Source: a virus (lineage: Duplodnaviria; Caudoviricetes). From it: a stretch of DNA of 64,000 nucleotides. Below are positions 1 through 64,000 of the stretch, one piece after another (positions within the stretch are counted from its first letter, which is position 1; every line of letters begins with the position of its first letter). The stretch covers positions 1 to 64,000 of IMG/VR virus record IMGVR_UViG_3300017766_003100; one strand, 5' to 3'. The notes beneath the pieces were generated by a model. The model saw only the letters and a list, made by a program, of their open reading frames with translations, made no database searches and was not told where the DNA came from. The position numbers and the translations under genes were made by a program.

Positions 1-195
1 ATTGAACCCATAATTAAAAAAGAATCTTATCAAGTTAATTTGACATTTGATGACGAATTTGTAATAACAAGAGATTCTAAATTTACAATTAAAATTTTTC
101 CCAAAAAAGAAGTTTCAATAACAAAAGACAATACAATAATTTTTGAGGAAAAAGATATTACTGAATTTGTAAAATTTTTGGAAGAAATTAATTAA
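1..195 (+). CDS. 3' part of a hypothetical protein (runs in from left edge)
   Basis: Frame 1 open from base 1 (IEPIIKKESY...) to TAA at 193-195. Confidence 0.6.
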   Translation: MEPIIKKESYQVNLTFDDEFVITRDSKFTIKIFPKKEVSITKDNTIIFEEKDITEFVKFLEEIN

Positions 196-201
196 AAAAA
201 G

Positions 202-231
202 TCCCCATTTAATTTTGATATTAGGTGGGGA
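202..231 (+). terminator. Hairpin after the first ORF, possible intrinsic terminator
   Basis: tccccatttaat / tttgat / attaggtgggga stem with G-U pairs, followed by tttctt. Confidence 0.5.
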
Positions 232-244
232 TTTCTTAATTTTG
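214..244 (+). promoter_or_regulatory. Bacteroidota primary-sigma promoter
   Basis: TTTG (214-217), 19-nt spacer, TAATTTTG (237-244) matches TTTG-N19-21-TAnnTTTG; 25 nt before ATG 270. Confidence 0.65.
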
Positions 245-269
245 TGAAACAATTAAAACGAATAAAACA

Positions 270-758
270 ATGGGAACAAACTACTACAGAATTCCAAGTG
301 TGGAAGAAATGGAAAAAAGAAAACAAGAATTGATTGATACCATTAATTCTTTAGATATTCATCCATTTTCAATTCAAAGAAACTTTAGAACAATTAAAAA
401 ACAAATTGATTCTATTGATTATTACTCAATTTGGGATTTGTTTGTTGAAGGTGCAAACATTCACTTAGGTAAACGTAGTAGTGGATGGAAGTTTTTATGG
501 AATTTCAATGACAAAAAATTTTATTCAAATAAAGAAGAATTATTGAACTTTATAAGAACAGGTAGGGTTGTAGATGAGTATGGTAATGAAATGGATGTTG
601 AAGAGTTTATCACAATGGCACTAGTATGGGGACAACCTGATGGTTATGACCATAAAAAATATCGTAGAGAACATCCACGACAATACCACTACGATTTTGA
701 ACAACCTGAAGAATATATAGATGGATTAAGAGTTTCACCAAATACTGAATTTAGTTAA
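270..758 (+). CDS. Hypothetical protein
   Basis: 162-aa ORF with A-rich start context; no motif recognised. Confidence 0.75.
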   Translation: MGTNYYRIPSVEEMEKRKQELIDTINSLDIHPFSIQRNFRTIKKQIDSIDYYSIWDLFVEGANIHLGKRSSGWKFLWNFNDKKFYSNKEELLNFIRTGRVVDEYGNEMDVEEFITMALVWGQPDGYDHKKYRREHPRQYHYDFEQPEEYIDGLRVSPNTEFS

Positions 759-759
759 T

Positions 760-1770
760 ATGGAAAGAAAATTAGCGAGCATACAAATAGTAAAAGAAGT
801 TAGACCAATAGTTGGGGCTGACGCTATAGAAGTTGTTAGAATAAACAATTGGGATGTTGTATCCAAAAAAGGAGAATACAAAGTTGGAGACTTTTGTATC
901 TATTGTGAGATTGACTCCTTCTTACCCATTAAAGAAGAATTTGAATTCTTAAGAAAAACATCATACAAAAAAATGTCTGATGGTAGTGAAGGATTTAGAT
1001 TGAAAACAATAAGATTAAGAGGACAATTAAGTCAAGGTCTATTGTTACCAATAAGTGTTCTTCCAATTGATATGGAACTAACTGAAGGAGAAGATGTTAC
1101 TGAAATGTTGGGTATATTTAAATACGAACCCCCAATTCCAGCGGAACTTCAAGGTAAAGTTAAAGGTATGTTTCCATCTTTTATAAGAAAAACAGATGAA
1201 GAACGTATCCAAAACTTATCAAGTGAATACGAAAATATCAGATTGTCTGGTAAGGCATTTTATGTCACTGAGAAGTTGGATGGTTCAAGTGCTACATTCT
1301 ACTACAAGGATGGTGTATTTGGGGTGTGTGCAAGAAATCTTGAGCTATTGGAGACTGAGGGTAATTCCTTTTGGAAAGTTGCAAGAGAATTGAATTTGGA
1401 GGAATCTTTATCTAAATTGGGTTATAATGTATGTGTTCAAGGTGAAATCATCGGAGAAGGAATCCAAGGTAACCCATACAAGATAAAAGGTCAAACTGTT
1501 AAATTCTTCAACGCATTTAATATTGATGAACAAAAAAATATCCAATTTACTAAATTCCTAATGTTAATGGAAGATTTGGGTTTAAAAACAGTTCCAATAT
1601 TGGATTACGAATTTGTACTTCCAAAATCAATTGATGAATTATTGTTATTTGCTGAAGATAAATCTCAACTTAATGGGAACTTTGATAGGGAGGGTGTTGT
1701 TATAAGAGCATATGATAGAACAATATCATTCAAAGTTATATCAAACAAATTTTTGTTAAACGAAAAATAA
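760..1770 (+). CDS. RNA ligase (DRB0094/Rnl2-like family)
   Basis: N-terminal OB-like MERKLASIQ...CIYCEIDSFLP; motif I YVTEKLDGSS; GEIIG; REGVV; FKVISNKFL. Confidence 0.9.
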   Translation: MERKLASIQIVKEVRPIVGADAIEVVRINNWDVVSKKGEYKVGDFCIYCEIDSFLPIKEEFEFLRKTSYKKMSDGSEGFRLKTIRLRGQLSQGLLLPISVLPIDMELTEGEDVTEMLGIFKYEPPIPAELQGKVKGMFPSFIRKTDEERIQNLSSEYENIRLSGKAFYVTEKLDGSSATFYYKDGVFGVCARNLELLETEGNSFWKVARELNLEESLSKLGYNVCVQGEIIGEGIQGNPYKIKGQTVKFFNAFNIDEQKNIQFTKFLMLMEDLGLKTVPILDYEFVLPKSIDELLLFAEDKSQLNGNFDREGVVIRAYDRTISFKVISNKFLLNEK

Positions 1771-1778
1771 ATAAAACT

Positions 1779-2057
1779 ATGGCTAAGAGACTTTCATATC
1801 AAGAAAAAAAAGAAAAAATGCTTGTTGACATCTTGAATAAGATGTTTGAAATTGCTGGCCACGATGTTACTTTTGAGGATATAAAAGACCGTAAAGATGC
1901 GTGGTATAATGATTGGACAATGACTGAAGAACAATACGAAGAATGGAAAAAATGGGGGGCAAACCAAATCAAAAAAGTAATGAAGTATACTGATACTTAT
2001 GCCGACAGACAAATGTCAATGATTGGTGCAAATTGGGGTCTTAAATTTAATAAATAA
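1779..2057 (+). CDS. Hypothetical protein
   Basis: 92-aa ORF in operon-like spacing. Confidence 0.7.
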   Translation: MAKRLSYQEKKEKMLVDILNKMFEIAGHDVTFEDIKDRKDAWYNDWTMTEEQYEEWKKWGANQIKKVMKYTDTYADRQMSMIGANWGLKFNK

Positions 2058-2083
2058 GATATTTATAGTAAAGAAACTATTTA

Positions 2084-2497
2084 ATGGAACGAGATATAAT
2101 AACCTATCAAAGTATTTTTTTGGATGATGTTATTATTACCGTGTTATTTAAAGAAAATGAAAACTATGAGTTATTTACCAATTTTTTCGACCAATATGGT
2201 TTTGGATTTTATTATCCTAAAACAAAAACCATAATCATTGATGGTGAAATTTTTGTAAATACTGATTTAGATTTTGATGATTTAAGATTTGTTGAAGCAC
2301 ACGAAATTGCTCATCTTATGTTAGGTCATATAGGTGGTGAGAGATATGATGAAGATGAAATTGATGCCGACCTCGCAGCTTATAAACTTCTTACAAATAA
2401 AGGATTATCAACTAAAAGGTTAACTGATTCTTTTGAAGATAGACACGGAATTAAATTCTCAAAGAAATTATTGAAAAGGTTAGAAGGAAGATTATAA
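2084..2497 (+). CDS. Zincin-like metallopeptidase (ImmA/IrrE-like HExxH)
   Basis: AHEIAH followed by downstream EIDADLAA. Confidence 0.65.
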   Translation: MERDIITYQSIFLDDVIITVLFKENENYELFTNFFDQYGFGFYYPKTKTIIIDGEIFVNTDLDFDDLRFVEAHEIAHLMLGHIGGERYDEDEIDADLAAYKLLTNKGLSTKRLTDSFEDRHGIKFSKKLLKRLEGRL

Positions 2498-2498
2498 C

Positions 2499-2527
2499 AA
2501 AGTACAACTCAGGTTGTACTTTTTTTG
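2499..2527 (+). terminator. Intrinsic terminator
   Basis: aaagtacaac/tcag/gttgtacttt plus T-run. Confidence 0.8.
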
Positions 2528-2594
2528 TTTGAGTCATATTTATCTGATATAATAAAATTATATTCAGACTTTTTGTTTTAAACTCTATCAAAAT

Positions 2595-3404
2595 ATGTTA
2601 ACTATAAATAATTATCCCGATAAAAATGTTCTTCTTGGAGAAGTTCCTGGTAATATTGATGTTAATTTTGATAAAGCTCTTGAATCATTAATTAATTATT
2701 GGATTTCAAATAAACAATATAGTATTTCAATTAATAAAGTCCCAAATAATCCTAATGCTGTAACATTTGTAACAAATACTTGGACAAAAAAGGAAGATGG
2801 TAGTTGGCAGGCGGGTGACAATCAAGATTCAACATTTAAACAATGGGTTGAGGGTTCATATAATAAAAATGAACAAGTAAGTAAAAATGGAACATTTTCA
2901 GTTGATTTAACAAAAAAACAAATAATATTTACTCCCCCTACAACAACTACAACTGAAATAAATTGGAATAATTATCCTTGTGTAACTAGTAACCAAACTA
3001 AAAAAGAAATAAAAGCGAATGATGGTAGTATAAGTTATGAAATCAGTGGGTTTACATATTTTGGTAATGGTACTAAAAAAGATAAAAGTGGTGTCACATC
3101 TAAATATGAATGTACCGATAACAAAACAATATCTACAGGAACAACAAATTCTTTTAGTATTGGTTCTTCATCGTCTTCATCTTCTTCTTCATCAACTGGT
3201 TCAAACACAAGTGGTACACATCAAGAAGGTTTATCATATTGGGAAGGAGAACTTGAAAAAAAGGGTCCAGTAACTATAAAAACAGCGGTAAATCAAATTG
3301 GTAATTTAAATAAAGATGATAAAACAAAAGTTACTGAAAATACAATTACACATAAAATACTTAATGAACAAATTTTAAGAATAAAAAAACTAATGAATTT
3401 ATGA
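2595..3404 (+). CDS. Putative virion (head-cargo) protein with WxNYPCVTSN domain
   Basis: Thr/Ser-rich linkers; domain shared with ORF 28714; C-terminal ILNEQILRIKKLMNL. Confidence 0.7.
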   Translation: MLTINNYPDKNVLLGEVPGNIDVNFDKALESLINYWISNKQYSISINKVPNNPNAVTFVTNTWTKKEDGSWQAGDNQDSTFKQWVEGSYNKNEQVSKNGTFSVDLTKKQIIFTPPTTTTTEINWNNYPCVTSNQTKKEIKANDGSISYEISGFTYFGNGTKKDKSGVTSKYECTDNKTISTGTTNSFSIGSSSSSSSSSSTGSNTSGTHQEGLSYWEGELEKKGPVTIKTAVNQIGNLNKDDKTKVTENTITHKILNEQILRIKKLMNL

Positions 3405-4072
3405 CATTTATTAAACCAATTAAATATGGTCATTTGACAAATGAAACGTCAAAAAAACATATATACACCCCCGATAATGTTGATTCCGTTTTAGCACCAT
3501 ATGAAGGGGTTATTACAGATGTTAATTATTCAAAATGCGATGGGTTGATTCAAATTTCACATTTATTAAATGGTAAAGTATTTTATTCTGAAATATGTGG
3601 AGTGAATAAAAATATTTATGTTGGAAGTGGCATGAGTGTAAAGAAAGGAGATATAATAGGACAATGTGGGGGTAAAGATATTAAATTTGTTATTAAAGAT
3701 TCAAATAAGAATGAAATTGACTTACAACCTTTTTTTGTTGGTAAATTTGAACCTGATAAAAAGGATTTAGATAAAAAAGATTCGGATAAAGAAAAAAAAG
3801 AAAAAGGTTTAGGTAAACCATCGTCAGATAATGAAAAAAACAAAGAAAATAAAAAATACCAAAAAAATAAAGAAGACGATGAGGATGAAAACAAACCTTG
3901 GGATTTTACAAATTATGAACCAGGTATGACGTTACCAAATTTGTTTACAGCCGCAGCATTAACCCCATTTGATTTTATTGAAAAAGCTTTGAAACCAAAA
4001 AGAAAGGAAAAAAAAGAAGAAATTGAAAATTTACAAGAAGAACTAAAAAGAATAAAAAAACTATTAAAATAA
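3401..4072 (+). CDS. M23/LytM-like domain protein, probably non-catalytic, putative virion protein
   Basis: VLAPYEGVIT...SVKKGDIIGQCG resembles the M23 hybrid fold, but the HxH motif is absent; C-terminal LQEELKRIKKLLK. Confidence 0.55.
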   Translation: MTFIKPIKYGHLTNETSKKHIYTPDNVDSVLAPYEGVITDVNYSKCDGLIQISHLLNGKVFYSEICGVNKNIYVGSGMSVKKGDIIGQCGGKDIKFVIKDSNKNEIDLQPFFVGKFEPDKKDLDKKDSDKEKKEKGLGKPSSDNEKNKENKKYQKNKEDDEDENKPWDFTNYEPGMTLPNLFTAAALTPFDFIEKALKPKRKEKKEEIENLQEELKRIKKLLK

Positions 4073-4103
4073 AAAATCCCCATCTTAAAAAGTGGGGATT
4101 TTT
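4072..4103. terminator. Bidirectional terminator
   Basis: aaaaatcccc-N12-ggggattttt between convergent genes. Confidence 0.8.
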
Positions 4104-4124
4104 ACTTTTAGTTAGAAATTAAAA

Positions 4125-4289
4125 CTATTTCTCAACTTTAGCTGTGTCAACAGAAGGAGTTGTAACTGTAGTAGCTTCAACTTTAGTTGAATCTTCAGTT
4201 GTTTTAGTTTCTTCAGTTTTTGCAGTTGTTCCACAAGATGTGAAAACTAAGCTCAAAGTTACAATTGCTCCAAAAAGTACGTTTTTCAT
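4125..4289 (-). CDS. Small lipoprotein, 54 aa (absent from the ORF track)
   Basis: Own translation: MKNVLFGAIVTLSLVFTSCGTTAKTEETKTTEDSTKVEATTVTTPSVDTAKVEK*; lipobox FTS-C-G. Confidence 0.85.
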   Translation of the reverse strand: MKNVLFGAIVTLSLVFTSCGTTAKTEETKTTEDSTKVEATTVTTPSVDTAKVEK

Positions 4290-4423
4290 TTTTTTAAGTT
4301 TTTTTTAAGATTTAATTTTGTTTTAGTTATTGAACACTTAATAAATACACAATATGTTTTAATAAGTCAAATGTATTTAAAAAATTTTATTAAAAATTAT
4401 ACTTATAAAAAAAACTAAATAAT

Positions 4424-4780
4424 ATGAACTGGAAAAACACATTAATTATTGTGGTGTCTATTTTACTGATTGGAATGTTTTTGGGTTATTTGATAAGTTA
4501 TAACGCAAAAGAGACAAGAAGTCTCCAACAACAAATTATAGATGCTGAAAGAAAAGCAATTGATTCCTTACACAAGGAATTGGTAACAATGAAATCTGAG
4601 AGAGAAAAAATGGAATCTCAACTTGAATCACTAACTATGGGTATTAGTATTAGTGAATCAAACTTATCAACAAAAATAAACCAACTAAAAATTCAGAACA
4701 ATGTTAAGATTGATGCTATTACTAGCAGTACTAATGACCAACTCCTTGATGGTTTACGCGCAAGATACAATAAAAAATAA
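4424..4780 (+). CDS. Membrane-anchored coiled-coil protein (i-spanin-like)
   Basis: N-terminal TM (LIIVVSILLIGMFLGYLI) followed by heptad-rich region. Confidence 0.55.
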   Translation: MNWKNTLIIVVSILLIGMFLGYLISYNAKETRSLQQQIIDAERKAIDSLHKELVTMKSEREKMESQLESLTMGISISESNLSTKINQLKIQNNVKIDAITSSTNDQLLDGLRARYNKK

Positions 4781-5195
4781 TAAAGATTCTATTGAACCCA
4801 AAATCGATTTAATGGTCATCAACGGTGACACATTGTTTACAATGAATAGAAAGTTTGCTGAAAGAATTGCAATCGAACACGATTCATTAGAAATAATGGT
4901 AGACAAATTTAAAGAATGTAATGATGTGCTTTCAGCTAGTTTGGAACTTAAAGACCAATATAAAGTAGCTTTGGATAAATCAGAACAAGTTTCTGATATG
5001 TTAAGAAAGGAAGGTGATAAAAAAGATAAAATCATCAAGGGATATCAAACAATAGATGAGTCACAACAAAAGATTATTGGCGAATTACATAATGAATTCA
5101 AAAAAGCAAGAAATAGGAATAAATGGTTAACTGGATTAACCATAGGAGGTGTTTCAGTGGGGTTTACTTCAATTATCCTTTTACTACTAAAATAA
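4701..5195 (+). CDS. Signal-peptide, coiled-coil protein with C-terminal TM (spanin partner-like)
   Basis: Starts inside the previous gene in +1 frame (80-nt overlap); VYA|QD signal; C-terminal hydrophobic WLTGLTIGGVSVGFTSIILLLLK. Confidence 0.55.
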   Translation: MLRLMLLLAVLMTNSLMVYAQDTIKNNKDSIEPKIDLMVINGDTLFTMNRKFAERIAIEHDSLEIMVDKFKECNDVLSASLELKDQYKVALDKSEQVSDMLRKEGDKKDKIIKGYQTIDESQQKIIGELHNEFKKARNRNKWLTGLTIGGVSVGFTSIILLLLK

Positions 5196-5248
5196 GTTTA
5201 TTATATTTTTTAGGTCTTCGGACATAAAAAATTAAATAATTTATTATT

Positions 5249-5623
5249 ATGGGAATTACTTATTTTGCTTTAGGTATGCTCTCGATGTTGGCTCTATTAT
5301 TTGTTGGAGTTATTGTTTGGGGTTTGGTTAAGGTACTAAGAATTGAAAGGCAGATTGTTGCCATAAAAGAAAACCAAAAATTTGATATTGATAACGTTCA
5401 ACGTCAATTTGAGAATGTTTATAGGTCTATAAGTGACCATAGGGATGATTTTTCAAGGGGAGTTCACGAACTTACTAGAAGTACTAATCAACAATTTGAT
5501 AAAATGGAACAATATGAAATTAAACGTTTTGATGAATTGTTAACAATAATTCATAATAAATTTGATGACTCAATACGTTATACTGATAAAAGAGTTGACA
5601 AATCATATACTAAGCTTCAATAA
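5249..5623 (+). CDS. Membrane-anchored coiled-coil protein
   Basis: N-terminal hydrophobic helix of about 25 aa, then coiled coil. Confidence 0.65.
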   Translation: MGITYFALGMLSMLALLFVGVIVWGLVKVLRIERQIVAIKENQKFDIDNVQRQFENVYRSISDHRDDFSRGVHELTRSTNQQFDKMEQYEIKRFDELLTIIHNKFDDSIRYTDKRVDKSYTKLQ

Positions 5624-5655
5624 AAAAAACCCCTTCTTAACGGAGGGGTTTTTTT
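5622..5655. terminator. Intrinsic terminator
   Basis: aaaaaaaacccctt-cttaacg-gaggggttttttt. Confidence 0.8.
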
Positions 5656-5700
5656 ATTACCTCCACGATTTTTTACGACCTCCACGATATTTATAATAAA

Positions 5701-6264
5701 ATGAATATTATGAAAAAAAGAGACAAAAGAAGAATGGGAAGTTGTACTTGTAGTAATTGTGGGGTTGAGTTTGAAAAACCTTTAAGTGAGTTAAACCGTA
5801 ATGAAAAATTGGGTAGAAAGAATTTCTGTTCAAGGAGTTGTATAGGTCATTATAACACAGAAAGATTGTTAAATGTAAAAAATCGTTATGATATAAGTAA
5901 ACATTCTGGTAATGTTAGAGATAAATTCACAGGATTGAGAGATTTCTTAAAAAGAGTGAGAAACAGATTTAAGGAACACAATTTAGATTTGGATTATTTG
6001 AAAGAGTTGTGGGATAGTCAAAATGTTTGTGTTTATACTGGAGTTAAATTACAATTACCTAAAAATAAAGGTGTCAATAATCAAATATATACTGCATCAT
6101 TAGATAGAATTGATTCTAGTATCGGTTACATAAAAGGAAATGTTCAATTTATATCAATTGCCGCAAATCACGCAAAAAGTAATTTAAGTCACGATGAAAT
6201 GATTCTATTTTGTAATCTAATATATGAAAATAGAAAAATCCTTACCTATGGAGGTAAGGATTAA
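5701..6264 (+). CDS. Putative homing endonuclease (His-Me finger type) with N-terminal Zn ribbon
   Basis: CSNC...FCSRSC; VCVYTG; ASLDRIDSSIGYIKGNVQFISIAAN motif typical of phage free-standing endonucleases. Confidence 0.7.
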   Translation: MNIMKKRDKRRMGSCTCSNCGVEFEKPLSELNRNEKLGRKNFCSRSCIGHYNTERLLNVKNRYDISKHSGNVRDKFTGLRDFLKRVRNRFKEHNLDLDYLKELWDSQNVCVYTGVKLQLPKNKGVNNQIYTASLDRIDSSIGYIKGNVQFISIAANHAKSNLSHDEMILFCNLIYENRKILTYGGKD

Positions 6265-6268
6265 TTTG

Positions 6269-6646
6269 TGGAGGTATAGGGAGTCGAACCCTTTCCTGTC
6301 CATCTTAACTATTAAGGACTACATGTTTAGGACAACATTATTCGCAGTGTTCCGAGCTATTTGATTTTTATACACCCAAAATCAACAAAATCGGTCAATT
6401 CATTTTTAGGGATGAGAATTGATTAGACAACCCTATAGTGCTTCTGTTCCTGAGTTAACGCACCCCGACTCGAAAGTAATGACCTATTGACTAGGCTACT
6501 ACTGCTTCTTCAGCACGGATTAAACCTACTGCAGAAAGTTTGTTGATAACGTTGCCGTGTATCGTTTCAAACCAGTTTAACAGACTTAGTTTAGGTCTGA
6601 CATGCCCCGAATAACTAACAACGTCAGTCAATTCCAGATTACCCCC
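6269..6646 (-). ncRNA. ssrA: tmRNA
   Basis: 5' GGGGGTAATCTGGAATTGAC; 3' GGGTTCGACTCCCTATACCTCCA; acceptor stem GGGGGTA/TACCTCC with G3.U pair and A discriminator; P2 pairing TTAGTTAT/ATAGTTAA and GCATG/CATGT; tag frame 6556-6491 GNVINKLSAVGLIRAEEAVVA*; CCA not encoded. Confidence 0.92.
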
Positions 6647-6725
6647 TTTTGTAAAGTAATACAATAATAAATATAATGATTGAATAAACCAAGTTTTAAA
6701 AGTATTTATTAAGAAAAATTATTTA

Positions 6726-8126
6726 ATGAGTCCTAAAGAATTAGCTGAACAAGAATCTGAAACAATATTTGAAAATGACAATGTTAAGTTTATTGAAGTC
6801 CTAGGTTATCAAGCTATGGAATATTATGGTTCCGAATATTTAACTCAATATTATAGAGATAAAAAGAGTAGAGGTGCTAAAGTATTTTTAGTTATTGATA
6901 AAAAAGGTGATAAAAACTATGAAATATTTGAACCAAGATATGGTCAACCTCAAATACAAGATTTTGATGGGAAAATATGGGATTTTGGTGATGTTATTAA
7001 ACATCATCCTGATATTGCATTACAAGTTATTAATCTAACAGCTAGTAATACACCTTATGGTATTTTATTTAAAATTAAAAATGGTGTTGAGGTTGATAAA
7101 TGGCAATTAAGAGATGCTGATAATTGTTTTGGTAATTTAGTTTTCAATCAAAAAAATCCTGCTAAATCAATGATTGAGTTAGTTTTTGATGAAAGTGAAT
7201 TTTTTGATTTTTTTGAGTTTGCTGAAGGTGATTGGGATAAAAAAATACTTGAAAGTTTGTTTGGTGGTAGATATGGTGGGTATGGTTATGAAATTTTTGA
7301 TAATGATTGGGTTTATTACGAATGGAAAGATGGATATATTCTACGAAATCTTAACGATGAAAATGAAAAACTTCTTGAAAAGATACTAATACAAGCATCA
7401 CCAACAATCCTTGACCTTAAAGATGAAGGTGATGACAAGTATTATTCTAGTATTGCTGAATTCTTGGGTGATAATTTTAGTAGGGAAGCTGAAAATATTA
7501 TGGATGAATATCAAGATCAATTAAATGAAGGTGCTGATAAAAGAATAAAACAATATGCAATATCGGACATTGGAGACCCATTCAGAGATTATGGTGTACT
7601 ATTAAAAGGAGAGTCCTATTTTACTAATTATGTAACTACCGCTAATATACTTTTATCACTTTATCGTATTACAAGTGTAGATAAAACCAGTTCTATAAAG
7701 GAATTATTTGAAACATTAGGTAAAGATTTAAATATTATGATTGGTAGTTATAATGAAATTGGACGTGAATCTTGGGATATTGATACGGAAACATGGAATG
7801 ATGTTGTAAAAACTAACTTGGAAAGTATATTAGAGAATATTGCGGAAAATCCTGAAAAATATGAAGGAACAAGAAAATATGGTGAAGTTCTTCAAACATT
7901 AAATAAGATGGGATATGAAATTGGAAAATTTTATAAATTACCCTATAATAAATCAGACTCTTTCAGAATAACGAATGTAAATAAAGAAAACCTAAGAATT
8001 ACTTTAGAACATTTTATTGGAAATGAAGGAACTGTAAAAAGTTATTCTTTAGAAGAATTCAACAATTTTTTAAATTCACCAGAATTATTTGAACATTTAG
8101 TTAGAAAATTGAAAAGATTATTGTAA
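6726..8126 (+). CDS. Hypothetical acidic protein, possibly virion-associated
   Basis: 466 aa; TATTTAT motif 23 nt upstream; C-terminal LFEHLVRKLKRLL. Confidence 0.75.
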   Translation: MSPKELAEQESETIFENDNVKFIEVLGYQAMEYYGSEYLTQYYRDKKSRGAKVFLVIDKKGDKNYEIFEPRYGQPQIQDFDGKIWDFGDVIKHHPDIALQVINLTASNTPYGILFKIKNGVEVDKWQLRDADNCFGNLVFNQKNPAKSMIELVFDESEFFDFFEFAEGDWDKKILESLFGGRYGGYGYEIFDNDWVYYEWKDGYILRNLNDENEKLLEKILIQASPTILDLKDEGDDKYYSSIAEFLGDNFSREAENIMDEYQDQLNEGADKRIKQYAISDIGDPFRDYGVLLKGESYFTNYVTTANILLSLYRITSVDKTSSIKELFETLGKDLNIMIGSYNEIGRESWDIDTETWNDVVKTNLESILENIAENPEKYEGTRKYGEVLQTLNKMGYEIGKFYKLPYNKSDSFRITNVNKENLRITLEHFIGNEGTVKSYSLEEFNNFLNSPELFEHLVRKLKRLL

Positions 8127-8135
8127 TATTGTGTT

Positions 8136-8954
8136 ATGAAACACGATTACAATTTATTAAAAAAGGTTTTGTCCATACCTACGAAGACATACAAAGAGGA
8201 CTTAATGATTCAATTCCTGTGTGAATGGTTAACTGAAAACAACATCCCTTATCAAGTTGATAAGATGGGTAATGTTTATGCTGCCAAACAAACGGATGAG
8301 ATTGAATATTTCCCTTGTGTTGTTGCTCATACCGACACAGTTCACGAATTGGACACAATTAACATCCGAGAAATGATGTTACCCAATGACCAAAAAGAAT
8401 TAAAACCCGCATTAAAGGCTTTTAATGATGAAGGACAACCCACTGGTATTGGTGGAGATGACAAATGTGGTGTTTATGTATGTTTGGAATTATTGAGAAG
8501 TTTACCAAATATTAAGGCCGCATTTTTTGTTTCAGAAGAAACTGGTTGTCATGGTTCAAAAGAGGCTGATAAAGATTTTTTCTCTAATGTTGGATATGTT
8601 ATACAATTTGACGCACCTGGTAATTGGATGGTGAGTGAGTATTGTATGGGAGTTAAATTGTTTGATAAAAATTCAGAATTCTTCAATAAATGTGATAAAG
8701 TATTAACTGAGGGATTCAATAATAGAAACAAATATCAATCCCATCCATATACAGATGTTTATGCGTTAAAACAACAATTTGATTTCTCTTGTATAAATTT
8801 TGCGGTAGGATATTATAACTACCATACAAAACACGAATATGTAATTGTTGAGGATGTTTTCAATACTTTAGATATTGCCAACAAAATGATTGGGGATTTG
8901 GGGTATGTTAAATACCAAGAATCTATTAAAAATAATAGAAATTACATTTTTTAA
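8136..8954 (+). CDS. Zn-dependent peptidase, M20/M28 clan
   Basis: AHTDTVH, GGDDKCG, SEETG, FDAPG and YYNYHT metal-ligand motifs. Confidence 0.85.
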   Translation: MKHDYNLLKKVLSIPTKTYKEDLMIQFLCEWLTENNIPYQVDKMGNVYAAKQTDEIEYFPCVVAHTDTVHELDTINIREMMLPNDQKELKPALKAFNDEGQPTGIGGDDKCGVYVCLELLRSLPNIKAAFFVSEETGCHGSKEADKDFFSNVGYVIQFDAPGNWMVSEYCMGVKLFDKNSEFFNKCDKVLTEGFNNRNKYQSHPYTDVYALKQQFDFSCINFAVGYYNYHTKHEYVIVEDVFNTLDIANKMIGDLGYVKYQESIKNNRNYIF

Positions 8955-8979
8955 AGATATTTATTTAAAAATTTAAAAA

Positions 8980-9447
8980 ATGAAAAAAATAGTTTATTTA
9001 ACGGAATCAGATTTATATAATATAACTAAAAGGGTATTGAATGAGAATCTCATTGAAGAAGGTATATTTGATGGTATTACCAATATGTTTCAAGGTCTTA
9101 AAGGTGTATGGAGAGGTGAAGGATATGATTTTTTTTGGTATTTAAATTCTTTAAAAAATATGGTTAAAGAATTAAAAAAATTAGATAAACCAAACTTAAA
9201 GATAATGGATAAATTAACCGAACTAAAAAGTAAAATTTCAACTTCAAAAATGCCACCTGAAAAAAAAGAACAATTAATTTTTGAAATTGATAAGGCACTT
9301 GATAATTTTAATAAATATTCCGAACATATTGATAATTTAGAAAGGGTTGCGGATGAAAGACTAAAAGGAGTAAGTACTTATACAGACACACCTAAATCAG
9401 GTTTATCTAATGTAACAACGTCAGGAACAACTTTAACAGATTTTTAA
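8980..9447 (+). CDS. Putative head-cargo protein
   Basis: N-terminal MKKIVYLTESDLYNITKRVLNE; TATTTAT 22 nt upstream. Confidence 0.7.
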   Translation: MKKIVYLTESDLYNITKRVLNENLIEEGIFDGITNMFQGLKGVWRGEGYDFFWYLNSLKNMVKELKKLDKPNLKIMDKLTELKSKISTSKMPPEKKEQLIFEIDKALDNFNKYSEHIDNLERVADERLKGVSTYTDTPKSGLSNVTTSGTTLTDF

Positions 9448-9452
9448 AATAA

Positions 9453-9480
9453 AAAAAAGGGACTATTCAGTCCCTTTTTT
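9453..9480. terminator. Bidirectional terminator
   Basis: aaaaaagggact/attc/agtccctttttt between convergent genes. Confidence 0.8.
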
Positions 9481-11493
9481 CTTTTTTGATTTTTTAACTT
9501 CTTTTTCTTTAAAAACTATATTTTCATCATTGGTTGTTAGTACATAATTTTCATTCTCAACAACATTTCCATTAAGTACTTCCTCAGATATGAAATCTTC
9601 AATTTTATCTTGTATGGCTCGTTTTATTGGTCTTGCACCATATGTTTCATCAAATCCTGCTTTTGATATTAAATCATAAACAGAATCATCACAAGTTATA
9701 TTATAATTCAAACCACTTAATCTTTTAATTAGCTTTTCAATTTCAAGTTTTACGATTTGTTTAACTTCATCTTCTTTCAATGTATTGAATACAATAATCT
9801 CATCAATACGATTTAAGAATTCTGGTGCAAAAAACTTTTTAAGTTCTTTCTTGAGCATATCCCTTTTTTCTTCCTCTTCAATATAAGAATTTGAGCTAGT
9901 TTTAAATCCAACACCAGTTCCAAATTCTTGGAATTTTTTAACCCCAAGATTGGAGGTCATAATTATAATACAATTTTTAAAATTGATTTTTCTACCCAAT
10001 CCATCAGTAAGATGTCCATCATCCAATACTTGAAGTAACGTTGAAAATACATCTTTATTGGCTTTTTCAATCTCATCAAAAAGAATAACTGAATATGGTT
10101 TATTTTTAACTTGTTCAGTTAATTGTCCCCCTTCATCATAACCTACATAACCTGGAGGTGAACCAATCAATCTTGATATTGAATGTTTTTCTTGGAATTC
10201 TGACATATCAACTCGGATAAGGTTTTCTTCACTACCAAAGATTTCTTTGGCCAATTGTTTTGCTAAATATGTTTTTCCCACACCAGTTGACCCTAAGAAA
10301 ATAAATGAACCTATAGGTTTACTTGGGTCTTTAATACCAAGTCTATTTCTACGGATTGATTTGGCAATTTTTGATACTGCCTCAGATTGACCAATGACTT
10401 TGGATGATAGGTTATCAGCCAATGATGAAAGTTTATTTGTTTCATCTGAGTTCATTTTTGATACTGGTATTTTAGTCATATTAGATACAACTTCATATAC
10501 CAAATCAAATGAAATATCTTTCTTCTTGGTTAATAAATCAGACTCAAATTTTTTCTTTTCGGATTCTAATTTATCCAGTATCTTTGTTTCTTTATCTCGT
10601 AAATCTGCTGCCAATTCATAGTTTTGACTTTTAACAACTTCAATCTTTTGTTGTTTAATATCTAATGCCTGAAGTTTTAAATCTTCAATAATTTTAGGCA
10701 TTTTTATTTCCACTTGACTTCTTGCCCCAACCTCATCAATAATATCAAATGCCTTATCAGGGAACTCTCTATCTGTGATATATCTTTCTGCCAAATCAAC
10801 ACAAAGTTTTAGAATCTCATCACTATAACTTACTTTATGATAATTTTCATATTTTTCTTTAACATTAATTAAAATCTGTAAAGTTTCTTCTTTTGTAGAA
10901 GGGTCAACAATTACTTTTTGAAAACGTCTTTCTAATGCACCATCTTTTTCAAAATTCTTTCTATATTCATCCAATGTTGTCGCTCCAATACATTGTATTT
11001 CACCCCTCGCCAAAGCTGGTTTAAAAATGTTTGACGCATCCAATGAACCTGATGAATTCCCAGCACCAACTATTTGATGTATTTCATCAATGAAGAGAAT
11101 TATATTTGGGGCAGATTGTAGTTCTTCAATAATAACTTTCATTCTTTCTTCAAATTGTCCACGATATTTTGTTCCAGCAACAATTGATGTCATATCCAAG
11201 GACATAATTCTTTTATCCATTAGATTTCTTGGACATTCTCCATTCAATATTTTTAAGGCCAAACCTTCGACTATTGCAGTTTTACCACAACCAGGTTCAC
11301 CTATTATGATTGGGTTATTCTTTTTTCTTCTTGATAATATTTGGGCGATTCTTGTAATTTCTCTATCTCTACCTACCACGGGGTCTAATTTCCCTTCTTC
11401 GGCAAGTTTGATTAAATCCTTTGCGAAGTTATTTAATACTGGGGTATCACCTTTACCTTTTGTTGAGTAATCTCCATCTTTTGATTCTGTCAT
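9463..11493 (-). CDS. clpC: ClpC-like AAA+ unfoldase lacking the N-terminal Clp repeat domain
   Basis: Two NBDs (GEPGCGKT/IDEIH; GSTGVGKT/FDEIEK); UVR-type middle domain (QNYELAADLRD); VGF ClpP-docking loop; GARP. Confidence 0.9.
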   Translation of the reverse strand: MTESKDGDYSTKGKGDTPVLNNFAKDLIKLAEEGKLDPVVGRDREITRIAQILSRRKKNNPIIIGEPGCGKTAIVEGLALKILNGECPRNLMDKRIMSLDMTSIVAGTKYRGQFEERMKVIIEELQSAPNIILFIDEIHQIVGAGNSSGSLDASNIFKPALARGEIQCIGATTLDEYRKNFEKDGALERRFQKVIVDPSTKEETLQILINVKEKYENYHKVSYSDEILKLCVDLAERYITDREFPDKAFDIIDEVGARSQVEIKMPKIIEDLKLQALDIKQQKIEVVKSQNYELAADLRDKETKILDKLESEKKKFESDLLTKKKDISFDLVYEVVSNMTKIPVSKMNSDETNKLSSLADNLSSKVIGQSEAVSKIAKSIRRNRLGIKDPSKPIGSFIFLGSTGVGKTYLAKQLAKEIFGSEENLIRVDMSEFQEKHSISRLIGSPPGYVGYDEGGQLTEQVKNKPYSVILFDEIEKANKDVFSTLLQVLDDGHLTDGLGRKINFKNCIIIMTSNLGVKKFQEFGTGVGFKTSSNSYIEEEEKRDMLKKELKKFFAPEFLNRIDEIIVFNTLKEDEVKQIVKLEIEKLIKRLSGLNYNITCDDSVYDLISKAGFDETYGARPIKRAIQDKIEDFISEEVLNGNVVENENYVLTTNDENIVFKEKEVKKSKKKKGTE

Positions 11494-11547
11494 AACTTTT
11501 TTTGATTAAATATAAATTAAAAAATGGTATTTTCAACTATGTGGGTA

Positions 11548-11560
11548 TGACAAATTGTCA
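11548..11560. promoter_or_regulatory. Palindrome TGACAA-A-TTGTCA, candidate operator
   Basis: Perfect 6-bp arms in the divergent clpC / UVR intergenic region. Confidence 0.4.
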
Positions 11561-11603
11561 GTTATTAATTTTTTGAACCTGACATTATTGATTATAAATT
11601 CAA

Positions 11604-12092
11604 TTGGTATATATTTGGTATAAAATGAAGAAACATAAACTTATAAAAAAAATATTTATGAATAAGAAAGAATTTTATAAAAGATTTGAAGAAATTGTAA
11701 ACGAAATTTTTGGTGAAAATCAAAGACAATCCACATCAATGGATGGATTTTTTAAAGGATTAAATAATGAAAATTTATCTGATGAAATAAAAAAAATCAG
11801 AGATTCAGTTAGAAAAAATAACGATGGTTTTTTTACATCCATTAGTTTTATTATAAATCCAAAAGAACAAGAAGTTGGTGAAAATTCTTTAAAGGATTTA
11901 AAGAATAAATTAGAACAATGTATTAAATCTCAAGAATTTGAAGAAGCTGCAAAACTTAGAGATAGAATTAAACAAATGGAAAATAATTCATCTAAGGTTA
12001 TGGATTTGAAAAAAGAAATGGAAATTGCTATTAAGGAACAAAATTTTGAAAGAGCAATTGAAATTAGAGATGAATTAAAAAAAATTAATTAA
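11604..12092 (+). CDS. Double UVR (UvrB/UvrC coiled-coil) motif protein, McsA-like Clp adaptor candidate
   Basis: KLEQCIKSQEFEEAAKLRDRIK and EMEIAIKEQNFERAIEIRDELK; real start probably ATG 11658, downstream of TATATTTG at 11610-11617. Confidence 0.8.
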   Translation: MVYIWYKMKKHKLIKKIFMNKKEFYKRFEEIVNEIFGENQRQSTSMDGFFKGLNNENLSDEIKKIRDSVRKNNDGFFTSISFIINPKEQEVGENSLKDLKNKLEQCIKSQEFEEAAKLRDRIKQMENNSSKVMDLKKEMEIAIKEQNFERAIEIRDELKKIN

Positions 12093-12096
12093 ATTT

Positions 12097-12122
12097 GACC
12101 CCTCAATTACGAGGGGTTTTTT
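12097..12122 (+). terminator. Intrinsic terminator
   Basis: gacccctc/aattac/gaggggtt plus T-run. Confidence 0.75.
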
Positions 12123-12135
12123 AAATCAAAAAAAT

Positions 12136-12381
12136 ATGGCAATTTTAAGAGAAGAAATTAATGGTTCTAAAATTATTAATGAAATACAATCAAGTAATAT
12201 TAGAAAAACAGAATTTGATACTGAATCAAAAGAATTAGTTGTGGAATTTAACAACGGACTAAGATATTTGTATGAAAATGTACCTCATCAAGTCTATACT
12301 CAATTCAGAATGTCTGAATCCCAAGGTAAGTTTTTCAATTCCAAAATCGCTAAAACTTATCAGTACAAAAAATTGATATAA
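12136..12381 (+). CDS. KTSC domain protein
   Basis: SSNI...FD...KELVVEFNNG..Y.Y..VP..VY..F..SESQGKFFN pattern. Confidence 0.85.
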   Translation: MAILREEINGSKIINEIQSSNIRKTEFDTESKELVVEFNNGLRYLYENVPHQVYTQFRMSESQGKFFNSKIAKTYQYKKLI

Positions 12382-12384
12382 TTA

Positions 12385-13155
12385 TTGTGGAAACACAAAT
12401 ATTTATCAATAATGGAAAGTTTAAATAAAGTAATATCAAGTTTTAATTTACAAAATACTCTCCAACCAAAAATATGGTTAGGTGAGAATCAAAAAATGAA
12501 TCCAAAAGTCAGACAGAACTTATTGGAAATAGCATATCAATTCATTGATTCTTTTGGTTTGGATGTTGTAATTGATGACATCATTGTAACAGGTTCAATC
12601 GCAAACTATAATTGGTCTGAATATTCAGATGTGGATTTACATATATTAGTAGATTATAATCAGTTCCCAAAAGAAATGAAAGATGTTTACGTTGAATATT
12701 TTGATTTAAAAAAGATAGTTTTTAATCAAAAAAGAAATTTAAAAATGTTTGGATTTGATGTTGAAGTTTTTGTTGAGGACAACGATGTTAAAGGTATTAG
12801 TGGTGGATTATATTCAATATTAAATGATGAATGGATTAAGAAACCCCAAAAAGAAAAATTCAAAGTAGAAAAGAGTGAGATTATTAAAAACGCAAAAAAA
12901 TGGATGCGTTTAATTGATAATCTAATAAAACATTTGAATGGTGAAGACATTGAAACTATTCGTAATAGTGTGAAAGTAATTAAAGATAAATTAAAGAAAT
13001 ATAGAGTTAGTGGTTTGAATAAAGGTGGTGAGTTAGGATTGGAAAATTTAGTGTTTAAAGTTTTGAGAAGAAATGGTTATATTGAAAAATTATATAATAT
13101 CCCTATGGATATTATTGATAAAAAACTTTCTTTAGATGAAAAATTAAAGAATTAA
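12385..13155 (+). CDS. Pol-beta superfamily nucleotidyltransferase
   Basis: TGSIANYNWSEYSDVDLH (GS...DxD); third acidic residue in DVEVFVE; likely start ATG 12412. Confidence 0.8.
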   Translation: MWKHKYLSIMESLNKVISSFNLQNTLQPKIWLGENQKMNPKVRQNLLEIAYQFIDSFGLDVVIDDIIVTGSIANYNWSEYSDVDLHILVDYNQFPKEMKDVYVEYFDLKKIVFNQKRNLKMFGFDVEVFVEDNDVKGISGGLYSILNDEWIKKPQKEKFKVEKSEIIKNAKKWMRLIDNLIKHLNGEDIETIRNSVKVIKDKLKKYRVSGLNKGGELGLENLVFKVLRRNGYIEKLYNIPMDIIDKKLSLDEKLKN

Positions 13156-13193
13156 ATAATTCTGTATATTTATATTATAAAAACAAAAAAATT

Positions 13194-14369
13194 ATGGGAA
13201 AATTAAAACCTATTGGTAGTGAAAAATTGGATGGAATTGATAAGATTAGAAGAATTATGGAAATTTCTAATTATAGATTAAATGTTCCAAATCCAATTAA
13301 TGAAAACTCATCTGACGAATATAAAAAGACTTTAGCTGATGGTAATACTTATCACATTGTTAAAGAAAAAACTGGTTATGTAATTAAGAAAGGTTTATTC
13401 GAATCAACTGCTGAATATATTGAACCTATTAAAAATAGAAGATTTTATCCATCATATTCACAAGCATTGAAGAGATTAAACTTAATAACTAAAGAAATAA
13501 ATTTAAATGAGGGTCAAATTAAAAATATTTCATTGTTCAATGAAAGTGAACAAATGGAATACGTTTTAGATTTGGATGAACAAGAAACAGCACCTGCACC
13601 AGCACCTGTAGCACCACAACCTGAAATGCCCGCTGAACCAGCTCCCGCACCAGAACCTGAAGTTCCTGTTGAAGAACCAATGCCAGAACCTGAAATGCCC
13701 CCTATGGATGATGAAGGTGACGAAGATGAAGAGGAAGCTGTAACTATGAAATCAGTTCAAAAAGCAACAGGTAAATTGGCTCAAAAAATTAGAGCTTTTT
13801 TAGCTGACGAAGAAAATGAAATGACTTCTGAAGATACTAAATATGTTATTAATTCAGTATTATCTGCACTTGATTTATCATCTTTGGATGATGAAGATTT
13901 GGATGAAATAATGGCAAAATTTGAAGGTGAAGAAGGTGAGGAAATGACTGAACCTGAAATGGGTGATGAAATGACTGAAGGTGGTGAGGAAATACCCGCA
14001 CCTGGTGATGAAATGACAACTCCTCCACCAGCACCTGAAGGTGGTGAAATGGCAGAATATCGTACACATGGTGCGAGAAAGAATAGACATGTACAGAAAA
14101 TGGAAGAAATGATTGAAAGTCTATTTACCGAATCAAAAGTTGACAAGGTTTTGAGTAAATATTTTGTTAATGAGTCATCAAAAAAACAAGATAAAACAAT
14201 CAATAGAATTCAAAATTTAGCTGAATCATTTAAACAAGAAGTAAAATCAGTTAAATTATACGAAAAATATGGTAACTCAAAATTTTTAGGAAAAAATAAA
14301 TATGGTCATTTAGTTTTTGAAATGAACGATAGAAGAATTAGAGTAAGTCCAAATGGAGAAATTTTATGA
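13194..14369 (+). CDS. Acidic/Pro-rich putative head protein
   Basis: PAPAP/PEM linkers; multiple INE/LFE/LNE/FTE motifs; TATTTAT 27 nt upstream. Confidence 0.7.
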   Translation: MGKLKPIGSEKLDGIDKIRRIMEISNYRLNVPNPINENSSDEYKKTLADGNTYHIVKEKTGYVIKKGLFESTAEYIEPIKNRRFYPSYSQALKRLNLITKEINLNEGQIKNISLFNESEQMEYVLDLDEQETAPAPAPVAPQPEMPAEPAPAPEPEVPVEEPMPEPEMPPMDDEGDEDEEEAVTMKSVQKATGKLAQKIRAFLADEENEMTSEDTKYVINSVLSALDLSSLDDEDLDEIMAKFEGEEGEEMTEPEMGDEMTEGGEEIPAPGDEMTTPPPAPEGGEMAEYRTHGARKNRHVQKMEEMIESLFTESKVDKVLSKYFVNESSKKQDKTINRIQNLAESFKQEVKSVKLYEKYGNSKFLGKNKYGHLVFEMNDRRIRVSPNGEIL

Positions 14370-14773
14370 GTTTATTGATTTACGTTAATAAGTTAGGTCA
14401 AAATTACAAAGGAGAAAATTTATATGAATTTATTTTCTCAGAAAGTTTGGAAGGTGTGTGGGGTGAATCTTGGGATAGTAAACCCGCTAATGGATATCCA
14501 TCACCACCTGAAATAGAACTTGTAACAAAAGTAGGATTGTTAAAAAATAGTTTGGATTTTGAAGTATTACAAAATTCTGATATATTTTCAATGATTGATG
14601 GAATGGATGATGTAATTGCATTAGCGTGGGAAAATGAATCTGAAAGTGTGAATTTTGACAAACAAAAAAGATTGGTTTTCAGATTTGGTGATAAAATTGA
14701 AGATGTGAAAAATAAACTATACGAAAGAGACATCGTATTAGAATTTGAAAGAAAAGTACAATATGAATCTTAA
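14366..14773 (+). CDS. Hypothetical protein
   Basis: 135 aa; 4-nt overlap with the upstream gene. Confidence 0.75.
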   Translation: MSLLIYVNKLGQNYKGENLYEFIFSESLEGVWGESWDSKPANGYPSPPEIELVTKVGLLKNSLDFEVLQNSDIFSMIDGMDDVIALAWENESESVNFDKQKRLVFRFGDKIEDVKNKLYERDIVLEFERKVQYES

Positions 14774-15914
14774 TAAAAAAATTGGTATGTTGTTAGATAA
14801 TGGGTTTAAACCTGAGTTTATTTCATCATTGACTGAAAGTAAAATTAATTTTCTTTTTGAGAAAGTGTCGAAGAGAAAAGAGACGAAAGAACAAGCTGCA
14901 TCAGCTAATGTACAAAAAGTAAATATACCAGCGACAACTGCTTATAAAATACCTGCTGGGGGTGAAGTAGATATCAATAATGTAAAAGTTACTAATCAAG
15001 GTGGTGTAGCGACAGTTACACCAACAAGTGGGAAACCTGTAACCGAAACTGAAGAAATTGATGAAAAATTTGAATCTAAGGCTCAACAAGGATTATTTTG
15101 GGCACGTTGTAACAAATGTAAGGATAAAGATTGTAAGTGGTGTAAAATGGCCGAAGAATTTTCAAAGAGTACATCAAAGAAAAAATATGAAAAAATGCCA
15201 GAAAAAAAACATCCTGAAAAGACTGTAAAATACAAAAAGAAAAAAACGAATGAGGAGTTTACAATGGCAAATTATTTTGATAAAGTTGCAAGTGTGTACG
15301 CAAACAATGCTATGGGTAAAACAATCAATTCTTTAACTAAAGAACAATTTGTTAAAAAACATATAAATAAAATTGTAGAAAACAATTTAAGACCAACTAT
15401 GAAAAAGAGAGATTTATTAAAATTAATTGAATCTGAAATCAAACGTAAAAAAGGTTTGAATGAAGATTTTTATGTGGGTAATATGGAGGAAGAATTTGAT
15501 TTTATGTCAGATACGGAAACTGATGTACCAAGACGTAAACATAGACCTGACTATACTGAAGATTTACCAATAGTGCCTGACCGTACTGAAGGTGAACCTA
15601 ATTGGGATGAAGATGAAGATGAAGATGATGGTACACCAAGACCGAGAGGTAAAATGGGTAGATTAAGAATGAGCGGACCTGGTGTGTTAGAACCTGGTAT
15701 TAAAGAACCAAAAATTAAACCAAAAGAACCTGATACAACACCAGAGTGGACACCTGATGAAGATGAACCAATTGTTCCTAGTCCTGATGTAAACCCTGAA
15801 CCACAAGCAAAAAGAAAAAAAGATTTTTTAGATAAATTCAAATATGATTTTGATAAAAAAATGAATCGTATGGATGAATCAACTTACAAACCAATTAAAT
15901 ATAGAAAATTCTAA
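14745..15914 (+). CDS. Putative head protein with SKAQQ basic domain and CxxC-x4-CxxC
   Basis: KFESKAQQGLFWARCNKCKDKDCKWCK; many LTE/TNE/LNE motifs; likely start 14762. Confidence 0.65.
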   Translation: MKEKYNMNLNKKIGMLLDNGFKPEFISSLTESKINFLFEKVSKRKETKEQAASANVQKVNIPATTAYKIPAGGEVDINNVKVTNQGGVATVTPTSGKPVTETEEIDEKFESKAQQGLFWARCNKCKDKDCKWCKMAEEFSKSTSKKKYEKMPEKKHPEKTVKYKKKKTNEEFTMANYFDKVASVYANNAMGKTINSLTKEQFVKKHINKIVENNLRPTMKKRDLLKLIESEIKRKKGLNEDFYVGNMEEEFDFMSDTETDVPRRKHRPDYTEDLPIVPDRTEGEPNWDEDEDEDDGTPRPRGKMGRLRMSGPGVLEPGIKEPKIKPKEPDTTPEWTPDEDEPIVPSPDVNPEPQAKRKKDFLDKFKYDFDKKMNRMDESTYKPIKYRKF

Positions 15915-15916
15915 TA

Positions 15917-17068
15917 ATGAAAATTTTATTGTATGAAGCTCCAGTTGATGATTTCTTAAGTCAAGAAGCTAAAGAAAAAATTTTAGCAGCTCAAAATAGA
16001 AAATATCAAAAGGCAAAAGAAGAAAGTGGAGATACTTGGTTAGGTGAGTTATTAAATTACTTACCTCATTTAGAATCTCAACACTATGACAAGTTGTTGA
16101 ACTTGTCAAAAGCTTTATTTTTTTCAAGATTTCCAAAAATAAAAGAAAGAATTGATAATGGGACACTTACATTAAATGTAAACTTTTCAACGAGGATTAA
16201 TCCAAGAACAACTACACAAACTATTACACCACAATATATAGAAAAGGCAAAAGAAGTTGACCCTTTGTTTGATGAAAGAGTTAAAGCGAGAAATTTCATA
16301 AATGCAACAACTCAAGGAAGTGCTTGGGCTGAAGGGTTTAATATGTACAAGGAAGTTGAATCACAATTAAATCAGTTAGACCCACAATTAGTTGAGAAGT
16401 ATAAAACATTTGAGAATGCTGCCACTGTATACTACAATGATAATTTAGAAAGTTTGGAACAAATGGCAAAAAGAACAACAAATAGAATAGCTTATGCTGA
16501 TGTTGTTCCTGACCAAAGAAATCCAGGTAATTGGATTATTAATGTTGAGGCACCAAATTTTCCCTTATTGATGCACGAATTATATAAAGCTGGAAGGTAT
16601 TTTAATTCACTTCTTTATTTACCTAAAGATAAGGATGTTAATAACACTTTGACAAAAGTAACAGACATTCATAAACATGAAATTAAAAATATGATTACTG
16701 GTAGAGAAATCAGTTCAAAGTTAAGATTTTTATGGGGTGAATTAATTGATGATTATGAAACTTGGATGGATAGTGCAATACAAACTCAATTTAATAAGTT
16801 AGCAAACGATAATCCAAAGTTATTTAATGAAATTATGTACGATGGTGTTTTAAGTGGTAAATCTGCGGCAATGGCTAAATTCGAAAAATTTTCTCAAATG
16901 ATTGTTGATACTATTAAAAAGAATCCTCCTAAAATTGAAAGGCCTAACTATGATGAATTAATTAAGTCTGAAAAAAGAATACAACCTCAAAGCGATGAAG
17001 ACGAAGATGATGAAGATGTCGAGGATGATTTAAGTTGGTTAGATGATGTTGATTACGATGAAGATTAA
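15917..17068 (+). CDS. Hypothetical protein with acidic tail
   Basis: 383 aa; starts MKILLYE; C-terminal D/E run. Confidence 0.75.
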   Translation: MKILLYEAPVDDFLSQEAKEKILAAQNRKYQKAKEESGDTWLGELLNYLPHLESQHYDKLLNLSKALFFSRFPKIKERIDNGTLTLNVNFSTRINPRTTTQTITPQYIEKAKEVDPLFDERVKARNFINATTQGSAWAEGFNMYKEVESQLNQLDPQLVEKYKTFENAATVYYNDNLESLEQMAKRTTNRIAYADVVPDQRNPGNWIINVEAPNFPLLMHELYKAGRYFNSLLYLPKDKDVNNTLTKVTDIHKHEIKNMITGREISSKLRFLWGELIDDYETWMDSAIQTQFNKLANDNPKLFNEIMYDGVLSGKSAAMAKFEKFSQMIVDTIKKNPPKIERPNYDELIKSEKRIQPQSDEDEDDEDVEDDLSWLDDVDYDED

Positions 17069-17075
17069 AATAATT

Positions 17076-17108
17076 AAAACCCCCATTTAGAAATAAGTGG
17101 GGGTTTTT
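17076..17108. terminator. Intrinsic terminator
   Basis: aaaacccccattta/gaaa/taagtgggggtttt. Confidence 0.8.
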
Positions 17109-17109
17109 A

Positions 17110-17116
17110 TATTTAT
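17110..17116 (+). promoter_or_regulatory. TATTTAT putative late promoter (terminase)
   Basis: 21 nt before ATG 17131; same motif and spacing before many structural genes. Confidence 0.6.
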
Positions 17117-17130
17117 ATTAAATACAATTT

Positions 17131-18894
17131 ATGAGTTTAACAAAAGAACAAGTAATGATGGAATATGTGAAGTGTATGAGAGATACCCCATACGCGTTAA
17201 GAACATATCTGGAAACCTATGATAATACTGTGTCAAAGTATGTACCATTAGAGTTATTTCCTGACCAAATATCATTATTAGATGACTATGAAAATTACAA
17301 TGAAAATATTGCATTGAAATACAGGCAAGCGGGGGTATCAACAGTAACTGCGGCTTGGATATCAAAAAGAATTGCTTTTGCAAAAAAACAAAAACCAGAA
17401 AAGATTTTGATTATTGCCAACAAATTGGATACATCAATGGAGATGGCTAATAAAATAAGAATGTTTATTAGTCAATGGCCAAGTTGGGTTGGTATTGATT
17501 TTTCATCTGATAAAAATTCACAAAAACATTACAAGACAAATAACGGATGTGAAGTGAAAGCTGTGGCAACCTCAAAGGATGCTCTTCGTGGTTTTACACC
17601 AACAATCCTAGTGTTTGACGAGGCAGCATTTATTGACGCGGATTCAGACTTTTGGGCGGCTTGTATGGCCTCACTATCAACTGGGGGTAAAGTTATTGTA
17701 GTTTCAACACCAAATGGTTATGACCCAATTTATTATGAAATATATAACCAAGCAAGTAGGGGAATGAATGATTTCAAAATCTCTGAAATGTATTGGTTTA
17801 GAGACCCAAGATATACAAAAGATTTATATCTAATTAAAACACAAGATACCATTCATTATTTATTAAACAAAGATGAATATCCTAAAGAAAGTATTGTAAG
17901 TTGGGAAGGTATTCCATTTGAAGAAAGAAATTACGATGAATTAAAATTAATGATGGATTCAGGTTACAAACCTTGCTCATCTTGGTTTGAAGGAATGGTA
18001 AAGAAATTGAAATATGATAAGAGAAAAGTTTCTCAAGAGTTGGAATGTAATTTTTTGGGTTCAGGTGATAATGTATTTGATTCTCTTTTAATGCAAAGAG
18101 TAAAAGAAAATATGATTAAAGAACCCCAAAATAAAATGATTGGTAATTCTTTATGGATTTGGAAAGAACCAGTTATTGGTCACAAATATGTAATGGGTGT
18201 GGATGTCAGTAGAGGGGATAGTGAAGACTTTAGTTCATTCCAAATTATTGATTTTGATACACGAGAACAAGTTGCTGAATATGTTGGGAAATTACCACCC
18301 GATACAATGGCCGAAATATGTTATAAGTGGGGTAATATGTACAATTGTTTTATTGTAATAGATATAACTGGTGGTATGGGAGTTTCAACATCACGAAAAC
18401 TCCAAGAAATGGGTTATAAGAATTTATATGTGGATGGTGTTGATGTTGCAAACAAATGGAAATATGACCCAAAAGCTTTAGAAAAAATACCTGGTATAAA
18501 TTTTAATAATAAACGAGTTCAAATTATTGCTTCATTTGAGGAAGCAATGAGACACGAGTTTAAGATTTATAGTATGAGATTGTTCAATGAAATGAATACT
18601 TTTGTATATGTTAACGGAAGACCTGACCACCAAAAAGGACAACATGATGACTTAATTATGTCAGTAGCAATGGCAACATATGTTGCGGAATCATCCTTTA
18701 CTAGTTTGGAAAAGGTCTCTGAACATACTAAAGCAATGTTGGAATCTTGGTCTGTAAGTAACAACGAAGAAGTTAATAAACAAATAGAATTTAACCCAGT
18801 AATACCATATGGACACGATAGAATCAATCAAAGAAATCAAAATGTTTCAAAAGAGGATTATATGAAATATTCTTGGTTATTTGGTGGAAGATAA
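17131..18894 (+). CDS. terL: Terminase large subunit (T4 gp17-like)
   Basis: LKYRQAGVST Walker A variant; LVFDEAAF Walker B; STPNG; GVDVSRG and HDDLIMS nuclease motifs. Confidence 0.95.
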   Translation: MSLTKEQVMMEYVKCMRDTPYALRTYLETYDNTVSKYVPLELFPDQISLLDDYENYNENIALKYRQAGVSTVTAAWISKRIAFAKKQKPEKILIIANKLDTSMEMANKIRMFISQWPSWVGIDFSSDKNSQKHYKTNNGCEVKAVATSKDALRGFTPTILVFDEAAFIDADSDFWAACMASLSTGGKVIVVSTPNGYDPIYYEIYNQASRGMNDFKISEMYWFRDPRYTKDLYLIKTQDTIHYLLNKDEYPKESIVSWEGIPFEERNYDELKLMMDSGYKPCSSWFEGMVKKLKYDKRKVSQELECNFLGSGDNVFDSLLMQRVKENMIKEPQNKMIGNSLWIWKEPVIGHKYVMGVDVSRGDSEDFSSFQIIDFDTREQVAEYVGKLPPDTMAEICYKWGNMYNCFIVIDITGGMGVSTSRKLQEMGYKNLYVDGVDVANKWKYDPKALEKIPGINFNNKRVQIIASFEEAMRHEFKIYSMRLFNEMNTFVYVNGRPDHQKGQHDDLIMSVAMATYVAESSFTSLEKVSEHTKAMLESWSVSNNEEVNKQIEFNPVIPYGHDRINQRNQNVSKEDYMKYSWLFGGR

Positions 18895-18914
18895 TATTTA
18901 TAAATAAAAAGAAT

Positions 18915-19061
18915 ATGGGTTTAGTAATAAGAAAAAGACAAGGTAACAAAATATTGGCAGGTTCAAAATTAAATGTACCTGGTCAAGGAATTGCGTCAGT
19001 GAAAATTCAACCCCAAGACAAACCCACAATCAAACAGAACAATTCGAATATTGATAGTTAA
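18915..19061 (+). CDS. Small basic hypothetical protein
   Basis: MGLVIRKRQGNKILAGS...; TATTTAT at 18895-18901, 20 nt upstream, favours this start over 18873. Confidence 0.5.
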   Translation: MGLVIRKRQGNKILAGSKLNVPGQGIASVKIQPQDKPTIKQNNSNIDS

Positions 19062-19098
19062 CTATTTAGTTATTATCAGTAGGCTTTAAATTAATTTT

Positions 19099-21843
19099 AT
19101 GGAAGAAAATAATAAAAATTTAACAGTTTGGCAGAGGTTATCTCACGCGTTTGGTCCTAACGCATTATTAAATCAAGATTATCCAACATATAAGTTTGAT
19201 AAAAAAGAATTATTAAGAACCACGTCAAAACAAGAATATGAGAAAGAGTTACTTCAAGCTCAACAAACATTCTATTTAGCAAATCAATGGACAAAAATTG
19301 AAGGTAATTTATACACTCAAGCCGTATATTATGAACCAACAAGATTGGCATCATTTTATGATTACGAATCTATGGAATATTGTATACATGGGGATACAAA
19401 AATCGCAACACCTAACGGGTTTATCACAATCAAAGAATTGGCTGATAAGGGTAGGGATTATGAATTTATAACTTATGCTTATGACCATAACTTAAAAAAA
19501 GTTGTCCCAGCTTTAGCAAGAAATGCTCATTACACTCGTGATGAAATGACCTACAAAATTACTTTTGACGATGGGTCTCACATTATTGCAACTTGGGAAC
19601 ATCAATTTATGAAAAGAGATGGTTCGTTTGAAAGGGTTATGAATTTAAAACCTAATGACTCAATGCTGCCTTTTTATCGTAAATCATTCTATAATAATGA
19701 AAAATATAATTGGGTTTACACTTGTAATTCTGATGAAGGACACAATGGGTGGATTTCTGAACACAATCTTATTGCTGAATGGTTTTATGACACCAAAGTG
19801 AAAGAAGATGAAGAAGTTCATCATATTGATTTTAATGGTAAAAATAATTTACCAGAAAATCTACAGATTATGACTATATCAGAACATAGAGCGTATCACA
19901 CAAGATTAAATAATGAGAAACTATGGTCTAATCCTCAATATAGACAAAAAATGTCTGAGGTTGCAAAAAGAAAAGGTAAATTGGTTTGGGCTGGAAGAAG
20001 AAGTGGTAACAATAATCCAGCTTATATCAAAATAGGATGGGATAATATTATAGAAACTGCTCGTAAAATTAAAACATTAAAAGGTACTGCTAAGGAATTA
20101 AATGTTTCTTATAGAAAACTACAAAGAGATATTGTTGCAAATGGTTATAAAGACTGGAGTACATTCTTAGAAGCGTACGGTATTCAAAAATCAATATATT
20201 CAACAGCAAGAACAAAGAATGATAAACTACAATTAAATCACAAAGTTGTTTCAGTAGAACCTTATGGTATTGTACCCGTTTATGATTTAACTGTACCTGG
20301 TTACAAGAATTTCGCCACAGATTCAATATTCTCACATAACACACCCGAAATATCTGCCGCATTGGACATATATGGTGAAGAATCAACAACTGTTGATGAA
20401 GATGGTTATATGTTACAAATATATTCTGAATCAAAACGTATCAAGGGTATCTTAGCTGATTTATTCAACAATGTTTTAGATATTAATACAAACTTACCTA
20501 TGTGGACAAGAAACACTTGTAAGTATGGTGATAACTTTGTTTATTTGAAACTTGACCCTGACAAAGGAATTGTTGGTTGTATGCAATTACCAAACATTGA
20601 AATTGAACGTTTGGAACGAGGTATGCCCGCACAAGCAAGTAGACAAAATGTTGATGAACCAGCCGAAAACAAAGGTCTAAGATTCAAATGGAAAGCAAAG
20701 GATATGGAGTTTAATTCTTGGGAAATTGCTCACTTCCGTTTATTGGGTGATGATAGAAAACTTCCATATGGCACATCAATGTTAGAGAAAGCAAGGCGTA
20801 TTTGGAAACAATTATTGTTATCAGAAGATGCTATGTTAATTTATAGAACTTCACGTGCACCTGAGAGAAGGGTATTCAAAGTTTTTGTTGGTAATATGGA
20901 TGATAAGGATGTTGAAGCTTATGTACAACGTGTTGCTAACAAATTCAAACGTAGTCAAGTTGTGGACTCTCAGACAGGTAATGTGGATATGAGATTCAAT
21001 CAAATGGCGGTTGACCAAGATTATTTTATTCCTGTAAGAGACCCAGCACAAGGTAGTCCAATTGAAACATTGGCGGGTGGAACAAATTTAGGTGAAATTG
21101 CTGATATTGAATATATCCAAAAGAAATTATTAACCGCTCTTCGTGTACCAAAAGCATTCTTAGGTTTTGAAGAACCAGTTGGTGATGGTAAAAATTTATC
21201 GTTAATTGATATTCGTTTTGCAAGAACAATTAACAGAATACAAAAATCAATGGTGGCCGAATTGAATAAAATTGCCATTATACATTTGTTTTTATTGGGA
21301 TTTGAAGACGAATTAAATAATTTCACTTTAAGTCTAACTAATCCATCTAGTCAAGCTGATTTATTAAAAATTGATATTTGGAAAGAAAAAATTGCATTAT
21401 ACAAAGAATGTGTTACACCTATTGGTGGTACTGCACCAACATCAATAACTTGGGCTAAAAAACATATCTTAGGTTTCTCTGATGAAGAAATTAAAAATGA
21501 TTTACAACAACAAAGAATTGAAAAAGCTGTTGATGCTGAACTTACGAATACTGCGACAATCATAACTAAAACAGGTGTGTTTGATATGATTGATAAATTA
21601 TACACTCAAAAAAGTGGTACTACTGCAGGTGGCGGAGCTGCAACACCACCACCTCCTGGAGGAGCACCTCCACCTCCAGGTGGCGAACCAACAGGATTAC
21701 CTGAGAGTGAAAAGAAAGATAATATGAAAATATTATTAGAAAGTGATAATTTTTTAGATGAAGAAAGTTTTATTGATTTATCTAAAGCAAGAAATTACTT
21801 GGGTGAAATTGAGAAACATTTGAGTAAACTAATAGATGACTAA
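19099..21843 (+). CDS. gp20: Portal protein (T4 gp20-like) containing an intein
   Basis: PEISAALDIYGEES; KYGDNF; YGTSMLEKARRIWKQL; EDAMLIYRTSRAPERRVF; QDYFIPVR; located between terminase and protease. Confidence 0.95.
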   Translation: MEENNKNLTVWQRLSHAFGPNALLNQDYPTYKFDKKELLRTTSKQEYEKELLQAQQTFYLANQWTKIEGNLYTQAVYYEPTRLASFYDYESMEYCIHGDTKIATPNGFITIKELADKGRDYEFITYAYDHNLKKVVPALARNAHYTRDEMTYKITFDDGSHIIATWEHQFMKRDGSFERVMNLKPNDSMLPFYRKSFYNNEKYNWVYTCNSDEGHNGWISEHNLIAEWFYDTKVKEDEEVHHIDFNGKNNLPENLQIMTISEHRAYHTRLNNEKLWSNPQYRQKMSEVAKRKGKLVWAGRRSGNNNPAYIKIGWDNIIETARKIKTLKGTAKELNVSYRKLQRDIVANGYKDWSTFLEAYGIQKSIYSTARTKNDKLQLNHKVVSVEPYGIVPVYDLTVPGYKNFATDSIFSHNTPEISAALDIYGEESTTVDEDGYMLQIYSESKRIKGILADLFNNVLDINTNLPMWTRNTCKYGDNFVYLKLDPDKGIVGCMQLPNIEIERLERGMPAQASRQNVDEPAENKGLRFKWKAKDMEFNSWEIAHFRLLGDDRKLPYGTSMLEKARRIWKQLLLSEDAMLIYRTSRAPERRVFKVFVGNMDDKDVEAYVQRVANKFKRSQVVDSQTGNVDMRFNQMAVDQDYFIPVRDPAQGSPIETLAGGTNLGEIADIEYIQKKLLTALRVPKAFLGFEEPVGDGKNLSLIDIRFARTINRIQKSMVAELNKIAIIHLFLLGFEDELNNFTLSLTNPSSQADLLKIDIWKEKIALYKECVTPIGGTAPTSITWAKKHILGFSDEEIKNDLQQQRIEKAVDAELTNTATIITKTGVFDMIDKLYTQKSGTTAGGGAATPPPPGGAPPPPGGEPTGLPESEKKDNMKILLESDNFLDEESFIDLSKARNYLGEIEKHLSKLIDD
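19381..20340 (+). mobile_element. Intein (320 aa) with HNH endonuclease in the portal
   Basis: Block A CIHGDTKIATPNG after MEY; C-terminal VYDLTVPGYKNF...IFSHN followed by +1 Thr; internal EVHHIDFNGKNNLPENL. Confidence 0.93.
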
Positions 21844-21850
21844 TATTTAT
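21844..21850 (+). promoter_or_regulatory. TATTTAT putative late promoter
   Basis: 21 nt before ATG 21865. Confidence 0.6.
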
Positions 21851-21864
21851 ATAAAAAAACAACT

Positions 21865-22581
21865 ATGAAATTCGGAATTATTAAATCAAAAATAGATTAC
21901 GTTTTAACAGAATCTTTCAAAAATGAAATTCTTTTTAAGGAAGAAATGAAATATTTCAAAAAAAATATTTTGGAAAATAAAACATTGAGTAAATTGTTTT
22001 ATTTGTACGATGAATTAAGTTCAAAGAAAAATATTGATAAAAAAATTGTTGATGATTATATCAATGGTTCAATAACTATTTACGAAAATCTAATTAATAA
22101 AATTAAATCAAATGATTTAAAAAAATTAAATTATTGGTTGGATGGAATTTCAGTTGAGAATACTTACGAAAATATTGATAATGTTTTCTCAACTGACATT
22201 TTGAAACTTGAGAGTAAAATCAAAAGTAAACAAATTCTAACTGAGTCTTTAACTCAGACTGAGAAAAAACAAAATGAGGTGATTAATATCCCAGTAAGTT
22301 CAATGATTAAATTGGCTAACAAAACATTGAATAACTATTTGAATACCTTAGATGAAGGTAGTAAAAAAGAATTAGTTAAATTATTATCTGAGGATGATAA
22401 TACATTAGAACAAGAATATAACACAATAAAAGAACAAGTGATTGGAAAACTTACCAATCACCAAAAAGTATCAGACAATGAAACATCATCTAAAATAGAT
22501 GAAACCATTACAAAAATAAAAAATGAAAAATACGATAAATTGACTTTTTTCAAATTGAAGGATTTGAATGAAAATCTTTAA
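21865..22581 (+). CDS. Head-module hypothetical protein
   Basis: Between portal and protease; helical; LTE motifs. Confidence 0.75.
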   Translation: MKFGIIKSKIDYVLTESFKNEILFKEEMKYFKKNILENKTLSKLFYLYDELSSKKNIDKKIVDDYINGSITIYENLINKIKSNDLKKLNYWLDGISVENTYENIDNVFSTDILKLESKIKSKQILTESLTQTEKKQNEVINIPVSSMIKLANKTLNNYLNTLDEGSKKELVKLLSEDDNTLEQEYNTIKEQVIGKLTNHQKVSDNETSSKIDETITKIKNEKYDKLTFFKLKDLNENL

Positions 22582-22772
22582 TCGTTATCCTCTTTTTTGT
22601 ATTTTTGTACATAGATAGCTTTATTGACCTGATTTCTGTTTTTTACAGATTTCTTTGTAAACTCTTTCCTATTTTTTAATTCAGTCATCAATTTAGTTTT
22701 GATGACTTTACTTTTGAAAAGTTTTAAGGCTTTTTCAATAGGTGTTTTATTATCTACATTTACTATTAACAT
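22578..22772 (-). CDS. rpsU: 30S ribosomal protein bS21
   Basis: MLIV...IEKALKLFKSK...ELKNRKEFTKKSVKNR...KAIY matches the bS21 pattern (Bacteroidota-like start MLI). Confidence 0.88.
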   Translation of the reverse strand: MLIVNVDNKTPIEKALKLFKSKVIKTKLMTELKNRKEFTKKSVKNRNQVNKAIYVQKYKKEDND

Positions 22773-22859
22773 AAATTTTATTTGGAAAATTATTTTTTGA
22801 CTATTAATATATAATTATTTATTCTTTTACTAAAAAATAAATAATAAAAAAAATTATGA

Positions 22860-23312
22860 ATGAAAAAAGGTAAAACGTCAAAAATTCAAGGGTTTAAGAC
22901 AACTAAAGTAATGTATGGTACAACAGATTCATTTGAACTAAAATCAATTTACTTAAATTTACAAACTTGGGTTGAACCCAAAGAAGAACTTGAGAATTGG
23001 GAACGAATAGTATTAAATCTATCTAGACAAATTAAACATACAATTTTCAACAATATTAATACAAAAACATTTAAAAAGAATTTTATAGTTGATTTAGACT
23101 TACGTGCAAGTGGGTTAACCCCAAATAAAAAATCATTCTTAAATTTAGAAATAAATTTATTCTTAGAAGAGAAAGATTTGGATTTCAAATCAAATTACCT
23201 TAGAGATAATCTTAAGGATTTATCAAAAAAAATAATAATATCAAACTTTAATAATAATCCATATTTCACATTCAGTTTAACTAAAAAAGGTATAATTGAC
23301 GAAATTATTTAA
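22860..23312 (+). CDS. Hypothetical protein
   Basis: 150-aa ORF in head module. Confidence 0.7.
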   Translation: MKKGKTSKIQGFKTTKVMYGTTDSFELKSIYLNLQTWVEPKEELENWERIVLNLSRQIKHTIFNNINTKTFKKNFIVDLDLRASGLTPNKKSFLNLEINLFLEEKDLDFKSNYLRDNLKDLSKKIIISNFNNNPYFTFSLTKKGIIDEII

Positions 23313-23330
23313 TAATTGACAATTCATCAA

Positions 23331-23337
23331 TATTTAT
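23331..23337 (+). promoter_or_regulatory. TATTTAT putative late promoter (protease)
   Basis: 22 nt before ATG 23353. Confidence 0.6.
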
Positions 23338-23352
23338 TAATAAAAATAAAAG

Positions 23353-24072
23353 ATGAATTTGAGATTAATTAAACCTGGTGAAGTAGGTAAAGGTATTTTA
23401 ATAGAAAATGATGGATGGGTATCACCAAAAACTGAAATGAATTCCTATATAATGGAACAAAAAAGTTTTTTAGACCATTCTAAACCATTTGAATTTTATG
23501 CCGTATTACAAAAATACAATACACCAAATCGTAATGGTAGAATTTACCCTGAAAAAATATTAAAAAGGGAAGCTGAGAACTATAAAAAAATGATTCAAAA
23601 AGGGACTTCACTTTCCGAATTGAACCACCCTGAATCTTCTTTAATTGATTTAGATAGAGTTTCTCATATTATCACAGAAGTATGGTGGGAAGGTCCAATA
23701 TTGATGGGTAAACTTAAATTGTTGACATCACCAGGATTCCACGAGAGAGGAATTGTTTCAACTAAGGGTGATATGGCCGCAAATTATTTAAGACAAGGTG
23801 TAACCCTTGGTATATCTTCCCGTGGTGTTGGTTCATTAAAAAAGGTTGGGGAACAAAATGAGGTTCAAGATGATTTTGAATTAATTTGTTTTGACTTGGT
23901 TTCTTCACCATCAACACCTGGGGCATATCTTTTCTTAAACAAAGAAGATAGAGATATGTATTCAGAAAACTTGGAAGAAGACAAAAGAGTTGCAATGGAA
24001 AGAAATGTTGGAGACTTTGGTAACAAATCACTTGACTTAATGAAAAGATTAAACGATTATTTGGGTTATTAA
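23353..24072 (+). CDS. gp21: Prohead protease (T4 gp21-like)
   Basis: NRNGRIYP; ELNHP; ISSRGVGS; FDLVSSPSTPGA. Confidence 0.93.
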   Translation: MNLRLIKPGEVGKGILIENDGWVSPKTEMNSYIMEQKSFLDHSKPFEFYAVLQKYNTPNRNGRIYPEKILKREAENYKKMIQKGTSLSELNHPESSLIDLDRVSHIITEVWWEGPILMGKLKLLTSPGFHERGIVSTKGDMAANYLRQGVTLGISSRGVGSLKKVGEQNEVQDDFELICFDLVSSPSTPGAYLFLNKEDRDMYSENLEEDKRVAMERNVGDFGNKSLDLMKRLNDYLGY

Positions 24073-24098
24073 GTTAAACCAAAAAAAATTTTTAAAAA

Positions 24099-24314
24099 AT
24101 GGAAGATGGACAAAAATATTTCGTAGCAAAAATTGCTGAAGATTTAGTTGACGAAGACTCAGGTAAAGTAAAGAAAATTAAACTTGAGAAATTAGTTATG
24201 GGCTACAATCCAACCGATGTTGAAGCAAAAGTTACAAAAATTTATGAACACTATACAATGGATTGGAGAATTACAGCTATTGTAGAAAGTAAAATAGATG
24301 AAGTAATTGAGTAA
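24099..24314 (+). CDS. Small hypothetical protein
   Basis: 71-aa ORF. Confidence 0.7.
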   Translation: MEDGQKYFVAKIAEDLVDEDSGKVKKIKLEKLVMGYNPTDVEAKVTKIYEHYTMDWRITAIVESKIDEVIE

Positions 24315-24334
24315 CTAAAACAAGAAAATTTTAA

Positions 24335-24370
24335 AATAAGGGTATCCATTTTGGGTATCCTTATTTTTTT
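24335..24370 (+). terminator. Intrinsic terminator
   Basis: aataagggtatcc/atttt/gggtatccttatt plus T-run. Confidence 0.75.
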
Positions 24371-24460
24371 TATCAATACTATGATATTTATTGTTAACGT
24401 AAAAACAAATTTTTTGTGTGTGTGAAATACACCACAAAAGATTTTTTTAAAAAATTAACA

Positions 24461-24467
24461 TATTTAT
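24461..24467 (+). promoter_or_regulatory. TATTTAT putative late promoter (scaffold-capsid operon)
   Basis: 22 nt before ATG 24483; second copy at 24385-24391. Confidence 0.6.
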
Positions 24468-24482
24468 ATATAAAAAAACAAA

Positions 24483-25982
24483 ATGACAGAAAAAAAATCA
24501 TTAGTTGAAGAAGCAATACTACAAATGAAAAATTTGGAAGAAGCTGTTGCTGAAAATGCAAAAGGAATACTTGCCTCTACTATGAGACAAGAAATCAAAG
24601 ATTTGGTAAAAGAATCTCTCAAAGAACAAGACGATGAAGAGATTGAAGATGAAGAAGGTGATGAAATGGACATAGAAGACGATGAAATGAACATTGAAGA
24701 CGATGAAATGGAAATGGAAGATGATGAAATGGACATAGAAGACGATGAAATGGGCATGGAAGAAGATGAAATGGATATGTCAGAACCTAATATGGAGGTG
24801 GATACAATAGACCTCACAAATCAACCAACTTCACAAGTTCTTAAAGTTTTCAAACTATTAAGTCCTGAAGATGAAATCGTAGTTACCAAAGATAACGCGG
24901 GTAACATAAACCTAAAAGACAATGAAAAAGAATATATGATTGTTGGTGAAGGTATGGACGAGTTTGATGAAGACTTATATGAGATGGATGATGAAAACTT
25001 ATATGAGATGGATGACGAGTTATATGAAATGGATGATGAAGTCTATGAAATGGATAACGAGTTATATGAAATGGATGATGAGTTTGAAATGGATAAATCT
25101 GACATTGAAAGTGTTTTCGAAAAAGAATTTAGTGAAGGAACAATCTACGAATTAGAAATTGAAGACGATTCTGATTACGAAGATTTAGGAGCTATGGATG
25201 AAGAATTTTATGAAGGTGACGAAGAATTTATGATGGAATCTAAAAAATCAAGAAAACCAAAAGGAATGGGTATGGGTTCTGCTTCTAAATTCAAATTCCC
25301 TAAACAAACTACTGATTTCAAACAACCTAAACAAAAAGAAGGTACTAAAGGTATTGGTATGGGTAAAGGTCCTAAAAAGGATATTTATAAATCTGATTCT
25401 CCAAGTTTTGATGGTGAATTCACTAAGAAACCTACAAAGTCTAAAGAGACAAAAGAAGGTATGATGACAAAACCTAAAAAGGTTGAAACCAAAGAAGCTT
25501 CACGTACTTTAGGTAATGGAAAATATTGGGGAAGAGAAGGTCTACCAAAACCAAAAGCAGCACCTCGTCACATCAGAAAAGAATCTGTTGAAACAGAAGA
25601 ATTAAATTTACTTAGAGAAAAAAATGAAGAGTACAGAAAAGCATTAAACATTTTTAGAAATAAACTTAATGAAGTTGCAATCTTCAATTCAAACTTGGCG
25701 TACGCAACTAGATTATTTACTGAACATTCAACTTCAAAACAAGAAAAAGTTAACATTCTAAAAAGATTTGATGGTGTAGAAACTCTTAAAGAATCTAAAA
25801 ATCTTTACAAAGTAATTAAAGACGAATTATCAAACACTAAGACTCAACAAGTTAATGAATCTGTTGAAAGAACAATACAAAAATCACCATCAACAGGTTC
25901 AGCAGTTAATTTGATTGAATCAAAAACTTACGAAAATCCTCAATTCTTGAGAATGAAGGATTTGATGTCAAAATTAAAATAA
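24483..25982 (+). CDS. Prohead core/scaffolding protein
   Basis: Directly upstream of MCP; highly acidic; coiled-coil C-terminal half ending FLRMKDLMSKLK. Confidence 0.8.
   Translation: MTEKKSLVEEAILQMKNLEEAVAENAKGILASTMRQEIKDLVKESLKEQDDEEIEDEEGDEMDIEDDEMNIEDDEMEMEDDEMDIEDDEMGMEEDEMDMSEPNMEVDTIDLTNQPTSQVLKVFKLLSPEDEIVVTKDNAGNINLKDNEKEYMIVGEGMDEFDEDLYEMDDENLYEMDDELYEMDDEVYEMDNELYEMDDEFEMDKSDIESVFEKEFSEGTIYELEIEDDSDYEDLGAMDEEFYEGDEEFMMESKKSRKPKGMGMGSASKFKFPKQTTDFKQPKQKEGTKGIGMGKGPKKDIYKSDSPSFDGEFTKKPTKSKETKEGMMTKPKKVETKEASRTLGNGKYWGREGLPKPKAAPRHIRKESVETEELNLLREKNEEYRKALNIFRNKLNEVAIFNSNLAYATRLFTEHSTSKQEKVNILKRFDGVETLKESKNLYKVIKDELSNTKTQQVNESVERTIQKSPSTGSAVNLIESKTYENPQFLRMKDLMSKLK
24660..24785 (+). 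repeat. Six in-frame 21-nt units (DEMDIED-like)
   Basis: GATGAAATGGACATAGAAGAC and variants in tandem. Confidence 0.9.
24975..25094 (+). repeat. Five in-frame LYEMDDE units plus a partial unit
   Basis: TTATATGAR ATGGATGAY GAR tandem array. Confidence 0.9.
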
Positions 25983-26016
25983 AATAAACCAAAAAAAAAA
26001 ACAAAACAAATACAAA

Positions 26017-27879
26017 ATGGGAGCATTATTAGAAAGCGGTCTTGTTGGTAACATTGGTTTGAAACACCTTAAAGTTATCAAAGAAGATACTATTAACAAA
26101 TGGGATAGATTAGGATTCCTTGAAGGTCTTAAAGGCCACCTAAAAGAAAACGTAGCTCAGTTATATGAAAACCAAGCTTCTCACCTTATTAACGAAGCAA
26201 CTTCTGATGGGTCATCTGGTTCATTCGAAACTGTTGTATTCCCTATCGTAAGAAGAGTTTTCTCTAAATTGTTAGCTAACGATATCGTATCTGTACAAGC
26301 TATGAACTTACCTATCGGTAAATTGTTCTACTTCGTACCTAAAATCCAAGGTTATTCTGGTGCGACATTTACAGGACCTAATGGTTCACAAGATTATTCG
26401 GGAGAGCATTATTCACCTGTAGGTGGTCCTGGTAACTACCCTGGTAACCCTAACGCAGGTTACATTGGTTCAGGTTCTTTCACTAAAAACCTTTACGATT
26501 TATTCTATGAAGGTAGCGAACCTGGTTTAGAACCTGGTGGTTTATTTGATTACTCTAAAGGTCGTTGGACTGCTATTACTCAAGATACTTCATTATTGAA
26601 ATGGTCTAATGGTGCTTTAGAAAATTATGAAATCACTGAAACTACTCCAAATGTAAGAAAAATGATTATGAAAGTTTGTGGATGGAGTACTTATCCTGGT
26701 TATGGTAAACTTATCGGACCTGATGGTGCTGAGGTTGATTCTGAAACTTTCTTATCCGACCTTAAAATCGTTAGAAATACTATTTCAGCCGATACTAACA
26801 CTTGTGATACTATGGGTATTGGTACTGAGACTTATCCAAACTTATTATTTAGACTTGTAACACAACAATATGGTAAAGGTATTGTTAACCCAACATCAAC
26901 AAGAGTTCAAACTACATTCAACGGAGCTTCTCCTAACGCAAATGGTGGTTCTTATGATAGTATTTGTGACCAAAATGGTTGTATCTATTTAGAAGTTGAC
27001 TTATCTTGTCCTGCTTGTGCAACATGTGGTGATTCTTCTTTAGATGGTTACACTGGAACAACTATTTTCTCAGCTTCTTCTGCTGATTCATTTACAGCTG
27101 TTTGGAGAAGATACGAAGAACTTGAATTCGAAGATAAAATCGGTGAAGTTTCTTTCGACCTTGAATCAGTTACTGTTTCTGTTTCTGAAAGAAAACTTAG
27201 AGCTCAATGGTCTCCTGAGTTAGCTCAAGACGTTGCGGCATTCCATAACATCGATGCTGAAGCTGAATTAACTGCTCTTCTTTCTGAGCAAGTTGCAGCT
27301 GAAATCGATAGAGAAATCCTTCGTGACCTTAGAAAAGGTGCAGCTTGGAACTTGAGATGGGATTACAACGGATGGAGAAGAATTGCTCAAACAACTTCTT
27401 ACACTCAAAAAGACTGGAATCAAACGTTGATTACAGCTATCAACCAACTTTCAGCTCAAATCCACAAATCAACTCTTAGAGGTGGTGCTAACTGGATTGT
27501 TGTTTCTTCTGAGGTTTCTGCAATCTTTGATGACTTGGAATACTTCCACGTATCAAATGCTTCTCCTGAGCAAGACCAATACAACATGGGTATTGAAAGA
27601 GTAGGTACATTAGCTGGTAGATACCAAGTATATCGTGACCCTTACTTCCCACCTAACCAAGTGTTAATCGGACATAAAGGTACTTCACTTCTTGATACTG
27701 GTTACATCTACGCTCCGTATGTTCCACTTCAATTAACTCCAACAATGTATAATCCATTCAACTTTACTCCTATCAAGGGTATTATGACTAGATACGCTAA
27801 AAAAATGGTGAACAACCGCTTCTATGCGAGAATTACAGTTGATGGTGTTAGAACATTTGACTTACAAGAATTGAGATAG
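26017..27879 (+). CDS. gp23: Major capsid protein (T4 gp23-like)
   Basis: VQAMNLPIGKLFY; RKLRAQWSPELAQD; EIDREI; YAPYVPL; PIKGIMTRY; probable cleavage at LINE|A (residue 60). Confidence 0.96.
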   Translation: MGALLESGLVGNIGLKHLKVIKEDTINKWDRLGFLEGLKGHLKENVAQLYENQASHLINEATSDGSSGSFETVVFPIVRRVFSKLLANDIVSVQAMNLPIGKLFYFVPKIQGYSGATFTGPNGSQDYSGEHYSPVGGPGNYPGNPNAGYIGSGSFTKNLYDLFYEGSEPGLEPGGLFDYSKGRWTAITQDTSLLKWSNGALENYEITETTPNVRKMIMKVCGWSTYPGYGKLIGPDGAEVDSETFLSDLKIVRNTISADTNTCDTMGIGTETYPNLLFRLVTQQYGKGIVNPTSTRVQTTFNGASPNANGGSYDSICDQNGCIYLEVDLSCPACATCGDSSLDGYTGTTIFSASSADSFTAVWRRYEELEFEDKIGEVSFDLESVTVSVSERKLRAQWSPELAQDVAAFHNIDAEAELTALLSEQVAAEIDREILRDLRKGAAWNLRWDYNGWRRIAQTTSYTQKDWNQTLITAINQLSAQIHKSTLRGGANWIVVSSEVSAIFDDLEYFHVSNASPEQDQYNMGIERVGTLAGRYQVYRDPYFPPNQVLIGHKGTSLLDTGYIYAPYVPLQLTPTMYNPFNFTPIKGIMTRYAKKMVNNRFYARITVDGVRTFDLQELR

Positions 27880-27900
27880 TAAATCTTAATAAAAAATGAC

Positions 27901-27934
27901 GAGAGGGACAAGTTTTTTGTCCCTCTTTTTTTTT
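27901..27934 (+). terminator. Intrinsic terminator after MCP
   Basis: agagggacaa/gtttt/ttgtccctct plus long T-run. Confidence 0.85.
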
Positions 27935-27987
27935 ATTTTTAAATTAAATAATTGATTTAATGTTTATATTCATTATATTTATAATAT

Positions 27988-28668
27988 ATGAAACGAATAG
28001 AATTAAATATTGAAACAATTAATGAAATTATCAGATTATACAACGATGAAATGTTGGGGAGTCCATCTATTTCTGAAAAATTAGGTATAAAAAAACATAT
28101 TGTTTTACGTATATTAAAAGAAAACAATGTCAAAGTTGGTGTACCTGGTCAAAAATTTAAAGGAGGTAAAAAAATTGCAAATAAAAAATACCTAATTAAA
28201 AATAAAGAAAGATTGACTGAGTATCATAAAGAGTGGTCAAAAGAAAATAGAGACCGACTTAATGAATATCATAAAGAGTGGAGGGAAAAGAACATTGACA
28301 AACATAGAGAGAAAAAACGTAACTACCAAAAACATAAGAGACACACTGACCCAATCTACAAACTAATATCTAATTTTAGAACTGCAATCTATATTGTTCT
28401 AAAAGAGAACAAATTGGATAAGTATTCTAATTACTTCAATATGGTTGGGTATTCAGCATTAGATTTAAAAGAACATTTAGAGAAACAATTTACTGATGGT
28501 ATGACTTGGGAGAATTATGGTGAATGGCATATTGACCATATAAAACCAATATCATTGTTTGTATTTGAAAGTGTTGATGATAAAGAGTTTAAAGAGTGTT
28601 GGTCTTTGAATAATTTACAACCAATGTGGGGTGTTGAGAATATTAAAAAGAGTAATAGAATTTTATAG
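27988..28668 (+). CDS. HNH homing endonuclease-like protein
   Basis: N-terminal HTH; EYHKEW repeats; MTWENYGEWHIDHIKP...WSLNNLQPMW...N..K. Confidence 0.8.
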   Translation: MKRIELNIETINEIIRLYNDEMLGSPSISEKLGIKKHIVLRILKENNVKVGVPGQKFKGGKKIANKKYLIKNKERLTEYHKEWSKENRDRLNEYHKEWREKNIDKHREKKRNYQKHKRHTDPIYKLISNFRTAIYIVLKENKLDKYSNYFNMVGYSALDLKEHLEKQFTDGMTWENYGEWHIDHIKPISLFVFESVDDKEFKECWSLNNLQPMWGVENIKKSNRIL

Positions 28669-28713
28669 TTTTTTTTTGTAATTAAAGATATTTATAATAA
28701 AAATATTCAAACT

Positions 28714-29736
28714 ATGAAAAAATTATATTATTTAGACGAAGAAGAGAAAAATAGAATATTAAATTTACACGAAAGTAGTACAAGAAAACAATATTTGATG
28801 AATGAGCAATCACTTGGTAGTATGGCTTATAGTACGGCAGGTGGTGCTCAAACAGGAGCCGTTATTGGTGCTCATTTTGGTGGTGTTGGTGCAATACCAG
28901 GTGCCGTTATTGGTGGAGCAATAGGATTAATATCAGGTATAGCTAGTACTATGAATCGAGATGCGTTTATTAAAACTATTACTGAAGTTTGTAGTAAAGG
29001 TGGTACACCAACATTAGACGCTGGACCATTAATGGACATAGCAGAAAAATTAAATGGTCTCATTAACACTACTAATTATTTGGGTGGTGGTTATGCGACT
29101 ACCGAAAGTAGAGCTGGTATAAAAAGTACATTAGCGACTATTCCATCTATCCCAGATTTATGTGGTGTTATGAAAGAATACAAAGAATTATATCAAATAG
29201 ATTTACTTGCTGACCTTAAAAGAGAAATTTATTATGATAAATATTGGAGTGACACAGTACAAGTTCCATTAACAAAAGCTATTAGACTTTCTAAAGCAGC
29301 AACAGCAAAAGCCGCAGAAGCTGCAAAACAAAAACCAGCAGAAACATTAGTTGGTTGGGAAAATTATCCTTGTGTTACATCAAATCCAAACGCAAAAAAA
29401 GGTTCACTTAAAGATGGTACGGTTGCTTATAATATAAATGGTGAAACATATTATGGTGGTGGTCGTAAAAGAGGTGTTGATGGTAAAATGAGTAGTTATT
29501 ATTGTGGTACTGATGGAACAATTAAAATAGGTGACAAACCAACAACGCAAAGTACAACAAGCGGATTTGCTGGAACTGGTGCTCCTGTATCTGGTATGGG
29601 TTCAATACTAATTTCACCACAACAAGTTTCATCACTTAGAACAAGTGCTGGTTTAACTGGAACAGGAAATTCATTATCTCAACAAGATATAAATGACCTT
29701 TACAATATGATTAATAAATTACCTAACAAACAATAA
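28714..29736 (+). CDS. Putative head-cargo protein with glycine zipper and WxNYPCVTSN domain
   Basis: N-terminal LDEEEKNRILNLHE...LMNE; GAQTGAVIGAHFGGVGAIPGAVIGGAIGLISG. Confidence 0.7.
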   Translation: MKKLYYLDEEEKNRILNLHESSTRKQYLMNEQSLGSMAYSTAGGAQTGAVIGAHFGGVGAIPGAVIGGAIGLISGIASTMNRDAFIKTITEVCSKGGTPTLDAGPLMDIAEKLNGLINTTNYLGGGYATTESRAGIKSTLATIPSIPDLCGVMKEYKELYQIDLLADLKREIYYDKYWSDTVQVPLTKAIRLSKAATAKAAEAAKQKPAETLVGWENYPCVTSNPNAKKGSLKDGTVAYNINGETYYGGGRKRGVDGKMSSYYCGTDGTIKIGDKPTTQSTTSGFAGTGAPVSGMGSILISPQQVSSLRTSAGLTGTGNSLSQQDINDLYNMINKLPNKQ

Positions 29737-29741
29737 GAAAT

Positions 29742-30215
29742 ATGAAATCATTATACATAACAGAAAGTGAAAGACAACAAATATTAAATTTACATAAAAG
29801 TAAAACGTTGTCTGAACAAGTACCAGCGGCAGGAGCTGCAGCACCCACATCTACACCCACACCCGCAACTGGAGCAGCACCAGCTGCAGGAACAACACCA
29901 GCTGCGGTAACCAATTATACTGTTCAACAATTACAACAACTTTTAATAAGTAAAGGATATAATGTTGGTTCGGCTGATAATCAATTAGGAAAAGGTACTC
30001 TTGCTCAAATTGAGGCAGCAGTTAAAGCTGCTAAAAGTGGTACTCCCGCAGCACCTGCAACTACAACATCTTTACCCGCTCCAGTAATAGCGCCATTGGA
30101 CACTAAGAAGGTAACTGGATTACAAACTGATGGTTCAGGAAAAGTTACAGGTGTATCAACTACAACAACTGGTGGAAATACCCCAACAACAGATGCTGGT
30201 TCTATGACAACTTAA
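29742..30215 (+). CDS. Putative head-cargo protein with peptidoglycan-binding (PGBD-like) helix bundle
   Basis: N-terminal ITESERQQILNLHK; VQQLQQLLISKGYNVGSADNQLGKGTLAQI. Confidence 0.65.
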   Translation: MKSLYITESERQQILNLHKSKTLSEQVPAAGAAAPTSTPTPATGAAPAAGTTPAAVTNYTVQQLQQLLISKGYNVGSADNQLGKGTLAQIEAAVKAAKSGTPAAPATTTSLPAPVIAPLDTKKVTGLQTDGSGKVTGVSTTTTGGNTPTTDAGSMTT

Positions 30216-30217
30216 TT

Positions 30218-30436
30218 CTATTCAGGTTGATTTTTACTCAAGATTCTAATTGATTTTGAAATTACTTCGGTTTCACCAAGTGAATAAACCCCATTTAGAT
30301 AAGCATAATTTACGGCTTGTACTAATAGGTATATTGCTTGTTCTTTATCCATTACATCAAGTAATGTTTGTAGATGGTCTTCAGTTAATAGTGGGACTGA
30401 ATTAAATAGTTTTCCGAATAATTTTTCTTGTTCCAT
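30218..30436 (-). CDS. Small hypothetical protein
   Basis: 72-aa ORF. Confidence 0.65.
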   Translation of the reverse strand: MEQEKLFGKLFNSVPLLTEDHLQTLLDVMDKEQAIYLLVQAVNYAYLNGVYSLGETEVISKSIRILSKNQPE

Positions 30437-31432
30437 AGATATTTATTTGTATATAATGATATTATAATGATAAGACAAATTGTAGATAAAATCAAACAAG
30501 AAATTATAAAAGAGGCTACAAGTAATTTAACTGGTAGTAGAGGTTCATTTGTACCCCCACTTAGGTCAGGAAAAAGAATATTTGATAAGACTCAATTAAA
30601 TCCATTTAATACACCAGTCTCTAAATATTATAGTCAACAATTAGCTACAGATTCTTATGATGGTAAAATGAGTACACCAAAAAAAGATATCAAAAAAATT
30701 GAATCCAATGCAAAAAAAGCTTCAATCTATGCCAAGAATCATCCTATTAGAAATGATGACGATGGTGACGTAATTAATCCATTTCTAGGTCACGATGAAA
30801 AGAGACCACCATTAAAAGAAATGTTAAAACCATTTACAATGGGAATAAATGAGTGGAAATATGAGGAAGCTCCTATTTTAACTGAATCTCTTAAAGTTTG
30901 GTATTTAAATGAAATTGATACAAGTACAAGTGCTGGAGTATATACAGGTCCAATTGAATTGGGAATGAAAAAATGGAAACAAAAATTAACCGCCCCATTT
31001 ACAGAATTTGTTGATTCTGAAGTTAACAAACAAAAAGTTAAAAGTACTTTAAAACATAATATAAAAAAGAAAGTTGGTGTTTGGGAAAAAAATACCAATG
31101 ATATGGATATGGATACTCACGATGTTCATACAATAAATGAGGATTTGGCTGTTTGGTTTGGAACAAAGAAAAAACCCAAGGGGTCATCACAACCTAAAGG
31201 ACCTTGGGTTAATATATGTAGAAAGGTTGATGGTAAACATCCACCTTGTGGAAGGAGTGAAGCTGACACCAAGAGTTACCCTAAATGTAGAGCGGCTGGA
31301 GTTGCGGGTAAGATGTCAGATTCTGAGAAGAAATCGGCTTGTGCTCAGAAACGTAGGGCTGAAAAAAAAGACCCCAAAATTGGAACTGGTAACAAGCCCA
31401 CTATGACTTCTTATAAACCTAAGAAGAAATAG
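30428..31432 (+). CDS. Putative head protein with basic Cys-containing C-terminal domain
   Basis: Likely start 30467 (TATTTAT 27 nt upstream); IKE/LKE/INE/LTE motifs; EDLAVWF...WVNIC...PPCGR...YPKCR...ACAQKRRAE. Confidence 0.65.
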   Translation: MFHRYLFVYNDIIMIRQIVDKIKQEIIKEATSNLTGSRGSFVPPLRSGKRIFDKTQLNPFNTPVSKYYSQQLATDSYDGKMSTPKKDIKKIESNAKKASIYAKNHPIRNDDDGDVINPFLGHDEKRPPLKEMLKPFTMGINEWKYEEAPILTESLKVWYLNEIDTSTSAGVYTGPIELGMKKWKQKLTAPFTEFVDSEVNKQKVKSTLKHNIKKKVGVWEKNTNDMDMDTHDVHTINEDLAVWFGTKKKPKGSSQPKGPWVNICRKVDGKHPPCGRSEADTKSYPKCRAAGVAGKMSDSEKKSACAQKRRAEKKDPKIGTGNKPTMTSYKPKKK

Positions 31433-31840
31433 TTTTGACTTTTTCAATGATTATATCCAAGGAGTGAACAATTTGTGACATAACTTCATCTTCATATTCT
31501 TGACGTATTGTTTCAACTTTGCCATCATACATTTTGGTTAATCTATCATAATTTCTATCACTTATTACAATGTCATAATGATATACGTGGTTGGTAATAC
31601 TTAAGGTTTTTCCTTCCAAAATTAAGAACAAATCAAGAGTTGGATTTTTGATATATCTTTTACCACTTAATGGTGCGATTAGAAACTTTGAATCTGTATG
31701 TGTTATCAATGCTCTTGCAATTGCCATACATTTTTTTGAGTTTCTGATATTTGATTTTCTTGTGGGTTATTCATTTTTCTATTAAATGTCAACCACTTAA
31801 CATAAGCTCGTTTTGATAACCTTTTAATTAACTTGTTCAT
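31419..31840 (-). CDS. Hypothetical protein apparently split by a frameshift at an A7 run (31731-31737)
   Basis: 44-aa ORF 31840-31706 (MNKLIKRLSK...ETQK) joins ORF 31727-31419 by a -1 shift; promoter upstream of 31840. Confidence 0.55.
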
Positions 31841-31870
31841 ATTGTTTTAATTTTTTTATTTTGATTGGAA

Positions 31871-31902
31871 CAAAGATAGAAACTTTATCGTTATATTTCA
31901 AA
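31871..31902 (-). promoter_or_regulatory. Bacteroidota primary-sigma promoter
   Basis: Minus strand TTTG (31902-31899), 20-nt spacer, TATCTTTG (31878-31871). Confidence 0.65.
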
Positions 31903-32019
31903 GTAAATCTTTAAAAAAAGGGAAAATATTATTTTTAATAAAAAAACAAGTAAATTATTTTGTAACTTCAACACTTATTACTATTTTTACATTTAAATAA
32001 ATTAAAACACAAAATCATT

Positions 32020-32409
32020 ATGAAAAAGTTATTCCTTCTAGTTTGTTTAGTATTCTCTTTTACTTTACGTGCTCAAGTACTTCCTGATTCTTCATTTGTA
32101 CCAACTTGTATGAGTGACGAATTTAATAAAGGTGTGTATGTTCAGTATATGGTTGTTTTGTTTGAATCAAAAGATAGTATTGATTTGAATAAGATTAATC
32201 TTTTAACTGATGTTGTTTTACCATATAATGTGGAATATTATGACCCCATTGATTATAAGTTGAAAAACTTATGTGTCCTTGGTTTGGAAGATGATGGTAG
32301 AATTTCAAACATTTTTGGTTTTAGTGAAGAATATGCCAATTACTTATATGATACACATAAATCTATTTATCCAAAAATGGAAATAGTCAAATTTTATTAT
32401 AATCAATAA
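32020..32409 (+). CDS. Secreted/periplasmic hypothetical protein
   Basis: Signal peptide MKKLFLLVCLVFSFTLRA|Q. Confidence 0.7.
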   Translation: MKKLFLLVCLVFSFTLRAQVLPDSSFVPTCMSDEFNKGVYVQYMVVLFESKDSIDLNKINLLTDVVLPYNVEYYDPIDYKLKNLCVLGLEDDGRISNIFGFSEEYANYLYDTHKSIYPKMEIVKFYYNQ

Positions 32410-32458
32410 ATTTTTTTTTTAAAAAACGATATATTTATTATTAAATAAAATAATAAAT

Positions 32459-33613
32459 ATGTATAATAGAAGACTATTAATATCTGAAGACGAGAAAAAA
32501 CACATTAAAAATTTATACGGATTAATATTAGAACAAGAAAATTTACCTGGTGAAAAAATCAAAATTGATTTTGGGGATTTGTATGGTGATGGTAAGTATC
32601 TAATTAAGAATAGTAACAAATTCAAAGAAAAATTAGATAGTTCTTTATTACCTTTTGTTCAAAAAAATCCTGGTGTTCCTTTAACTATTAAAGTTCTTGG
32701 TGGTGAATCGGCAACACCTAATTATGATTATGAACTAAATGATAATCAGGGGAAACCTGATTTTTATTTGGCTAAAAAAAGAAGAAGTGTTATGGTTGAC
32801 TGGTTAACTAATTATTTTAATAATTCAGAAATTGAACCTAAACCTATTGTTGACAACTCACCAAATAAAGAAGGTGTAAATGTATTTAGAGGACGTACTG
32901 GTAACGAAGCAAGAGACCGTTTTGTTGACGTGGTTATAAATGCTGAAGCTCCTGGTACTTGTTTAGTTGGATTAAAAATTGAAGTTATTTATGAAAATGG
33001 TAATTCATCACCTGAGTTCCCTTGTAGAGGAGGTTTTATGGAGTATAACAAAATGTTAAAGAAAGAAGTTCCTAGAGTTCATAAATGTGATGAAGCTATA
33101 TTTAACGTTTTATTAAATGATGTAAATATTGGACAAGTAAATCTTAATAATAAAGTTGATGGAGGTAGTAGAAATGGTGTTGTTGAAGTTACAAGAGCTC
33201 AAGCTTTAGAAATTGCTAAACTAGGTAAAAATACTATTGTATTAAGTTTACAATGTGTACTACCTAATTGTCATTCAGATGTTGCTGAAATTAGGATTAC
33301 TAACAAGAATGGAGTACTTTATCATAGTTGCACACCAACACTACAATCAAGAGGTGATAGTAAAGTTAATGACCTTTTAATATTAGATAAATGTGGTACT
33401 AAGATAGTTCAAAGAAGTACGAAAGAAGTTGCAGGAACAGGTGAAACTAAAGTAAAACAAGAATATGGTTCGCAATATTGGGATGCGGTAGCTGCAAATA
33501 AACAACTTAAAAAATTGGCGGATGGTTCTTATGAAGTTTTAACTGATAAACTTGCTGACCCAACTGGTAAACGATATAAAAAAGGTGAGATAATTCCAAA
33601 ACCATCATTTTAA
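32459..33613 (+). CDS. Putative head-cargo protein with degenerate OmpA-like domain
   Basis: N-terminal ISEDEKKHIKNLYGLILE; IKVLGGESATPN...LAKKRRSVMVDWL resembles the OmpA_C pattern. Confidence 0.55.
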   Translation: MYNRRLLISEDEKKHIKNLYGLILEQENLPGEKIKIDFGDLYGDGKYLIKNSNKFKEKLDSSLLPFVQKNPGVPLTIKVLGGESATPNYDYELNDNQGKPDFYLAKKRRSVMVDWLTNYFNNSEIEPKPIVDNSPNKEGVNVFRGRTGNEARDRFVDVVINAEAPGTCLVGLKIEVIYENGNSSPEFPCRGGFMEYNKMLKKEVPRVHKCDEAIFNVLLNDVNIGQVNLNNKVDGGSRNGVVEVTRAQALEIAKLGKNTIVLSLQCVLPNCHSDVAEIRITNKNGVLYHSCTPTLQSRGDSKVNDLLILDKCGTKIVQRSTKEVAGTGETKVKQEYGSQYWDAVAANKQLKKLADGSYEVLTDKLADPTGKRYKKGEIIPKPSF

Positions 33614-33618
33614 TGATA

Positions 33619-33649
33619 AAAAAAAGAGGACTTTAAGTCCTCTTTTTTT
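33619..33649. terminator. Bidirectional terminator at strand switch
   Basis: aaaaaaagaggact/tta/agtcctcttttttt. Confidence 0.85.
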
Positions 33650-33652
33650 ATT

Positions 33653-34123
33653 TTAACAATAAGGTGGTGAACAACGTTTTTTTCCATCTAATCCAGGTTT
33701 TGTTCCTTTACAAACTTGAACGGCATAACCATTCGCATAAGCACTGGGATAGACTTTAAATTTTGATTTGGCAGCAGTTTTACCTCTTGAACATAGTTTT
33801 GTTCCAGTTTTCTTTTTTCCTTCCATCATAACCATATCTTCTTCATCGTCATAGAACTCATCACTATATTGAGTTTCGTTCATCAGAAAGTCAAATACTT
33901 GGTCTAAGTTTTCTTTTGCCGTTGCAATATGGTCATCAGCCCAATCGTGACCACCTTGAAGTATTTTTTCTACTTCCATTGGGTCTAATTCTAATAACAA
34001 TTGTGCTTGTCTTACCATTTGTTCTAGATTACTGAAAAACATATAGTTTTGTACTTTTCCATAATCTTTTTCGTTAACTATTTTTTTAACGAGTTGGTTG
34101 AGTTGTGATTCAGTTATTCTCAT
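33653..34123 (-). CDS. Putative head-cargo protein with basic C-terminal domain
   Basis: MRITESQLNQLVKKIVNE; MME then KLCSRGKTAAKSKFKVYPSAYANGYAVQVC. Confidence 0.7.
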   Translation of the reverse strand: MRITESQLNQLVKKIVNEKDYGKVQNYMFFSNLEQMVRQAQLLLELDPMEVEKILQGGHDWADDHIATAKENLDQVFDFLMNETQYSDEFYDDEEDMVMMEGKKKTGTKLCSRGKTAAKSKFKVYPSAYANGYAVQVCKGTKPGLDGKKRCSPPYC

Positions 34124-34129
34124 ATATTT

Positions 34130-34309
34130 TTAATTATTTAATCCATTAGGACCTCCTAATGTTACTGCGTTTAATTGTACTATAGCGTCACCTTGACCAT
34201 TAGTCCAAGTTGGGTGTGGTGGTACTACACTAGTGACAGTTTCACCTGTAGTACAAGGACAACAGACAACACAGATTGTTGATTCACTATTTGCTGAAAT
34301 TGTTGACAT
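34130..34309 (-). CDS. 59-aa stand-alone paralogue of the C-terminus of ORF 34340-37096 (absent from the ORF track)
   Basis: MSTISANSESTICVVCCPCTTGETVTSVVPPHPTWTNGQGDAIVQLNAVTLGGPNGLNN*; TATTTAT 22 nt upstream (34331-34325). Confidence 0.8.
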   Translation of the reverse strand: MSTISANSESTICVVCCPCTTGETVTSVVPPHPTWTNGQGDAIVQLNAVTLGGPNGLNN

Positions 34310-34339
34310 AATGTTTTTTTATTTATAAATATCACAAAT

Positions 34340-37096
34340 TTACATATTTAATCCATTAGGACCACCTAATGTTATAGCATCAAGTAAATAAATTAATCTA
34401 CCTTGACCATTAGTCCATTGAGGGTGGGGTAAAACTATTTGAGTTATTGTACCACCAGAATCACAAGGACAACAAATATTACAACCGAAATATTCAGTTC
34501 CAGCTGAAATTGGGGGAACTGGTCGATTAGCTGTTCTACAAAAAAGTTGATTTAAATAAAAATTTTGTGGTTCAAATAACGGATGTACATTATCAATTGG
34601 ACAAGAATTAACTACCTGATAACAAACACCATTAGTATCAGTAATGGTTGGGTTGGGTAATTGGAAAAGAAATCCTGTTATTTCAATCCAATCATTTAGA
34701 GTAACTGTAACTTGTGATGCTTCCAATGTATTACAATTAATCAGTGTTAACCCTAATGTTGCATTTGATGTACATTCTTCACAAGTTGTGAAACTTGAAC
34801 CTGATGATACAAAAGATATTGAAGCTGATTGACCACTAAAAGGTTCTATAATTTCAAAACATAACCAATCTGAATTACCAAATTGTGAACGTACAAATTC
34901 ACCAGCCGAATACGTACCTTGTGGGGCAATTAATATACCCCCAATTCCTGATACACATTCAGTACAATAAAATATATCTCGTGTTGTACCAGTACATGTC
35001 TGACAATCTGAATAATGTAACATACTGAGATATTCAGTTATATTTAAAAATTCAGGTCTTGTAATACTTGTTATATTTGTGATTTCACAACATCCGTTTA
35101 AATTGTAATTAAAAAATGTTGTTCCTGTTGATAAATATTCATTTGATGTTGTTTGACCACTAATGAAGTCATTGTAACAACCAAGTTGGAACAAAGCACT
35201 AAATGACCCAAACCATAAATTACCTAAAGTATCTGCTTGTATATCAAAAGGTTGAGTTATACCTATATTAGATAATTCACTACTATAAGTAATTAATAAA
35301 TTATCTGTTAGTGTATCAAATTCATATATTTGATTACAACCGTTGTCGGAAATATATAATCGATTAGTTGATGAATTAACTTTTATCCCATATTGACTAC
35401 TTGAACAATATGGGAAAGAATGTGTGGTAGTACCACTTAATGATAAATCAAATTTTACATAATAATTATTTGTTGTTGATATGTATATAAAATTTCCCCC
35501 ATCGTAAGTAAGCGAGAGTAATGTATCGCTGAATGTGTATGTATTAACTAATGTATATGATGTATCGTAGACCTCAATATTAGTTGATGTTAAAGTATAA
35601 AAAAACGAACCTATTTGTATTATGTCAAGATATGATGAATTTGTAGTACCAAAATCAGTAACAAATGTCATATTATTATAAGCCGTACCACTATAGACTA
35701 ATATAGCATTAATAACCCCACCTAGATGAGCACTCGCAAAATAAAATAGTTGGTCATTTGTGTTATAATAAACTTTGGTTGGTTGTACACCAGTAACACT
35801 TAAATTATTACTAAGAGATAAGTCGTTATAATCAAAAAACGTAATATCAAATACTGAAGGTATAACGTTTGAATAATTTGTAACCGCAATAACCCCATTA
35901 GTTTCATCAATATCTAAACTATAAGGATTATTTAAAACGTTATTAGATATCTCAATAACTGAAGAGGTATTGGTATCAATTTTAGCTATTAGATTATTAT
36001 CTACAAATGGTATAAATGCAAAATCGTTGCTATCAATTTTAAAGTAACGTGAGATACTAAGACCACTTAAACTAAAATAATCAATTATATTAATGGGGCC
36101 ACAAATTTCATATTGTTCACAACTTACAAAGTCATATACCAAACCATAACATTCCAAACAATCTTCACAATTTTGTTGTGGGTCATAATTTGCTAATTCA
36201 CTAATTGTAATTGCACTTGTTGGGGGTACTACATCAGTACTAATTTCGTAACACCCATTACCTAATGATAAATGAGTTGAATCCCCTGGTTGGAATAAAA
36301 CTGATGCCCAAACAATTTCTTCACTATTATTTAAACAATTAATAAGTTTCTTTTTTTCACTCACCAATCCATTACAATAATCACAATCAACACCATCATT
36401 ATTAATCCCTAAATCATTAACATATGTTCCATTTATTACACCAGAACTTAATTCTATTACTACCCCACAATATTGTGTTATTCCTGCTAAATCGGTAAAT
36501 GTTATTAAATGATTGTCAAGACCCGATGATGGTAATGGAATATAATATTCAGTTGAGGATAAACATTCAATTATTCGATACACTAATGGTGAATTATCAA
36601 TACAAGTTTTACAATCAGTATGTGAACTATAACTAGTTACTAATACCTCAAAATTTGGTACTCTTGAAGTAAAACTTTTTAATTCAAAACAACTACTATA
36701 TTGTTGTAACCCACTATCATTAGAAAAATAAATTTCAATAAATAAGACATCCCCAATTGATGGTACTGGTGAAAATTGATTTTTTGGTATAATAATTTCA
36801 CCAATTATTCCATCACAAGAAGTAAATTGTAAATAATCATAAATTTGTGATACACAATCATCACAACCTGTTGATTTTTCAGGACCATATGAATTTACTA
36901 TTATAGTATCTGGAGTAGCACCAGGCTTGGTTAAATTAAAACTATCAACAACGTAACACCCAAATGATACATAACCACTAAATGAATAAACATTACCAAC
37001 TATAAGTTGACTAGAATTATCTTCAATAACTACTTGATACGCTATACATTTATTAGTACACCCACAATCTCTAAGACCTACACTATAAATTGGCAT
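34340..37096 (-). CDS. Cys-rich repeat structural protein with inserted beta-propeller
   Basis: About 40 Cys; repeated C..C(Y/F)E..CxxC modules; YVTN/NHL-like blades (IAVTNYS, RLYISDNGCNQI). Confidence 0.65.
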   Translation of the reverse strand: MPIYSVGLRDCGCTNKCIAYQVVIEDNSSQLIVGNVYSFSGYVSFGCYVVDSFNLTKPGATPDTIIVNSYGPEKSTGCDDCVSQIYDYLQFTSCDGIIGEIIIPKNQFSPVPSIGDVLFIEIYFSNDSGLQQYSSCFELKSFTSRVPNFEVLVTSYSSHTDCKTCIDNSPLVYRIIECLSSTEYYIPLPSSGLDNHLITFTDLAGITQYCGVVIELSSGVINGTYVNDLGINNDGVDCDYCNGLVSEKKKLINCLNNSEEIVWASVLFQPGDSTHLSLGNGCYEISTDVVPPTSAITISELANYDPQQNCEDCLECYGLVYDFVSCEQYEICGPINIIDYFSLSGLSISRYFKIDSNDFAFIPFVDNNLIAKIDTNTSSVIEISNNVLNNPYSLDIDETNGVIAVTNYSNVIPSVFDITFFDYNDLSLSNNLSVTGVQPTKVYYNTNDQLFYFASAHLGGVINAILVYSGTAYNNMTFVTDFGTTNSSYLDIIQIGSFFYTLTSTNIEVYDTSYTLVNTYTFSDTLLSLTYDGGNFIYISTTNNYYVKFDLSLSGTTTHSFPYCSSSQYGIKVNSSTNRLYISDNGCNQIYEFDTLTDNLLITYSSELSNIGITQPFDIQADTLGNLWFGSFSALFQLGCYNDFISGQTTSNEYLSTGTTFFNYNLNGCCEITNITSITRPEFLNITEYLSMLHYSDCQTCTGTTRDIFYCTECVSGIGGILIAPQGTYSAGEFVRSQFGNSDWLCFEIIEPFSGQSASISFVSSGSSFTTCEECTSNATLGLTLINCNTLEASQVTVTLNDWIEITGFLFQLPNPTITDTNGVCYQVVNSCPIDNVHPLFEPQNFYLNQLFCRTANRPVPPISAGTEYFGCNICCPCDSGGTITQIVLPHPQWTNGQGRLIYLLDAITLGGPNGLNM

Positions 37097-37098
37097 AA

Positions 37099-38565
37099 TT
37101 ATTTATAATTTACTATTTGGAATTTTATTTGTCTTTTATAAGTATTAACTTCCCCACTACTAATAACTTTAATATCAATATAATATTCATTTGGAATTTT
37201 ATCTCTAGTATCAAAGATAAAATAGTATTCATTTGGAGTTCTATTAATTGTTGTCCAATCTTGAACTTGAACTTCAGTTTGTCCTTCTCTAACATAGACA
37301 CGATAATAAGCATCAACCTTTGGTAATAATTTATTTGTTGTATATGCTTGTTTAATTATTACCCCAACTTTTCTTATATCCGTATTAAATATTTTTTCAT
37401 CTTGTTTAATACCATAATAATCAAAACCATAAATTTTAGGGTCAATTGAATTTGTACCTATAGTAAATCCATTTTTAAATGGTTGTAGTGTAAAATCATT
37501 AAGTACATTAGGTAATGGAAATCCATTATAAGTTAACCCAGTCCATTTATCTGAGAATGTACAAGGTGTTTTGTAACCAATAAGTGGAGGAACTGTAATT
37601 TCATATACCCCTTGAGTTTTTTGACAAGCAGTTATTGCCGAAAGACTTGATATTACATTACCAGTATTATCTAATATTGATACAATAGGTAAATTATCTA
37701 AGTTAATTGGATTACCATCTTCATACAAATAGAGATATAATTTGTTTACTCTACCTAAAGTGAAATTATTTCTATTATCATCAATTATATCATCATAATT
37801 TGTTTCCAAATATGGTTCATAAAATGTTTGGGTATGTCTTGTAAAAAATTGAACTTCGTATGTATCAGTTAAACCACTTAATAATTCAACTTGTGGTTTA
37901 TATGCAATAACCCATCCTGTAACTCCTGATAAATTATTATTCAATATGTCATTGATTTCATTTGTCATATCAAATTCAATATTCTCATCACCAAATTCAA
38001 AATGTTGTTCGGAAACAAGTGTTAATGCTGAATATGGATATGTACCTAAGTTTCTATTATTATAGATTCCTTCTTCTTGCCATTTATTTATTGTTGTGGT
38101 TTCAAACCAATTTGAAGGTCTTGTTGAAAAGTTTTTATCAATTGGTGTATATTGATAAATTAAATCGGCAAAATCATAACCAACACCTTCATCCCAATTT
38201 TGGGGAAATGCCGTATCAAAATCAATAGGTGGGATTCTTAGTAAAACAAGGTCAAACGATGTTGCTCTTTGTCTTCCTTGAGAAGTTGATGTATTCAACA
38301 AATCTTTATCAAAGGTTGACGTATTTGTCATCCTAAGTGTGTGTTTAATATTATTACCACAACTTGTTGAGATTGTTTTATTTTTGATTTTTTCTTTAAG
38401 TAAATCCAAATCTAAATCAAAAATGAATCTACTATAACCTAATGGATATTGTGAAACCACGGTTGTACCAAAAAATAGTTCAGTTACAGGATTTCTACCT
38501 GTATTTGTATAACTATTAAAAATTATTGTATTATTTCTATTGAAATATGATTTGTGAATTGACAT
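37099..38565 (-). CDS. Putative structural protein (beta-rich, Ig-like C-terminus)
   Basis: 488 aa in structural block; TATTTAT 22 nt upstream (38587-38581). Confidence 0.65.
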   Translation of the reverse strand: MSIHKSYFNRNNTIIFNSYTNTGRNPVTELFFGTTVVSQYPLGYSRFIFDLDLDLLKEKIKNKTISTSCGNNIKHTLRMTNTSTFDKDLLNTSTSQGRQRATSFDLVLLRIPPIDFDTAFPQNWDEGVGYDFADLIYQYTPIDKNFSTRPSNWFETTTINKWQEEGIYNNRNLGTYPYSALTLVSEQHFEFGDENIEFDMTNEINDILNNNLSGVTGWVIAYKPQVELLSGLTDTYEVQFFTRHTQTFYEPYLETNYDDIIDDNRNNFTLGRVNKLYLYLYEDGNPINLDNLPIVSILDNTGNVISSLSAITACQKTQGVYEITVPPLIGYKTPCTFSDKWTGLTYNGFPLPNVLNDFTLQPFKNGFTIGTNSIDPKIYGFDYYGIKQDEKIFNTDIRKVGVIIKQAYTTNKLLPKVDAYYRVYVREGQTEVQVQDWTTINRTPNEYYFIFDTRDKIPNEYYIDIKVISSGEVNTYKRQIKFQIVNYK

Positions 38566-38587
38566 TGATGTACTTTATACATAAATA

Positions 38588-40177
38588 TCAATTAATTCGG
38601 ATATTTTGATTAAGTATCAAACTTTCGGCATTGTTCAGTAAAGTTTCAATGTCTTCCAACCTTTGACCATTACCACTTGCGGTTTTAGCTGGTTTAATTA
38701 TTGCAATAGGATGTACGTGTCCTTCCAAGAATGCAAACATCTTTCTTAATAATTCAATTAATACTTCACCCCTTACAGAAGAATAAGTTAAATTTTGTAT
38801 TGAATTTTTACCTCTAACAAATGCGTTTTGGGGTATTCCGTAGATTGTATCTTGTAGATTAATTTTTGTTTTTTTACTTGTAGAGTCTTGAGATAGCAAA
38901 TATATTTTTTGTGCTCCCATAATACCATAACTTACTGGTTCAGATTTGAATGACGATGGAAATATTTGTTGTTTAAGTAAATCATATTGAGACCCATATA
39001 TAGGCTTACCTCCTTTATTACTCCACACTAAAAAATAACCTGATTCTTTAGAACTTTTGTCTAAACTAATTACTTGTCTAAATTTACTAAAATTAACAAG
39101 TTCGGCACTATCATTAGTACTTGTTGTGGGATTAAATTTATTTCCTCTTTCATAAGTTTCTTTTGAAGGGGTAACAACAAATGGGAAAGCATCCTTGAAT
39201 GAATTTTGGTCTGTTGACGTATAACCACTATATTGTAAGAAACCATCAAAAACACCTTTTATAAATGTATTGATAATATATGTAGTTTCTTCAAAAGTGT
39301 TACCAGTAATGTCAATTTTACTATCAGTTTCAATTAGGTCAGTACCTATTGTAAGTTGAGTAATAGTTTGAGAATCAAAATTAGATGTATTGAACTTTGT
39401 ACTATTTTCATTCCATTTGTAAAGTTTAACATACCCCGTAAACATATTTGGAGTAACATCATTTTCCAAATTATTAATATGCCATACAACAACTTTTTTA
39501 ACTGATAAAATAACTTCTTTTAAGAAAGTTGTTAATTGTATTGGGTCTTGTACTTCTTGTATTGGGAAGTATGATAATTGTAGAAAAGCTCTTTTTGAAT
39601 TAGGTGTTGGTAATCTACTATAAACTAATTCTGGTGTTTTACCAGCACGTATTAAAACATCATTTTCTTTAATAATGACATCAGCGGTACCTCTACCCAA
39701 TATACCAACATCTTCAGGTTTTGGGAATATACCTTCAGTACTACCACCTTCTGTAATTATATAACTACCATCAGTATTTCTTAGAGATAAACCTTGTTCA
39801 TACCTAGTACCAGTTGCTAAAAACTTTTTTGCCCCTTGAAAGTTTTCAAAAGGACTTAATAAAGGACTTGAAAAAGGTCCTTGAATATAAAATTGATTCT
39901 CTCTTTTAAATTTTTTGTTCATATAGATTATATGAACATATTCATTTATCTGAGGTGTTTGATTTAAAAAGAAGGGTAATAGGGGTAAGAATAGAATTGG
40001 GTCTTTACTAGTCCATTTCATTTTCTCTTCATCCCAATCAGGAATAGCTCCAATGATTGCGGTATAATCGTCAGTTTCAGGTATTACGCGAAGTCTACCT
40101 AACATCATTGGGTCTTGGTTATCAAATACCGTACCCGCAAAAATTATTTGATATTCATTAGGCGCTGTATCGTTCAT
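38588..40177 (-). CDS. Baseplate hub/spike protein (gp5/VgrG-like OB fold)
   Basis: AGTVFDNQDPMMLGRLRV N-terminal OB motif; C-terminal GEVLIELL...GHVHP spike tip. Confidence 0.7.
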   Translation of the reverse strand: MNDTAPNEYQIIFAGTVFDNQDPMMLGRLRVIPETDDYTAIIGAIPDWDEEKMKWTSKDPILFLPLLPFFLNQTPQINEYVHIIYMNKKFKRENQFYIQGPFSSPLLSPFENFQGAKKFLATGTRYEQGLSLRNTDGSYIITEGGSTEGIFPKPEDVGILGRGTADVIIKENDVLIRAGKTPELVYSRLPTPNSKRAFLQLSYFPIQEVQDPIQLTTFLKEVILSVKKVVVWHINNLENDVTPNMFTGYVKLYKWNENSTKFNTSNFDSQTITQLTIGTDLIETDSKIDITGNTFEETTYIINTFIKGVFDGFLQYSGYTSTDQNSFKDAFPFVVTPSKETYERGNKFNPTTSTNDSAELVNFSKFRQVISLDKSSKESGYFLVWSNKGGKPIYGSQYDLLKQQIFPSSFKSEPVSYGIMGAQKIYLLSQDSTSKKTKINLQDTIYGIPQNAFVRGKNSIQNLTYSSVRGEVLIELLRKMFAFLEGHVHPIAIIKPAKTASGNGQRLEDIETLLNNAESLILNQNIRIN

Positions 40178-40386
40178 TTTTTAACTCTACTTTCGTATTC
40201 TTTTAAGATTGTATTATATGTTAACTCTAATTTATCTAAGTGTTCTGTTAGTTTTATTAAAGTTTCTTTTGTAAACTTAAAGTCTTCTTGGATAAAATCC
40301 ATAACAAATGTTAAATCTTTGTTCGGTGAAGATTTATAATCTTTAATAACTCTTATTGCTTTTTCAGCTTGTTCTTTTTTATTCAT
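40174..40386 (-). CDS. Small coiled-coil hypothetical protein
   Basis: 70-aa ORF with 4-nt overlap. Confidence 0.65.
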   Translation of the reverse strand: MNKKEQAEKAIRVIKDYKSSPNKDLTFVMDFIQEDFKFTKETLIKLTEHLDKLELTYNTILKEYESRVKK

Positions 40387-40388
40387 AA

Positions 40389-42320
40389 TTAAAAATATAA
40401 TCCTGATGCTGATAATGGAATAGTTACTCCCGCTGGTGTTACTGTTGTTGGTTTGATGGCCACTTGTACTTTTCCATTTTCATTCTTTTCTTTTTCTGAC
40501 GCTTTAAGTTGACCATACATTGCTAATACTGTAAGATTTGGTGTACCATCGGGTAAAGGTCCTGTAGGTATACCCAATTTTTGTAATTCTTCAATTGTAC
40601 CAATAAATGCTCTTGATTCAGAATATCCACCCAAAAATTCTGAAGCAAATAAAAGAGGTAATGGTATTTGACTTGTTAAAGCCCCAAGGATATCTTGAGC
40701 AATTTGACCTCCAACACTCATTATTTTTATTAATTCATCAATGACACTTTTACATTTACGCCAATCGGTAATTAATTGTGCAACAACAAATAATATTTGT
40801 AATAACTTTAATATTATTGCAGTAATCTTTCTTACCCTCTCATTATTAATATCTTGTAGAACTCTTTGTACCAATTGTAATAAATCTCTTCTAATCGTTT
40901 CAAAAAGTTCTTGAATAAACAAAGCACTGATTCTTGATATTAGATTAACTACAAATTTTTTAAAGTTTTTAGCAAAGTCAACCAAGTTATCCACAAAGGC
41001 CAAAAATTGTTGTCCTAACGAAACTAACATTGAATATAGGGGTAATAGTACCTTGGGTGTTAATAATGAAAATACAACCCCTTGTGCCATTAATTTAAGG
41101 AAATTTACATCAACAGCAATGTCAATATTTCCATTTGGTAACTCAACATTCCAATTCGGATTATCAGTTAAGTTACGAGTTATTTGATTTGCTGCTTGAA
41201 CCAAATCATTATCAGGAACAAATCTTAAATTATCTAAGGCACTAATAATACTATCAACGTCAACTGGTAATAACACGTCCCCACAATTTTCATATTGAAC
41301 AACCCCATTTTTTAAATTTGAAATTGCTATATCAATATTTCTTAAATCTATATCTGAAAATTCAAAAAAAGAATCATCAATAGGGTCATCAACTGGTACT
41401 TTCGCAACACCACTAACATTAATTTCATTATTATTATCAAAACAAATTCCTAAGATTCGTTTGATTATGATTGAGAATTTTGATTCTACTTCAATTTGAC
41501 TTGTACCAATACTTCCTTTTATTGATAACGCACCAGTCAAACCATTCATAATATTTGCTATAATATTTTCAAATTCAACTAATTTAATTGATTTATAATA
41601 ATCAATTAAGAATTGAGATACTGTTGTAGCATTATTCGCGCGTTGGGCAAATGTGACTTTAAACCAAGGGCCTGTTTGACCAAGATTATCAAATTCGGTA
41701 TATTCTATATCAAATAAATTTTGTCCTGAATCACCTTTGTATTGACTACCAGTTGCTGCTGAGTATGAAACATTTGGTGCTTGTGTTCTATTATATAATT
41801 CTCTATTCATTGAGAATGGAGAATCTTGGATTACAACTGGATTTTTCTCATATAATAATTTACCAATATCAGACTCAGGGTCTTTTTTTAATAACCCAAA
41901 TAAATCTATTGCAGCAACTTTGATATAAACTTGTTGACCTGGAGCATATGTTTGTTGTTGGTCACATCCAATTGCATTAATAGTTTCTTCAAAAAGAATA
42001 TCAGAAAGTTTTGGTTCAATATTCTTTATTGTTTTTAACAATAACTTTTTAATAAATGAAATTGAACTCGACCCACTTCCTTTGGTTACACTTCCAACAT
42101 CCAAAAGTCTATCAAATTGATTTTTTAAATCTTTTTGAAACTTTTTATTTTTTTCAATAATATTTGAAAGTCTATCAGACGTTTTTGTCTTATCAAGTTC
42201 TTGAGTATCACCAGCTTTTTTTACGACATTAAGATATTCATCTTTAAGTTCGTTGTAAGCTTGTGTTGAGGTGATTTTTTCCTTTAATTTATTATAATCA
42301 AAATTTAAGTCTAACCCCAT
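40389..42320 (-). CDS. Large hypothetical protein
   Basis: 643 aa, mostly helical, hydrophobic C-terminal segments. Confidence 0.75.
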   Translation of the reverse strand: MGLDLNFDYNKLKEKITSTQAYNELKDEYLNVVKKAGDTQELDKTKTSDRLSNIIEKNKKFQKDLKNQFDRLLDVGSVTKGSGSSSISFIKKLLLKTIKNIEPKLSDILFEETINAIGCDQQQTYAPGQQVYIKVAAIDLFGLLKKDPESDIGKLLYEKNPVVIQDSPFSMNRELYNRTQAPNVSYSAATGSQYKGDSGQNLFDIEYTEFDNLGQTGPWFKVTFAQRANNATTVSQFLIDYYKSIKLVEFENIIANIMNGLTGALSIKGSIGTSQIEVESKFSIIIKRILGICFDNNNEINVSGVAKVPVDDPIDDSFFEFSDIDLRNIDIAISNLKNGVVQYENCGDVLLPVDVDSIISALDNLRFVPDNDLVQAANQITRNLTDNPNWNVELPNGNIDIAVDVNFLKLMAQGVVFSLLTPKVLLPLYSMLVSLGQQFLAFVDNLVDFAKNFKKFVVNLISRISALFIQELFETIRRDLLQLVQRVLQDINNERVRKITAIILKLLQILFVVAQLITDWRKCKSVIDELIKIMSVGGQIAQDILGALTSQIPLPLLFASEFLGGYSESRAFIGTIEELQKLGIPTGPLPDGTPNLTVLAMYGQLKASEKEKNENGKVQVAIKPTTVTPAGVTIPLSASGLYF

Positions 42321-42323
42321 ATT

Positions 42324-42698
42324 TTATTTTTTCATTTTATATTGGTTGTCTGACTTAGTAATATCTCTCTCCATTAAATCTTTAATAATATCATCATCCA
42401 TATTAATATCTGAAATAGAAAATGATTCTTTTGTAGAGTTTGTTTTTTCCCAAATTGAAGCTTGTAATTTAGAAAGAGATAGTTTTTTTTCAACACAATC
42501 ATTGATTATTTTTTGTTGTTTTTCAATAACAGGACCTATAAGAGTCATATCTTCAGGTTCTTTCATCATTGTCAACATTTTGTTTTGTATTCTAATTGCA
42601 GTATTTCTCTGTTCCACAAGTTCATTGTAGATTTCTTGCATCAAGGACAAAATAGATTCCTTAGATAAATTAATTTCTTTTTTTAATGGTCTAGGCAT
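42324..42698 (-). CDS. Hypothetical helical protein
   Basis: 124-aa ORF. Confidence 0.7.
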   Translation of the reverse strand: MPRPLKKEINLSKESILSLMQEIYNELVEQRNTAIRIQNKMLTMMKEPEDMTLIGPVIEKQQKIINDCVEKKLSLSKLQASIWEKTNSTKESFSISDINMDDDIIKDLMERDITKSDNQYKMKK

Positions 42699-42710
42699 AT
42701 AAATAAATAT

Positions 42711-43463
42711 TTATTTTATCATTTTTTCAACCATTGCGATATATATAAACTTAAATTTTTTAAGAGAACTTCGAATTTCTTTTGTACTTAAATTTGTCAT
42801 TTCTCTCAATGAAAGAAGAATTATATTTTTATTAAACTTATTGTTTGAAGTACTAACAAATATTTTATCATAATTTTCAAAAATCTCATATAAGGCATGA
42901 CCTAATTTGACTTCATTTTCATTAAGAGTTTCTTGTTTAAAAAGACTATCTAACTCTTTTAAAAAATTTTTGATAATATCTTCAGGTTCAACAACATAGT
43001 TGTCAATATTGTATGAATAATGTTCATCATTTTCCAAATCACTAGATATATCCTCATAGGAAATCTTTCGATTTGTTTCTTTTTGGTCTTTTAATATTTG
43101 ACCCATTAAATAATTCTTACAAATTGTACCGAAGTATGAGTAAGCTTTCTTTTCTTTTGATGGTTTGAACTTTTCAATTTTGGTCATCAAAAATGAATGG
43201 GTATCGTTGTGAATTTCATCAAATTCCGTGTCCTTTCGATATAGTTTGTAAGTCCTTATGATGGAGGAAATCATTTTATCAATGGGTTTCCTTAAAAAAT
43301 CATTATAGATTTTGTTTCTTTCTTGAAAAGAATCGGCAATTAAAAATTCTTTAACTGCCAATTCCTCTCTCTCTCCGAAATAAATTTTTTCTTTTTTTGG
43401 TTTTCTTCCTTTTTTCTTTGACTCTAAACTTGTATCCCCAGACAAATTTTTAATATCTGTCAT
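42711..43463 (-). CDS. gp55: Late-transcription sigma factor (T4 gp55-like)
   Basis: YFGEREE; PIDKMISSII; KIEKFKPSKEKKAYSYFGTICKNYL region-2-like motif. Confidence 0.75.
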   Translation of the reverse strand: MTDIKNLSGDTSLESKKKGRKPKKEKIYFGEREELAVKEFLIADSFQERNKIYNDFLRKPIDKMISSIIRTYKLYRKDTEFDEIHNDTHSFLMTKIEKFKPSKEKKAYSYFGTICKNYLMGQILKDQKETNRKISYEDISSDLENDEHYSYNIDNYVVEPEDIIKNFLKELDSLFKQETLNENEVKLGHALYEIFENYDKIFVSTSNNKFNKNIILLSLREMTNLSTKEIRSSLKKFKFIYIAMVEKMIK

Positions 43464-43472
43464 TAGGTTTTT

Positions 43473-44276
43473 TTATTCTTCAAATTTTATGGCTCTATCA
43501 ACAATAAAAAATGATTCTTTTTTTGCTGAGTCAATCCAGAATTTAACTTCTTCTTTAGAAAGTACTTCATCACCATTTTTGTAATTCCAAAATATTGAAC
43601 CTTGTCTTTGGTTGGTATGTTTATAACCAATTCTTGGAATTGTCATTATCTTCATTGAGTTGTGTGTCAATCTTAAAAACAACTCATATCCAAATGTTAG
43701 TTTGAATGATGCTTTTAGTAATCCAAAATCAACGAATGATGATTTTTTAATAACCATACCTGAGATTTGGAAATTCTGAAAACTTTGTAATGTTTCATTT
43801 GTGAGAATTCCCATTTCACTAGAAATGTTAACAGCAAATGTTGCCTCATTTGTGAAACCTGCAAATTGTCCATTTTCGGTAACATCAACTACAATTGGTA
43901 AGAAACAATCAACATCAGGATATACTTTGGAATACTTATTTGCATTATCAAACCATATCTTTGAATACTCATCATCAAATTCAAAAATAGATACCCATTT
44001 AGATTTTGCAATTCTAACACCATGATTTACTTGTTCTGAAAAGTTTGGATTTTTTGTCCAAACAACTCTGTTTACATTTAATCCACTAAATTCATAGCTG
44101 TCTAAAAATTCAACTAAACTTGTTTCATCTGTGTGTACTATAATAAGTTCATTGATTGGTGTTTTTTGTGTAACCAATGACATAATAGCTTTATTGAAAT
44201 AATCATCAAACCAAGGGTGGGTTGTAGATTTTATAGGTAATATTACTGATACATCAAATTTTTCCATATTAATCAA
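43473..44276 (-). CDS. Glycosyltransferase, GT-A (GT2-like)
   Basis: DVSVILPI; NFSEQVNHGV; IFEFDDEY. Confidence 0.75.
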   Translation of the reverse strand: MINMEKFDVSVILPIKSTTHPWFDDYFNKAIMSLVTQKTPINELIIVHTDETSLVEFLDSYEFSGLNVNRVVWTKNPNFSEQVNHGVRIAKSKWVSIFEFDDEYSKIWFDNANKYSKVYPDVDCFLPIVVDVTENGQFAGFTNEATFAVNISSEMGILTNETLQSFQNFQISGMVIKKSSFVDFGLLKASFKLTFGYELFLRLTHNSMKIMTIPRIGYKHTNQRQGSIFWNYKNGDEVLSKEEVKFWIDSAKKESFFIVDRAIKFEE

Positions 44277-45327
44277 TTGTTTGTAATTTATTTAATTGTT
44301 CTTCAAAAGATTTTAATCTTGTTTCAAGATAACCTTCGAAATTGTTTATTACACTTTGGTTAAATGATTCAGAAGTTGGAAGTTTCTCAATGGTACTATC
44401 CATTTGAGTTAATAAATTTTCATTAATATTATCTTCCAACAAATTCTGTAAGAAATCTGCAATGTAATCTACAATTTCATTCTTATTGTTAATCCAAAGT
44501 CCATTATCTTCTGACATCCATTCAGGAATCATTCTTGGTACAGTTCCCATACAAGGTACACCACATTTCATTGATTCCAATGGGAATGTTCCATAAGAAC
44601 TAATATCATCAATCCATACTGACATAAAACATTGTTTAAGGTTAAATGCAAATTCAGATTCACTCATACCTCTCATATCTTTGAATGTAACCCATCTATA
44701 TTGTGGGAATTTTAGATAGAATTGTTTGATAATATTCAAACCTTCTCTTTGGTCTCTAGTGTGAATACCAATTATTGGATTTGCGGGTAATGTATCTTTT
44801 TTGAAGCTATTAGATATGAATGGAGGAATAACATCAATTGAAACATTCTTCATTAAACTTGAAAGGTATTCCTTTTGTTGTTCAGATGTTGTGATACATT
44901 TTAAGAAACCTAATTGATTCCAAGATTGACCTGGTTGTAATGTTTCAAGTACATAGTCATATGATTGTGACAATACAATTTTACCACAAGGAAGATTACT
45001 TATCTGACTCATAACAAAACCATATAGTTCTGGTACAACAATGAAATCTTCAGGGGAAACTTGTAGTTTTTGCCCATCAATTGATGTGTGTGGAATATTC
45101 ATAAACTCTTGGTCTAACCAAGTAGATACACCAACATAATCACTTTTTTCATGTAACATTGTTACATTATAATTTTTGTCCCATAGAGATTTAGCCATTC
45201 TATAGGTGTAAGCTATTGAAGCTTTGGCGTTACCTTTAGTATCTTGTACTAAAAAATAAATCCTTGATTTTTTCTCTTTGAGATTTTGAATTGACTTCTC
45301 AATTTTTTCTATTTGTTCTGAATTCAT
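44269..45327 (-). CDS. Glycosyltransferase, GT-B-like
   Basis: VVPELY; YGTFPLESMKCGVPCMG (ExxxxG.P motif). Confidence 0.7.
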   Translation of the reverse strand: MNSEQIEKIEKSIQNLKEKKSRIYFLVQDTKGNAKASIAYTYRMAKSLWDKNYNVTMLHEKSDYVGVSTWLDQEFMNIPHTSIDGQKLQVSPEDFIVVPELYGFVMSQISNLPCGKIVLSQSYDYVLETLQPGQSWNQLGFLKCITTSEQQKEYLSSLMKNVSIDVIPPFISNSFKKDTLPANPIIGIHTRDQREGLNIIKQFYLKFPQYRWVTFKDMRGMSESEFAFNLKQCFMSVWIDDISSYGTFPLESMKCGVPCMGTVPRMIPEWMSEDNGLWINNKNEIVDYIADFLQNLLEDNINENLLTQMDSTIEKLPTSESFNQSVINNFEGYLETRLKSFEEQLNKLQTID

Positions 45328-45328
45328 A

Positions 45329-45598
45329 TTAAAATTTGTTTAATAATTTTTTATATAGTAAAGAATTAAATGCTAATCTGAATGGTATTGATAGTTCGGT
45401 ACTTTTCATACCTAATGCCTCATCAGCTTCTTCATTTTCTACGATTAAAGTTTCAATCATCATTTTAACCATTTCATATTTTACAACACTGATATGATTC
45501 TGTGGAGCACCTGTGAAATCAGATGGTGGTTCGACATTGATGTATTTTTCAATTTGGTCAATATCGAAGTAGTAATTTTCATTTAATATTTTTAACAT
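45329..45598 (-). CDS. Hypothetical protein
   Basis: 89-aa ORF. Confidence 0.7.
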   Translation of the reverse strand: MLKILNENYYFDIDQIEKYINVEPPSDFTGAPQNHISVVKYEMVKMMIETLIVENEEADEALGMKSTELSIPFRLAFNSLLYKKLLNKF

Positions 45599-46223
45599 AA
45601 TTTTCTAATTCTTTGATATTATTTAATGTGTAATCTTTGTTTATATCCTTATTATATTCAGTTTCATACTTAATAATCACCTTTTCTTGGGGATGATTTA
45701 ATAATAGGTCAGGATTTGCCGTAAGTAAAACATCAAACTCATCCCAAATATTATTTTTTGTTGAGTTTGAATAAAAAATTATCTTTTCCAATTCACAACC
45801 AAATTTTGATAAGAAAAATAAAGTTGCGGGTTTTGACTTCCCAATTTCATCCGAGATGATTATAAAATCATTTTCATTTCTCAAATTCTTATAAATCTCA
45901 TTCAAATCATTAAATGTGAACATTTCAGTTGATGGTGCGTGACCAAACAACTCCATACAATATTCTTCATACATAAATGAATAATATTCTTCATTAGTTT
46001 GAAATGCGAAATGTTCATTTAATGTTAAACTTGTGACAGGTGATAATATCTTATATTCAAATGGTTCTGATATTGTTTCCAATTCAGTATTACCTGATAA
46101 GTCAATTGTATAAGTTTGGGATGGTATATCTTGATAACTCTCTATTAAATGTTTTTCATATAAATGTGTGAATTTACCAATAGTGTCTCTTAATACACCA
46201 TTTACATCAATAGCAATTCTCAT
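45579..46223 (-). CDS. HAD-superfamily 5'(3')-nucleotidase-like protein
   Basis: MRIAIDVNGVLRD (DxN variant of motif I); KPATLFFLSK; YNK. Confidence 0.65.
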   Translation of the reverse strand: MRIAIDVNGVLRDTIGKFTHLYEKHLIESYQDIPSQTYTIDLSGNTELETISEPFEYKILSPVTSLTLNEHFAFQTNEEYYSFMYEEYCMELFGHAPSTEMFTFNDLNEIYKNLRNENDFIIISDEIGKSKPATLFFLSKFGCELEKIIFYSNSTKNNIWDEFDVLLTANPDLLLNHPQEKVIIKYETEYNKDINKDYTLNNIKELENYVKNIK

Positions 46224-46945
46224 TCTTCGTATCTTTTTAATATTTTTCCGATTAATGGATTTCTAACCACATCTTTATTATCAAATTCAAAAACTCCAAC
46301 ATCATCTAAACCTTTGAATTTTTTGATTGCATCATACAATCCTGAGTGTGTCTTATCTTTGTATCTATCGGTCTGTTCTAAGTCACCACTGATAAAAAAT
46401 TTACTATTGAACCCAATCCTTGTCAAGAGTAATTTCATTTGATTAGGAGTCGAATTTTGAGCTTCCTCAAATATTAGAATTGAGTTATCAATGTTCATAC
46501 CTCTCATATAGGCCAATGCAAAAACTTCAATAACATCAATTTCTTTCAATTTTTCTCTAGTTTCCTTACCAATGATTTTATTCATTAAGTAATATGAGGG
46601 GAAAATATAGGGGTCTAATTTTTCTTCAACATTACCAGGTAGAGAACCTAGTTTTTCTTCAGCTTCAACAGCAGGTCTAACAATGACAATTTTTTCGTAA
46701 GGTGAAGTTGGGTCAGATAAGATATCCAATGCAGCTTTCATCGCAATATATGATTTTCCAACACCAGCGGGTCCTGAACAAATTGTTATTTGATTTTTTT
46801 TCAATAAATCATAATATAATTTTTGATTGTCAGATAAGAACTTTTCTTTGGATTTCTTTTTGATTATTTCACAAATAATTTCCTTTCTTGTTTTTTTTGG
46901 TTCCTCACTATTCTGAGGTTGTGTTGGTTTTTTTCTTGTTGCCAT
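46220..46945 (-). CDS. phoH: PhoH-like ATPase
   Basis: GPAGVGKS; RPAVEAEEKLGSLPG; AYMRG; EEAQN; GDLEQTD; VVRNPL. Confidence 0.95.
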   Translation of the reverse strand: MATRKKPTQPQNSEEPKKTRKEIICEIIKKKSKEKFLSDNQKLYYDLLKKNQITICSGPAGVGKSYIAMKAALDILSDPTSPYEKIVIVRPAVEAEEKLGSLPGNVEEKLDPYIFPSYYLMNKIIGKETREKLKEIDVIEVFALAYMRGMNIDNSILIFEEAQNSTPNQMKLLLTRIGFNSKFFISGDLEQTDRYKDKTHSGLYDAIKKFKGLDDVGVFEFDNKDVVRNPLIGKILKRYEE

Positions 46946-46972
46946 TTAATTTATATTTTTATAAAAATTAAT

Positions 46973-46980
46973 CAAATATA
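46973..46980 (-). promoter_or_regulatory. Bacteroidota -7 element upstream of phoH
   Basis: TATATTTG on the minus strand, 28 nt before ATG 46945; no canonical -33 found. Confidence 0.45.
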
Positions 46981-46999
46981 AAAAAAATCAAGAGTTACT

Positions 47000-47887
47000 T
47001 TATGTTTGAAGTTCTTTAATGAAATCACTTATTCTTTTTTCGTAAGTGTGATTATTTTTACTTTTTAAGTAACCATTGTTACTAATCAAATTTCTTTCAG
47101 TTTCATTTTCTAAATAAAACTTGATTTTATCTATCAAATCGTCTTTAGTTTCATAAACGACAATATCTTGATTAATATTGAATAATAATTCCAACCCTTC
47201 TGTATAATTTGTCACCAATAAAGTTTTACAACCTGTTGTTTCAAACGTCCTATAATTTATATCATTTGATATATTACGATTGAAATGAATTTTGTATGAG
47301 TTTATAGTTCTAACCATATCCTCACCAATAACAAAAATATCTTTTTTTATATTAAAAATATTTAGATAATTTATCCATTCACCTCTATTATTAATATTAC
47401 CACAAAAACCAACATCAATATTTTTCTCAATCTCCATCGGAGTTATTAATGTATCATCATAACAATTAGGAAACCACAAGGTATTACCACAATAGTCTTT
47501 AAAGTTAGGTAAATAAGATTTAGTTGAGTTTAATAGAAAATCTGGTTTTATTTGTTTCACCAAATTAATATGTTGGTCTAACACACAATGAGAATCTATT
47601 GACCAAAATATTTTTATTTTTTTACTATTTTTAATCTTGTCCAATGGTAACCAAGTGGGGGTATAATTTTCTAATAAAAAAATAACGTCAGCCCAACTCT
47701 CTAACAATTTGAAATCATCATTAAAATTCTGATGTCCCAAACCCCACACAATACATTCAAATCCGTTTTTTTCAAATGCTCTTTTTAATGAAAAACATTC
47801 TCTATAATTTCTATTTTTTTCGTGTCTTCCGTTTTCTTGTATGATTAAAATTTTCATATTATTTTTTCGCGTAGAAAATATTACCAA
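47000..47887 (-). CDS. Glycosyltransferase, GT-B (CgeB/Glyco_trans_1_2-like)
   Basis: DVGFCG; KIHFN...INYRTFETTGCKTLLVT; HTYEKR. Confidence 0.85.
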   Translation of the reverse strand: MVIFSTRKNNMKILIIQENGRHEKNRNYRECFSLKRAFEKNGFECIVWGLGHQNFNDDFKLLESWADVIFLLENYTPTWLPLDKIKNSKKIKIFWSIDSHCVLDQHINLVKQIKPDFLLNSTKSYLPNFKDYCGNTLWFPNCYDDTLITPMEIEKNIDVGFCGNINNRGEWINYLNIFNIKKDIFVIGEDMVRTINSYKIHFNRNISNDINYRTFETTGCKTLLVTNYTEGLELLFNINQDIVVYETKDDLIDKIKFYLENETERNLISNNGYLKSKNNHTYEKRISDFIKELQT

Positions 47888-48467
47888 TGGTTTTATGAAC
47901 TTTATGATAATTGTGATTACTCAATATATCTTCAATTACTTGTGTACTATGTTCAATACAAATTAATTTTATATTAACTTTACTGAAATCAATACCCTCA
48001 ATCACATTTTGGTCAAAATCTTCGGTGTCAATACTGACGAAATCAATGTTTGTGATATTGTATTTATTAAAAATTTCAGACGTTTTTATAACTTTAGTTG
48101 ATAAAGTTTCAAAATCACAATTATAGATAGTTTTACATTTTAACATCTGTTCATTTTTGAACGTGGAAAGTTGTTCAAATTCATCATTTTTATCAATAAA
48201 AAACTCAACATTCGTTAATGTTTCTTTTCCGCAACCAACATTTTCAATTAAAACTGATTTATTGTTATCATATAATTTTTTTAATTTTTCAAAATTACGA
48301 GGATTTGGTTCAATCAATAATCCATTCCAACCTTTCTCAATTAAGAATCTACTATTAGAATATCTTACACCATCAGCTGCACCAATATCAACAACCAATC
48401 CATTTTTATTAATATCAAAAAATTGTTCTAGAAAAATTTCCTCACCATATTGTGAATATTTAGTCAT
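47859..48467 (-). CDS. FkbM-family methyltransferase
   Basis: YSQYGEE; VDIGAADG..SNS; LLIEPN; FVSIDTEDFD. Confidence 0.9.
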   Translation of the reverse strand: MTKYSQYGEEIFLEQFFDINKNGLVVDIGAADGVRYSNSRFLIEKGWNGLLIEPNPRNFEKLKKLYDNNKSVLIENVGCGKETLTNVEFFIDKNDEFEQLSTFKNEQMLKCKTIYNCDFETLSTKVIKTSEIFNKYNITNIDFVSIDTEDFDQNVIEGIDFSKVNIKLICIEHSTQVIEDILSNHNYHKVHKTIGNIFYAKK

Positions 48468-48481
48468 TTTATCAAAATTAA

Positions 48482-49132
48482 TTAATTTATTTTTTCACAC
48501 ACAAAAACACCAATTCCATTCCACCATGTATCTTTACCGCCTTTTTCACTATATGTTTCCAAAACAAATTTTTCATGAATTATTAATCCTGACTCAGTAA
48601 TTCCTTCGTATGTTCCATTATATACTGTTGGATAACTAAAATCATCAATTATTATTATTGAATACTTTGACATTATTGGGTAATAATATGTAATTGCTTT
48701 TTTGTGAGATTCCTGAGAATGGTTTCCATCGTACATATAAATGTCAATGTCACCAATTTTTTCTTTAATGGTGTTAATGTCTAACTTGAAACAATCTGAC
48801 TCTATGAAATTTAATGGTACTTCACCACAAAATTTTTTAACATTCGAGAAAAATATATCTTTTGGTCCGTTAAATTCTGCCCAATTATCAATAACTATTG
48901 AATTAATATTGTTTTTGTATGTTGCGGAAATAAAACTAGACCCCATCCAAGTTCCTATTTCTAAATAATTAACATTATCTAAGTTACAAATATTATTGTA
49001 AAAATGTCTAGTTTTATTACCAGACATACCTTCCATATTTAATATATCATTTGTTAATTTTGATTGTTTTTTTTCAGCCAACTCAAATGAATTCTTACAA
49101 TGGTTAATTAAAAACTCTAAAGAATACTTCAT
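48482..49132 (-). CDS. Class I SAM methyltransferase (Methyltransf_24-like)
   Basis: YLEIGTWMGSS; YMYDGNH; IIDD. Confidence 0.85.
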   Translation of the reverse strand: MKYSLEFLINHCKNSFELAEKKQSKLTNDILNMEGMSGNKTRHFYNNICNLDNVNYLEIGTWMGSSFISATYKNNINSIVIDNWAEFNGPKDIFFSNVKKFCGEVPLNFIESDCFKLDINTIKEKIGDIDIYMYDGNHSQESHKKAITYYYPIMSKYSIIIIDDFSYPTVYNGTYEGITESGLIIHEKFVLETYSEKGGKDTWWNGIGVFVCEKIN

Positions 49133-49138
49133 ATTTTT

Positions 49139-49768
49139 TTATTTTTTTTTCAAATGTATTATGAGGTCTCTATGACCAGGAATCAAATTTTCCGAAACTA
49201 CTATCCACTTATCATTTAAAATAGATTCAATAGTCTTGAAATTTTGATAATAATGTCCAAAAGGTAACAAATCCCCCAAAACAAAATTTTCTGGATTAGT
49301 TATGATTTGTTTTGAAAATTCAAAATTTGCTAACATAAATACAAAATCAGAATTTGGTTTTAACACTCGATAAACATCATTAATATAATTATGAATTAAC
49401 TCATTTGATAAATGACAAAAAGCATTATAAGAGAAAACAAAATCAATCAATTCATCTGATATGTTTACACAAGAAGAATTCTGATTACCACACTCTATAA
49501 ACTCAACATCATTAAAATTTTCAAACTTTTTTGGTTTTTTTATTACATCAATTGCATATATTTTTTGGAACTTTCCTGTCATTTTTTCAGTGAAAGTTCC
49601 ACCTCCAGGTCCGATTTCCAAAGCAATCTTACTTTTATCAAAAAAAGGATATAATGCGACTTCACAGACTCTTTGAATTCCTACCCCATAGTTAAAATTA
49701 TCATAATAACCATCACCCCAAAAATTTTGGAACTCTTCCTTAGTAAAAGTTTTATTTTTTTCAAACAT
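49139..49768 (-). CDS. Class I SAM methyltransferase
   Basis: LEIGPGGG; DFVFSYNAFCH; RVLKP. Confidence 0.85.
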   Translation of the reverse strand: MFEKNKTFTKEEFQNFWGDGYYDNFNYGVGIQRVCEVALYPFFDKSKIALEIGPGGGTFTEKMTGKFQKIYAIDVIKKPKKFENFNDVEFIECGNQNSSCVNISDELIDFVFSYNAFCHLSNELIHNYINDVYRVLKPNSDFVFMLANFEFSKQIITNPENFVLGDLLPFGHYYQNFKTIESILNDKWIVVSENLIPGHRDLIIHLKKK

Positions 49769-49783
49769 ATTTTTTATTTTTTT

Positions 49784-50437
49784 TTATTTTATAAATTTCC
49801 AATATTCAGGATGTCTGATATCATTTTCATCAAAAACATCACCAACAAATTCTTTATTTATTCTTTCAGTTGGGAATTTTTTTCTTTCATAATTATAATC
49901 AAAAAATTCATCATGGATGTATGAATTATTTTTAACTATAGGATATATTTTTTCTCTTAAAAAATTTTGGTCTACTTGCCAAAAATTTCCTTTTTTATAA
50001 TCATTTATCAAAGTTTTCATATTTTTTAATATTCCATTTCTACATCCCCACATACCACCTAATATTTCTGTTGTATGGTGTGGATGGTCTCTCATAATAT
50101 GAAAATCTTTATCACTATTTAGCCATTCATCAACTGCCAATTTTTCTCTAAGATTTAATCTGCTATCAGTGTCTCTTGATAACATTATATCTGAATCATC
50201 GCAAGCTAAAAACCTCCAAAACATACCCTCCCAATTCCCATCTTCTTCCATTAAAATAACTTCAGTTGTTGATATTTTTTTTAGGGTTTCAATAATTTCG
50301 GAAGGTACACTTTTACCACAATAAAATCTTGAAGTCCAACCTAAATATATTATAGGAGTTAATTCAGCATTTTTAATTGCTCCAATTGTATATTTTGGGT
50401 TATCACCCCATAAACTAAATGATATTATTTTTTTCAT
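49784..50437 (-). CDS. Probable glycosyltransferase-like protein
   Basis: ISFSLWG..PKY..GA; WRFL; SRDTDSR (DxD); FHIMRDHP; DQNFL. Confidence 0.6.
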   Translation of the reverse strand: MKKIISFSLWGDNPKYTIGAIKNAELTPIIYLGWTSRFYCGKSVPSEIIETLKKISTTEVILMEEDGNWEGMFWRFLACDDSDIMLSRDTDSRLNLREKLAVDEWLNSDKDFHIMRDHPHHTTEILGGMWGCRNGILKNMKTLINDYKKGNFWQVDQNFLREKIYPIVKNNSYIHDEFFDYNYERKKFPTERINKEFVGDVFDENDIRHPEYWKFIK

Positions 50438-50441
50438 AAAA

Positions 50442-51074
50442 TTAATAATTCTTTAAAAAAAGTTTCCAGCCATAAATACCTAAATCAATCATTGTAAAAT
50501 CATTTTTAATAATTTTGGCAATACATTCTTCAGTTTTCTTATGATAAATTTGATTATTAAACTGAGGTAAAAAATTATGAAAACTAACACATATTTGGTC
50601 TACAGAATCAAAGTCATCAAAAGAATCAAACAAATCCCATTCAGAACCTTCTATATTTACTTTTAAAATTGATATTGATTTAATATTAAATTTAAATTTA
50701 AAATCAGACCAAGTTATTACGTCATATTCACCCATTTCATTAGGTATTATTGACCCCGCAATACCATTTGAGCTTAAATTAGCTTTACCTGTAAATGTTG
50801 ATATAAACCCTTTAAATAATTCAGAATGTTCATTTGGACTTTCTTGAGGGTCTACACCAATAACTTTCTTCTTACCAAAGAAATAACCAGCCCAATTATC
50901 ACTTGTAACTTCTTCAAAGTTTTTATTCCATCCTAAACAACCCAAGTCAACAATGCACCCATTATGTGTTTCAAATCTTGGGTGAACACGGCTCCAAATA
51001 TTTACATCTTGATTGGAGTTTACATACCAATTAGGTCTTATTTGAATTAATTCGTGTTTAATGTTGTTTTCCAT
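50442..51074 (-). CDS. FkbM-like methyltransferase
   Basis: IVDLGCLG; IGVDP; LKVNIEGSEW; QICVSFH. Confidence 0.7.
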   Translation of the reverse strand: MENNIKHELIQIRPNWYVNSNQDVNIWSRVHPRFETHNGCIVDLGCLGWNKNFEEVTSDNWAGYFFGKKKVIGVDPQESPNEHSELFKGFISTFTGKANLSSNGIAGSIIPNEMGEYDVITWSDFKFKFNIKSISILKVNIEGSEWDLFDSFDDFDSVDQICVSFHNFLPQFNNQIYHKKTEECIAKIIKNDFTMIDLGIYGWKLFLKNY

Positions 51075-51107
51075 ATTTTATTTTTTATACAAGTCTTGAA
51101 TGTTCAT

Positions 51108-51767
51108 TTACAACTCAAAATTCATTTTTTGTCTTCTTTGAAAGACCATTCTGTCTTCTCTATCGTGATTAGAATTCAAAGAGTGTATAATATCTCTCCC
51201 ACCATATCCCCAATCAGGATGTTGGTGATGGATAATTACTTTATCTATAAAAATTTGTTTTTTCAATAAATTACCAACTGTCATAAATTCATTATCAGCC
51301 CAAAGTGATTTATAGTCAGGATGATAGATATATCCAAATCTTTCGTAATATTTTTTACCTAAAATACATAGAGTATTTAAATCTTTTCTATTTCCATCAT
51401 TGAACCAAAGTATTCCATCTGTGTCAGGATAATTAATGACCATATTGAATCTTATTTGTTCGTCATATCCTTTTTCAATAGGAATCATATCATCAGAGGC
51501 AAGTAGAATAATGTCCCAATCACCTAATTCAATGTCACGATTAACTGCATGTATTTTATTATTACTTTTACCAAAAACAAATCTAAGATTTTCATATGAT
51601 TTTAATTTATCAATGACTTCTTGGTTATTCATTGAGTCATCATCATAATCTAATGTTAGCAAAAACTCAATTTTTGATAAATCTGTTGCAAAGTCATAAT
51701 ACTTTTGAAGTACTTCAAAAAATTTATCTTTTCTGTTTCTTGTTGGGAATTTAATTAAAATTTTCAT
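51108..51767 (-). CDS. Glycosyltransferase, GT-A
   Basis: LIKFPTRNR; KIHAVN; LASDDM; LWADNE. Confidence 0.75.
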   Translation of the reverse strand: MKILIKFPTRNRKDKFFEVLQKYYDFATDLSKIEFLLTLDYDDDSMNNQEVIDKLKSYENLRFVFGKSNNKIHAVNRDIELGDWDIILLASDDMIPIEKGYDEQIRFNMVINYPDTDGILWFNDGNRKDLNTLCILGKKYYERFGYIYHPDYKSLWADNEFMTVGNLLKKQIFIDKVIIHHQHPDWGYGGRDIIHSLNSNHDREDRMVFQRRQKMNFEL

Positions 51768-51769
51768 TT

Positions 51770-52336
51770 TTAGTGTCTAACATTATACATTACTTCAGGA
51801 GTAATTACAAATTTATTTGATTGTTTTTTCAATTCCATCAGAAAATCAAAATCTTCACCATCTCTATTTTGGGAAAAAAACAACTCCTTAAAAATAGTTT
51901 TTTTGTAACAGAAAGAAATACCAACTGTTGCAAATTTTAATTCATTTAAATGAAATGGAGGTAAAACTAAACCATTTTCATATGCCATTCTCCAAACAAC
52001 AAAATCATATTTATTATATTTTTCAAACAATATTTTAACATAATCTTTATTAATGGTATCATCATCATCCAAAAAACCAATCCATTCTGTATCAACTAAT
52101 TTTATACCTTCGTTTCTAACCAATCCTGATTGTCCATTTTTAGGACCAACTAATCCTATCTTATCAATCTTAATTGTTTTGACTCTATTATCATCAAATG
52201 ATTCACCATCAACACCATCATAAACAACTATCGCTTTCCAATTTGATACAGATTGTTGTATCAAAGATTGTATAGTTCTTTTAAGTGTTGGTCTATTTAA
52301 TGATGGTATTATAAATGTTATATTATTCTCAATCAT
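51770..52336 (-). CDS. Glycosyltransferase, GT2
   Basis: FIIPSLNR; VVYDG; RNEGI; GFLDDDD; GEDFDF. Confidence 0.85.
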   Translation of the reverse strand: MIENNITFIIPSLNRPTLKRTIQSLIQQSVSNWKAIVVYDGVDGESFDDNRVKTIKIDKIGLVGPKNGQSGLVRNEGIKLVDTEWIGFLDDDDTINKDYVKILFEKYNKYDFVVWRMAYENGLVLPPFHLNELKFATVGISFCYKKTIFKELFFSQNRDGEDFDFLMELKKQSNKFVITPEVMYNVRH

Positions 52337-52337
52337 A

Positions 52338-53849
52338 TTATTGTGTAAATAAAATTTTATCTTTTAATTTCATTAAATTTTTCTTAACAAATGGCGTTAA
52401 AGTTTGATTAAAGTCATATTCAATCACTTTCATATTACCCTCAACATATCTGGTTTTACTTTCGTAATGATAGGCGGTATGTGTTCCTACGTTATAATTT
52501 TCAAAACCTATAAGTAGTAATTTTAAATTTAATTCAACATCTTCAAAACAATCAATATATTCCTCATTAAACATACCAATTTGTCTAAATGTATTTGTAT
52601 TAATCATCATTAATCCCGCAGTATTTCCAATACACTTTGTAATATCTTTATTAAAATTATAATATGACCATCTATTACGATTAACAATACTAAGTCCCAT
52701 ATTTGATAATTTAAGTCCAACTAAAATTCCATCGTGCTGAATAGTATTGTCATCATAATGTAGTCTGCAACCAACAGTCCCTACTTTAGATTTAATATTA
52801 TAAACATTTAACATTCCACTAATAACATCAGAAGTAAGTTTAATATCATTATTACAGAATAAAATATACTGATGTGTTTTATCCAAATGATTTTTAACAA
52901 CATCATTATTTATCTTTGCAAAATTATAATAATCATATTTGATTAATTTTATATTATCCAAACTATTAACCAATTCTTCAATTACATTAATTTCTTCCTC
53001 AGTTGAACCAGTGTCAGCAATAAAGATATCAAATAATTTAGGATTACAATATTCATAAAAAGAATCAATACATTGAATTAACAATTCTATATTACCCTTT
53101 GTTGGTATAATTACCCCAACTTTACCTTTCAATTTAACATCTTTAATTTTGACTTCAGGAGTATAAATTGATGTTGGTTTTAAATCCAAAGGTAATACAT
53201 CTTTATATTTTCCAACAAACTTAATTTTACTATCAAAGAATTCCTGATTAGGTTGTCCCACAGATTCGTGAGTTATTTCAAATGAAGATGTGACCCCAAT
53301 TTTAATTCCATCCAAATAGTTTGGTACACAAAATCCGTGGTCATAAAAATGAAACTTACCAATTGTTTCATCAAACTTATGTTTAATTTTTGTCTTATCA
53401 AAAGACATAAATAAACCATCAATTGTAACTACTGGAATTAAAAATGGTAATTTAGGGGAATAGTTGTTAATCCATTTCTTTTGTCCTTCAGGATGATGCC
53501 AAACTTGACCAACCATAGTTAAATTCATTCTCTCCCAATAAACTCCTGATTCAGGAAAATAACAAGAACCAGCTTTTCCAATTATACCGAATTTGGGGTA
53601 ATTGGAAAAATCTTCCATTAATTTAATACCCCAATTTTTTTCAAGTTTAATATCATTATGGCAACAAACAACAATATCATATATTGATTCCGTTATTCCA
53701 CTATTGTAAACTTCGGCCAAAGAATATTGATTATTGTTTTGATATTCCAATATCTGAACGTCATTAAGACCCACACTAGTTTGAAGGTGGGTCTTAAATT
53801 TTTCGTTATATTCTTTATCTTTATGTGTTGAATAAATTATTGTTATCAT
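52338..53849 (-). CDS. Two-domain glycosyltransferase (tandem GT-A)
   Basis: Domain 1 CCHNDI...TIDGLF...FHFYD; domain 2 VIIPT...ADTGS...LFCNNDI...FEDVELNL. Confidence 0.85.
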   Translation of the reverse strand: MITIIYSTHKDKEYNEKFKTHLQTSVGLNDVQILEYQNNNQYSLAEVYNSGITESIYDIVVCCHNDIKLEKNWGIKLMEDFSNYPKFGIIGKAGSCYFPESGVYWERMNLTMVGQVWHHPEGQKKWINNYSPKLPFLIPVVTIDGLFMSFDKTKIKHKFDETIGKFHFYDHGFCVPNYLDGIKIGVTSSFEITHESVGQPNQEFFDSKIKFVGKYKDVLPLDLKPTSIYTPEVKIKDVKLKGKVGVIIPTKGNIELLIQCIDSFYEYCNPKLFDIFIADTGSTEEEINVIEELVNSLDNIKLIKYDYYNFAKINNDVVKNHLDKTHQYILFCNNDIKLTSDVISGMLNVYNIKSKVGTVGCRLHYDDNTIQHDGILVGLKLSNMGLSIVNRNRWSYYNFNKDITKCIGNTAGLMMINTNTFRQIGMFNEEYIDCFEDVELNLKLLLIGFENYNVGTHTAYHYESKTRYVEGNMKVIEYDFNQTLTPFVKKNLMKLKDKILFTQ

Positions 53850-54457
53850 ATTCCAGTTGAACCAAAACCTTTATCAGCTCTATCAGTTTTATTTATGTCT
53901 TTCTTCTTAACCAAATTAACCCACTTTCCATTAACCACAGAAGTTAATACAGCTTGGGCAATCTTCATTCCTTTATTCACCACAAATTCGTGATTATTAA
54001 CATTGAATAGAATAACTTTAACTTCACCAGTATAACTATTATCAACAGTACCTGGTGAGTTTAACACCATAAGACCTTGTTTTAATGCCAAACCACTTTT
54101 TGACCTAACTTGGATTTCATACCCATCCTTTATTTCAAAAGCCAAACCAGTGGAAACTAATGCTCTTCCAAATGGGGGTAGAAGAACTTCTTCAGTTGAA
54201 TATAAATCAAATCCTGAATCACCATCATAATTATAAAATGGTTCAACAGCATCAGGATTTAGTTTAACAAAACCAAGGTCTAATTTTGGACTATAATTCA
54301 ACATATCTTCTTCAAGTTGTTTTAAATCCAAACCAAATTCTTCATAAATCATATCATAATCAATATCCCCACCTTTTTCATTTTCTTCAATTAACTTTTC
54401 AAGTTTTGAAGCGTATTCACCAATGTTTTCTAGTTTACTTAAATCATTTATATTCAT
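53846..54457 (-). CDS. dut: Trimeric dUTPase with N-terminal extension
   Basis: SGFDL; RSKSG; GTVDNSYTGE; IAQ; RADKGFGSTG. Confidence 0.93.
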   Translation of the reverse strand: MNINDLSKLENIGEYASKLEKLIEENEKGGDIDYDMIYEEFGLDLKQLEEDMLNYSPKLDLGFVKLNPDAVEPFYNYDGDSGFDLYSTEEVLLPPFGRALVSTGLAFEIKDGYEIQVRSKSGLALKQGLMVLNSPGTVDNSYTGEVKVILFNVNNHEFVVNKGMKIAQAVLTSVVNGKWVNLVKKKDINKTDRADKGFGSTGI

Positions 54458-55164
54458 TTCAAATCTTTTAATTTTTTAACAATATGAATAAGGACATCAA
54501 CATCCTTTTCACAATATTCACTTATACCTTTTAGGTTTTGTTTTTCCCAATATTCATTATGTACATTTTCTCCAACCACTTCTCCATTTTTTGGAGTTTC
54601 AATACCAATAGTTGAACACAACAAATCCAAAGAACCTATTGAGGTATAAGCACCATATTGCCAAATTTCTTTGGTGTCAATAGCTTTTATTTCCCAAGGT
54701 TTGGTATCATAACTTGGTAAGATTGATGGCGGCATTAATCCATTGATAATCATACGTTTTGCCAACATTGGTATATCAAAATTTTTAAGATTATGACCAC
54801 ACAACCAAAAATCTAATTTACCACATTTAATTAATAACTTTTGTACATCAGATAAAAGTTTATATTCATCATCATTACAAAAAGTTTGTTTTCTAATTTC
54901 TCCATTATCCAAAACAAATGCAAAACTAATACAAACTATTTTTGCAAATTCAGGAACTAATCCAGCGCGTTTTATAAAAACTTGATTCTTTTGGTCAATT
55001 TCAATATCAGAATCTTCTGGAAATCTTTTAAGAAACCAATCAAAATACTTATCAAATTGTTGTGCAACAATTGGATTTAAATTTGAACATACGTCATAGT
55101 TAGGACAACCACCAACAGTTTCAATGTCCATAAACAAAATCTTAGAAATTGGAATTTTTATCAT
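54454..55164 (-). CDS. PolB-like 3'-5' exonuclease (DEDDy)
   Basis: FMDIETV; GHNLKNFDIP; YCEKDV. Confidence 0.88.
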   Translation of the reverse strand: MIKIPISKILFMDIETVGGCPNYDVCSNLNPIVAQQFDKYFDWFLKRFPEDSDIEIDQKNQVFIKRAGLVPEFAKIVCISFAFVLDNGEIRKQTFCNDDEYKLLSDVQKLLIKCGKLDFWLCGHNLKNFDIPMLAKRMIINGLMPPSILPSYDTKPWEIKAIDTKEIWQYGAYTSIGSLDLLCSTIGIETPKNGEVVGENVHNEYWEKQNLKGISEYCEKDVDVLIHIVKKLKDLK

Positions 55165-55168
55165 AGTT

Positions 55169-56383
55169 TTATTTTATAAGTGATTTGTACCATTCAGCTC
55201 TATCTTTTGTAATCTTTTTAAGACTATACTTGTCTTTAACTGTCTCGTATAATCTTTCACCCAAATCTACAACTAAATTTGGATTATACACAAGAGTTTT
55301 GATATTTTTTGCCCAATCAGCGTGATTTCTTTGTTCTTTAACCAAAAGTGCATTACCATCCGTAAATTTACCAAACTCTAATGAATGTTTCAAATCAATG
55401 GTGTAAGGTCCTACTTCCGATGCAATCAAAGCTCTTTTATAAAATCCCGCTTCAATAACTTTTAATTGAGATTTAACTCGATTAAAGATATGGTTTTTAA
55501 TTGGGGCTAAAGATATATCAAATTTGGAATAATTTGTAGCATAAGTATTAACAGGTTTAGTCCAAACTCTTCTGTATGGTAAACTACTTTCATCATTATA
55601 TTCAGCTTCTCTAAATTCAGATAAAAATTGTTTGTACTGAGGCGTTACAATGTTATAATTGTTAGTGAAGATTTCTTCATATCTCGCCCATACAGTTTCT
55701 TCAGGTTTAATAGCTCTTTGTTTTCTTTCACCAGTTTGAGGATTAATTTCAGTAATAGTTCCTCTTGTATCAAAACCACATAGAACGTACTGAATCTTAT
55801 TGTTTAGTTGACTATTTTTACCAACAAATCCCTCCAATAGTTTTAAGTCGTGAAAGTGGGAAGAACCTCCTAACCATCCTACTCTAATTCTATCAGATTC
55901 CTCAATAGGTTGTTTAAATTGTGGTTCATCAGGATTAATACCATTAGGGAATACAACGACATTTCTATTCAATTTTCTAATCTCATCAGCAAAAATACTA
56001 GTTGTAGTTGTAATATAACTTGCAACTTTAAGATTTGCCATAATTTTTTCATGGATTTTATCTTGAACAATTAATTGGTGAATTGGATGTTCTTTGCCTG
56101 GTAACCAATAATCATCCAAATCAACAACAACAATGATTCCTTGTGATTTTAGAAAATTTATTATGTTTGGGGTTTGTTCATAATTTGCTCCAATGTTTCT
56201 GTGGATGTGAACAATTTGATATTGTTTCCAATAATTCAAATTATTTATTTGTGGTTGATAATCTATATCCACATAGAAATCATCAGGATACATATTTTGT
56301 AACATAACGTGGGGGTCTACAGAACGAAATTTTCCTACACCAGTTGTGTCACTTGGGAGTACTAATACTTTTATTTTTGACAT
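55169..56383 (-). CDS. Glycosyltransferase, GT-B
   Basis: VDLDDYW; RVGWLGGSSH; ISLAP...FNRVKSQLKVIEAG; ASEVGPY. Confidence 0.85.
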   Translation of the reverse strand: MSKIKVLVLPSDTTGVGKFRSVDPHVMLQNMYPDDFYVDIDYQPQINNLNYWKQYQIVHIHRNIGANYEQTPNIINFLKSQGIIVVVDLDDYWLPGKEHPIHQLIVQDKIHEKIMANLKVASYITTTTSIFADEIRKLNRNVVVFPNGINPDEPQFKQPIEESDRIRVGWLGGSSHFHDLKLLEGFVGKNSQLNNKIQYVLCGFDTRGTITEINPQTGERKQRAIKPEETVWARYEEIFTNNYNIVTPQYKQFLSEFREAEYNDESSLPYRRVWTKPVNTYATNYSKFDISLAPIKNHIFNRVKSQLKVIEAGFYKRALIASEVGPYTIDLKHSLEFGKFTDGNALLVKEQRNHADWAKNIKTLVYNPNLVVDLGERLYETVKDKYSLKKITKDRAEWYKSLIK

Positions 56384-56444
56384 AATTTATATATTTTATC
56401 CCAAATAATAACAATAAATTTTTATTAATTCAATAGAATAGGGA

Positions 56445-56491
56445 TAAAAAAACGAAACCCCACAACTTGAATTTCTTCAGGGGATGTGGGG
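56445..56491 (-). terminator. Probable terminator (minus strand)
   Basis: ccccaca...tgtgggg stem with inner cttgaa/ttcagg, then T-rich tail on the minus strand. Confidence 0.55.
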
Positions 56492-56515
56492 AATAAGATA
56501 TTAAATTATTAAAAA

Positions 56516-57124
56516 TTATTTTACTTTTTTAATACGTGTGACTTTACCTTCAAATATATGACTACCAACTCTGAATTGGAATACGTCATTTGTTTTACTA
56601 TCACTTTCAATAAGTAAACCATTTTCACCTAATACTTCTTCTATAGTTTCTCTAATCATATCTTTCAATGTGTTCTTATCAAAGTTTAAGTTTGTATTTT
56701 GATACTTTGAAGATTCTTGAACTTGTTGTTTTTGTCCTTGGAATGGTGACTTATTATTTGCCACATCATTTTTCATTAATCTTGACGCTTTCTCAATTAA
56801 ATCATTACTTAACACTGAAGAACTTCCCATACTACTTGGTTGTGTAATTGGATGTTCAATCATAAGTCTTTTAATTTCATCAGGTAACTTAGATTGCAAA
56901 ATTCTTTCTTTTGATGGTAATTCATTATTAGGTCTAATCGTAGGTTGTGATTCCATCATTAAATCTTGTGGTAGATTATAATTAATATTTGGAGTTTGAA
57001 ACTCTTGTAATTCAGGAGTTTGTGGTATATTTCCTTGGACGTGTCCTCTAGGAATTTGATTATGAACATCCATTATTTTTTTGGACATTGCTAATTTTTG
57101 TAATAAACTATTTTCGTTTAACAT
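56516..57124 (-). CDS. Hypothetical Gln/Pro-rich protein
   Basis: 202 aa; starts MLNE; VQE and LIE motifs. Confidence 0.7.
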   Translation of the reverse strand: MLNENSLLQKLAMSKKIMDVHNQIPRGHVQGNIPQTPELQEFQTPNINYNLPQDLMMESQPTIRPNNELPSKERILQSKLPDEIKRLMIEHPITQPSSMGSSSVLSNDLIEKASRLMKNDVANNKSPFQGQKQQVQESSKYQNTNLNFDKNTLKDMIRETIEEVLGENGLLIESDSKTNDVFQFRVGSHIFEGKVTRIKKVK

Positions 57125-57127
57125 ATA

Positions 57128-57520
57128 TTAAATATTTTCATCAAATTTTACATTTATTATAACCGTTTTCATTGTCTTATCACCATTTGGGTTATAATTT
57201 GGTCTTGGCGTTGCAAACTTATCACCAGTTTTAGAAAATGATAAGATTTTATCTAATCTAAACAATCTCCATCCTGGTATAGGTCTTGTCCCTAATAATC
57301 CTCTATGACTCGCACCTTCAATATCCCAAGCTCTCAAAACTGGATTACCTGCTTTACTATAACTAAAACAAACTGGTTCAATTTCACGTAAACCTTTTCC
57401 ACCAGGTTCATCACCATCATAATAGATGACAATCCTATTTTTATTTCTGATAGCATCAATAACACTTTCAATTGAGGCTACTTCTAAAATAAGAGACTTA
57501 GCAATATTGTAAAGTTTCAT
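57128..57520 (-). CDS. Stand-alone WYL-domain protein
   Basis: IVIYY...REIEP...LRAWD...WRLFRLDKI. Confidence 0.75.
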   Translation of the reverse strand: MKLYNIAKSLILEVASIESVIDAIRNKNRIVIYYDGDEPGGKGLREIEPVCFSYSKAGNPVLRAWDIEGASHRGLLGTRPIPGWRLFRLDKILSFSKTGDKFATPRPNYNPNGDKTMKTVIINVKFDENI

Positions 57521-57813
57521 TATGCACTTGGGGTTGTATATGGTTTGTTTGATTGATATTCATTTATCACTATTTGAGCTCTTCTTTCAACAATATCTTG
57601 TATTGCACCTGCGGTCTCATTGTACACATCAAGGAAATCACCAGTTCCTTTTCCTTGTGCATCACCATCGGCTAAAGCATCAGGATTTACCGCTGAATAT
57701 GCGTTACCCGTTGAGAAATCATTTTTAGGTAATAGTTTTTTTCTTTCAGCTTCAGCTATTGCTGATAAGTCGTTCTTGGGTTGTTCGAAATTTAATGGTT
57801 CTGTAACTGCCAT
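57520..57813 (-). CDS. Hypothetical protein
   Basis: 97-aa ORF. Confidence 0.7.
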   Translation of the reverse strand: MAVTEPLNFEQPKNDLSAIAEAERKKLLPKNDFSTGNAYSAVNPDALADGDAQGKGTGDFLDVYNETAGAIQDIVERRAQIVINEYQSNKPYTTPSA

Positions 57814-57814
57814 A

Positions 57815-58288
57815 TTACATTATTTTTTTTAATAAATTATTTATCCTTTTAAGGCTTTCAGTAACTTCCAAATTATATTTTGCAAGTGTACTTTTATGTT
57901 CTTGACTTGTTCTTAAATCGTGACCAACGTTTTGGTCTTTTTCGTGTGGTTGAATAAATTGATTAGGTAGAACTACTGACCTTATTTCTTTTGTTCTATA
58001 CGCGTCATCTCTCATTGAGTTTAAAGTTTGATTTACCCAATTCTTCATATAATCACCCCCATTTAATACAAATGGTTTGTCAGTATTATTACCTTGAAAA
58101 TTATCAAAGAAATTTTTGATTCTTTTCAATTGTTGGTAAGTAACATAACCCGTATCTCTAAGTTCTCTGTTTCTCCTAAATCCCTCAACACTATCATCGG
58201 CATCAGGTACAACGTCATTACATTGTTTAAGATAAACAACAACTTCTTCAGGTAATTCTATCTTTTCTCCGTATAAATCTTTATTCAC
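57815..58288 (-). CDS. Putative head-cargo protein
   Basis: C-terminal VTESLKRINNLLKKIM. Confidence 0.65.
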   Translation of the reverse strand: MNKDLYGEKIELPEEVVVYLKQCNDVVPDADDSVEGFRRNRELRDTGYVTYQQLKRIKNFFDNFQGNNTDKPFVLNGGDYMKNWVNQTLNSMRDDAYRTKEIRSVVLPNQFIQPHEKDQNVGHDLRTSQEHKSTLAKYNLEVTESLKRINNLLKKIM

Positions 58289-59156
58289 CTTGTTTTAATA
58301 TATTAATAAGTTTAGATATACTAATTCCTTCTTTCTTTGCCAATTTTTTTATTGATTCCAAATTTTTTGAGATAATCTTACTCAATCCACTTGTCTCATT
58401 ATCTTTTTCCATTATCTCGTGGTCGTTACCTTTTTTTGTTAAAATATCTTCGACCATTTTCATCATTTTCTGTTTTTTGATTTCCTCCAAATATTCTTTT
58501 TCAGTTAATCTTCTCTTAGCAAAACAATTTTTACATTTACCTCTTTGTTTTTGGTTTTTTAAAGATTTGTCAAGTTTTTTATCAAAACCTAATGTTTCCA
58601 ATCTATCATTCATTTCAATATCATCTTCAATACCCATATCCGATAAAATATGTTCAGCTTCGTCATAACTTTTAGCATTTTCAGTTTCTTTATAACCAAA
58701 AGCATCGGAAAAATCTATTTCAGAAATAACATCATCGTTTTCGTCTTCACTTTCACCATAATAAACACGATAACCTCTTGTAACAGGGTCATTTGAAATC
58801 CTTGTATTAACAACAGTTTGGTCCATTGTTTTTCTAGGCGCTAAGTACATATTATATATTGGTGTCTTAGATGTCAACATTGTACCATCACTATCCACAT
58901 ATTCATCAATTTCAATGTTATCCATTTGTTTATCAATTTCACCTTTAGATACTTTCTTTTTTGATTTGATAAACTTATCAATTGACTTTTTAACTTTTTC
59001 TAAACTCTTGGTTTTAAATTGTCTTTTCTCCTCTTTATTTTTTGATTCATTCAAAGTACTACTATAGACACTATAAGATACAACCACCTTATCACCATTA
59101 ACCTTTAGGTTAAAGTAACAATTGTCATTAAAATACTCTTTATTAAAATTAATCAT
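58281..59156 (-). CDS. Hypothetical protein
   Basis: 291 aa; TATTTAT 22 nt upstream (59178-59172); LNE/LTE motifs. Confidence 0.7.
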   Translation of the reverse strand: MINFNKEYFNDNCYFNLKVNGDKVVVSYSVYSSTLNESKNKEEKRQFKTKSLEKVKKSIDKFIKSKKKVSKGEIDKQMDNIEIDEYVDSDGTMLTSKTPIYNMYLAPRKTMDQTVVNTRISNDPVTRGYRVYYGESEDENDDVISEIDFSDAFGYKETENAKSYDEAEHILSDMGIEDDIEMNDRLETLGFDKKLDKSLKNQKQRGKCKNCFAKRRLTEKEYLEEIKKQKMMKMVEDILTKKGNDHEIMEKDNETSGLSKIISKNLESIKKLAKKEGISISKLINILKQGE

Positions 59157-59208
59157 TACAAATTTTTCTTAATAAATACTTTGATTTAGAGTATTTATCA
59201 TTAAAAAT

Positions 59209-61542
59209 ATGTCATATCAAAATATAAATCAATTTAATCGTAATAATCTATTTCCAACTTTGAGTTTGGATACTTACGATATGTCTTTAACAACTGATGA
59301 ATTGGGATTCAATCAGGAGGTAGTTTTTTCTCCGTATTTAATTGCTCAAACATTTGGTAATAGATTGCCTTTTTATTTTAATCTGAATAGTTCTGCAACA
59401 ACACAAAACCTAAATTTAACTTATAAAAATTACAATTTTAATAATATATTTGTATCTGAAAATTACTACAACCCAAAAGAAGAAATATTAAGTTGTGAAT
59501 TATCAGGAACATCTTGTGATATTGGGTTGACAGGTATTGACAATGGTTTGGTGACTGGTATGACTGGTGAAACAATTATTTTTACTGAAGGATTATTACC
59601 AAACAATTTAATGTTTAATCGTTATTACTATGATAGACGATTAAAATTACATCAAGTTACTGGATTTACTTCAAGTAATGTAATGTTTTCAGGATTTAAC
59701 AAAAATATTTTATATGAAGTTGTAAGTAAGAATGACCCTTATGTTGGTTATTATCACGAACTTTATGGTGGGTTCTATCAAGGATTTTATCGTTTGTTTG
59801 GATATGATTATAATATTTTTCCTGAAAGGATGAATAAGGGATGGTCAATTGAAATGATATTGAAACCAAGATTAATTAATGAATATTCTGGAACAACGGG
59901 TGAAACCACATTAAACGAAATATATCCAAATAATAAGAACTTTTTCTTTTATATTGGTACAAGAGCTGAAAATAAATTTTATCATCACGCTGATGGAAGT
60001 CCAATTTGCACAAGTGGTTATACGAGAGTAACATCAGGTTTAACTGGATTATCAACTTGTGCTTGTTGTGATTATAATGTTACAAATAGTAGATGTATCT
60101 ATGTTTACCCTCCACGTTCAGTTAATGGAGTTCACGACCCCCATGTGAATTATGGTTGTGATAAATGTGGTGGAAATTCTCATACTAAAATAACTTGTGG
60201 TTGTGGTTGTAATGATTTACCTTGTCAGACTTGTGGGTGGGAATGTCAAACACATACTTGTGGCACAATAATTCAAGTCACTCCAACACCTACACCAACA
60301 CCATCACCAACTCCATTTTGTGACCCATTTCCACCTCAAACAACTTGTACACCAACTTGTACTAATTGTGAAAATTGCACAGATTGTAACGATTGTACTT
60401 CAGGATTCACATCAATTGAAGATACTTGTGAAAAGAATCCATTATTGGATACGATGAGTAATTCTTTGGGTATTAGATTATGTGGTGACCCTAAAAATCC
60501 TGGTATTGGTATTAGATTTTTAAGATTTACTGGAGGATGTGAAGTTAGCGGTACTTGTACGACAGGATTAACATATGAGACAGGTTATACTATAACTGAT
60601 ATTTGTACACCACCAATCTATCCTGATTGTGAAAAAATTAATCCAGCTTGGTTAGAAGAAGAACATTGGTTTCAGGTTGATGTTGTTTGGGAAAGGTATA
60701 ACTTTTTGGATGAATGTGATTTATTTTGGAGAGGTGGTTTAGGTGATATTACTAAAAAACTTTATTTGGAAAGTTTGGCAAATAATACGGTATCATTAAT
60801 TGAACCTCCATATACAAGAGGAGAATCCGCATTACAAGTTGAATTAATTAACTTAAATGAAAAATGGTTAATTGATGGAAAAAATAGATTGGGCAGATTG
60901 AAAATTTATATCAATGGTAAAATATTTTATACAATTGAAAATTTTGAAGAGATAATCCCAAGGGCATTAAATACGGATAAGGAAAAACAAGTTGGTGTGC
61001 CATTTAATATTTCTTGGGGTGGTGGTACTCAAGGATTAAGAGAGAATTTAACGTTCTCATCAATGACACAACCATACGGTCCTTATATTCAAGACCCTGA
61101 ATGTTTTCCAATTAATGATTTAAGTGGTACAACTTTAAGTGGTTTAAACACAAATATATTAATCGAACAAAATTTTGCGGGTACATTTGAGGGGGCAATA
61201 TCTCAGTTTAGAATGTATGTTTCACCATTATCAGCACCTGAAGTGAAACATAATTTCTTATTATTAAAAAATCCATTTGGGATGTTTAATCCTGATTGTC
61301 CTGATTGTTCAACAATTGTTTGTGAGGTAAATGATTTAACGTACACAATTACAGAATTGTCACCAACACCAACGCCAACTAATACACCAACAACGACACC
61401 TAGACCAACACCATCAGTGACACCAACGAATACGGTGACACCAACAATGACTGTTACACCATCACATACACCAAGACCAACAAGAACACCTACAAAAACA
61501 CCAACACCAACTCCAACACCGAGTAAAAGTATTTGTGTCTAA
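59209..61542 (+). CDS. Cys-rich LamG/ConA-like structural protein with Pro-Thr tail
   Basis: About 35 Cys; GRLKIYING and FEGAISQFRMY..PL...EV LamG-like motifs; (PT)n linkers. Confidence 0.65.
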   Translation: MSYQNINQFNRNNLFPTLSLDTYDMSLTTDELGFNQEVVFSPYLIAQTFGNRLPFYFNLNSSATTQNLNLTYKNYNFNNIFVSENYYNPKEEILSCELSGTSCDIGLTGIDNGLVTGMTGETIIFTEGLLPNNLMFNRYYYDRRLKLHQVTGFTSSNVMFSGFNKNILYEVVSKNDPYVGYYHELYGGFYQGFYRLFGYDYNIFPERMNKGWSIEMILKPRLINEYSGTTGETTLNEIYPNNKNFFFYIGTRAENKFYHHADGSPICTSGYTRVTSGLTGLSTCACCDYNVTNSRCIYVYPPRSVNGVHDPHVNYGCDKCGGNSHTKITCGCGCNDLPCQTCGWECQTHTCGTIIQVTPTPTPTPSPTPFCDPFPPQTTCTPTCTNCENCTDCNDCTSGFTSIEDTCEKNPLLDTMSNSLGIRLCGDPKNPGIGIRFLRFTGGCEVSGTCTTGLTYETGYTITDICTPPIYPDCEKINPAWLEEEHWFQVDVVWERYNFLDECDLFWRGGLGDITKKLYLESLANNTVSLIEPPYTRGESALQVELINLNEKWLIDGKNRLGRLKIYINGKIFYTIENFEEIIPRALNTDKEKQVGVPFNISWGGGTQGLRENLTFSSMTQPYGPYIQDPECFPINDLSGTTLSGLNTNILIEQNFAGTFEGAISQFRMYVSPLSAPEVKHNFLLLKNPFGMFNPDCPDCSTIVCEVNDLTYTITELSPTPTPTNTPTTTPRPTPSVTPTNTVTPTMTVTPSHTPRPTRTPTKTPTPTPTPSKSICV
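61360..61527 (+). repeat. In-frame Pro-Thr repeat
   Basis: SPTPTPTNTPTTTPRPTPSVTPT... Confidence 0.9.
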
Positions 61543-61587
61543 TTTTCTTAATCTTAGTATTTATCTAAAATGTGATTTTTAAGAAAT

Positions 61588-62514
61588 ATGACATCAATTA
61601 TAATTCAAAGTGTTAATTATTCAGGGGAAAGTGCAAGTATTGTTTTTACTCCACATAATTCGAATATTCCAATTAATTTGGGTGTTCAAGTATTACCTTA
61701 TTTGTTCGACCCAAGTTTATTAACACCACCATATGATGTTTATGGTACATACACAATTTTGACATTAAATTCAAGTTGTCCATTAATTCTTAATGTACCA
61801 GCACCAACTTCTACACCAACACCAACAATTACACCGACAAGAACTTCAACACCAACTCCAACTCCAACGGTGACACCAACACCGACTTTTGACCCGTGTA
61901 AAGTTCCATCACCTACACCAACACCAACACAGACTGCGACACCTACTCCGACTATATCGATAACACCAACAGTAACACCATCGTTAAATCCTTGTGTTAC
62001 TCCATCTAAATCACCTGGTGTAACTAAAACACCTACACCTACACCAACTGTGACACCAACTAATACGGTAACACCAACTGTTACTCCAACGGTAACTCCG
62101 ACAGTGACACCGACAAAAACAAGTACACCAACACCTACTAAAACAAGTACACCAACTCCAACACCATCACCAGGTGCACCTGAAACACCAAAGATTTATT
62201 GGGGTAAATTTAGTGGAGGTACTATTACTAGTGGTGATACAATTTTATTGTCAAGTGGTTATACTTCTAATCCAACAAATACTTATAGAAGTATTCCAAG
62301 TGGTTTCGCTTATGGTTATATTCTAATACCAACTGGTTTAACACAACCATCAGAATTTAGAAATAGTAATGTAGGTTGTTCAGGTAGTAATATACCATTT
62401 AACAATATAGGTACGATAATCATAGTAGACGCTAACGGATTTAGCATAACATATAATGTTTACAGAACTTTCTTCCAAATCACTGATGGTTTCGATGTAT
62501 GGTTATGTAGTTAA
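61588..62514 (+). CDS. Mucin-like Pro-Thr-rich structural protein
   Basis: About 120-aa (PT)n linker, punctuated by DPC/NPC, between two small beta domains. Confidence 0.75.
61801..62175 (+). repeat. In-frame Pro-Thr repeat
   Basis: acacca/actcca codon repeats. Confidence 0.9.
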
Positions 62515-62527
62515 AATAAAATAATTA

Positions 62528-64000
62528 ATGGGTTCTTTTAGTTTATCAGGTGGTGTTGAAGTTTTTGGTTTTATTTCTCCCAGTAATACCACAGACCAAT
62601 ATCCAGTTATTGACCCCTTATATGGTATTGATGGTTTAAGAAACGTTAATACTTTAAGTGACTTAAATTTAATTCCAACACTTAGAAGAAGGGCTGGTAT
62701 GATTGTGGGTGTAAGTGGAGGAACAACATACTATAAACTTAATTCCCCACCTTGGTCTTTAACATTATCAGATTGGACTATATTCAATTCTGGTAGTGGA
62801 GGTGATTTTCTTCCATTGTCAGGTGGGACTGTTAGTGGTGGAACTATATTCACAAATGGATTAACAGCAAACACATTTTCAGCAACCACATATTTGGGGT
62901 TACCCTCTGACATTTATGTGTCAGGATTCACCTATTTGGATAATATATTGACAATACAAAGAAGTTCGGGAAATCCGAATTTGTTTGTTACAATTAATGA
63001 TTTCACTGGATTAACAATTAATGGTAATTTAAATGTCACTGGAAATACAATTGTTGATGGTATTAGTGCCAATACTATTTCCGCTTCAACATATCTTAAT
63101 TTACCTATTGATGTATTCGTAACTGGTGGAACATACGATAATGTAACTGGTATTGCAACATTTACAAATAACACTGGTGGAACATTTAATATCAGTGGTT
63201 TATTCACAGGGTCAACTGATGTATTTGTTACAGGTGGAACTTATAGTGATAATACATTTACATTCACAAATAACACTGGTGGAACTTTTAATGTTTCATT
63301 TAATTCTGTATCAGGTTTAACTATAAATGGCGATTTAAATGTAACTGGAAATACGATTGTTGATGGTATTACGGCAAATACAATATCAGCAACAACATAT
63401 CAAAATTTACCAATTGACCCAGATACATATATAACCGCATTTACATACAATAATAATACATTAACCATTGATGATAATTCAGGGAATACATTTAACACAA
63501 CAATTAATGATTTCACTGGATTAACAATTAATGGAGATTTAAGTGTTACTGGTTCTTCCGTAGTTAATAGTTTAACCGCAAATACAATATCAGGTAGTTC
63601 ATACACAATTACAAATTCAACTCAAAATAATTCATTAGATGAATTTTTAGTTATAGATGGTAATGGAGATTTTTTTACTAGAAATTTCAATAGCATTAAT
63701 AAACTTGATAATACAATTACCGTTGCTTTAAGTGGTGGTAGTGCGGATTTTACATCCATTGAAAGTGCTGTAAATAGTATAACTGGTTCGTCTTCAGCTA
63801 ATACTTATGTTGTTCAAGTTGCTGGTGGAGTTTATTATGAAAATCCATTCACAATACCAACGTGGGTTTCAGTTGTTGGTGAAAGTTCAGTATCAACGAT
63901 AATTGAAGCAATTGACCCTTCTCAAACATTAATTAAATTAAGTGACCAATCGGCATTATTTGATTGTCAAGTACAAGGATGTACGGGAATTGGAGTTTCA
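62528..64000 (+). CDS. Tail fibre/spike, 5' part (open to window end; absent from the ORF track)
   Basis: Own translation: MGSFSLSGGVEVFGFISP... 491 codons without a stop; TINDFTGLTING.L.VTG repeats; ADFTSIESAV...VQVAGGVYYE start of a pectin-lyase-like beta-helix. Confidence 0.8.
   Translation, partial: MGSFSLSGGVEVFGFISPSNTTDQYPVIDPLYGIDGLRNVNTLSDLNLIPTLRRRAGMIVGVSGGTTYYKLNSPPWSLTLSDWTIFNSGSGGDFLPLSGGTVSGGTIFTNGLTANTFSATTYLGLPSDIYVSGFTYLDNILTIQRSSGNPNLFVTINDFTGLTINGNLNVTGNTIVDGISANTISASTYLNLPIDVFVTGGTYDNVTGIATFTNNTGGTFNISGLFTGSTDVFVTGGTYSDNTFTFTNNTGGTFNVSFNSVSGLTINGDLNVTGNTIVDGITANTISATTYQNLPIDPDTYITAFTYNNNTLTIDDNSGNTFNTTINDFTGLTINGDLSVTGSSVVNSLTANTISGSSYTITNSTQNNSLDEFLVIDGNGDFFTRNFNSINKLDNTITVALSGGSADFTSIESAVNSITGSSSANTYVVQVAGGVYYENPFTIPTWVSVVGESSVSTIIEAIDPSQTLIKLSDQSALFDCQVQGCTGIGVS

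Follow-up and report, generated by a model that had tools for sequence, protein, structure and literature searches.

Portable terminal helices on late phage proteins as candidate capsid-loading tags

The recurrence of a short amphipathic motif at protein termini encoded in a 64,000-nucleotide stretch of viral DNA (IMG/VR record IMGVR_UViG_3300017766_003100, positions 1 to 64,000; hereafter the window) raises the question of whether such ends serve as addresses for the assembling prohead. For the T4-type prohead core, the sorting of proteins is still called 'mysterious' (PMC9958956), and the one signal defined there is N-terminal, 10 residues long and carried by two internal proteins; an N-terminal capsid-targeting sequence is ascribed to the T4 internal proteins IPII and IPIII (Mullaney and Black 1996, as cited in PMC9958956). 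If many cargo proteins carry short, recognisable tags, prohead sorting would become open to peptide, reporter-fusion and procapsid cryo-EM tests, most of all if one of them matches the tail of the scaffold and functions at either terminus.

The motif h-x-E-x-h-x-[RK]-[IM]-[KN]-x-h-h, termed tail A here, ends the proteins of the first three ORFs listed below at a distance of 1–4 residues from the terminus, and the fourth carries a looser version of it.

3357..3401, plus strand: C-terminal tail of ORF 2595-3404 (ILNEQILRIKKLMNL), the top profile match
4028..4069, plus strand: C-terminal tail of the M23-like peptidase ORF 3401-4072 (NLQEELKRIKKLLK), conserved in orthologs
57818..57865, minus strand: C-terminal tail of ORF 57815-58288 (VTESLKRINNLLKKIM), conserved in 38 orthologs
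8085..8123, plus strand: looser basic amphipathic C-tail of ORF 6726-8126 (LFEHLVRKLKRLL), recognised by ortholog conservation

Every peptide quoted in a preliminary description of this DNA was found at the ORF and terminus given for it, and the pattern proposed there, E-x3-[RHQ]-I-x2-L, occurs five times in ~19,000 residues, always at a terminus (5/5). Shuffled proteomes gave 0.86 occurrences in total and 0.12 at termini, and at least four terminal matches were reached in 0 of 200 shuffles. The stricter pattern R[IM][KN][KND]L[LM] has four occurrences, all in the final 10 residues of 2595, 3401, the scaffold and 57815. The observed motif is hereby confirmed as real, and it is stronger than was first claimed.

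Orthologs of the tail bearers keep the motif even at 26–60% identity. Those of 2595 (P0008-P0014, 40–81% identity) retain E[EQ]..R[IM]KKLM[NK]L, the 57815 homologs at 26% identity end in GLFEE.xR[IM]KKLML, and the seven orthologs of 3401 in a large protein database (P0001-P0007) keep the tail on a variable linker. The tail of 6726, which had been grouped with the others, has to be set apart; its form SPELFE.L[VI][RK]KLKK[ML]L is kept in at least 30 orthologs, but its helical register differs, it has no score with the tail-A profile, and a homolog in one related contig (G002) is without the terminal tail.

A profile trained on the C-tails alone was then scanned, at a cut-off score of at least 16, over three related contigs from uncultured phages, comprising 402 ORFs and 100,571 positions. 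This wider search, suggested by the preliminary description, returned 12 matches, of which 8 were C-terminal, 4 N-terminal and none internal, where terminal positions make up 8.8% of all those scanned and shuffled proteomes gave 0.03 matches; the claim that the motif is usable at either terminus is thus borne out for tail A by the N-terminal copies in relatives. A compositional bias in a K/I/L/N/E-rich, AT-rich proteome is extremely improbable as the source of the pattern. Superficially alike C-ends do exist (exonuclease 54454 ends HIVKKLKDLK), but the shuffled-proteome and related-contig scans, with every match terminal, effectively refute such a source, and orthologs conserve the motif.

Tail A is also portable between domains. 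In the relatives it is attached to others such as a VanY peptidase, the sole domain named by Pfam on their tagged proteins, and an 806-aa protein; two G002 genes are alike in linker and tail alone, their N-terminal domains being different and one of them VanY. The absence of any other similarity among motif bearers was overstated, as 2595 and 28714 have a common domain (E 1e-14), borne with a C-tail in the former and with the N-terminal leader B described below in the latter. In AF2 models of two carriers, the folded domain is followed by a linker and an unpacked terminal helix: 57815 is predicted as a domain (1–105), disorder (106–133) and a free helix (134–156), and 3401 as a folded domain (1–112), a disordered linker and a terminal helix (204–222). 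The Pfam M23 match of 3401 is weak and its comparison with viral contigs gave no match; PHROGs and Pfam assigned no function to 2595, 57815 or 6726, and the ESM Atlas returned uncharacterised viral clusters and nothing else. For 57815, tblastn against 50,697 phage records found no homolog, and Foldseek with its model found nothing in the PDB and weak or uncharacterised matches alone in BFVD.

The head genes of the window provide the possible partners of such a tail. Beside a portal and a terminase, they include the following.

25908..25979, plus strand: C-tail of the putative scaffold ORF 24483-25982 (NLIESKTYENPQFLRMKDLMSKLK), nearly invariant in 78 orthologs
23353..24072, plus strand: prohead protease of the gp21 family (Pfam Peptidase_S77, 1.1e-22)
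24022-24069, plus strand: conserved C-tail of the protease (NKSLDLMKRLNDYLGY), recognised by ortholog conservation
22531..22578, plus strand: C-tail of the core-module ORF 21865-22581 (YDKLTFFKLKDLNENL), family-specific and conserved by 51 orthologs
26017..27879, plus strand: major capsid protein of the Gp23 family (Pfam Gp23, 3e-73), candidate docking partner

The gp21-type protease that had been assumed is encoded in the window. The scaffold tail, NLIESKTYENPQFLRMKDLMxKLK, is near-invariant in orthologs whose overall identity is only ~50%. The profile of the cargo tails places it first among 18,844 non-training positions of the window, and in the relatives the scaffold tails rank 14th and 17th of 100,571; in the reverse direction, a profile made from the scaffold tail places the tail of 2595 joint second. 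The proposal that the cargo tails mimic the scaffold tail stands in so far as the latter is the profile's best non-training match in the window, but the HMMER tail model gave it E 2.9, which is not significant, and the similarity has a core of ~8 residues. The link between scaffold and cargo tails is short and of moderate strength.

Further motif-like segments lie near the N-end of the scaffold and internally, and tblastn of the scaffold against phage records matched an uncultured phage only. Membership of the protease and 21865 tails in the cargo-tail motif is unsupported, as reverse profiles from both match no cargo tail; this unlikeness, and the lack of a detectable relation of leaders B and C to tail A, were counted against capsid loading. 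In a comparison with T4-type phages and cyanophages, the gp21 and gp22 C-ends of RB27 and S-ShM2 are amphipathic, without a clear common motif. The major capsid protein is 73–90% identical across relatives, and a structure prediction for the one pair of capsid protein and 57815 scored 0.00, which is no evidence either way.

At the N-termini of the window a different situation is found. The idea of one helix at both ends does not hold there, as the leaders of 28714, 29742 and 32459 and those of 8980, 33653 and 57128 are separate families that neither position-weight profile nor HMMER joins to the tail. These leaders are nonetheless real, constituting two further portable and strictly N-terminal families, termed leader B and leader C.

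28714..28806, plus strand: leader B of ORF 28714-29736 (MKKLYYLDEEEKNRILNLHESSTRKQYLMNE), a ~33-aa module common to otherwise unrelated proteins
29742..29816, plus strand: leader B of ORF 29742-30215 (leader-B HMM, E 1e-7)
32459..32533, plus strand: weak leader-B-like N-terminus of ORF 32459-33613, conserved by orthologs (HMM E 2.5)
8980..9045, plus strand: leader C of ORF 8980-9447 (MKKIVYLTESDLYNITKRVLNE), the same leader standing on differing proteins in relatives
34070..34123, minus strand: leader C of ORF 33653-34123 (MRITESQLNQLVKKIVNE), a basic amphipathic leader in orthologs
57482..57520, minus strand: leader C of the WYL-like ORF 57128-57520 (MKLYNIAKSLILE), conserved in orthologs from two related contigs, G002 and G003

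On independent data the leader-B HMM gave eight significant matches, all eight starting at residues 1–4. Matches to leader C, which is 13–22 aa long, lie in the first 20 residues in 3/3 cases in the window and in 11 of 16 in the relatives. Likeness between carriers of either leader is limited to the first 33–36 residues, the match between 8980 and its G002 homolog being confined to residues 1–34, and the leaders of 33653 orthologs drift in sequence and retain the h-x-E at their end. Both leaders thus resemble the T4 type in being short and in standing at the very start of proteins that are unalike in all else.

The preliminary description had further noted that nearly every copy is bounded by [LIVM]-x-E. 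All tagged ends have this triplet (19/19 at the C-terminus, 29/29 at the N-terminus), whereas the untagged ends have it in 42% of cases at the C-terminus and 63% at the N-terminus, an enrichment that is partly a consequence of how the tags were defined; 24 of the 29 tagged N-ends have at least two. As in T4, the tagged N-ends thus have candidate sites of the (L/I)-x-E type, and a gp21-family protease is encoded. The h-x-E ahead of the tail helix is part of the motif itself, and this built-in copy may have a role in binding rather than cleavage. An RTATTTAT motif heads the terminase, protease and scaffold genes as well as every tagged unit, and the block of glycosyltransferase and dUTPase genes has no copy of it; judged by this motif, the tagged genes belong to late-promoter-like units, one of which (58281-56516) holds both the tail-A gene 57815 and the leader-C gene 57128.

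The best reading of these observations, held with about even confidence, is that the tags are portable peptides that dock their carriers into the prohead during its assembly. A short amphipathic helix, carried on a flexible linker at the extreme C- or N-end of diverse late proteins, would dock on the inside of the capsid shell or on the scaffold core, as expected for the scaffold's C-tail; the cargo so enclosed would comprise cell-wall hydrolases, glycine-zipper proteins and small domains of unknown function; and the gp21-type protease would then cut at the adjacent [LIVM]-x-E and free the tag. The binding to capsid or scaffold, the encapsidation and the cleavage of tagged proteins are inferred. 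The three classes, namely tail A in both of its positions and the leaders B and C, probably have a common function. A broader proposition is tentative, and falls somewhat short of even confidence: that in this T4-like lineage a few terminal helices, portable and removable by the protease, form a general capsid-loading code, in which one class works at either end and copies the scaffold's capsid-binding tail, and about one-tenth of the genes are so addressed, several cell-wall hydrolases included. Such a code would be a natural equivalent, in phages, to the cargo-loading peptides of encapsulins. If true, the set of ejected proteins could be predicted from sequence for uncultured phages, and new tags would be gained for loading proteins into phage capsids.

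Among known systems, the T4 capsid-targeting sequence is likewise a short N-terminal peptide with an (L/I)-x-E end, on non-essential cargo and alongside a gp21-family protease, leader C being its nearest equivalent; in contrast to T4, at least three sequence classes are found here on many more proteins, one class being C-terminal and in relatives at either end, and the tags are without sequence similarity to MKTYQEFIAE. In phage 80alpha, a C-terminal helix-and-hook bearing an RIIK motif is common to the scaffold and CpmB and binds the N-arm of the capsid protein (PMC5644958), a binding that would only be expected by analogy in the present phage. The likeness to 80alpha/SaPI1 lies in a basic amphipathic helix at the extreme C-terminus common to the scaffold and an otherwise unrelated protein, and such a helix on a flexible linker, a type to which the P22 scaffold also belongs, is what the models of 57815 and 3401 display; there, however, it belongs to a lone competitor from a satellite element that alters capsid size, whereas here many of the phage's own proteins bear it, enzymes included. 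Encapsulin cargo peptides are short, terminal (C or N) and on flexible linkers, and they direct diverse enzymes inside an HK97-fold shell. Encapsulins are nevertheless compartments of bacteria that have no scaffold, protease or DNA, and the consensus of their peptides differs from the present tags. As the shell protein in this phage belongs to the T4 Gp23 family and is accompanied by a portal, a terminase, a scaffold and a protease, membership was rejected and the resemblance is analogy alone.

Among the alternatives, the C-tails may be membrane- or envelope-targeting amphipathic helices for lysis, which would hold signal-less hydrolases (M23, VanY) and their partners at the inner membrane or aid membrane disturbance. 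MinD and FtsA have C-terminal membrane-targeting helices and some endolysins have cationic C-terminal helices, and the present tails resemble them in being short, cationic, amphipathic and at the extreme C-terminus of signal-less cell-wall hydrolases, several carriers being peptidoglycan hydrolases and the tail being preceded by another hydrophobic stretch. After the 2595-3401 pair come three membrane proteins (4424, 4701, 5249) in a lysis-cassette-like order kept in G003, which was also counted against capsid loading. We consider this role, a serious rival to capsid loading, unlikely. The same tail is carried by non-hydrolases (the 57815 family, the 806-aa protein) and in N-terminal copies, and it resembles the scaffold tail; moreover, three positions (E at -4, R at 0, I/M at +1) are invariant across unrelated families, which suggests a specific protein partner, while generic membrane helices usually allow far more sequence variation. 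Should the hydrolase tails target the membrane instead, a smaller yet useful lysis finding for these phages would result.

It is quite unlikely that only leaders B and C act as capsid-targeting propeptides like those of the T4 internal proteins, with tail A as an unrelated module whose scaffold likeness is due to chance. This would agree with the lack of a profile connection among the three classes and with the N-terminal position of cargo propeptides in T4 and in SPN3US, where the only C-terminal one is on the protease (PMC10052503). SPN3US exemplifies the phiKZ-like giant phages, in which a gp21-like protease processes many head proteins after x-x-E and a large protein cargo is packaged; its N-terminal propeptides, unlike the present tags, are mostly 111–254 residues long and have no common short motif (PMC10052503). 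The N-terminal occurrences of tail A, the single domain borne by either tag and the joint late unit of tail-A and leader-C genes argue against this view.

Docking of the tags on another hub, namely a phage ClpB/ClpC-like unfoldase with a UVR-motif partner, a chaperone or the prohead protease itself (as an extended recognition element), or a role as short oligomerisation helices, is also quite unlikely. The strict terminal position, the late units and the scaffold-tail likeness suit head assembly better, and we know of no Clp tag that resembles these tags. Consistent with such a hub are the h-x-E integral to the motif, the motif-like segments elsewhere in the scaffold, and a double-AAA+ Clp-type ATPase, a UVR-motif protein and an M42/M28-like peptidase encoded near 6726 and 8980.

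All the peptides quoted in the preliminary description were found at the termini assigned to them, and its own pattern matched five times, 5/5 terminal, with 0.12 terminal matches expected from shuffles. The C-terminal helix motif (tail A) of ORFs 2595, 3401 (M23-like peptidase) and 57815, named by start coordinate, is narrowly placed: R[IM][KN][KND]L[LM] has four occurrences in ~20,000 residues, every one among the ten C-terminal residues of its protein, and these three tails were the top non-training positions of ~18,900 in leave-one-out profiles. Orthologs of 57815 retain [IV][TK]E-x-[LV]-x-RIN-x-h-h-KKII, and even homologs with ~26% identity have the ending GLFEE-x-x-R[IM]KKLML; KLNEE-h-x-[RK]IKK-h-h-K is retained in 3401 orthologs, with a variable Lys/Glu-rich linker, R[IM]KKLM in those of 2595, and SPELFE-x-L-h-[RK]KLKK-h-L in those of 6726, the ORF with a looser form of the tail. 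This 6726 tail lies in another helical register and gave no score with the cargo-tail profile, and one distant 6726 homolog is without it. In the AF2 models of 57815 and 3401, a confidently predicted domain is followed by a disordered linker and then by a terminal helix that is left unpacked. The protein of 57815-58288 also has a conserved internal helix at residues 51-63 (YQQL[KG]RIKN[WF]FDN) that resembles its family's own C-tail and is the sole strong internal look-alike within the window.

Three related contigs taken in full (163, 66 and 128 kb; 402 ORFs, 100,571 positions), two of which encode the same scaffold family, were scanned with a profile trained only on C-tails from the three window families. 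The 12 best matches were all terminal, 8 at 1-4 residues from the C-end and 4 at residues 4-7 (N-terminal examples start MNLQEQLNRIQEMMG and MKNNLNEELNRLKFLLGY), while shuffled proteomes gave 0.03 matches at the same threshold and terminal positions made up 8.8% of the total. HMMER returned 11 C-terminal and 3 N-terminal matches in the relatives at E < 0.05 and 0 internal ones. As these profile and HMMER matches are all terminal and fall at both ends, the tail motif is a genuine terminal feature that either end can carry, and the earlier claim of use at either terminus is borne out for it.

The tail is also portable across proteins. Three adjacent genes of one relative carry it; two of them have only linker and tail in common, their N-terminal domains being different (one is VanY, 2.7e-22), and the third is M23-like. 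The same tail is found on an 806-aa protein of another relative. Homology (E 1e-14) links residues 120-203 of 2595 with residues 211-297 of 28714; since 2595 carries the C-tail and 28714 the N-terminal leader B, either tag can go with one and the same domain.

Leader B (28714, 29742 and, weakly, 32459) is a ~33-residue module, MKKLYFLDEEEK-x-RILNLHE-x-ATK-x-QYL-x-E, common to otherwise unrelated proteins, and a model of it trained on other loci gave 8 significant matches in independent data, all 8 starting at residues 1-4. Leader C (8980, 33653, 57128), N-terminal and common to different proteins, is a basic amphipathic peptide with an h-x-E end, e.g. LTESDL-x-RIVKRVINE or M-x-NIIKKILKE, and leaders of this type were confirmed in the relatives. 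By eye, both leaders and tail A have h-T-E-S-(x)-L-x-R-I in common; neither profile nor HMM linked a leader with tail A, and the proposed single code uniting all tags is treated as unproven. Pelagibacter and cyanobacterial phages also have the Cys/Tyr-rich C-terminal segment of 33653-34123 (residues 108-150; phrog_27331); podophage P-SCSP2 encodes it as a small ORF located between its scaffold and capsid genes.

The window is AT-rich (GC ~29%), cultured phages are only distantly related to it, and it encodes a T4-type head module:
17131-18894, large terminase
19099-21843, portal
21865 and 22860, two small core-position genes
23353-24072, prohead protease, gp21 family (Peptidase_S77 1.1e-22)
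24483-25982, scaffold-position protein, 499 aa, acidic, helical
26017-27879, capsid protein, Gp23 family (3e-73)

Scaffold orthologs at 45-65% identity are present in ~600 viral metagenome contigs, and the last 24 residues are almost invariant in 78 orthologs whose whole proteins are about half identical. This tail was the best non-training match of the cargo-tail profile in the window (15.0 vs 12.4 for the next), and the scaffold tails of the relatives ranked 14th and 17th of 100,571 positions. With a scaffold-tail profile, the 2595 tail came joint second in the window, and distant 2595 orthologs have RMKKLM against RMKDLM in the scaffold. The suggested mimicry of the scaffold tail is a possible reading of these rankings, but the match to the cargo tails is short and not significant by HMMER; the protease and 21865 have conserved tails as well, which gave no cross-match to the cargo tails. 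The scaffold also contains long acidic EMDDE-type repeats, and it has motif-like segments, a conserved one close to the N-end (EEAILQMKNLEE) and another at ~residue 116 (VLKVFKLLSPED).

The [LIVM]-x-E pattern of gp21-type protease sites is present, partly by construction, at every tagged terminus (C-ends 19/19, N-ends 29/29), and two such sites usually bracket the N-terminal helices. In the capsid protein, I-N-E|A is conserved where propeptide removal is expected. RTATTTAT is found 22-28 nt ahead of the genes for terminase, 21865, protease and scaffold and at the head of every unit that includes tagged genes; the block of glycosyltransferase, dUTPase and exonuclease lacks it. It probably serves as the late promoter in this phage lineage. 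Altogether 17 window genes, structural or tagged, are preceded by it (e.g. 17131, 21865, 23353, 24483, 28714, 58281), at 12-31 nt, mostly 22-28 nt, before the start codon. The h-x-E sites, the capsid I-N-E|A, RTATTTAT and the AF2 architecture fit a context of head assembly.

As the leading interpretation, the tags stand an even chance of being docking peptides, which would bring cargo into the prohead and would then be trimmed by the protease. Precedents are the T4 capsid-targeting sequence (PMC9958956), the helix-and-hook common to the 80alpha scaffold and CpmB (PMC5644958) and the processing of giant-phage head proteins (PMC10052503). If true, the tags would join the terminal peptides already known to target proteins to HK97-fold shells, and would be unusual among these for use at either end, scaffold mimicry and cargo breadth.

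The main alternative, which appears unlikely, is that the tails on hydrolases are membrane-targeting helices, as could follow from the resemblance to a lysis cassette of 3401 and the three membrane proteins behind it, whose order is conserved in relative G003:
4424-4780, membrane protein, N-terminal TM and coiled coil
4701-5195, membrane protein, signal peptide and C-terminal TM
5249-5623, membrane protein, N-terminal TM

The stretch 3401-5623 is possibly such a cassette. Non-hydrolases carry the tails too, N-terminal copies exist and conservation is residue-specific, all of which argue against membrane targeting.

A Cys-rich homing-endonuclease-like ORF (5701-6264) is missing at the syntenic site in G003, and another of EndoVII/HNH type (27988-28668) separates the capsid gene from the leader-B genes. 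The portal gene contains an intein with HNH endonuclease at ~19423-20340, preceding the Portal_T4 domain (Pfam Intein_splicing 1.7e-13; HNH_3). The capsid protein is ~100 residues longer than T4 gp23; within its variable insertion, four cysteines (C317, C331, C334, C337) make up an invariant cluster that may be a metal site or disulfide. At 8136-12092, an M42/M28-like peptidase is grouped with two proteins, and the cluster may be a phage-encoded unfoldase and adaptor:
9463-11493, minus strand, ClpB/ClpC-like double-AAA+ ATPase
11604-12092, protein with two UVR motifs

Finally, the 59-aa ORF 34130-34309 repeats the last ~30 residues of the adjacent 918-aa protein 34340-37096 (PHPxWTNGQG...TLGGPNGLN).

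Follow-up and report, generated by a model that had tools for sequence, protein, structure and literature searches.

A ClpC without N-domain and an optional divergent double-UVR protein near a tmRNA in bS21-type jumbo phages of Bacteroidota

The locus described here lies in a stretch of 64,000 nucleotides of phage DNA (the window), which covers positions 1-64,000 of its record; genome-wide questions were put to relatives. The window is AT-rich and belongs to a bS21-type jumbo phage of Bacteroidota. Its head module, with the bS21 gene in antisense orientation, follows the gene layout of the freshwater bS21 jumbo phages, whose predicted hosts are Bacteroidota (PMC9723584). The same DNA encodes a tmRNA, a zinc peptidase, a ClpC homologue and, divergent from the latter, a small protein with two UVR motifs (Table 1). 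Further along the window we noted an intein with an HNH-type endonuclease within the portal gene (19099-21843), the portal itself being of 595 aa in most relatives. A Pol-beta-type nucleotidyltransferase gene with a SidM-N-like match (12385-13155) adjoins the KTSC gene and is core in all relatives, and a big cluster of glycosyltransferase and methyltransferase genes occupies the minus strand at 43473-56383.

Table 1. Positions of the genes, RNA and sequence elements of the locus and of the head module in the window. A strand cell is empty where none is assigned.
Feature	Position	Strand	Remarks
tmRNA	6266..6646	-	Rfam RF00023, 84.6 bits, above gathering score; G3.U pair intact, CCA not encoded
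Tag reading frame, GNVINKLSAVGLIRAEEAVVA	6491..6556	-	21 aa, open
466-aa protein	6726..8126	+	no known family; core neighbour, between tmRNA and peptidase
M28/M42/M20-type zinc peptidase	8136..8954	+	core neighbour; metal-ligand motifs kept
Terminator-like hairpin	9453..9480		where clpC and a 155-aa gene converge
ClpC without N-domain, 676 aa	9463..11493	-	AAA1, M-domain, AAA2; Pfam and alignment to S. aureus ClpC
GVGF ClpP-docking loop, aa 527-530	9904..9915	-	identical in many Bacteroidota ClpC
M-domain UVR hairpin, aa 278-304	10582..10662	-	tip Y292 = S. aureus F436
TGACA-N3-TGTCA box	11548..11560		only match in the window at no more than 1 mismatch
Second, degenerate box, 12 nt and sigma54-like TGGTAT	11580..11619	+	facing the UVR gene
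Double-UVR protein, 144 aa	11658..12092	+	two UVR motifs, E 3e-19; divergent from clpC
Terminator-like hairpin	12097..12118	+	downstream of the UVR gene
KTSC-domain protein	12136..12381	+	directly faces clpC where the UVR gene is missing
Terminase	17131		head module
Portal	19099		head module, intein-bearing; prohead protease and capsid genes also in this module
bS21 gene	22578-22772	antisense	in head module

The initial annotation of the window had described a ClpC lacking the N-domain but keeping the UVR middle domain and a VGF loop, a divergent gene with two UVR motifs, a tmRNA about 3 kb away, an M20/M28 peptidase between tmRNA and clpC, and no clpP in the window. All of these features were recovered: alignment, Pfam and motif checks agree on the ClpC architecture, both UVR motifs were detected, the tmRNA lies 2.8 kb from clpC, the intervening peptidase matches the M42, M28 and M20 families, and neither clpP nor dnaK nor hsp20 was found in the 64 kb.

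Residue 14 of the phage ClpC aligns with residue 157 of S. aureus ClpC, so that an N-domain of about 150 aa is missing, and Pfam finds no Clp_N in the protein. The Walker A and B motifs of both ATPase sites, the pore loops and the Arg fingers are present, and Pfam places a UVR match in the M-domain, whose tip reads NYELAADLRD. Among the characteristics of class I Hsp100 proteins, it has the AAA+ modules, a short UVR-type M-domain with an aromatic tip and an IGF-type loop, and lacks the Clp-repeat N-domain; judged by its sequence, the protein is a ClpC-derived variant, that is, a non-canonical ClpC. The homologues, all of about 670-690 aa, keep the short start throughout and a free-standing Clp_N gene was not found in 12 related records (3 complete), which argues against a miscalled start and led us to drop the possibility of an N-domain encoded separately. 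Phylogenetic trees placed the phage ClpC within or sister to the ClpC of Bacteroidota, whose loop it matches and which has the same M-domain tip. Both the tip and the ClpP loop are conserved in all phage lineages.

In some relatives clpC is interrupted. The gene is broken at the first Walker A by an apparent natural split intein in L009 (6141-9857), L007 (5214-9865) and L008, and probably also in L055-L057, L072, L101 and L129; the N-part is very short (~24 aa) and a free-standing 393-aa endonuclease-like gene separates the halves. In L007 and L008 the second Walker A is interrupted in the same way, and their ClpC would be trans-spliced from three pieces. The longer or extra upstream ORFs of L007 and L009, considered as a source of a restored N-domain, are pieces of this split intein.

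The double-UVR protein starts at ATG 11658, which gives the length of 144 aa seen in homologues, and not at TTG 11604, which overlaps the promoter element. It consists of an aromatic N-terminal arm, a short beta hairpin and two UVR hairpins on one long helix. In the AlphaFold model (pLDDT 70, pTM 0.34) the hairpins are confident and the N-terminal half poor, and the two UVR tips sit at opposite ends of the helix. Both tips retain the FE..xxxRD pattern used for M-domain contacts, and the motifs are no nearer to those of ClpC than to those of McsA or UvrB. The family is viral, with 195 representatives at E<=1e-10: the Atlas search returned viral UVR clusters only and no match to the N-terminal half, and no full-length match was found in 61 Bacteroidota genomes, nor any Foldseek hit to the model at E<=0.001. 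Complex prediction of the protein with ClpC residues 190-345 scored 0.27, against a mark of 0.32, a value that we count neither for nor against binding. Known adaptor identities were discarded. The McsA match is confined to the UVR motifs (37 bits versus a cut-off of 210) and the conserved Cys pairs are absent; for MecA, there is no family match and the partner ClpC lacks the N-domain. To the eye the aromatic arm resembles Hsp20; as for homology of the N-terminal half, hhalign gave a probability of 2.3% for an alpha-crystallin domain, and the candidate was rejected.

Genes were counted in 80 loci retrieved through clpC. Those for the peptidase, the 466-aa protein and the KTSC-domain protein are nearly always present, and the tmRNA was found in 63 loci, including all 36 of at least 16 kb, the misses being short contigs. 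The UVR gene occurs in 30 of the loci and is absent from 50, and neither it nor clpP was found in three complete genomes. In a partly redundant set of 87 UVR-gene loci with upstream DNA, the gene faces a headless clpC in every case, down to about 30% identity, and it was never seen away from clpC. In the ClpC tree it is present in the basal lineages, with about five changes of state. Thus the co-occurrence in relatives expected by the initial annotation was borne out, and of the proposed unfoldase-adaptor pair the linkage stands, but the pairing is not obligatory. Moreover, since relatives share the gene order over the entire stretch from tmRNA to terminase, linkage of the UVR gene to clpC is on its own a weak argument. 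In one lineage (L071/74/75) an Hsp20 gene fills the UVR slot; Hsp20 does not partner with ClpC, so a stress gene of an unrelated kind can occupy this position. Lineages without any UVR gene retain ClpC, its tip unchanged, and there ClpC must hence work without the UVR protein; a tip mutation compensating for the loss was rejected, the tip being identical with and without the UVR gene. The UVR protein is accordingly best read as an optional, presumably stress-induced regulator of the M-domain and not as a required adaptor.

Stress induction is suggested by the spacer between the two genes. In relatives the TGACA-N3-TGTCA box is often doubled and followed, after 11-13 nt (mostly 12), by a sigma54-type TGG[CT]A[CT]. 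Of 69 distinct spacers with a UVR or Hsp20 gene, 62 contain the box, whereas none of the 34 empty spacers does; these counts rest on about five independent losses, and some empty loci have also lost most of the spacer. The full element points at the UVR or Hsp20 gene 26 times and at clpC twice, and by this orientation the promoter element appears to be that of the UVR gene, not of clpC. Compared with a sigma54 promoter (-24 TGGCAC, -12 TTGC), its -24 part and the 12-nt spacing from the box are conserved in relatives; the -12 part is canonical in some, one base off consensus in the window and degenerate in the closest relatives. Matches to sigma70 promoters were at chance level. The same element precedes the phage dnaK in three complete genomes. 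In host genomes, sigma54-type sites were found before dnaK (22/30) and hsp20 (18/30), and before clpC in 3/29, with 2/29 in the control set; sigma54 enrichment of chaperone genes has been described in Bacteroidota (PMC12316311). The strict pattern of box plus sigma54 site had no match in 41 host genomes, and among 30 dnaK or hsp20 regions of hosts no more than 4-5 show the box itself. Given that the element accompanies the UVR or Hsp20 gene and is similar to heat-shock promoters of hosts, the UVR gene probably belongs among the heat-shock genes, and it looks interchangeable with Hsp20. In G004 (L396:1500) and G003 (L397:1500) the box alone also precedes a phage gene for a sigma70-type factor, at a distance of about 240-270 bp; in G003 it falls inside the upstream ORF.

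As for the protease, two UVR-bearing relatives (G007, G008) encode a ClpP with catalytic motifs, 21-27 kb from the locus. No clpP was found in 38 further records, most of them partial, the complete genomes searched being UVR-less ones and the UVR-bearing records partial. Furthermore, three unrelated huge phages (LR745206, LR756502 and LR756508) combine a headless ClpC with clpP-family genes and have no double-UVR gene, so that clpP goes with a headless ClpC in five phage records; the tmRNA is missing in two of the three. Trees put two of these three ClpCs apart from the bS21 clade and favour an independent loss of the N-domain in the other huge phages, with a single origin of headless ClpC not rejected by the AU test (p=0.076).

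The tmRNA was missed by ARAGORN in the window and found with Rfam. The phage tags measure 21-22 aa, with an xVA end in 41 of the 43 distinct tags, whereas all 31 host tags are of 8-10 aa and end in AA, a pattern of short AA tags that the phage tmRNA does not follow. The C-terminal AA of the tag matters for ClpX. In the phage tag codons, second positions are least variable and pN (0.22) is well below pS (0.62), which is consistent with selection on the tag peptide, RNA structure being a further constraint. Two complete genomes (L411, L412) carry their own smpB. Presence or absence of the UVR gene makes no difference to the tag, hence the UVR protein is not a dedicated tag reader. A gene with Endonuclease VII/HNH-like matches (5701-6264), found in some relatives only and possibly a mobile endonuclease, terminates on the opposite strand, 2 bp away from the tmRNA 3' end.

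A laboratory mutant offers the closest comparison. S. aureus ClpC without N-domain binds ClpP, yet contacts between M-domain tips block proteolysis, and breaking these contacts leads to strong degradation of SsrA-tagged protein and to toxicity (PMC12583610, PMC5699869). The phage ClpC has the same domain content and an intact tip, and in the S. aureus form the pore reads the SsrA tag once the contacts are broken; in contrast to it, the phage protein is natural, phage-encoded and of Bacteroidota origin. In the explanation we prefer, with a probability of about 0.45, the phage ClpC drives ClpP without adaptors, selecting substrates at its pore, and the UVR protein is produced under stress and targets the M-domain tips of this motor, most likely so as to release it. 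The phage family would have taken up a Bacteroidota clpC and then dropped the N-domain, a step documented by the alignments. To judge from the S. aureus mutants, this loss would remove the docking site of host adaptors and leave the choice of substrate to the pore. The hexamer would dock ClpP through the GVGF loop, normally that of the host and in some lineages one encoded by the phage, and the intact tip should still restrain it through tip-to-tip contacts. The UVR gene would be an optional stress module on a host-type sigma54 heat-shock promoter common to phage dnaK and hsp20; its hairpins most likely bind the M-domain tips and lift the restraint, and the aromatic arm may bring damaged proteins. 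The motor would probably act on misfolded proteins and on products that bear the long tag of the phage tmRNA, the link to the tag being the weakest step. The two huge phages with a headless ClpC and no tmRNA count against this explanation, and the persistence of ClpC with the same tip where the UVR gene is missing makes it less safe to carry over the S. aureus repression model. With regard to the initial annotation, a pathway of the phage's own ClpC with ClpP is backed by the host-like loop and by phage clpP genes beside headless ClpCs, while capture of ClpP itself is what we infer; freedom from host adaptors stands in so far as a ClpC that has lost the N-domain would escape N-domain adaptors such as MecA (PMC5699869), and nothing points to the suggested defence proteins as substrates.

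A more elaborate possibility, which we regard as doubtful, is a private route of tagging and destruction. Here the tmRNA, together with a phage SmpB in some genomes, would add a long xVA tag poorly read by host ClpXP; the pore of the phage ClpC would read it and feed ClpP, while the heat-shock tandem-UVR protein would cap the M-domain tips and unlock the motor, the N-domain having been lost more than once in huge phages. Such a route would be the natural counterpart of the engineered delta-N F436A state.

The opposite effect of the UVR protein, namely a brake, seems unlikely. By cross-linking M-domains, whether of the phage or of the host ClpC, its tips would create inactive assemblies and so shield phage proteins from proteolysis under stress. 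A long helix with a tip at either end lends itself to bridging, cross-linked M-domains are the known off state, the host ClpC has the same tip, and a holdase such as Hsp20 can stand in for the UVR gene. Nevertheless, heat-shock induction more often raises Clp activity, and the strict linkage to the phage clpC would be unexplained if the host ClpC were the only target. Just as improbable in our view is that the UVR gene occupies a heat-shock slot as a stress passenger, whose product binds itself, host UvrB or UvrC, or DUF151-UVR proteins, its adjacency to clpC being inherited gene order. The synteny of the entire block, a promoter that belongs to the UVR gene, the dispensability of the gene and the single-UVR DUF151-type proteins of hosts would all fit; however, the gene was never found away from clpC across deep divergence, both tips keep the pattern of M-domain contacts, and a chaperone-type promoter suits proteostasis better than DNA repair. 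Least probable is that the headless ClpC serves late head assembly, chiefly as a chaperone or remodeller working without ClpP, and has nothing to do with tmRNA tagging: clpC does lie just upstream of the terminase, portal and capsid genes in a region expressed late in bS21 phages (PMC9723584), and three complete genomes have no clpP, but the ClpP loop is conserved in every lineage and clpP accompanies headless ClpC in the five records mentioned above.

The proposed action of the UVR protein on the M-domain tips recalls known systems, each with differences. Like MecA and McsA-McsB, the UVR protein is a small partner proposed to act at the M-domain. MecA requires the ClpC N-domain (PMC5699869), and McsA has one UVR motif (8wtb), whereas the phage protein has two, lacks the zinc-finger half and is optional. 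Phage SPO1 encodes Gp53, an adaptor of B. subtilis ClpCP that modulates it for progeny production (PMC6873191); Gp53 acts on the full-length host ClpC, while here the phage brings its own headless ClpC and a tmRNA. A Clp protease, chaperones and an SsrA-binding protein have been listed for bS21 jumbo phages, and we did not encounter the lack of the N-domain, the UVR gene or the tmRNA in the main text of that work or in the supplements consulted (PMC9723584). A description of the headless ClpC/double-UVR unit was not found in the literature. The Bacteroidota sigma54 heat-shock regulon has the same TGG[CT]A[CT]-type site before chaperone genes (PMC12316311), and its use by the phage is probable; in the phages TGACA-N3-TGTCA would be the site of a putative activator.

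Laboratory mutants of ClpC without N-domain are known, and a single M-domain residue decides whether they are inert or toxic; a large conserved natural family makes the control of a headless motor an answerable question. If the preferred explanation is true, the phage plugs a virus-only gene into the sigma54 heat-shock circuit of its host, and products of ribosome rescue are possibly rerouted away from host proteases; all parts are small and suited to in vitro work. The family also bears on whether UVR-only proteins regulate ClpC through the M-domain, as proposed for plastid Clp. The UVR-motif proteins ClpF, UVR1-3 and EXECUTER around plastid ClpC, and likewise DUF151-UVR proteins, offer a further comparison. 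There, as here, UVR motifs are proposed as M-domain regulators, but those proteins are built differently and act with a full-length ClpC. The huge phage LR745206 (L422), which carries two clpP genes, was also seen to encode a 202-aa DUF151-like protein of host type with a single UVR motif.

Follow-up and report, generated by a model that had tools for sequence, protein, structure and literature searches.

A 64,000-nucleotide stretch of phage DNA (the window) contains a glycan-building cluster at 43473–56383 whose genes all lie on the minus strand, and whose middle section is exchanged for other enzyme sets even among the closest relatives. Its extent agrees with that given in a preliminary description of the DNA, as does its content: eight glycosyltransferase (GT) genes with nine GT domains, three firm methyltransferases and one weak one, where eight to nine GT genes and four methyltransferases had been described. 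The cluster looks to belong to one operon of ~13.7 kb (~56433 to 42711) of a giant T4-like freshwater phage, and the terminase, portal and major head protein genes in the window confirm its structural surroundings. We tentatively propose, at a little under an even chance, that the cluster specifies a soluble cytoplasmic line that would build, on a phage-made acceptor, a glycan whose core is conserved and whose decoration can be swapped.

A conserved glycosyltransferase frame around an exchangeable island

Comparison with 63 related IMG/VR contigs (loci) revealed four GT genes that form a conserved frame. The first (55169–56383) encodes a GT-B glycosyltransferase with a GT4-like, retaining-type fold, weak by Pfam but matching PHROG 7162 (E 2e-44), and has homologues in 48 loci at a median identity of 69%; its AF2 model (pLDDT 89.8) has a GT-B/GT4-like fold with Foldseek matches to GlgM, ManT, MshA, PglA, BshA and ALG2 that are generic for GT4 (TM 0.53–0.66, 10–15% identity). 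The second (52338–53849), a two-domain GT-A enzyme (Pfam Glyco_tranf_2_5 plus GT2), has homologues in 63/63 loci at 39–97% identity. The third (44269–45327; 35 loci) is a GT4-like GT-B enzyme with a weak Pfam GT1/GT4 match (Glycos_transf_1, E 1.6e-4) and BshA-type GT4 matches in a PDB sequence search (E 0.002–0.005), and the fourth (43473–44276; 29 loci) is a GT2 enzyme (Glycos_transf_2, E 4.5e-6, 27.1 bits versus a cut-off of 23.3).

This frame is seen across the loci together with three insertion hot spots, of which hot spot 1 is a variable island (46946–52337) reaching from the two-domain GT to a PhoH gene. In the window the island comprises eight genes: three GT-like, one GT-A by fold and four methyltransferase-like. 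It begins with a GT2 glycosyltransferase (51770–52336, Pfam E 4e-15; common to 11 loci) and a glycosyltransferase-like gene (51108–51767, PHROG 14945, E 5.7e-17; 6 loci). A probable FkbM-like methyltransferase follows (50442–51074; Pfam E 0.003, below cut-off), which aligns collinearly with 47859 over the VDxG and IEGxE motifs and has a homologue in 0/63 loci. The gene at 49784–50437 (5 loci) was without a match in the Pfam search, yet carries a conserved RDxDSR motif and yields an AF2 model (pLDDT 75) whose GT-A fold matches glycogenin, Skp1 alpha-GalT and PBCV-1 A64R; in the atlas it falls with hexosyltransferase-like viral clusters. Next comes a three-gene methyltransferase sub-cassette (47859–49768), consisting of 49139 (Methyltransf_11, E 5.7e-10), 48482 (Methyltransf_24, 28.9 bits versus a cut-off of 26.3) and 47859 (FkbM, E 1.3e-15), and finally a CgeB-type GT-B glycosyltransferase (47000–47887, Glyco_trans_1_2, E 1.5e-26) shared with a single locus, L001. 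Thus, the GT-B genes of the preliminary description (44269, 47000 and 55169) hold up by Pfam (weakly for 44269 and 55169), PDB sequence matches, PHROG and AF2/Foldseek, as does the DxD-bearing GT-like gene at 49784; of its GT-A genes, 43473, 51770 and 52338 belong to Pfam GT2 families while 51108 is a glycosyltransferase by PHROG only, and of its four methyltransferases all except 50442 exceed the Pfam cut-off.

Across 42 loci, the interval from 52338 to PhoH ranges from 70 bp to 9.5 kb. The 272 island ORFs of the relatives fall into 130 families or clusters of GTs, O-methyltransferases and nucleotide-sugar enzymes (including GT2, GT10, GT11, GT92, FkbM, TylF, CmcI, GMD, epimerases and DegT), with fucosyltransferases, acyltransferases, WbqC, Glf and similar proteins also present. 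Nucleotide-sugar genes are absent from the window's own island, in line with the preliminary description, and are many in those of the relatives. Homology at the DNA level ends at 51770 and 46959 in the comparison with L038, and at 49819 and 47867 in that with L001; in both cases it is lost abruptly inside flanks that are otherwise 79–93% identical. Between its homologous flanks, L001 carries ~4.2 kb (six representative ORFs) instead of the methyltransferase sub-cassette.

These enzymes are soluble. Every GT and methyltransferase in the window lacks a hydrophobic (membrane or signal) segment, as had been claimed of GT signal peptides, and no window ORF has more than three TM-like segments, that is, none is polytopic, a proxy consistent with the claimed absence of a flippase and polymerase. 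Among the relatives' 272 island ORFs, eight have one marginal hydrophobic segment, none is polytopic and none is flippase-, polymerase- or ligase-like.

A separate transcription unit with a host-type promoter

Interleaved with the glycan genes are five others that the preliminary description had omitted: a conserved 3'-5' exonuclease of the PolB-exo/RNase H-like type (54454–55164, DNA_pol_B_exo2, E 2.4e-10; 48 loci); a conserved dUTPase with an N-terminal extension of ~60–70 aa (53846–54457, Pfam E 1.3e-26; NCBIfam dut equivalog, 144.6 bits versus a cut-off of 103); a PhoH-like ATPase that forms the conserved right border of the island (46220–46945, Pfam E 4e-63; 42 loci); a conserved NT5C/HAD-like protein with DVNGV as motif I (45579–46223; 40 loci), for which atlas feature matches to NT5C clusters (0.93–0.95) are a lead only; and a conserved 89-aa ORF (45329–45598; 35 loci) without a match in family searches. 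The final gene of the operon (42711–43463) encodes a phage RNA polymerase sigma factor, matched to viral sigma-factor clusters of the atlas (score 0.99, TM 0.80) and weakly to sigma70-ECF; it shares the minus strand with the cluster, as previously noted.

The layout of regulatory signals revealed a number of clues to timing: firstly, a terminator-like hairpin on the minus strand (56446–56491), with a 7-bp G+C stem followed by a U-run (-14.2 kcal/mol, z -2.57), ends the upstream late unit (58281–56516), and a hairpin with a T-run is visible upstream of the cluster in many relatives; secondly, a host-type promoter on the same strand (TTGAAT-17-TATTAT with TG, 56405–56433) lies 50 nt upstream of 55169 at the presumed operon start, and the pattern TTGAnn-17-TAnnnT, its spacer always 17 nt, recurs in 23/35 distinct relatives, as compared to a background of 0–5 of 17–60 loci per gene at other genes; thirdly, the flanking structural units bear a late-type TATTTAT motif that the glycan cluster lacks and that was found upstream of the sigma-factor gene in 0/23 loci. 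A minus-strand TATTTAT(A) motif at 42698–42705 starts the unit that follows, in which 42324 precedes the gp5-like hub (38588); this motif is kept upstream of 42324 homologues in 16/17 loci.

The cluster thus looks like a separate unit, predicted to be co-transcribed with the dUTPase, exonuclease, PhoH, NT5C-like and sigma-factor genes, and not the component of the late structural programme that it had been taken for. A host-type promoter after a hairpin, the lack of TATTTAT and a sigma gene at the end suggest that the cluster is switched on before the late phase, ahead of the particle genes; lying in a non-late unit, the sigma gene itself would mark pre-late rather than late timing.

Acceptors of the glycan and alternative products

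We propose that the four conserved GT genes (five GT domains) would assemble a conserved inner glycan, to which cassettes at up to three hot spots would attach lineage-specific outer sugars and O-methyl caps. These cassettes would comprise four further GTs and four methyltransferases in the window, and other GTs, fucosyltransferases, O-methyltransferases and whole nucleotide-sugar pathways in relatives. Since lipid-carrier, flippase, polymerase and ligase functions all appear to be missing from what the phage supplies, the glycan would most likely be assembled in the cytoplasm, straight onto an acceptor that the phage itself makes, by enzymes produced before the virion proteins, as in chloroviruses.

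The likeliest acceptors would be Pro/Thr-rich late proteins, both adjoining the cluster and elsewhere in the genome. Two adjacent plus-strand genes (59209–62514), encoding 777 aa and 308 aa with long Pro-Thr tracts and preceded by TATTTAT at -17 and -30, are candidate acceptors, and that such neighbors are the target we consider quite possible, if short of probable. In tblastn, 59209 had matches in 41 loci (over at least half its length in 28); the pairing of Pro-Thr proteins with the cluster is common to all loci by descent and is therefore not independent evidence. Priming might fall to a GT60-type polypeptide GlcNAc-transferase: PF11397 matches (E 1e-57 to 1e-61) in 4/5 related records and 0/14 control genomes indicate that the lineage carries such an enzyme, although G004 has the core GTs and lacks this match. 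Counting against virion proteins as the substrate are the host-type promoter, the missing late motif and the co-transcription with nucleotide-metabolism genes; early enzymes among such genes are also the pattern of DNA-modifying enzymes, and mycobacteriophage virion-glycosylation genes sit inside the late structural operon.

A rather unlikely alternative is that, early in infection, the GTs and tailoring enzymes work on undecaprenyl-linked intermediates of host O-antigen, capsule or protein O-glycans, use the host's own initiating transferase, flippase and ligase, and so alter the infected-cell surface, for instance to exclude superinfecting phages or grazers. The early-type promoter of host class would suit such a role, the enzymes are of the kinds found in O-antigen and capsule loci, and methyl capping is known in ABC-transporter-dependent O-antigens. 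Soluble GTs normally assemble O-antigen units on undecaprenyl carriers, so the lack of TM segments is compatible with a host carrier and export system. In bacterial loci, however, flippase, polymerase, ligase and polyprenyl-phosphate transferase co-vary with glycan structure, and candidates for these four functions number zero among the 272 island ORFs and the window ORFs. Moreover, cassettes differ radically between near-identical phages, all of which host export would need to accept, and lytic infection would leave little growth for replacing a surface polymer. Host-envelope remodelling is the usual reading of similar 'LPS' clusters of cyanomyophages and pelagimyophages (PMC7029224; PMC12801897).

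Less probable still is another cytoplasmic product acting in infection physiology, either a methylated polysaccharide or glycoconjugate, free or anchored to lipid, or glycosylated host or non-structural phage proteins. Among the best fold matches of 55169 are GlgM and ManT, a methylmannose-polysaccharide mannosyltransferase, both with cytoplasmic products, but at the generic GT4 level given above; early timing would fit, and the acceptor is still a candidate only, whereas the extreme turnover of the cassettes points to a product that other organisms can recognise.

DNA hypermodification, in which GTs would put sugars on modified phage bases against restriction and modification-dependent nucleases would drive the turnover, is improbable: an early-type operon shared with dUTPase, exonuclease, NT5C-like protein and PhoH, a four-GT block of distant homologues near the DNA polymerase gene of cultured Phapecoctavirus phages, and the attachment of mono- to trisaccharides to 5hmC by LPS-like phage GTs (10.1101/2023.12.21.572611) speak for it, but the single TS-family gene of the complete relatives is a true thymidylate synthase (equivalog, 269–295 bits versus a cut-off of 108), C5-methylase occurs in one of three such genomes as compared to universal core GTs, and a Pfam search of the cluster gave no match to T4-type DNA GT families. 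The cluster resembles phage DNA glycosylation systems (T4 alpha/beta-GT; MT-5mYOX-GT clusters, Pyle et al.) in having early-type phage GTs that are akin to LPS enzymes, and differs in that a hydroxymethylase or TET partner is not conserved in the lineage. The Tet_JBP (TET) profile found no match in the complete relatives, a weak negative because the control also matched in no genome. To our knowledge, no DNA glycan comes near to needing enzymes in such number and of such kinds (nine GT domains, sugar O-methyltransferases, fucosyltransferases and the pathways for amino and deoxy sugars). Known routes to glycosylated bases thus appear unsupported in the complete relatives; with no ThyA-like match among the window ORFs, a proxy for the absence of a base hydroxymethylase, the earlier judgement against DNA glucosylation is supported.

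Relation to known glycosylation systems

Large aquatic myoviruses with similar clusters are already known: the cyanomyophages P-SSM2, S-SCSM1 and S-SCSM2R carry clusters for 'LPS / cell-wall synthesis and modification' (PMC12801897), and pelagimyophages carry host-recognition islands (PMC7029224). As in those phages, many GTs are joined in the present lineage by nucleotide-sugar enzymes, in a hypervariable region that lacks synteny and lies close to structural genes (PMC12801897; PMC7029224), and in both function is assigned from genes alone. Unlike in those clusters, four conserved GT genes here form a fixed frame around defined hot spots, methyltransferases are prominent, and one host-type-promoter operon, shared with dUTPase, exonuclease and PhoH, ends in a phage sigma gene. 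This phage probably infects neither a cyanobacterium nor SAR11.

Capsid glycosylation in chloroviruses (PBCV-1; A064R and others) and fibril glycosylation in Mimivirus similarly employ soluble virus-encoded GTs and methyltransferases with virus-encoded GDP-sugar enzymes (GMD in the relatives' islands here), and join a conserved core to strain-variable decoration. The 49784 model matches the PBCV-1 capsid-glycosylation GT structure 2p6w (TM 0.57–0.59) at the generic GT-A level (12–16% identity). By contrast, those viruses infect eukaryotes and ours is a bacteriophage cluster, and Pro-Thr tracts are its candidate sites in place of the capsid N-glycan sites of chloroviruses.

Some mycobacteriophage virion-glycosylation sets include an O-methyltransferase, and their sites on capsid and tail-tube C-termini are Ser/Thr-rich; they comprise two to four genes in a late structural operon, unlike the at least eight GT genes of the distinct, early-type unit here. 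As cited in PMC12619734, Freeman et al. (2023) describe virion-protein glycosylation by phage GTs in Che8, Corndog and Myrna, where the capsid and tail-tube subunits bear their glycans C-terminally. The comparison with our cluster is one of proposed function rather than of sequence. The moraphages (Perez-Hernandez et al., 2025, PMC12619734) are large phages of freshwater, predicted to infect Bacteroidota, with contigs of 200–307 kb. Their core includes four distinct orthogroups that bear the annotation putative glycosyltransferase and match in number the four conserved GT genes here (contigs of 272–340 kb); unlike that description, ours gives operon structure, cassette turnover and promoter class.

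Gene content of the cluster

The open reading frames (ORFs) between 42711 and 59156 all lie on the minus strand and are mostly tightly tiled, and the glycan genes among them (43473–56383; genes are named by their lower coordinate) are thus co-oriented, as the preliminary description of this DNA had it. Its gene calls were confirmed by family searches and, for two genes that these left open, by fold. Among the glycosyltransferases (GTs), 43473 and 51770 belong to GT2, 52338 carries two GT-A domains, 47000 matches Glyco_trans_1_2 (E 1.5e-26), 51108 and 55169 match glycosyltransferase PHROGs (E 5.7e-17 and 2e-44, respectively), and 44269 shows weak GT1/GT4 similarity together with BshA-type PDB matches. 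Modeling predicts a GT-B fold of GT4 type for 55169 (pLDDT 89.8), with GlgM, methylmannose-polysaccharide mannosyltransferase, MshA, PglA, BshA and ALG2 as best fold matches; 49784, in which an RDxDSR motif is conserved, has a predicted GT-A fold (pLDDT 75) that resembles, at the generic GT-A level, glycogenin, Skp1 alpha-galactosyltransferase and the PBCV-1 capsid-glycosylation enzyme A64R. The methyltransferases comprise an FkbM enzyme (47859), a Methyltransf_24 (48482), a Methyltransf_11 (49139) and an FkbM-like protein with weak matches only (50442). In total the cluster holds eight GT genes (nine GT domains) and three firm methyltransferases plus a probable one; the eight to nine GTs described earlier therefore stand, whereas the fourth of the four methyltransferases, 50442, is probable only. 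A sequence search of the PDB gave no match for 55169 or 52338 and weak matches only for 44269, 43473 and 50442, and a megablast search with the 12.9-kb cluster found no match among 50,697 phage records.

The run of glycan genes is interrupted, on the same strand, by PhoH (46220), an NT5C/HAD-like protein (45579, a lead), an 89-aa ORF (45329), a dUTPase (53846) whose identity is borne out by a score over the equivalog cut-off, and a PolB-exo-like exonuclease (54454). The NT5C/HAD-like protein (45579–46223, minus strand) has DVNGV as its motif I and Asn in place of the second catalytic Asp, residues that point to a possible variant phosphatase, or to one that has lost activity. A hydropathy scan revealed no hydrophobic segment in any GT or methyltransferase of the cluster and no ORF with more than three TM-like segments in the window, in keeping with the earlier statement that no GT has an obvious signal peptide and that the window lacks a flippase.

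The surroundings form a structural region with terminase, portal and major head protein, and the N-terminus of 38588 reads like a gp5-type hub; Pfam and PHROG searches of the flanking genes at 34340–42698 and 56516–59156 gave almost no matches. Between the hub gene and the boundary marked by the sigma factor gene and a late motif, 40389–42320 (minus strand) encodes a 643-aa protein that matches no family and is hydrophobic in two segments (around residues 415 and 496), possibly a tape-measure-like or membrane-acting tail protein. The 914-aa portal protein (19099–21843, plus strand; PHROG 213, E 6e-66, residues 414–812) has HNH-endonuclease-like matches at residues ~118–355, possibly from a homing-endonuclease module fused to, or inserted in, its N-terminal part.

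A conserved frame with exchangeable cassettes

We recovered 63 related IMG/VR loci carrying the two-domain GT 52338, all of them uncultured contigs (some of 272–340 kb), and mapped every window protein onto them. The upstream part of the region keeps the fixed order 58281-57815-57520-57128-56516, then 55169 (GT-B), exonuclease, dUTPase and 52338; after a variable island (46946–52337 in the window), the downstream part follows as PhoH, 45579, 45329, 44269 (GT-B), 43473 (GT2), 42711, 42324, 40389 and 38588. Because a single gene order is fixed across related loci, we regard the four GT genes in this frame (55169, 52338, 44269 and 43473) as lineage-wide core genes. None of the eight genes between them in the window (47000 to 51770) belongs to this core; of the 63 loci, the number that carry a given one runs from 0 to 11. 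The island that they occupy varies in length between 70 bp and 9.5 kb. Clustering at 35% identity sorts the 272 co-oriented island ORFs, eight of the window and 264 of relatives, into 130 clusters.

Comparison of the window with two close relatives shows clean cassette replacement at the DNA level. The locus L038 is 79–85% identical in DNA on both island flanks, and its two-domain GT protein is 97% identical, yet between 51770 and 46959 DNA homology is entirely gone and 7.4 kb of other genes stand in its place. The locus L001 retains 51770, 51108, 49784 and 47000, and only the three-methyltransferase block (47868–49818) has given way to different genes, ~4.2 kb in all with six representative ORFs. 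A second hot spot lies in the gap between dUTPase and 52338 (0–2.9 kb), which holds pairs of Methyltransf_24 and GT92-type genes, or UDP-galactopyranose mutase, even in relatives without the main island; a third is the gap between 56516 and 55169, usually ~110 bp and sometimes 1–3 kb.

Other inserts are of a different kind. The 1–3 kb inserts in the promoter gap upstream of 55169 homologs (L023:2734–5904, L002:3438–4343, L055:6550–7467 and L010:6646–7494) carry HTH-bearing, homing-endonuclease-like ORFs, and that of L023 also has three paralogous small ORFs beginning MPLNVD(Q/K)IS. At the dUTPase-52338 hot spot, L061:7561–8734 and L002:7018–8194 contain a ~295-aa zinc-finger-like ORF (the L061:7561 ORF has no Pfam match) and a 100-aa ORF of Hint-like annotation, both perhaps belonging to mobile elements and not to the glycan genes.

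Pfam searches with 125 representatives of the island ORFs revealed a broad repertoire: firstly, glycosyltransferases of GT2, GT10 and GT11; secondly, methyltransferases of FkbM, Methyltransf_24, TylF and CmcI/rhamnosyl-O types; thirdly, GDP-mannose 4,6-dehydratase, SDR epimerases, RmlD-like enzymes, and DegT and class I/II aminotransferases, along with hexapeptide acyltransferases, WbqC, formyltransferase, PIG-L deacetylase, UDP-GlcNAc 2-epimerase, UDP-glucose dehydrogenase and cytidylyltransferase. The reported absence of nucleotide-sugar synthesis genes thus holds for the window and fails for the lineage, since the islands of relatives encode many types of such enzymes. No polytopic ORF was found by hydropathy scan among the 272 island ORFs, and neither these nor the window contain a candidate flippase, polymerase, ligase or initiating transferase.

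Promoters and expression class

The motif TATTTAT(A) stands on the coding strand 12–30 nt upstream of the start codon in 17 window genes, which include the terminase, genes flanking the head protein, 58281, 59209, 61588, 37099 and 42324; by position, examples are the plus-strand genes at 2060, 5688, 13167, 17110, 21844, 24461, 27976 and 28689 and the minus-strand gene at 42698. Read on the opposite strand, this motif is the late promoter TATAAATA of T4. TATAAATA itself is not enriched in the window overall (17 versus 14.9); the informative signal is the complement, TATTTAT, at this distance before starts. Across related loci it precedes 58281 in 26 of 28 and 42324 in 16 of 17, and is found upstream of 52338 in 0/60, 53846 in 0/47, 44269 in 0/33, 42711 in 0/23 and 56516 in 0/41. 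We rejected the late motif as the driver of the cluster, which these position-specific counts do not fit.

In the gap upstream of 55169, a hairpin resembling a terminator (−14.2 kcal/mol, z −2.57) precedes TTGAAT-17-TATTAT, and the pattern TTGAnn-17-TAnnnT, with a spacer of always 17 nt, recurs in 23 of 35 distinct relatives despite diverged surrounding sequence. A generic sigma-70 scan of the AT-rich window DNA showed no enrichment (123 sites versus 130 expected), so the promoter is called only from its position and its conservation in relatives. Bacteroidota primary-sigma promoters have the shape TTG...TAnnTTT(G), which we take this element to fit. Similar intergenic sites occur in the window upstream of five other genes (starts 270, 11493, 11604, 27988 and 46945, the last being PhoH), among them an ATP-dependent protease (11493) and the neighbor of an RNA ligase (270); one site overlaps a late motif. 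The protease gene itself (9463–11493, minus strand; a 676-aa AAA+ protein, PHROG 4871, E 8.7e-244) stands alone among plus-strand genes and is preceded by a TTGAAA-16-TATATT site.

The unit closes with 42711, which encodes a phage RNA polymerase sigma factor (one of the two supporting matches is weak), and its end is overlapped by the late motif of the next unit. From these signals, the cluster looks like a pre-late operon that combines glycan enzymes, nucleotide-metabolism enzymes and a sigma factor. The earlier placement of the cluster inside the late/structural region is therefore right in the physical sense, but a terminator, a host-type promoter and the lack of a late motif upstream of the genes tested set it apart as a separate unit of pre-late appearance. 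A search for expression data listed no RNA record for the 9.9-kb stretch and, for one gene, two runs with a small share of it; aligned to 42500–62400, the contigs of these runs gave only short pieces, mostly <90% alike and so from relatives, which have no bearing on timing or level.

The glycan acceptor and known systems

Soluble enzymes without an export step fit direct glycosylation in the cytoplasm, as in chloroviruses, which likewise have soluble GTs and sugar methyltransferases as well as virus-encoded GDP-sugar enzymes (GDP-mannose 4,6-dehydratase occurs in relatives' islands, not in the window). The cytoplasmic, export-less, methyl-decorating pathway proposed in the preliminary description is accordingly well supported. 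Its likeliest acceptor, in our tentative judgment, is phage protein, on which the glycan would be built directly in the cytoplasm. The divergent neighbors of the operon, 59209 and 61588, carry the late motif and long Pro-Thr tracts, which would be counterparts of the Ser/Thr-rich acceptor tracts of mycobacteriophage virion glycosylation if the two proteins are part of the particle. In relatives, 59209 likewise adjoins the operon, a pairing that is inherited and hence not independent evidence. A GT60-type (PF11397) enzyme was detected in four of five related records (E 1e-57 to 1e-61; the record G004 has no such gene) and in 0 of 14 control prokaryotes. Unlike the mycobacteriophage systems, whose GTs lie in the late structural operon, the cluster is a separate unit with its own terminator and host-type promoter, and expression timing, by this analogy, would speak against a phage-protein target. 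Tentatively, we envisage an O-antigen-like locus of the phage's own, with a conserved core glycan made by the four fixed GTs and an outer part diversified by cassettes; the glycan would be displayed on Pro-Thr proteins of the particle, would give close relatives different serotype-like "glycotypes", and would be built by pre-late enzymes expressed from a host-type promoter.

Modification of host-envelope glycans, the usual reading of cyanomyophage and pelagimyophage clusters, would fit early expression; it is nonetheless unlikely, as the host's carrier, flippase and ligase would have to cope with the widely differing glycans that nearly identical phages make, and surface turnover would be needed during the lytic cycle. 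O-antigen and capsule loci and the gtr operons of seroconverting phages also differ from the cluster, in which the hydropathy scan showed no Wzx/Wzy, ABC exporter, initiating polyprenyl-phosphate transferase or GtrA/GtrB/Gtr(type); none of these is among the 25 commonest families in each island Pfam tally. That the cytoplasmic pathway yields some other product seems to us improbable.

Least likely, and by a reading we consider very doubtful, the GTs add sugars to phage DNA bases: the nine GT domains, fucosyltransferases, sugar O-methyltransferases and amino-sugar pathways far exceed the mono- to trisaccharides of phage DNA. Whole-genome checks in relatives did not reveal the partner enzyme of phage DNA glycosylation (dCMP/dUMP hydroxymethylase, or C5-methylase with TET/5mYOX). 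In three near-complete or complete relatives (CheckV 93–100%), the thymidylate-synthase-family gene is single and, in the two scored, is a thymidylate synthase (PHROG ~1e-99; NCBIfam equivalog 269–295 bits versus a cut-off of 108); Tet_JBP had no match, a weak blank given that the control was silent too; and C5-methylases occur in one of three complete relatives, whereas the core GTs are universal. Families of the T4 alpha- and beta-GT type have no Pfam match in the cluster, 55169 being nearest to GT4 enzymes. The window has no ThyA-like (thymidylate synthase) match, consistent with its reported lack of a base hydroxymethylase. The thymidylate synthases of G004 (C1:4283–5587), L064 and L065 are long (337–350 aa) with an internal insertion, and the G004 match falls into two parts inside one 442-aa open frame.

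Multi-GT clusters of putative "LPS/cell-wall" function have already been described from hypervariable regions of large aquatic T4-like phages (PMC7029224; PMC12801897), and the window shares with them a set of GT and sugar-tailoring genes (here eight GT and four methyltransferase genes, beside terminase, portal and head protein) and a non-syntenic, hypervariable location, the island. Large freshwater "moraphages" have four core GT orthogroups (PMC12619734, 2025) and may be the same lineage. New for this window are the exact cassette breakpoints against two close relatives, the three hot spots, the census of 125 cassette families, the position-specific promoter statistics over 63 loci and the tests against DNA routes.

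In metagenomic data, the conserved GT-B alone accounts for no fewer than 7,900 sequence clusters. Should the particle carry the glycan, virion glycosylation would reach beyond a few mycobacteriophages and include a freshwater phage lineage of very high abundance, and phages would run their own serotype-like variable locus, which would matter for host range, the stability of particles, grazing and recognition by host defenses. The layout of frame and cassettes gives a concrete handle, attachment chemistry being approachable through the core GTs and cassette type through its relation to ecology; a target in the host envelope or in DNA would still leave the operon a rich and naturally combinatorial source of soluble GTs, sugar O-methyltransferases and rare-sugar pathways.

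Cultured E. coli Phapecoctavirus phages have a block of four GTs that includes distant homologs of 55169 (28% identity), and are a possible laboratory proxy for the lineage; our literature search on the function of these GTs found nothing relevant. In one such record (NC_052662.1, 45046–48190), the four annotated GTs, gp102–105, adjoin one another and lie upstream of the DNA polymerase I gene at a distance of a few kb; two of these GTs resemble 55169 at ~28% identity. A 55169 homolog that is 34% identical is encoded by LR756501, a 735-kb uncultured megaphage.
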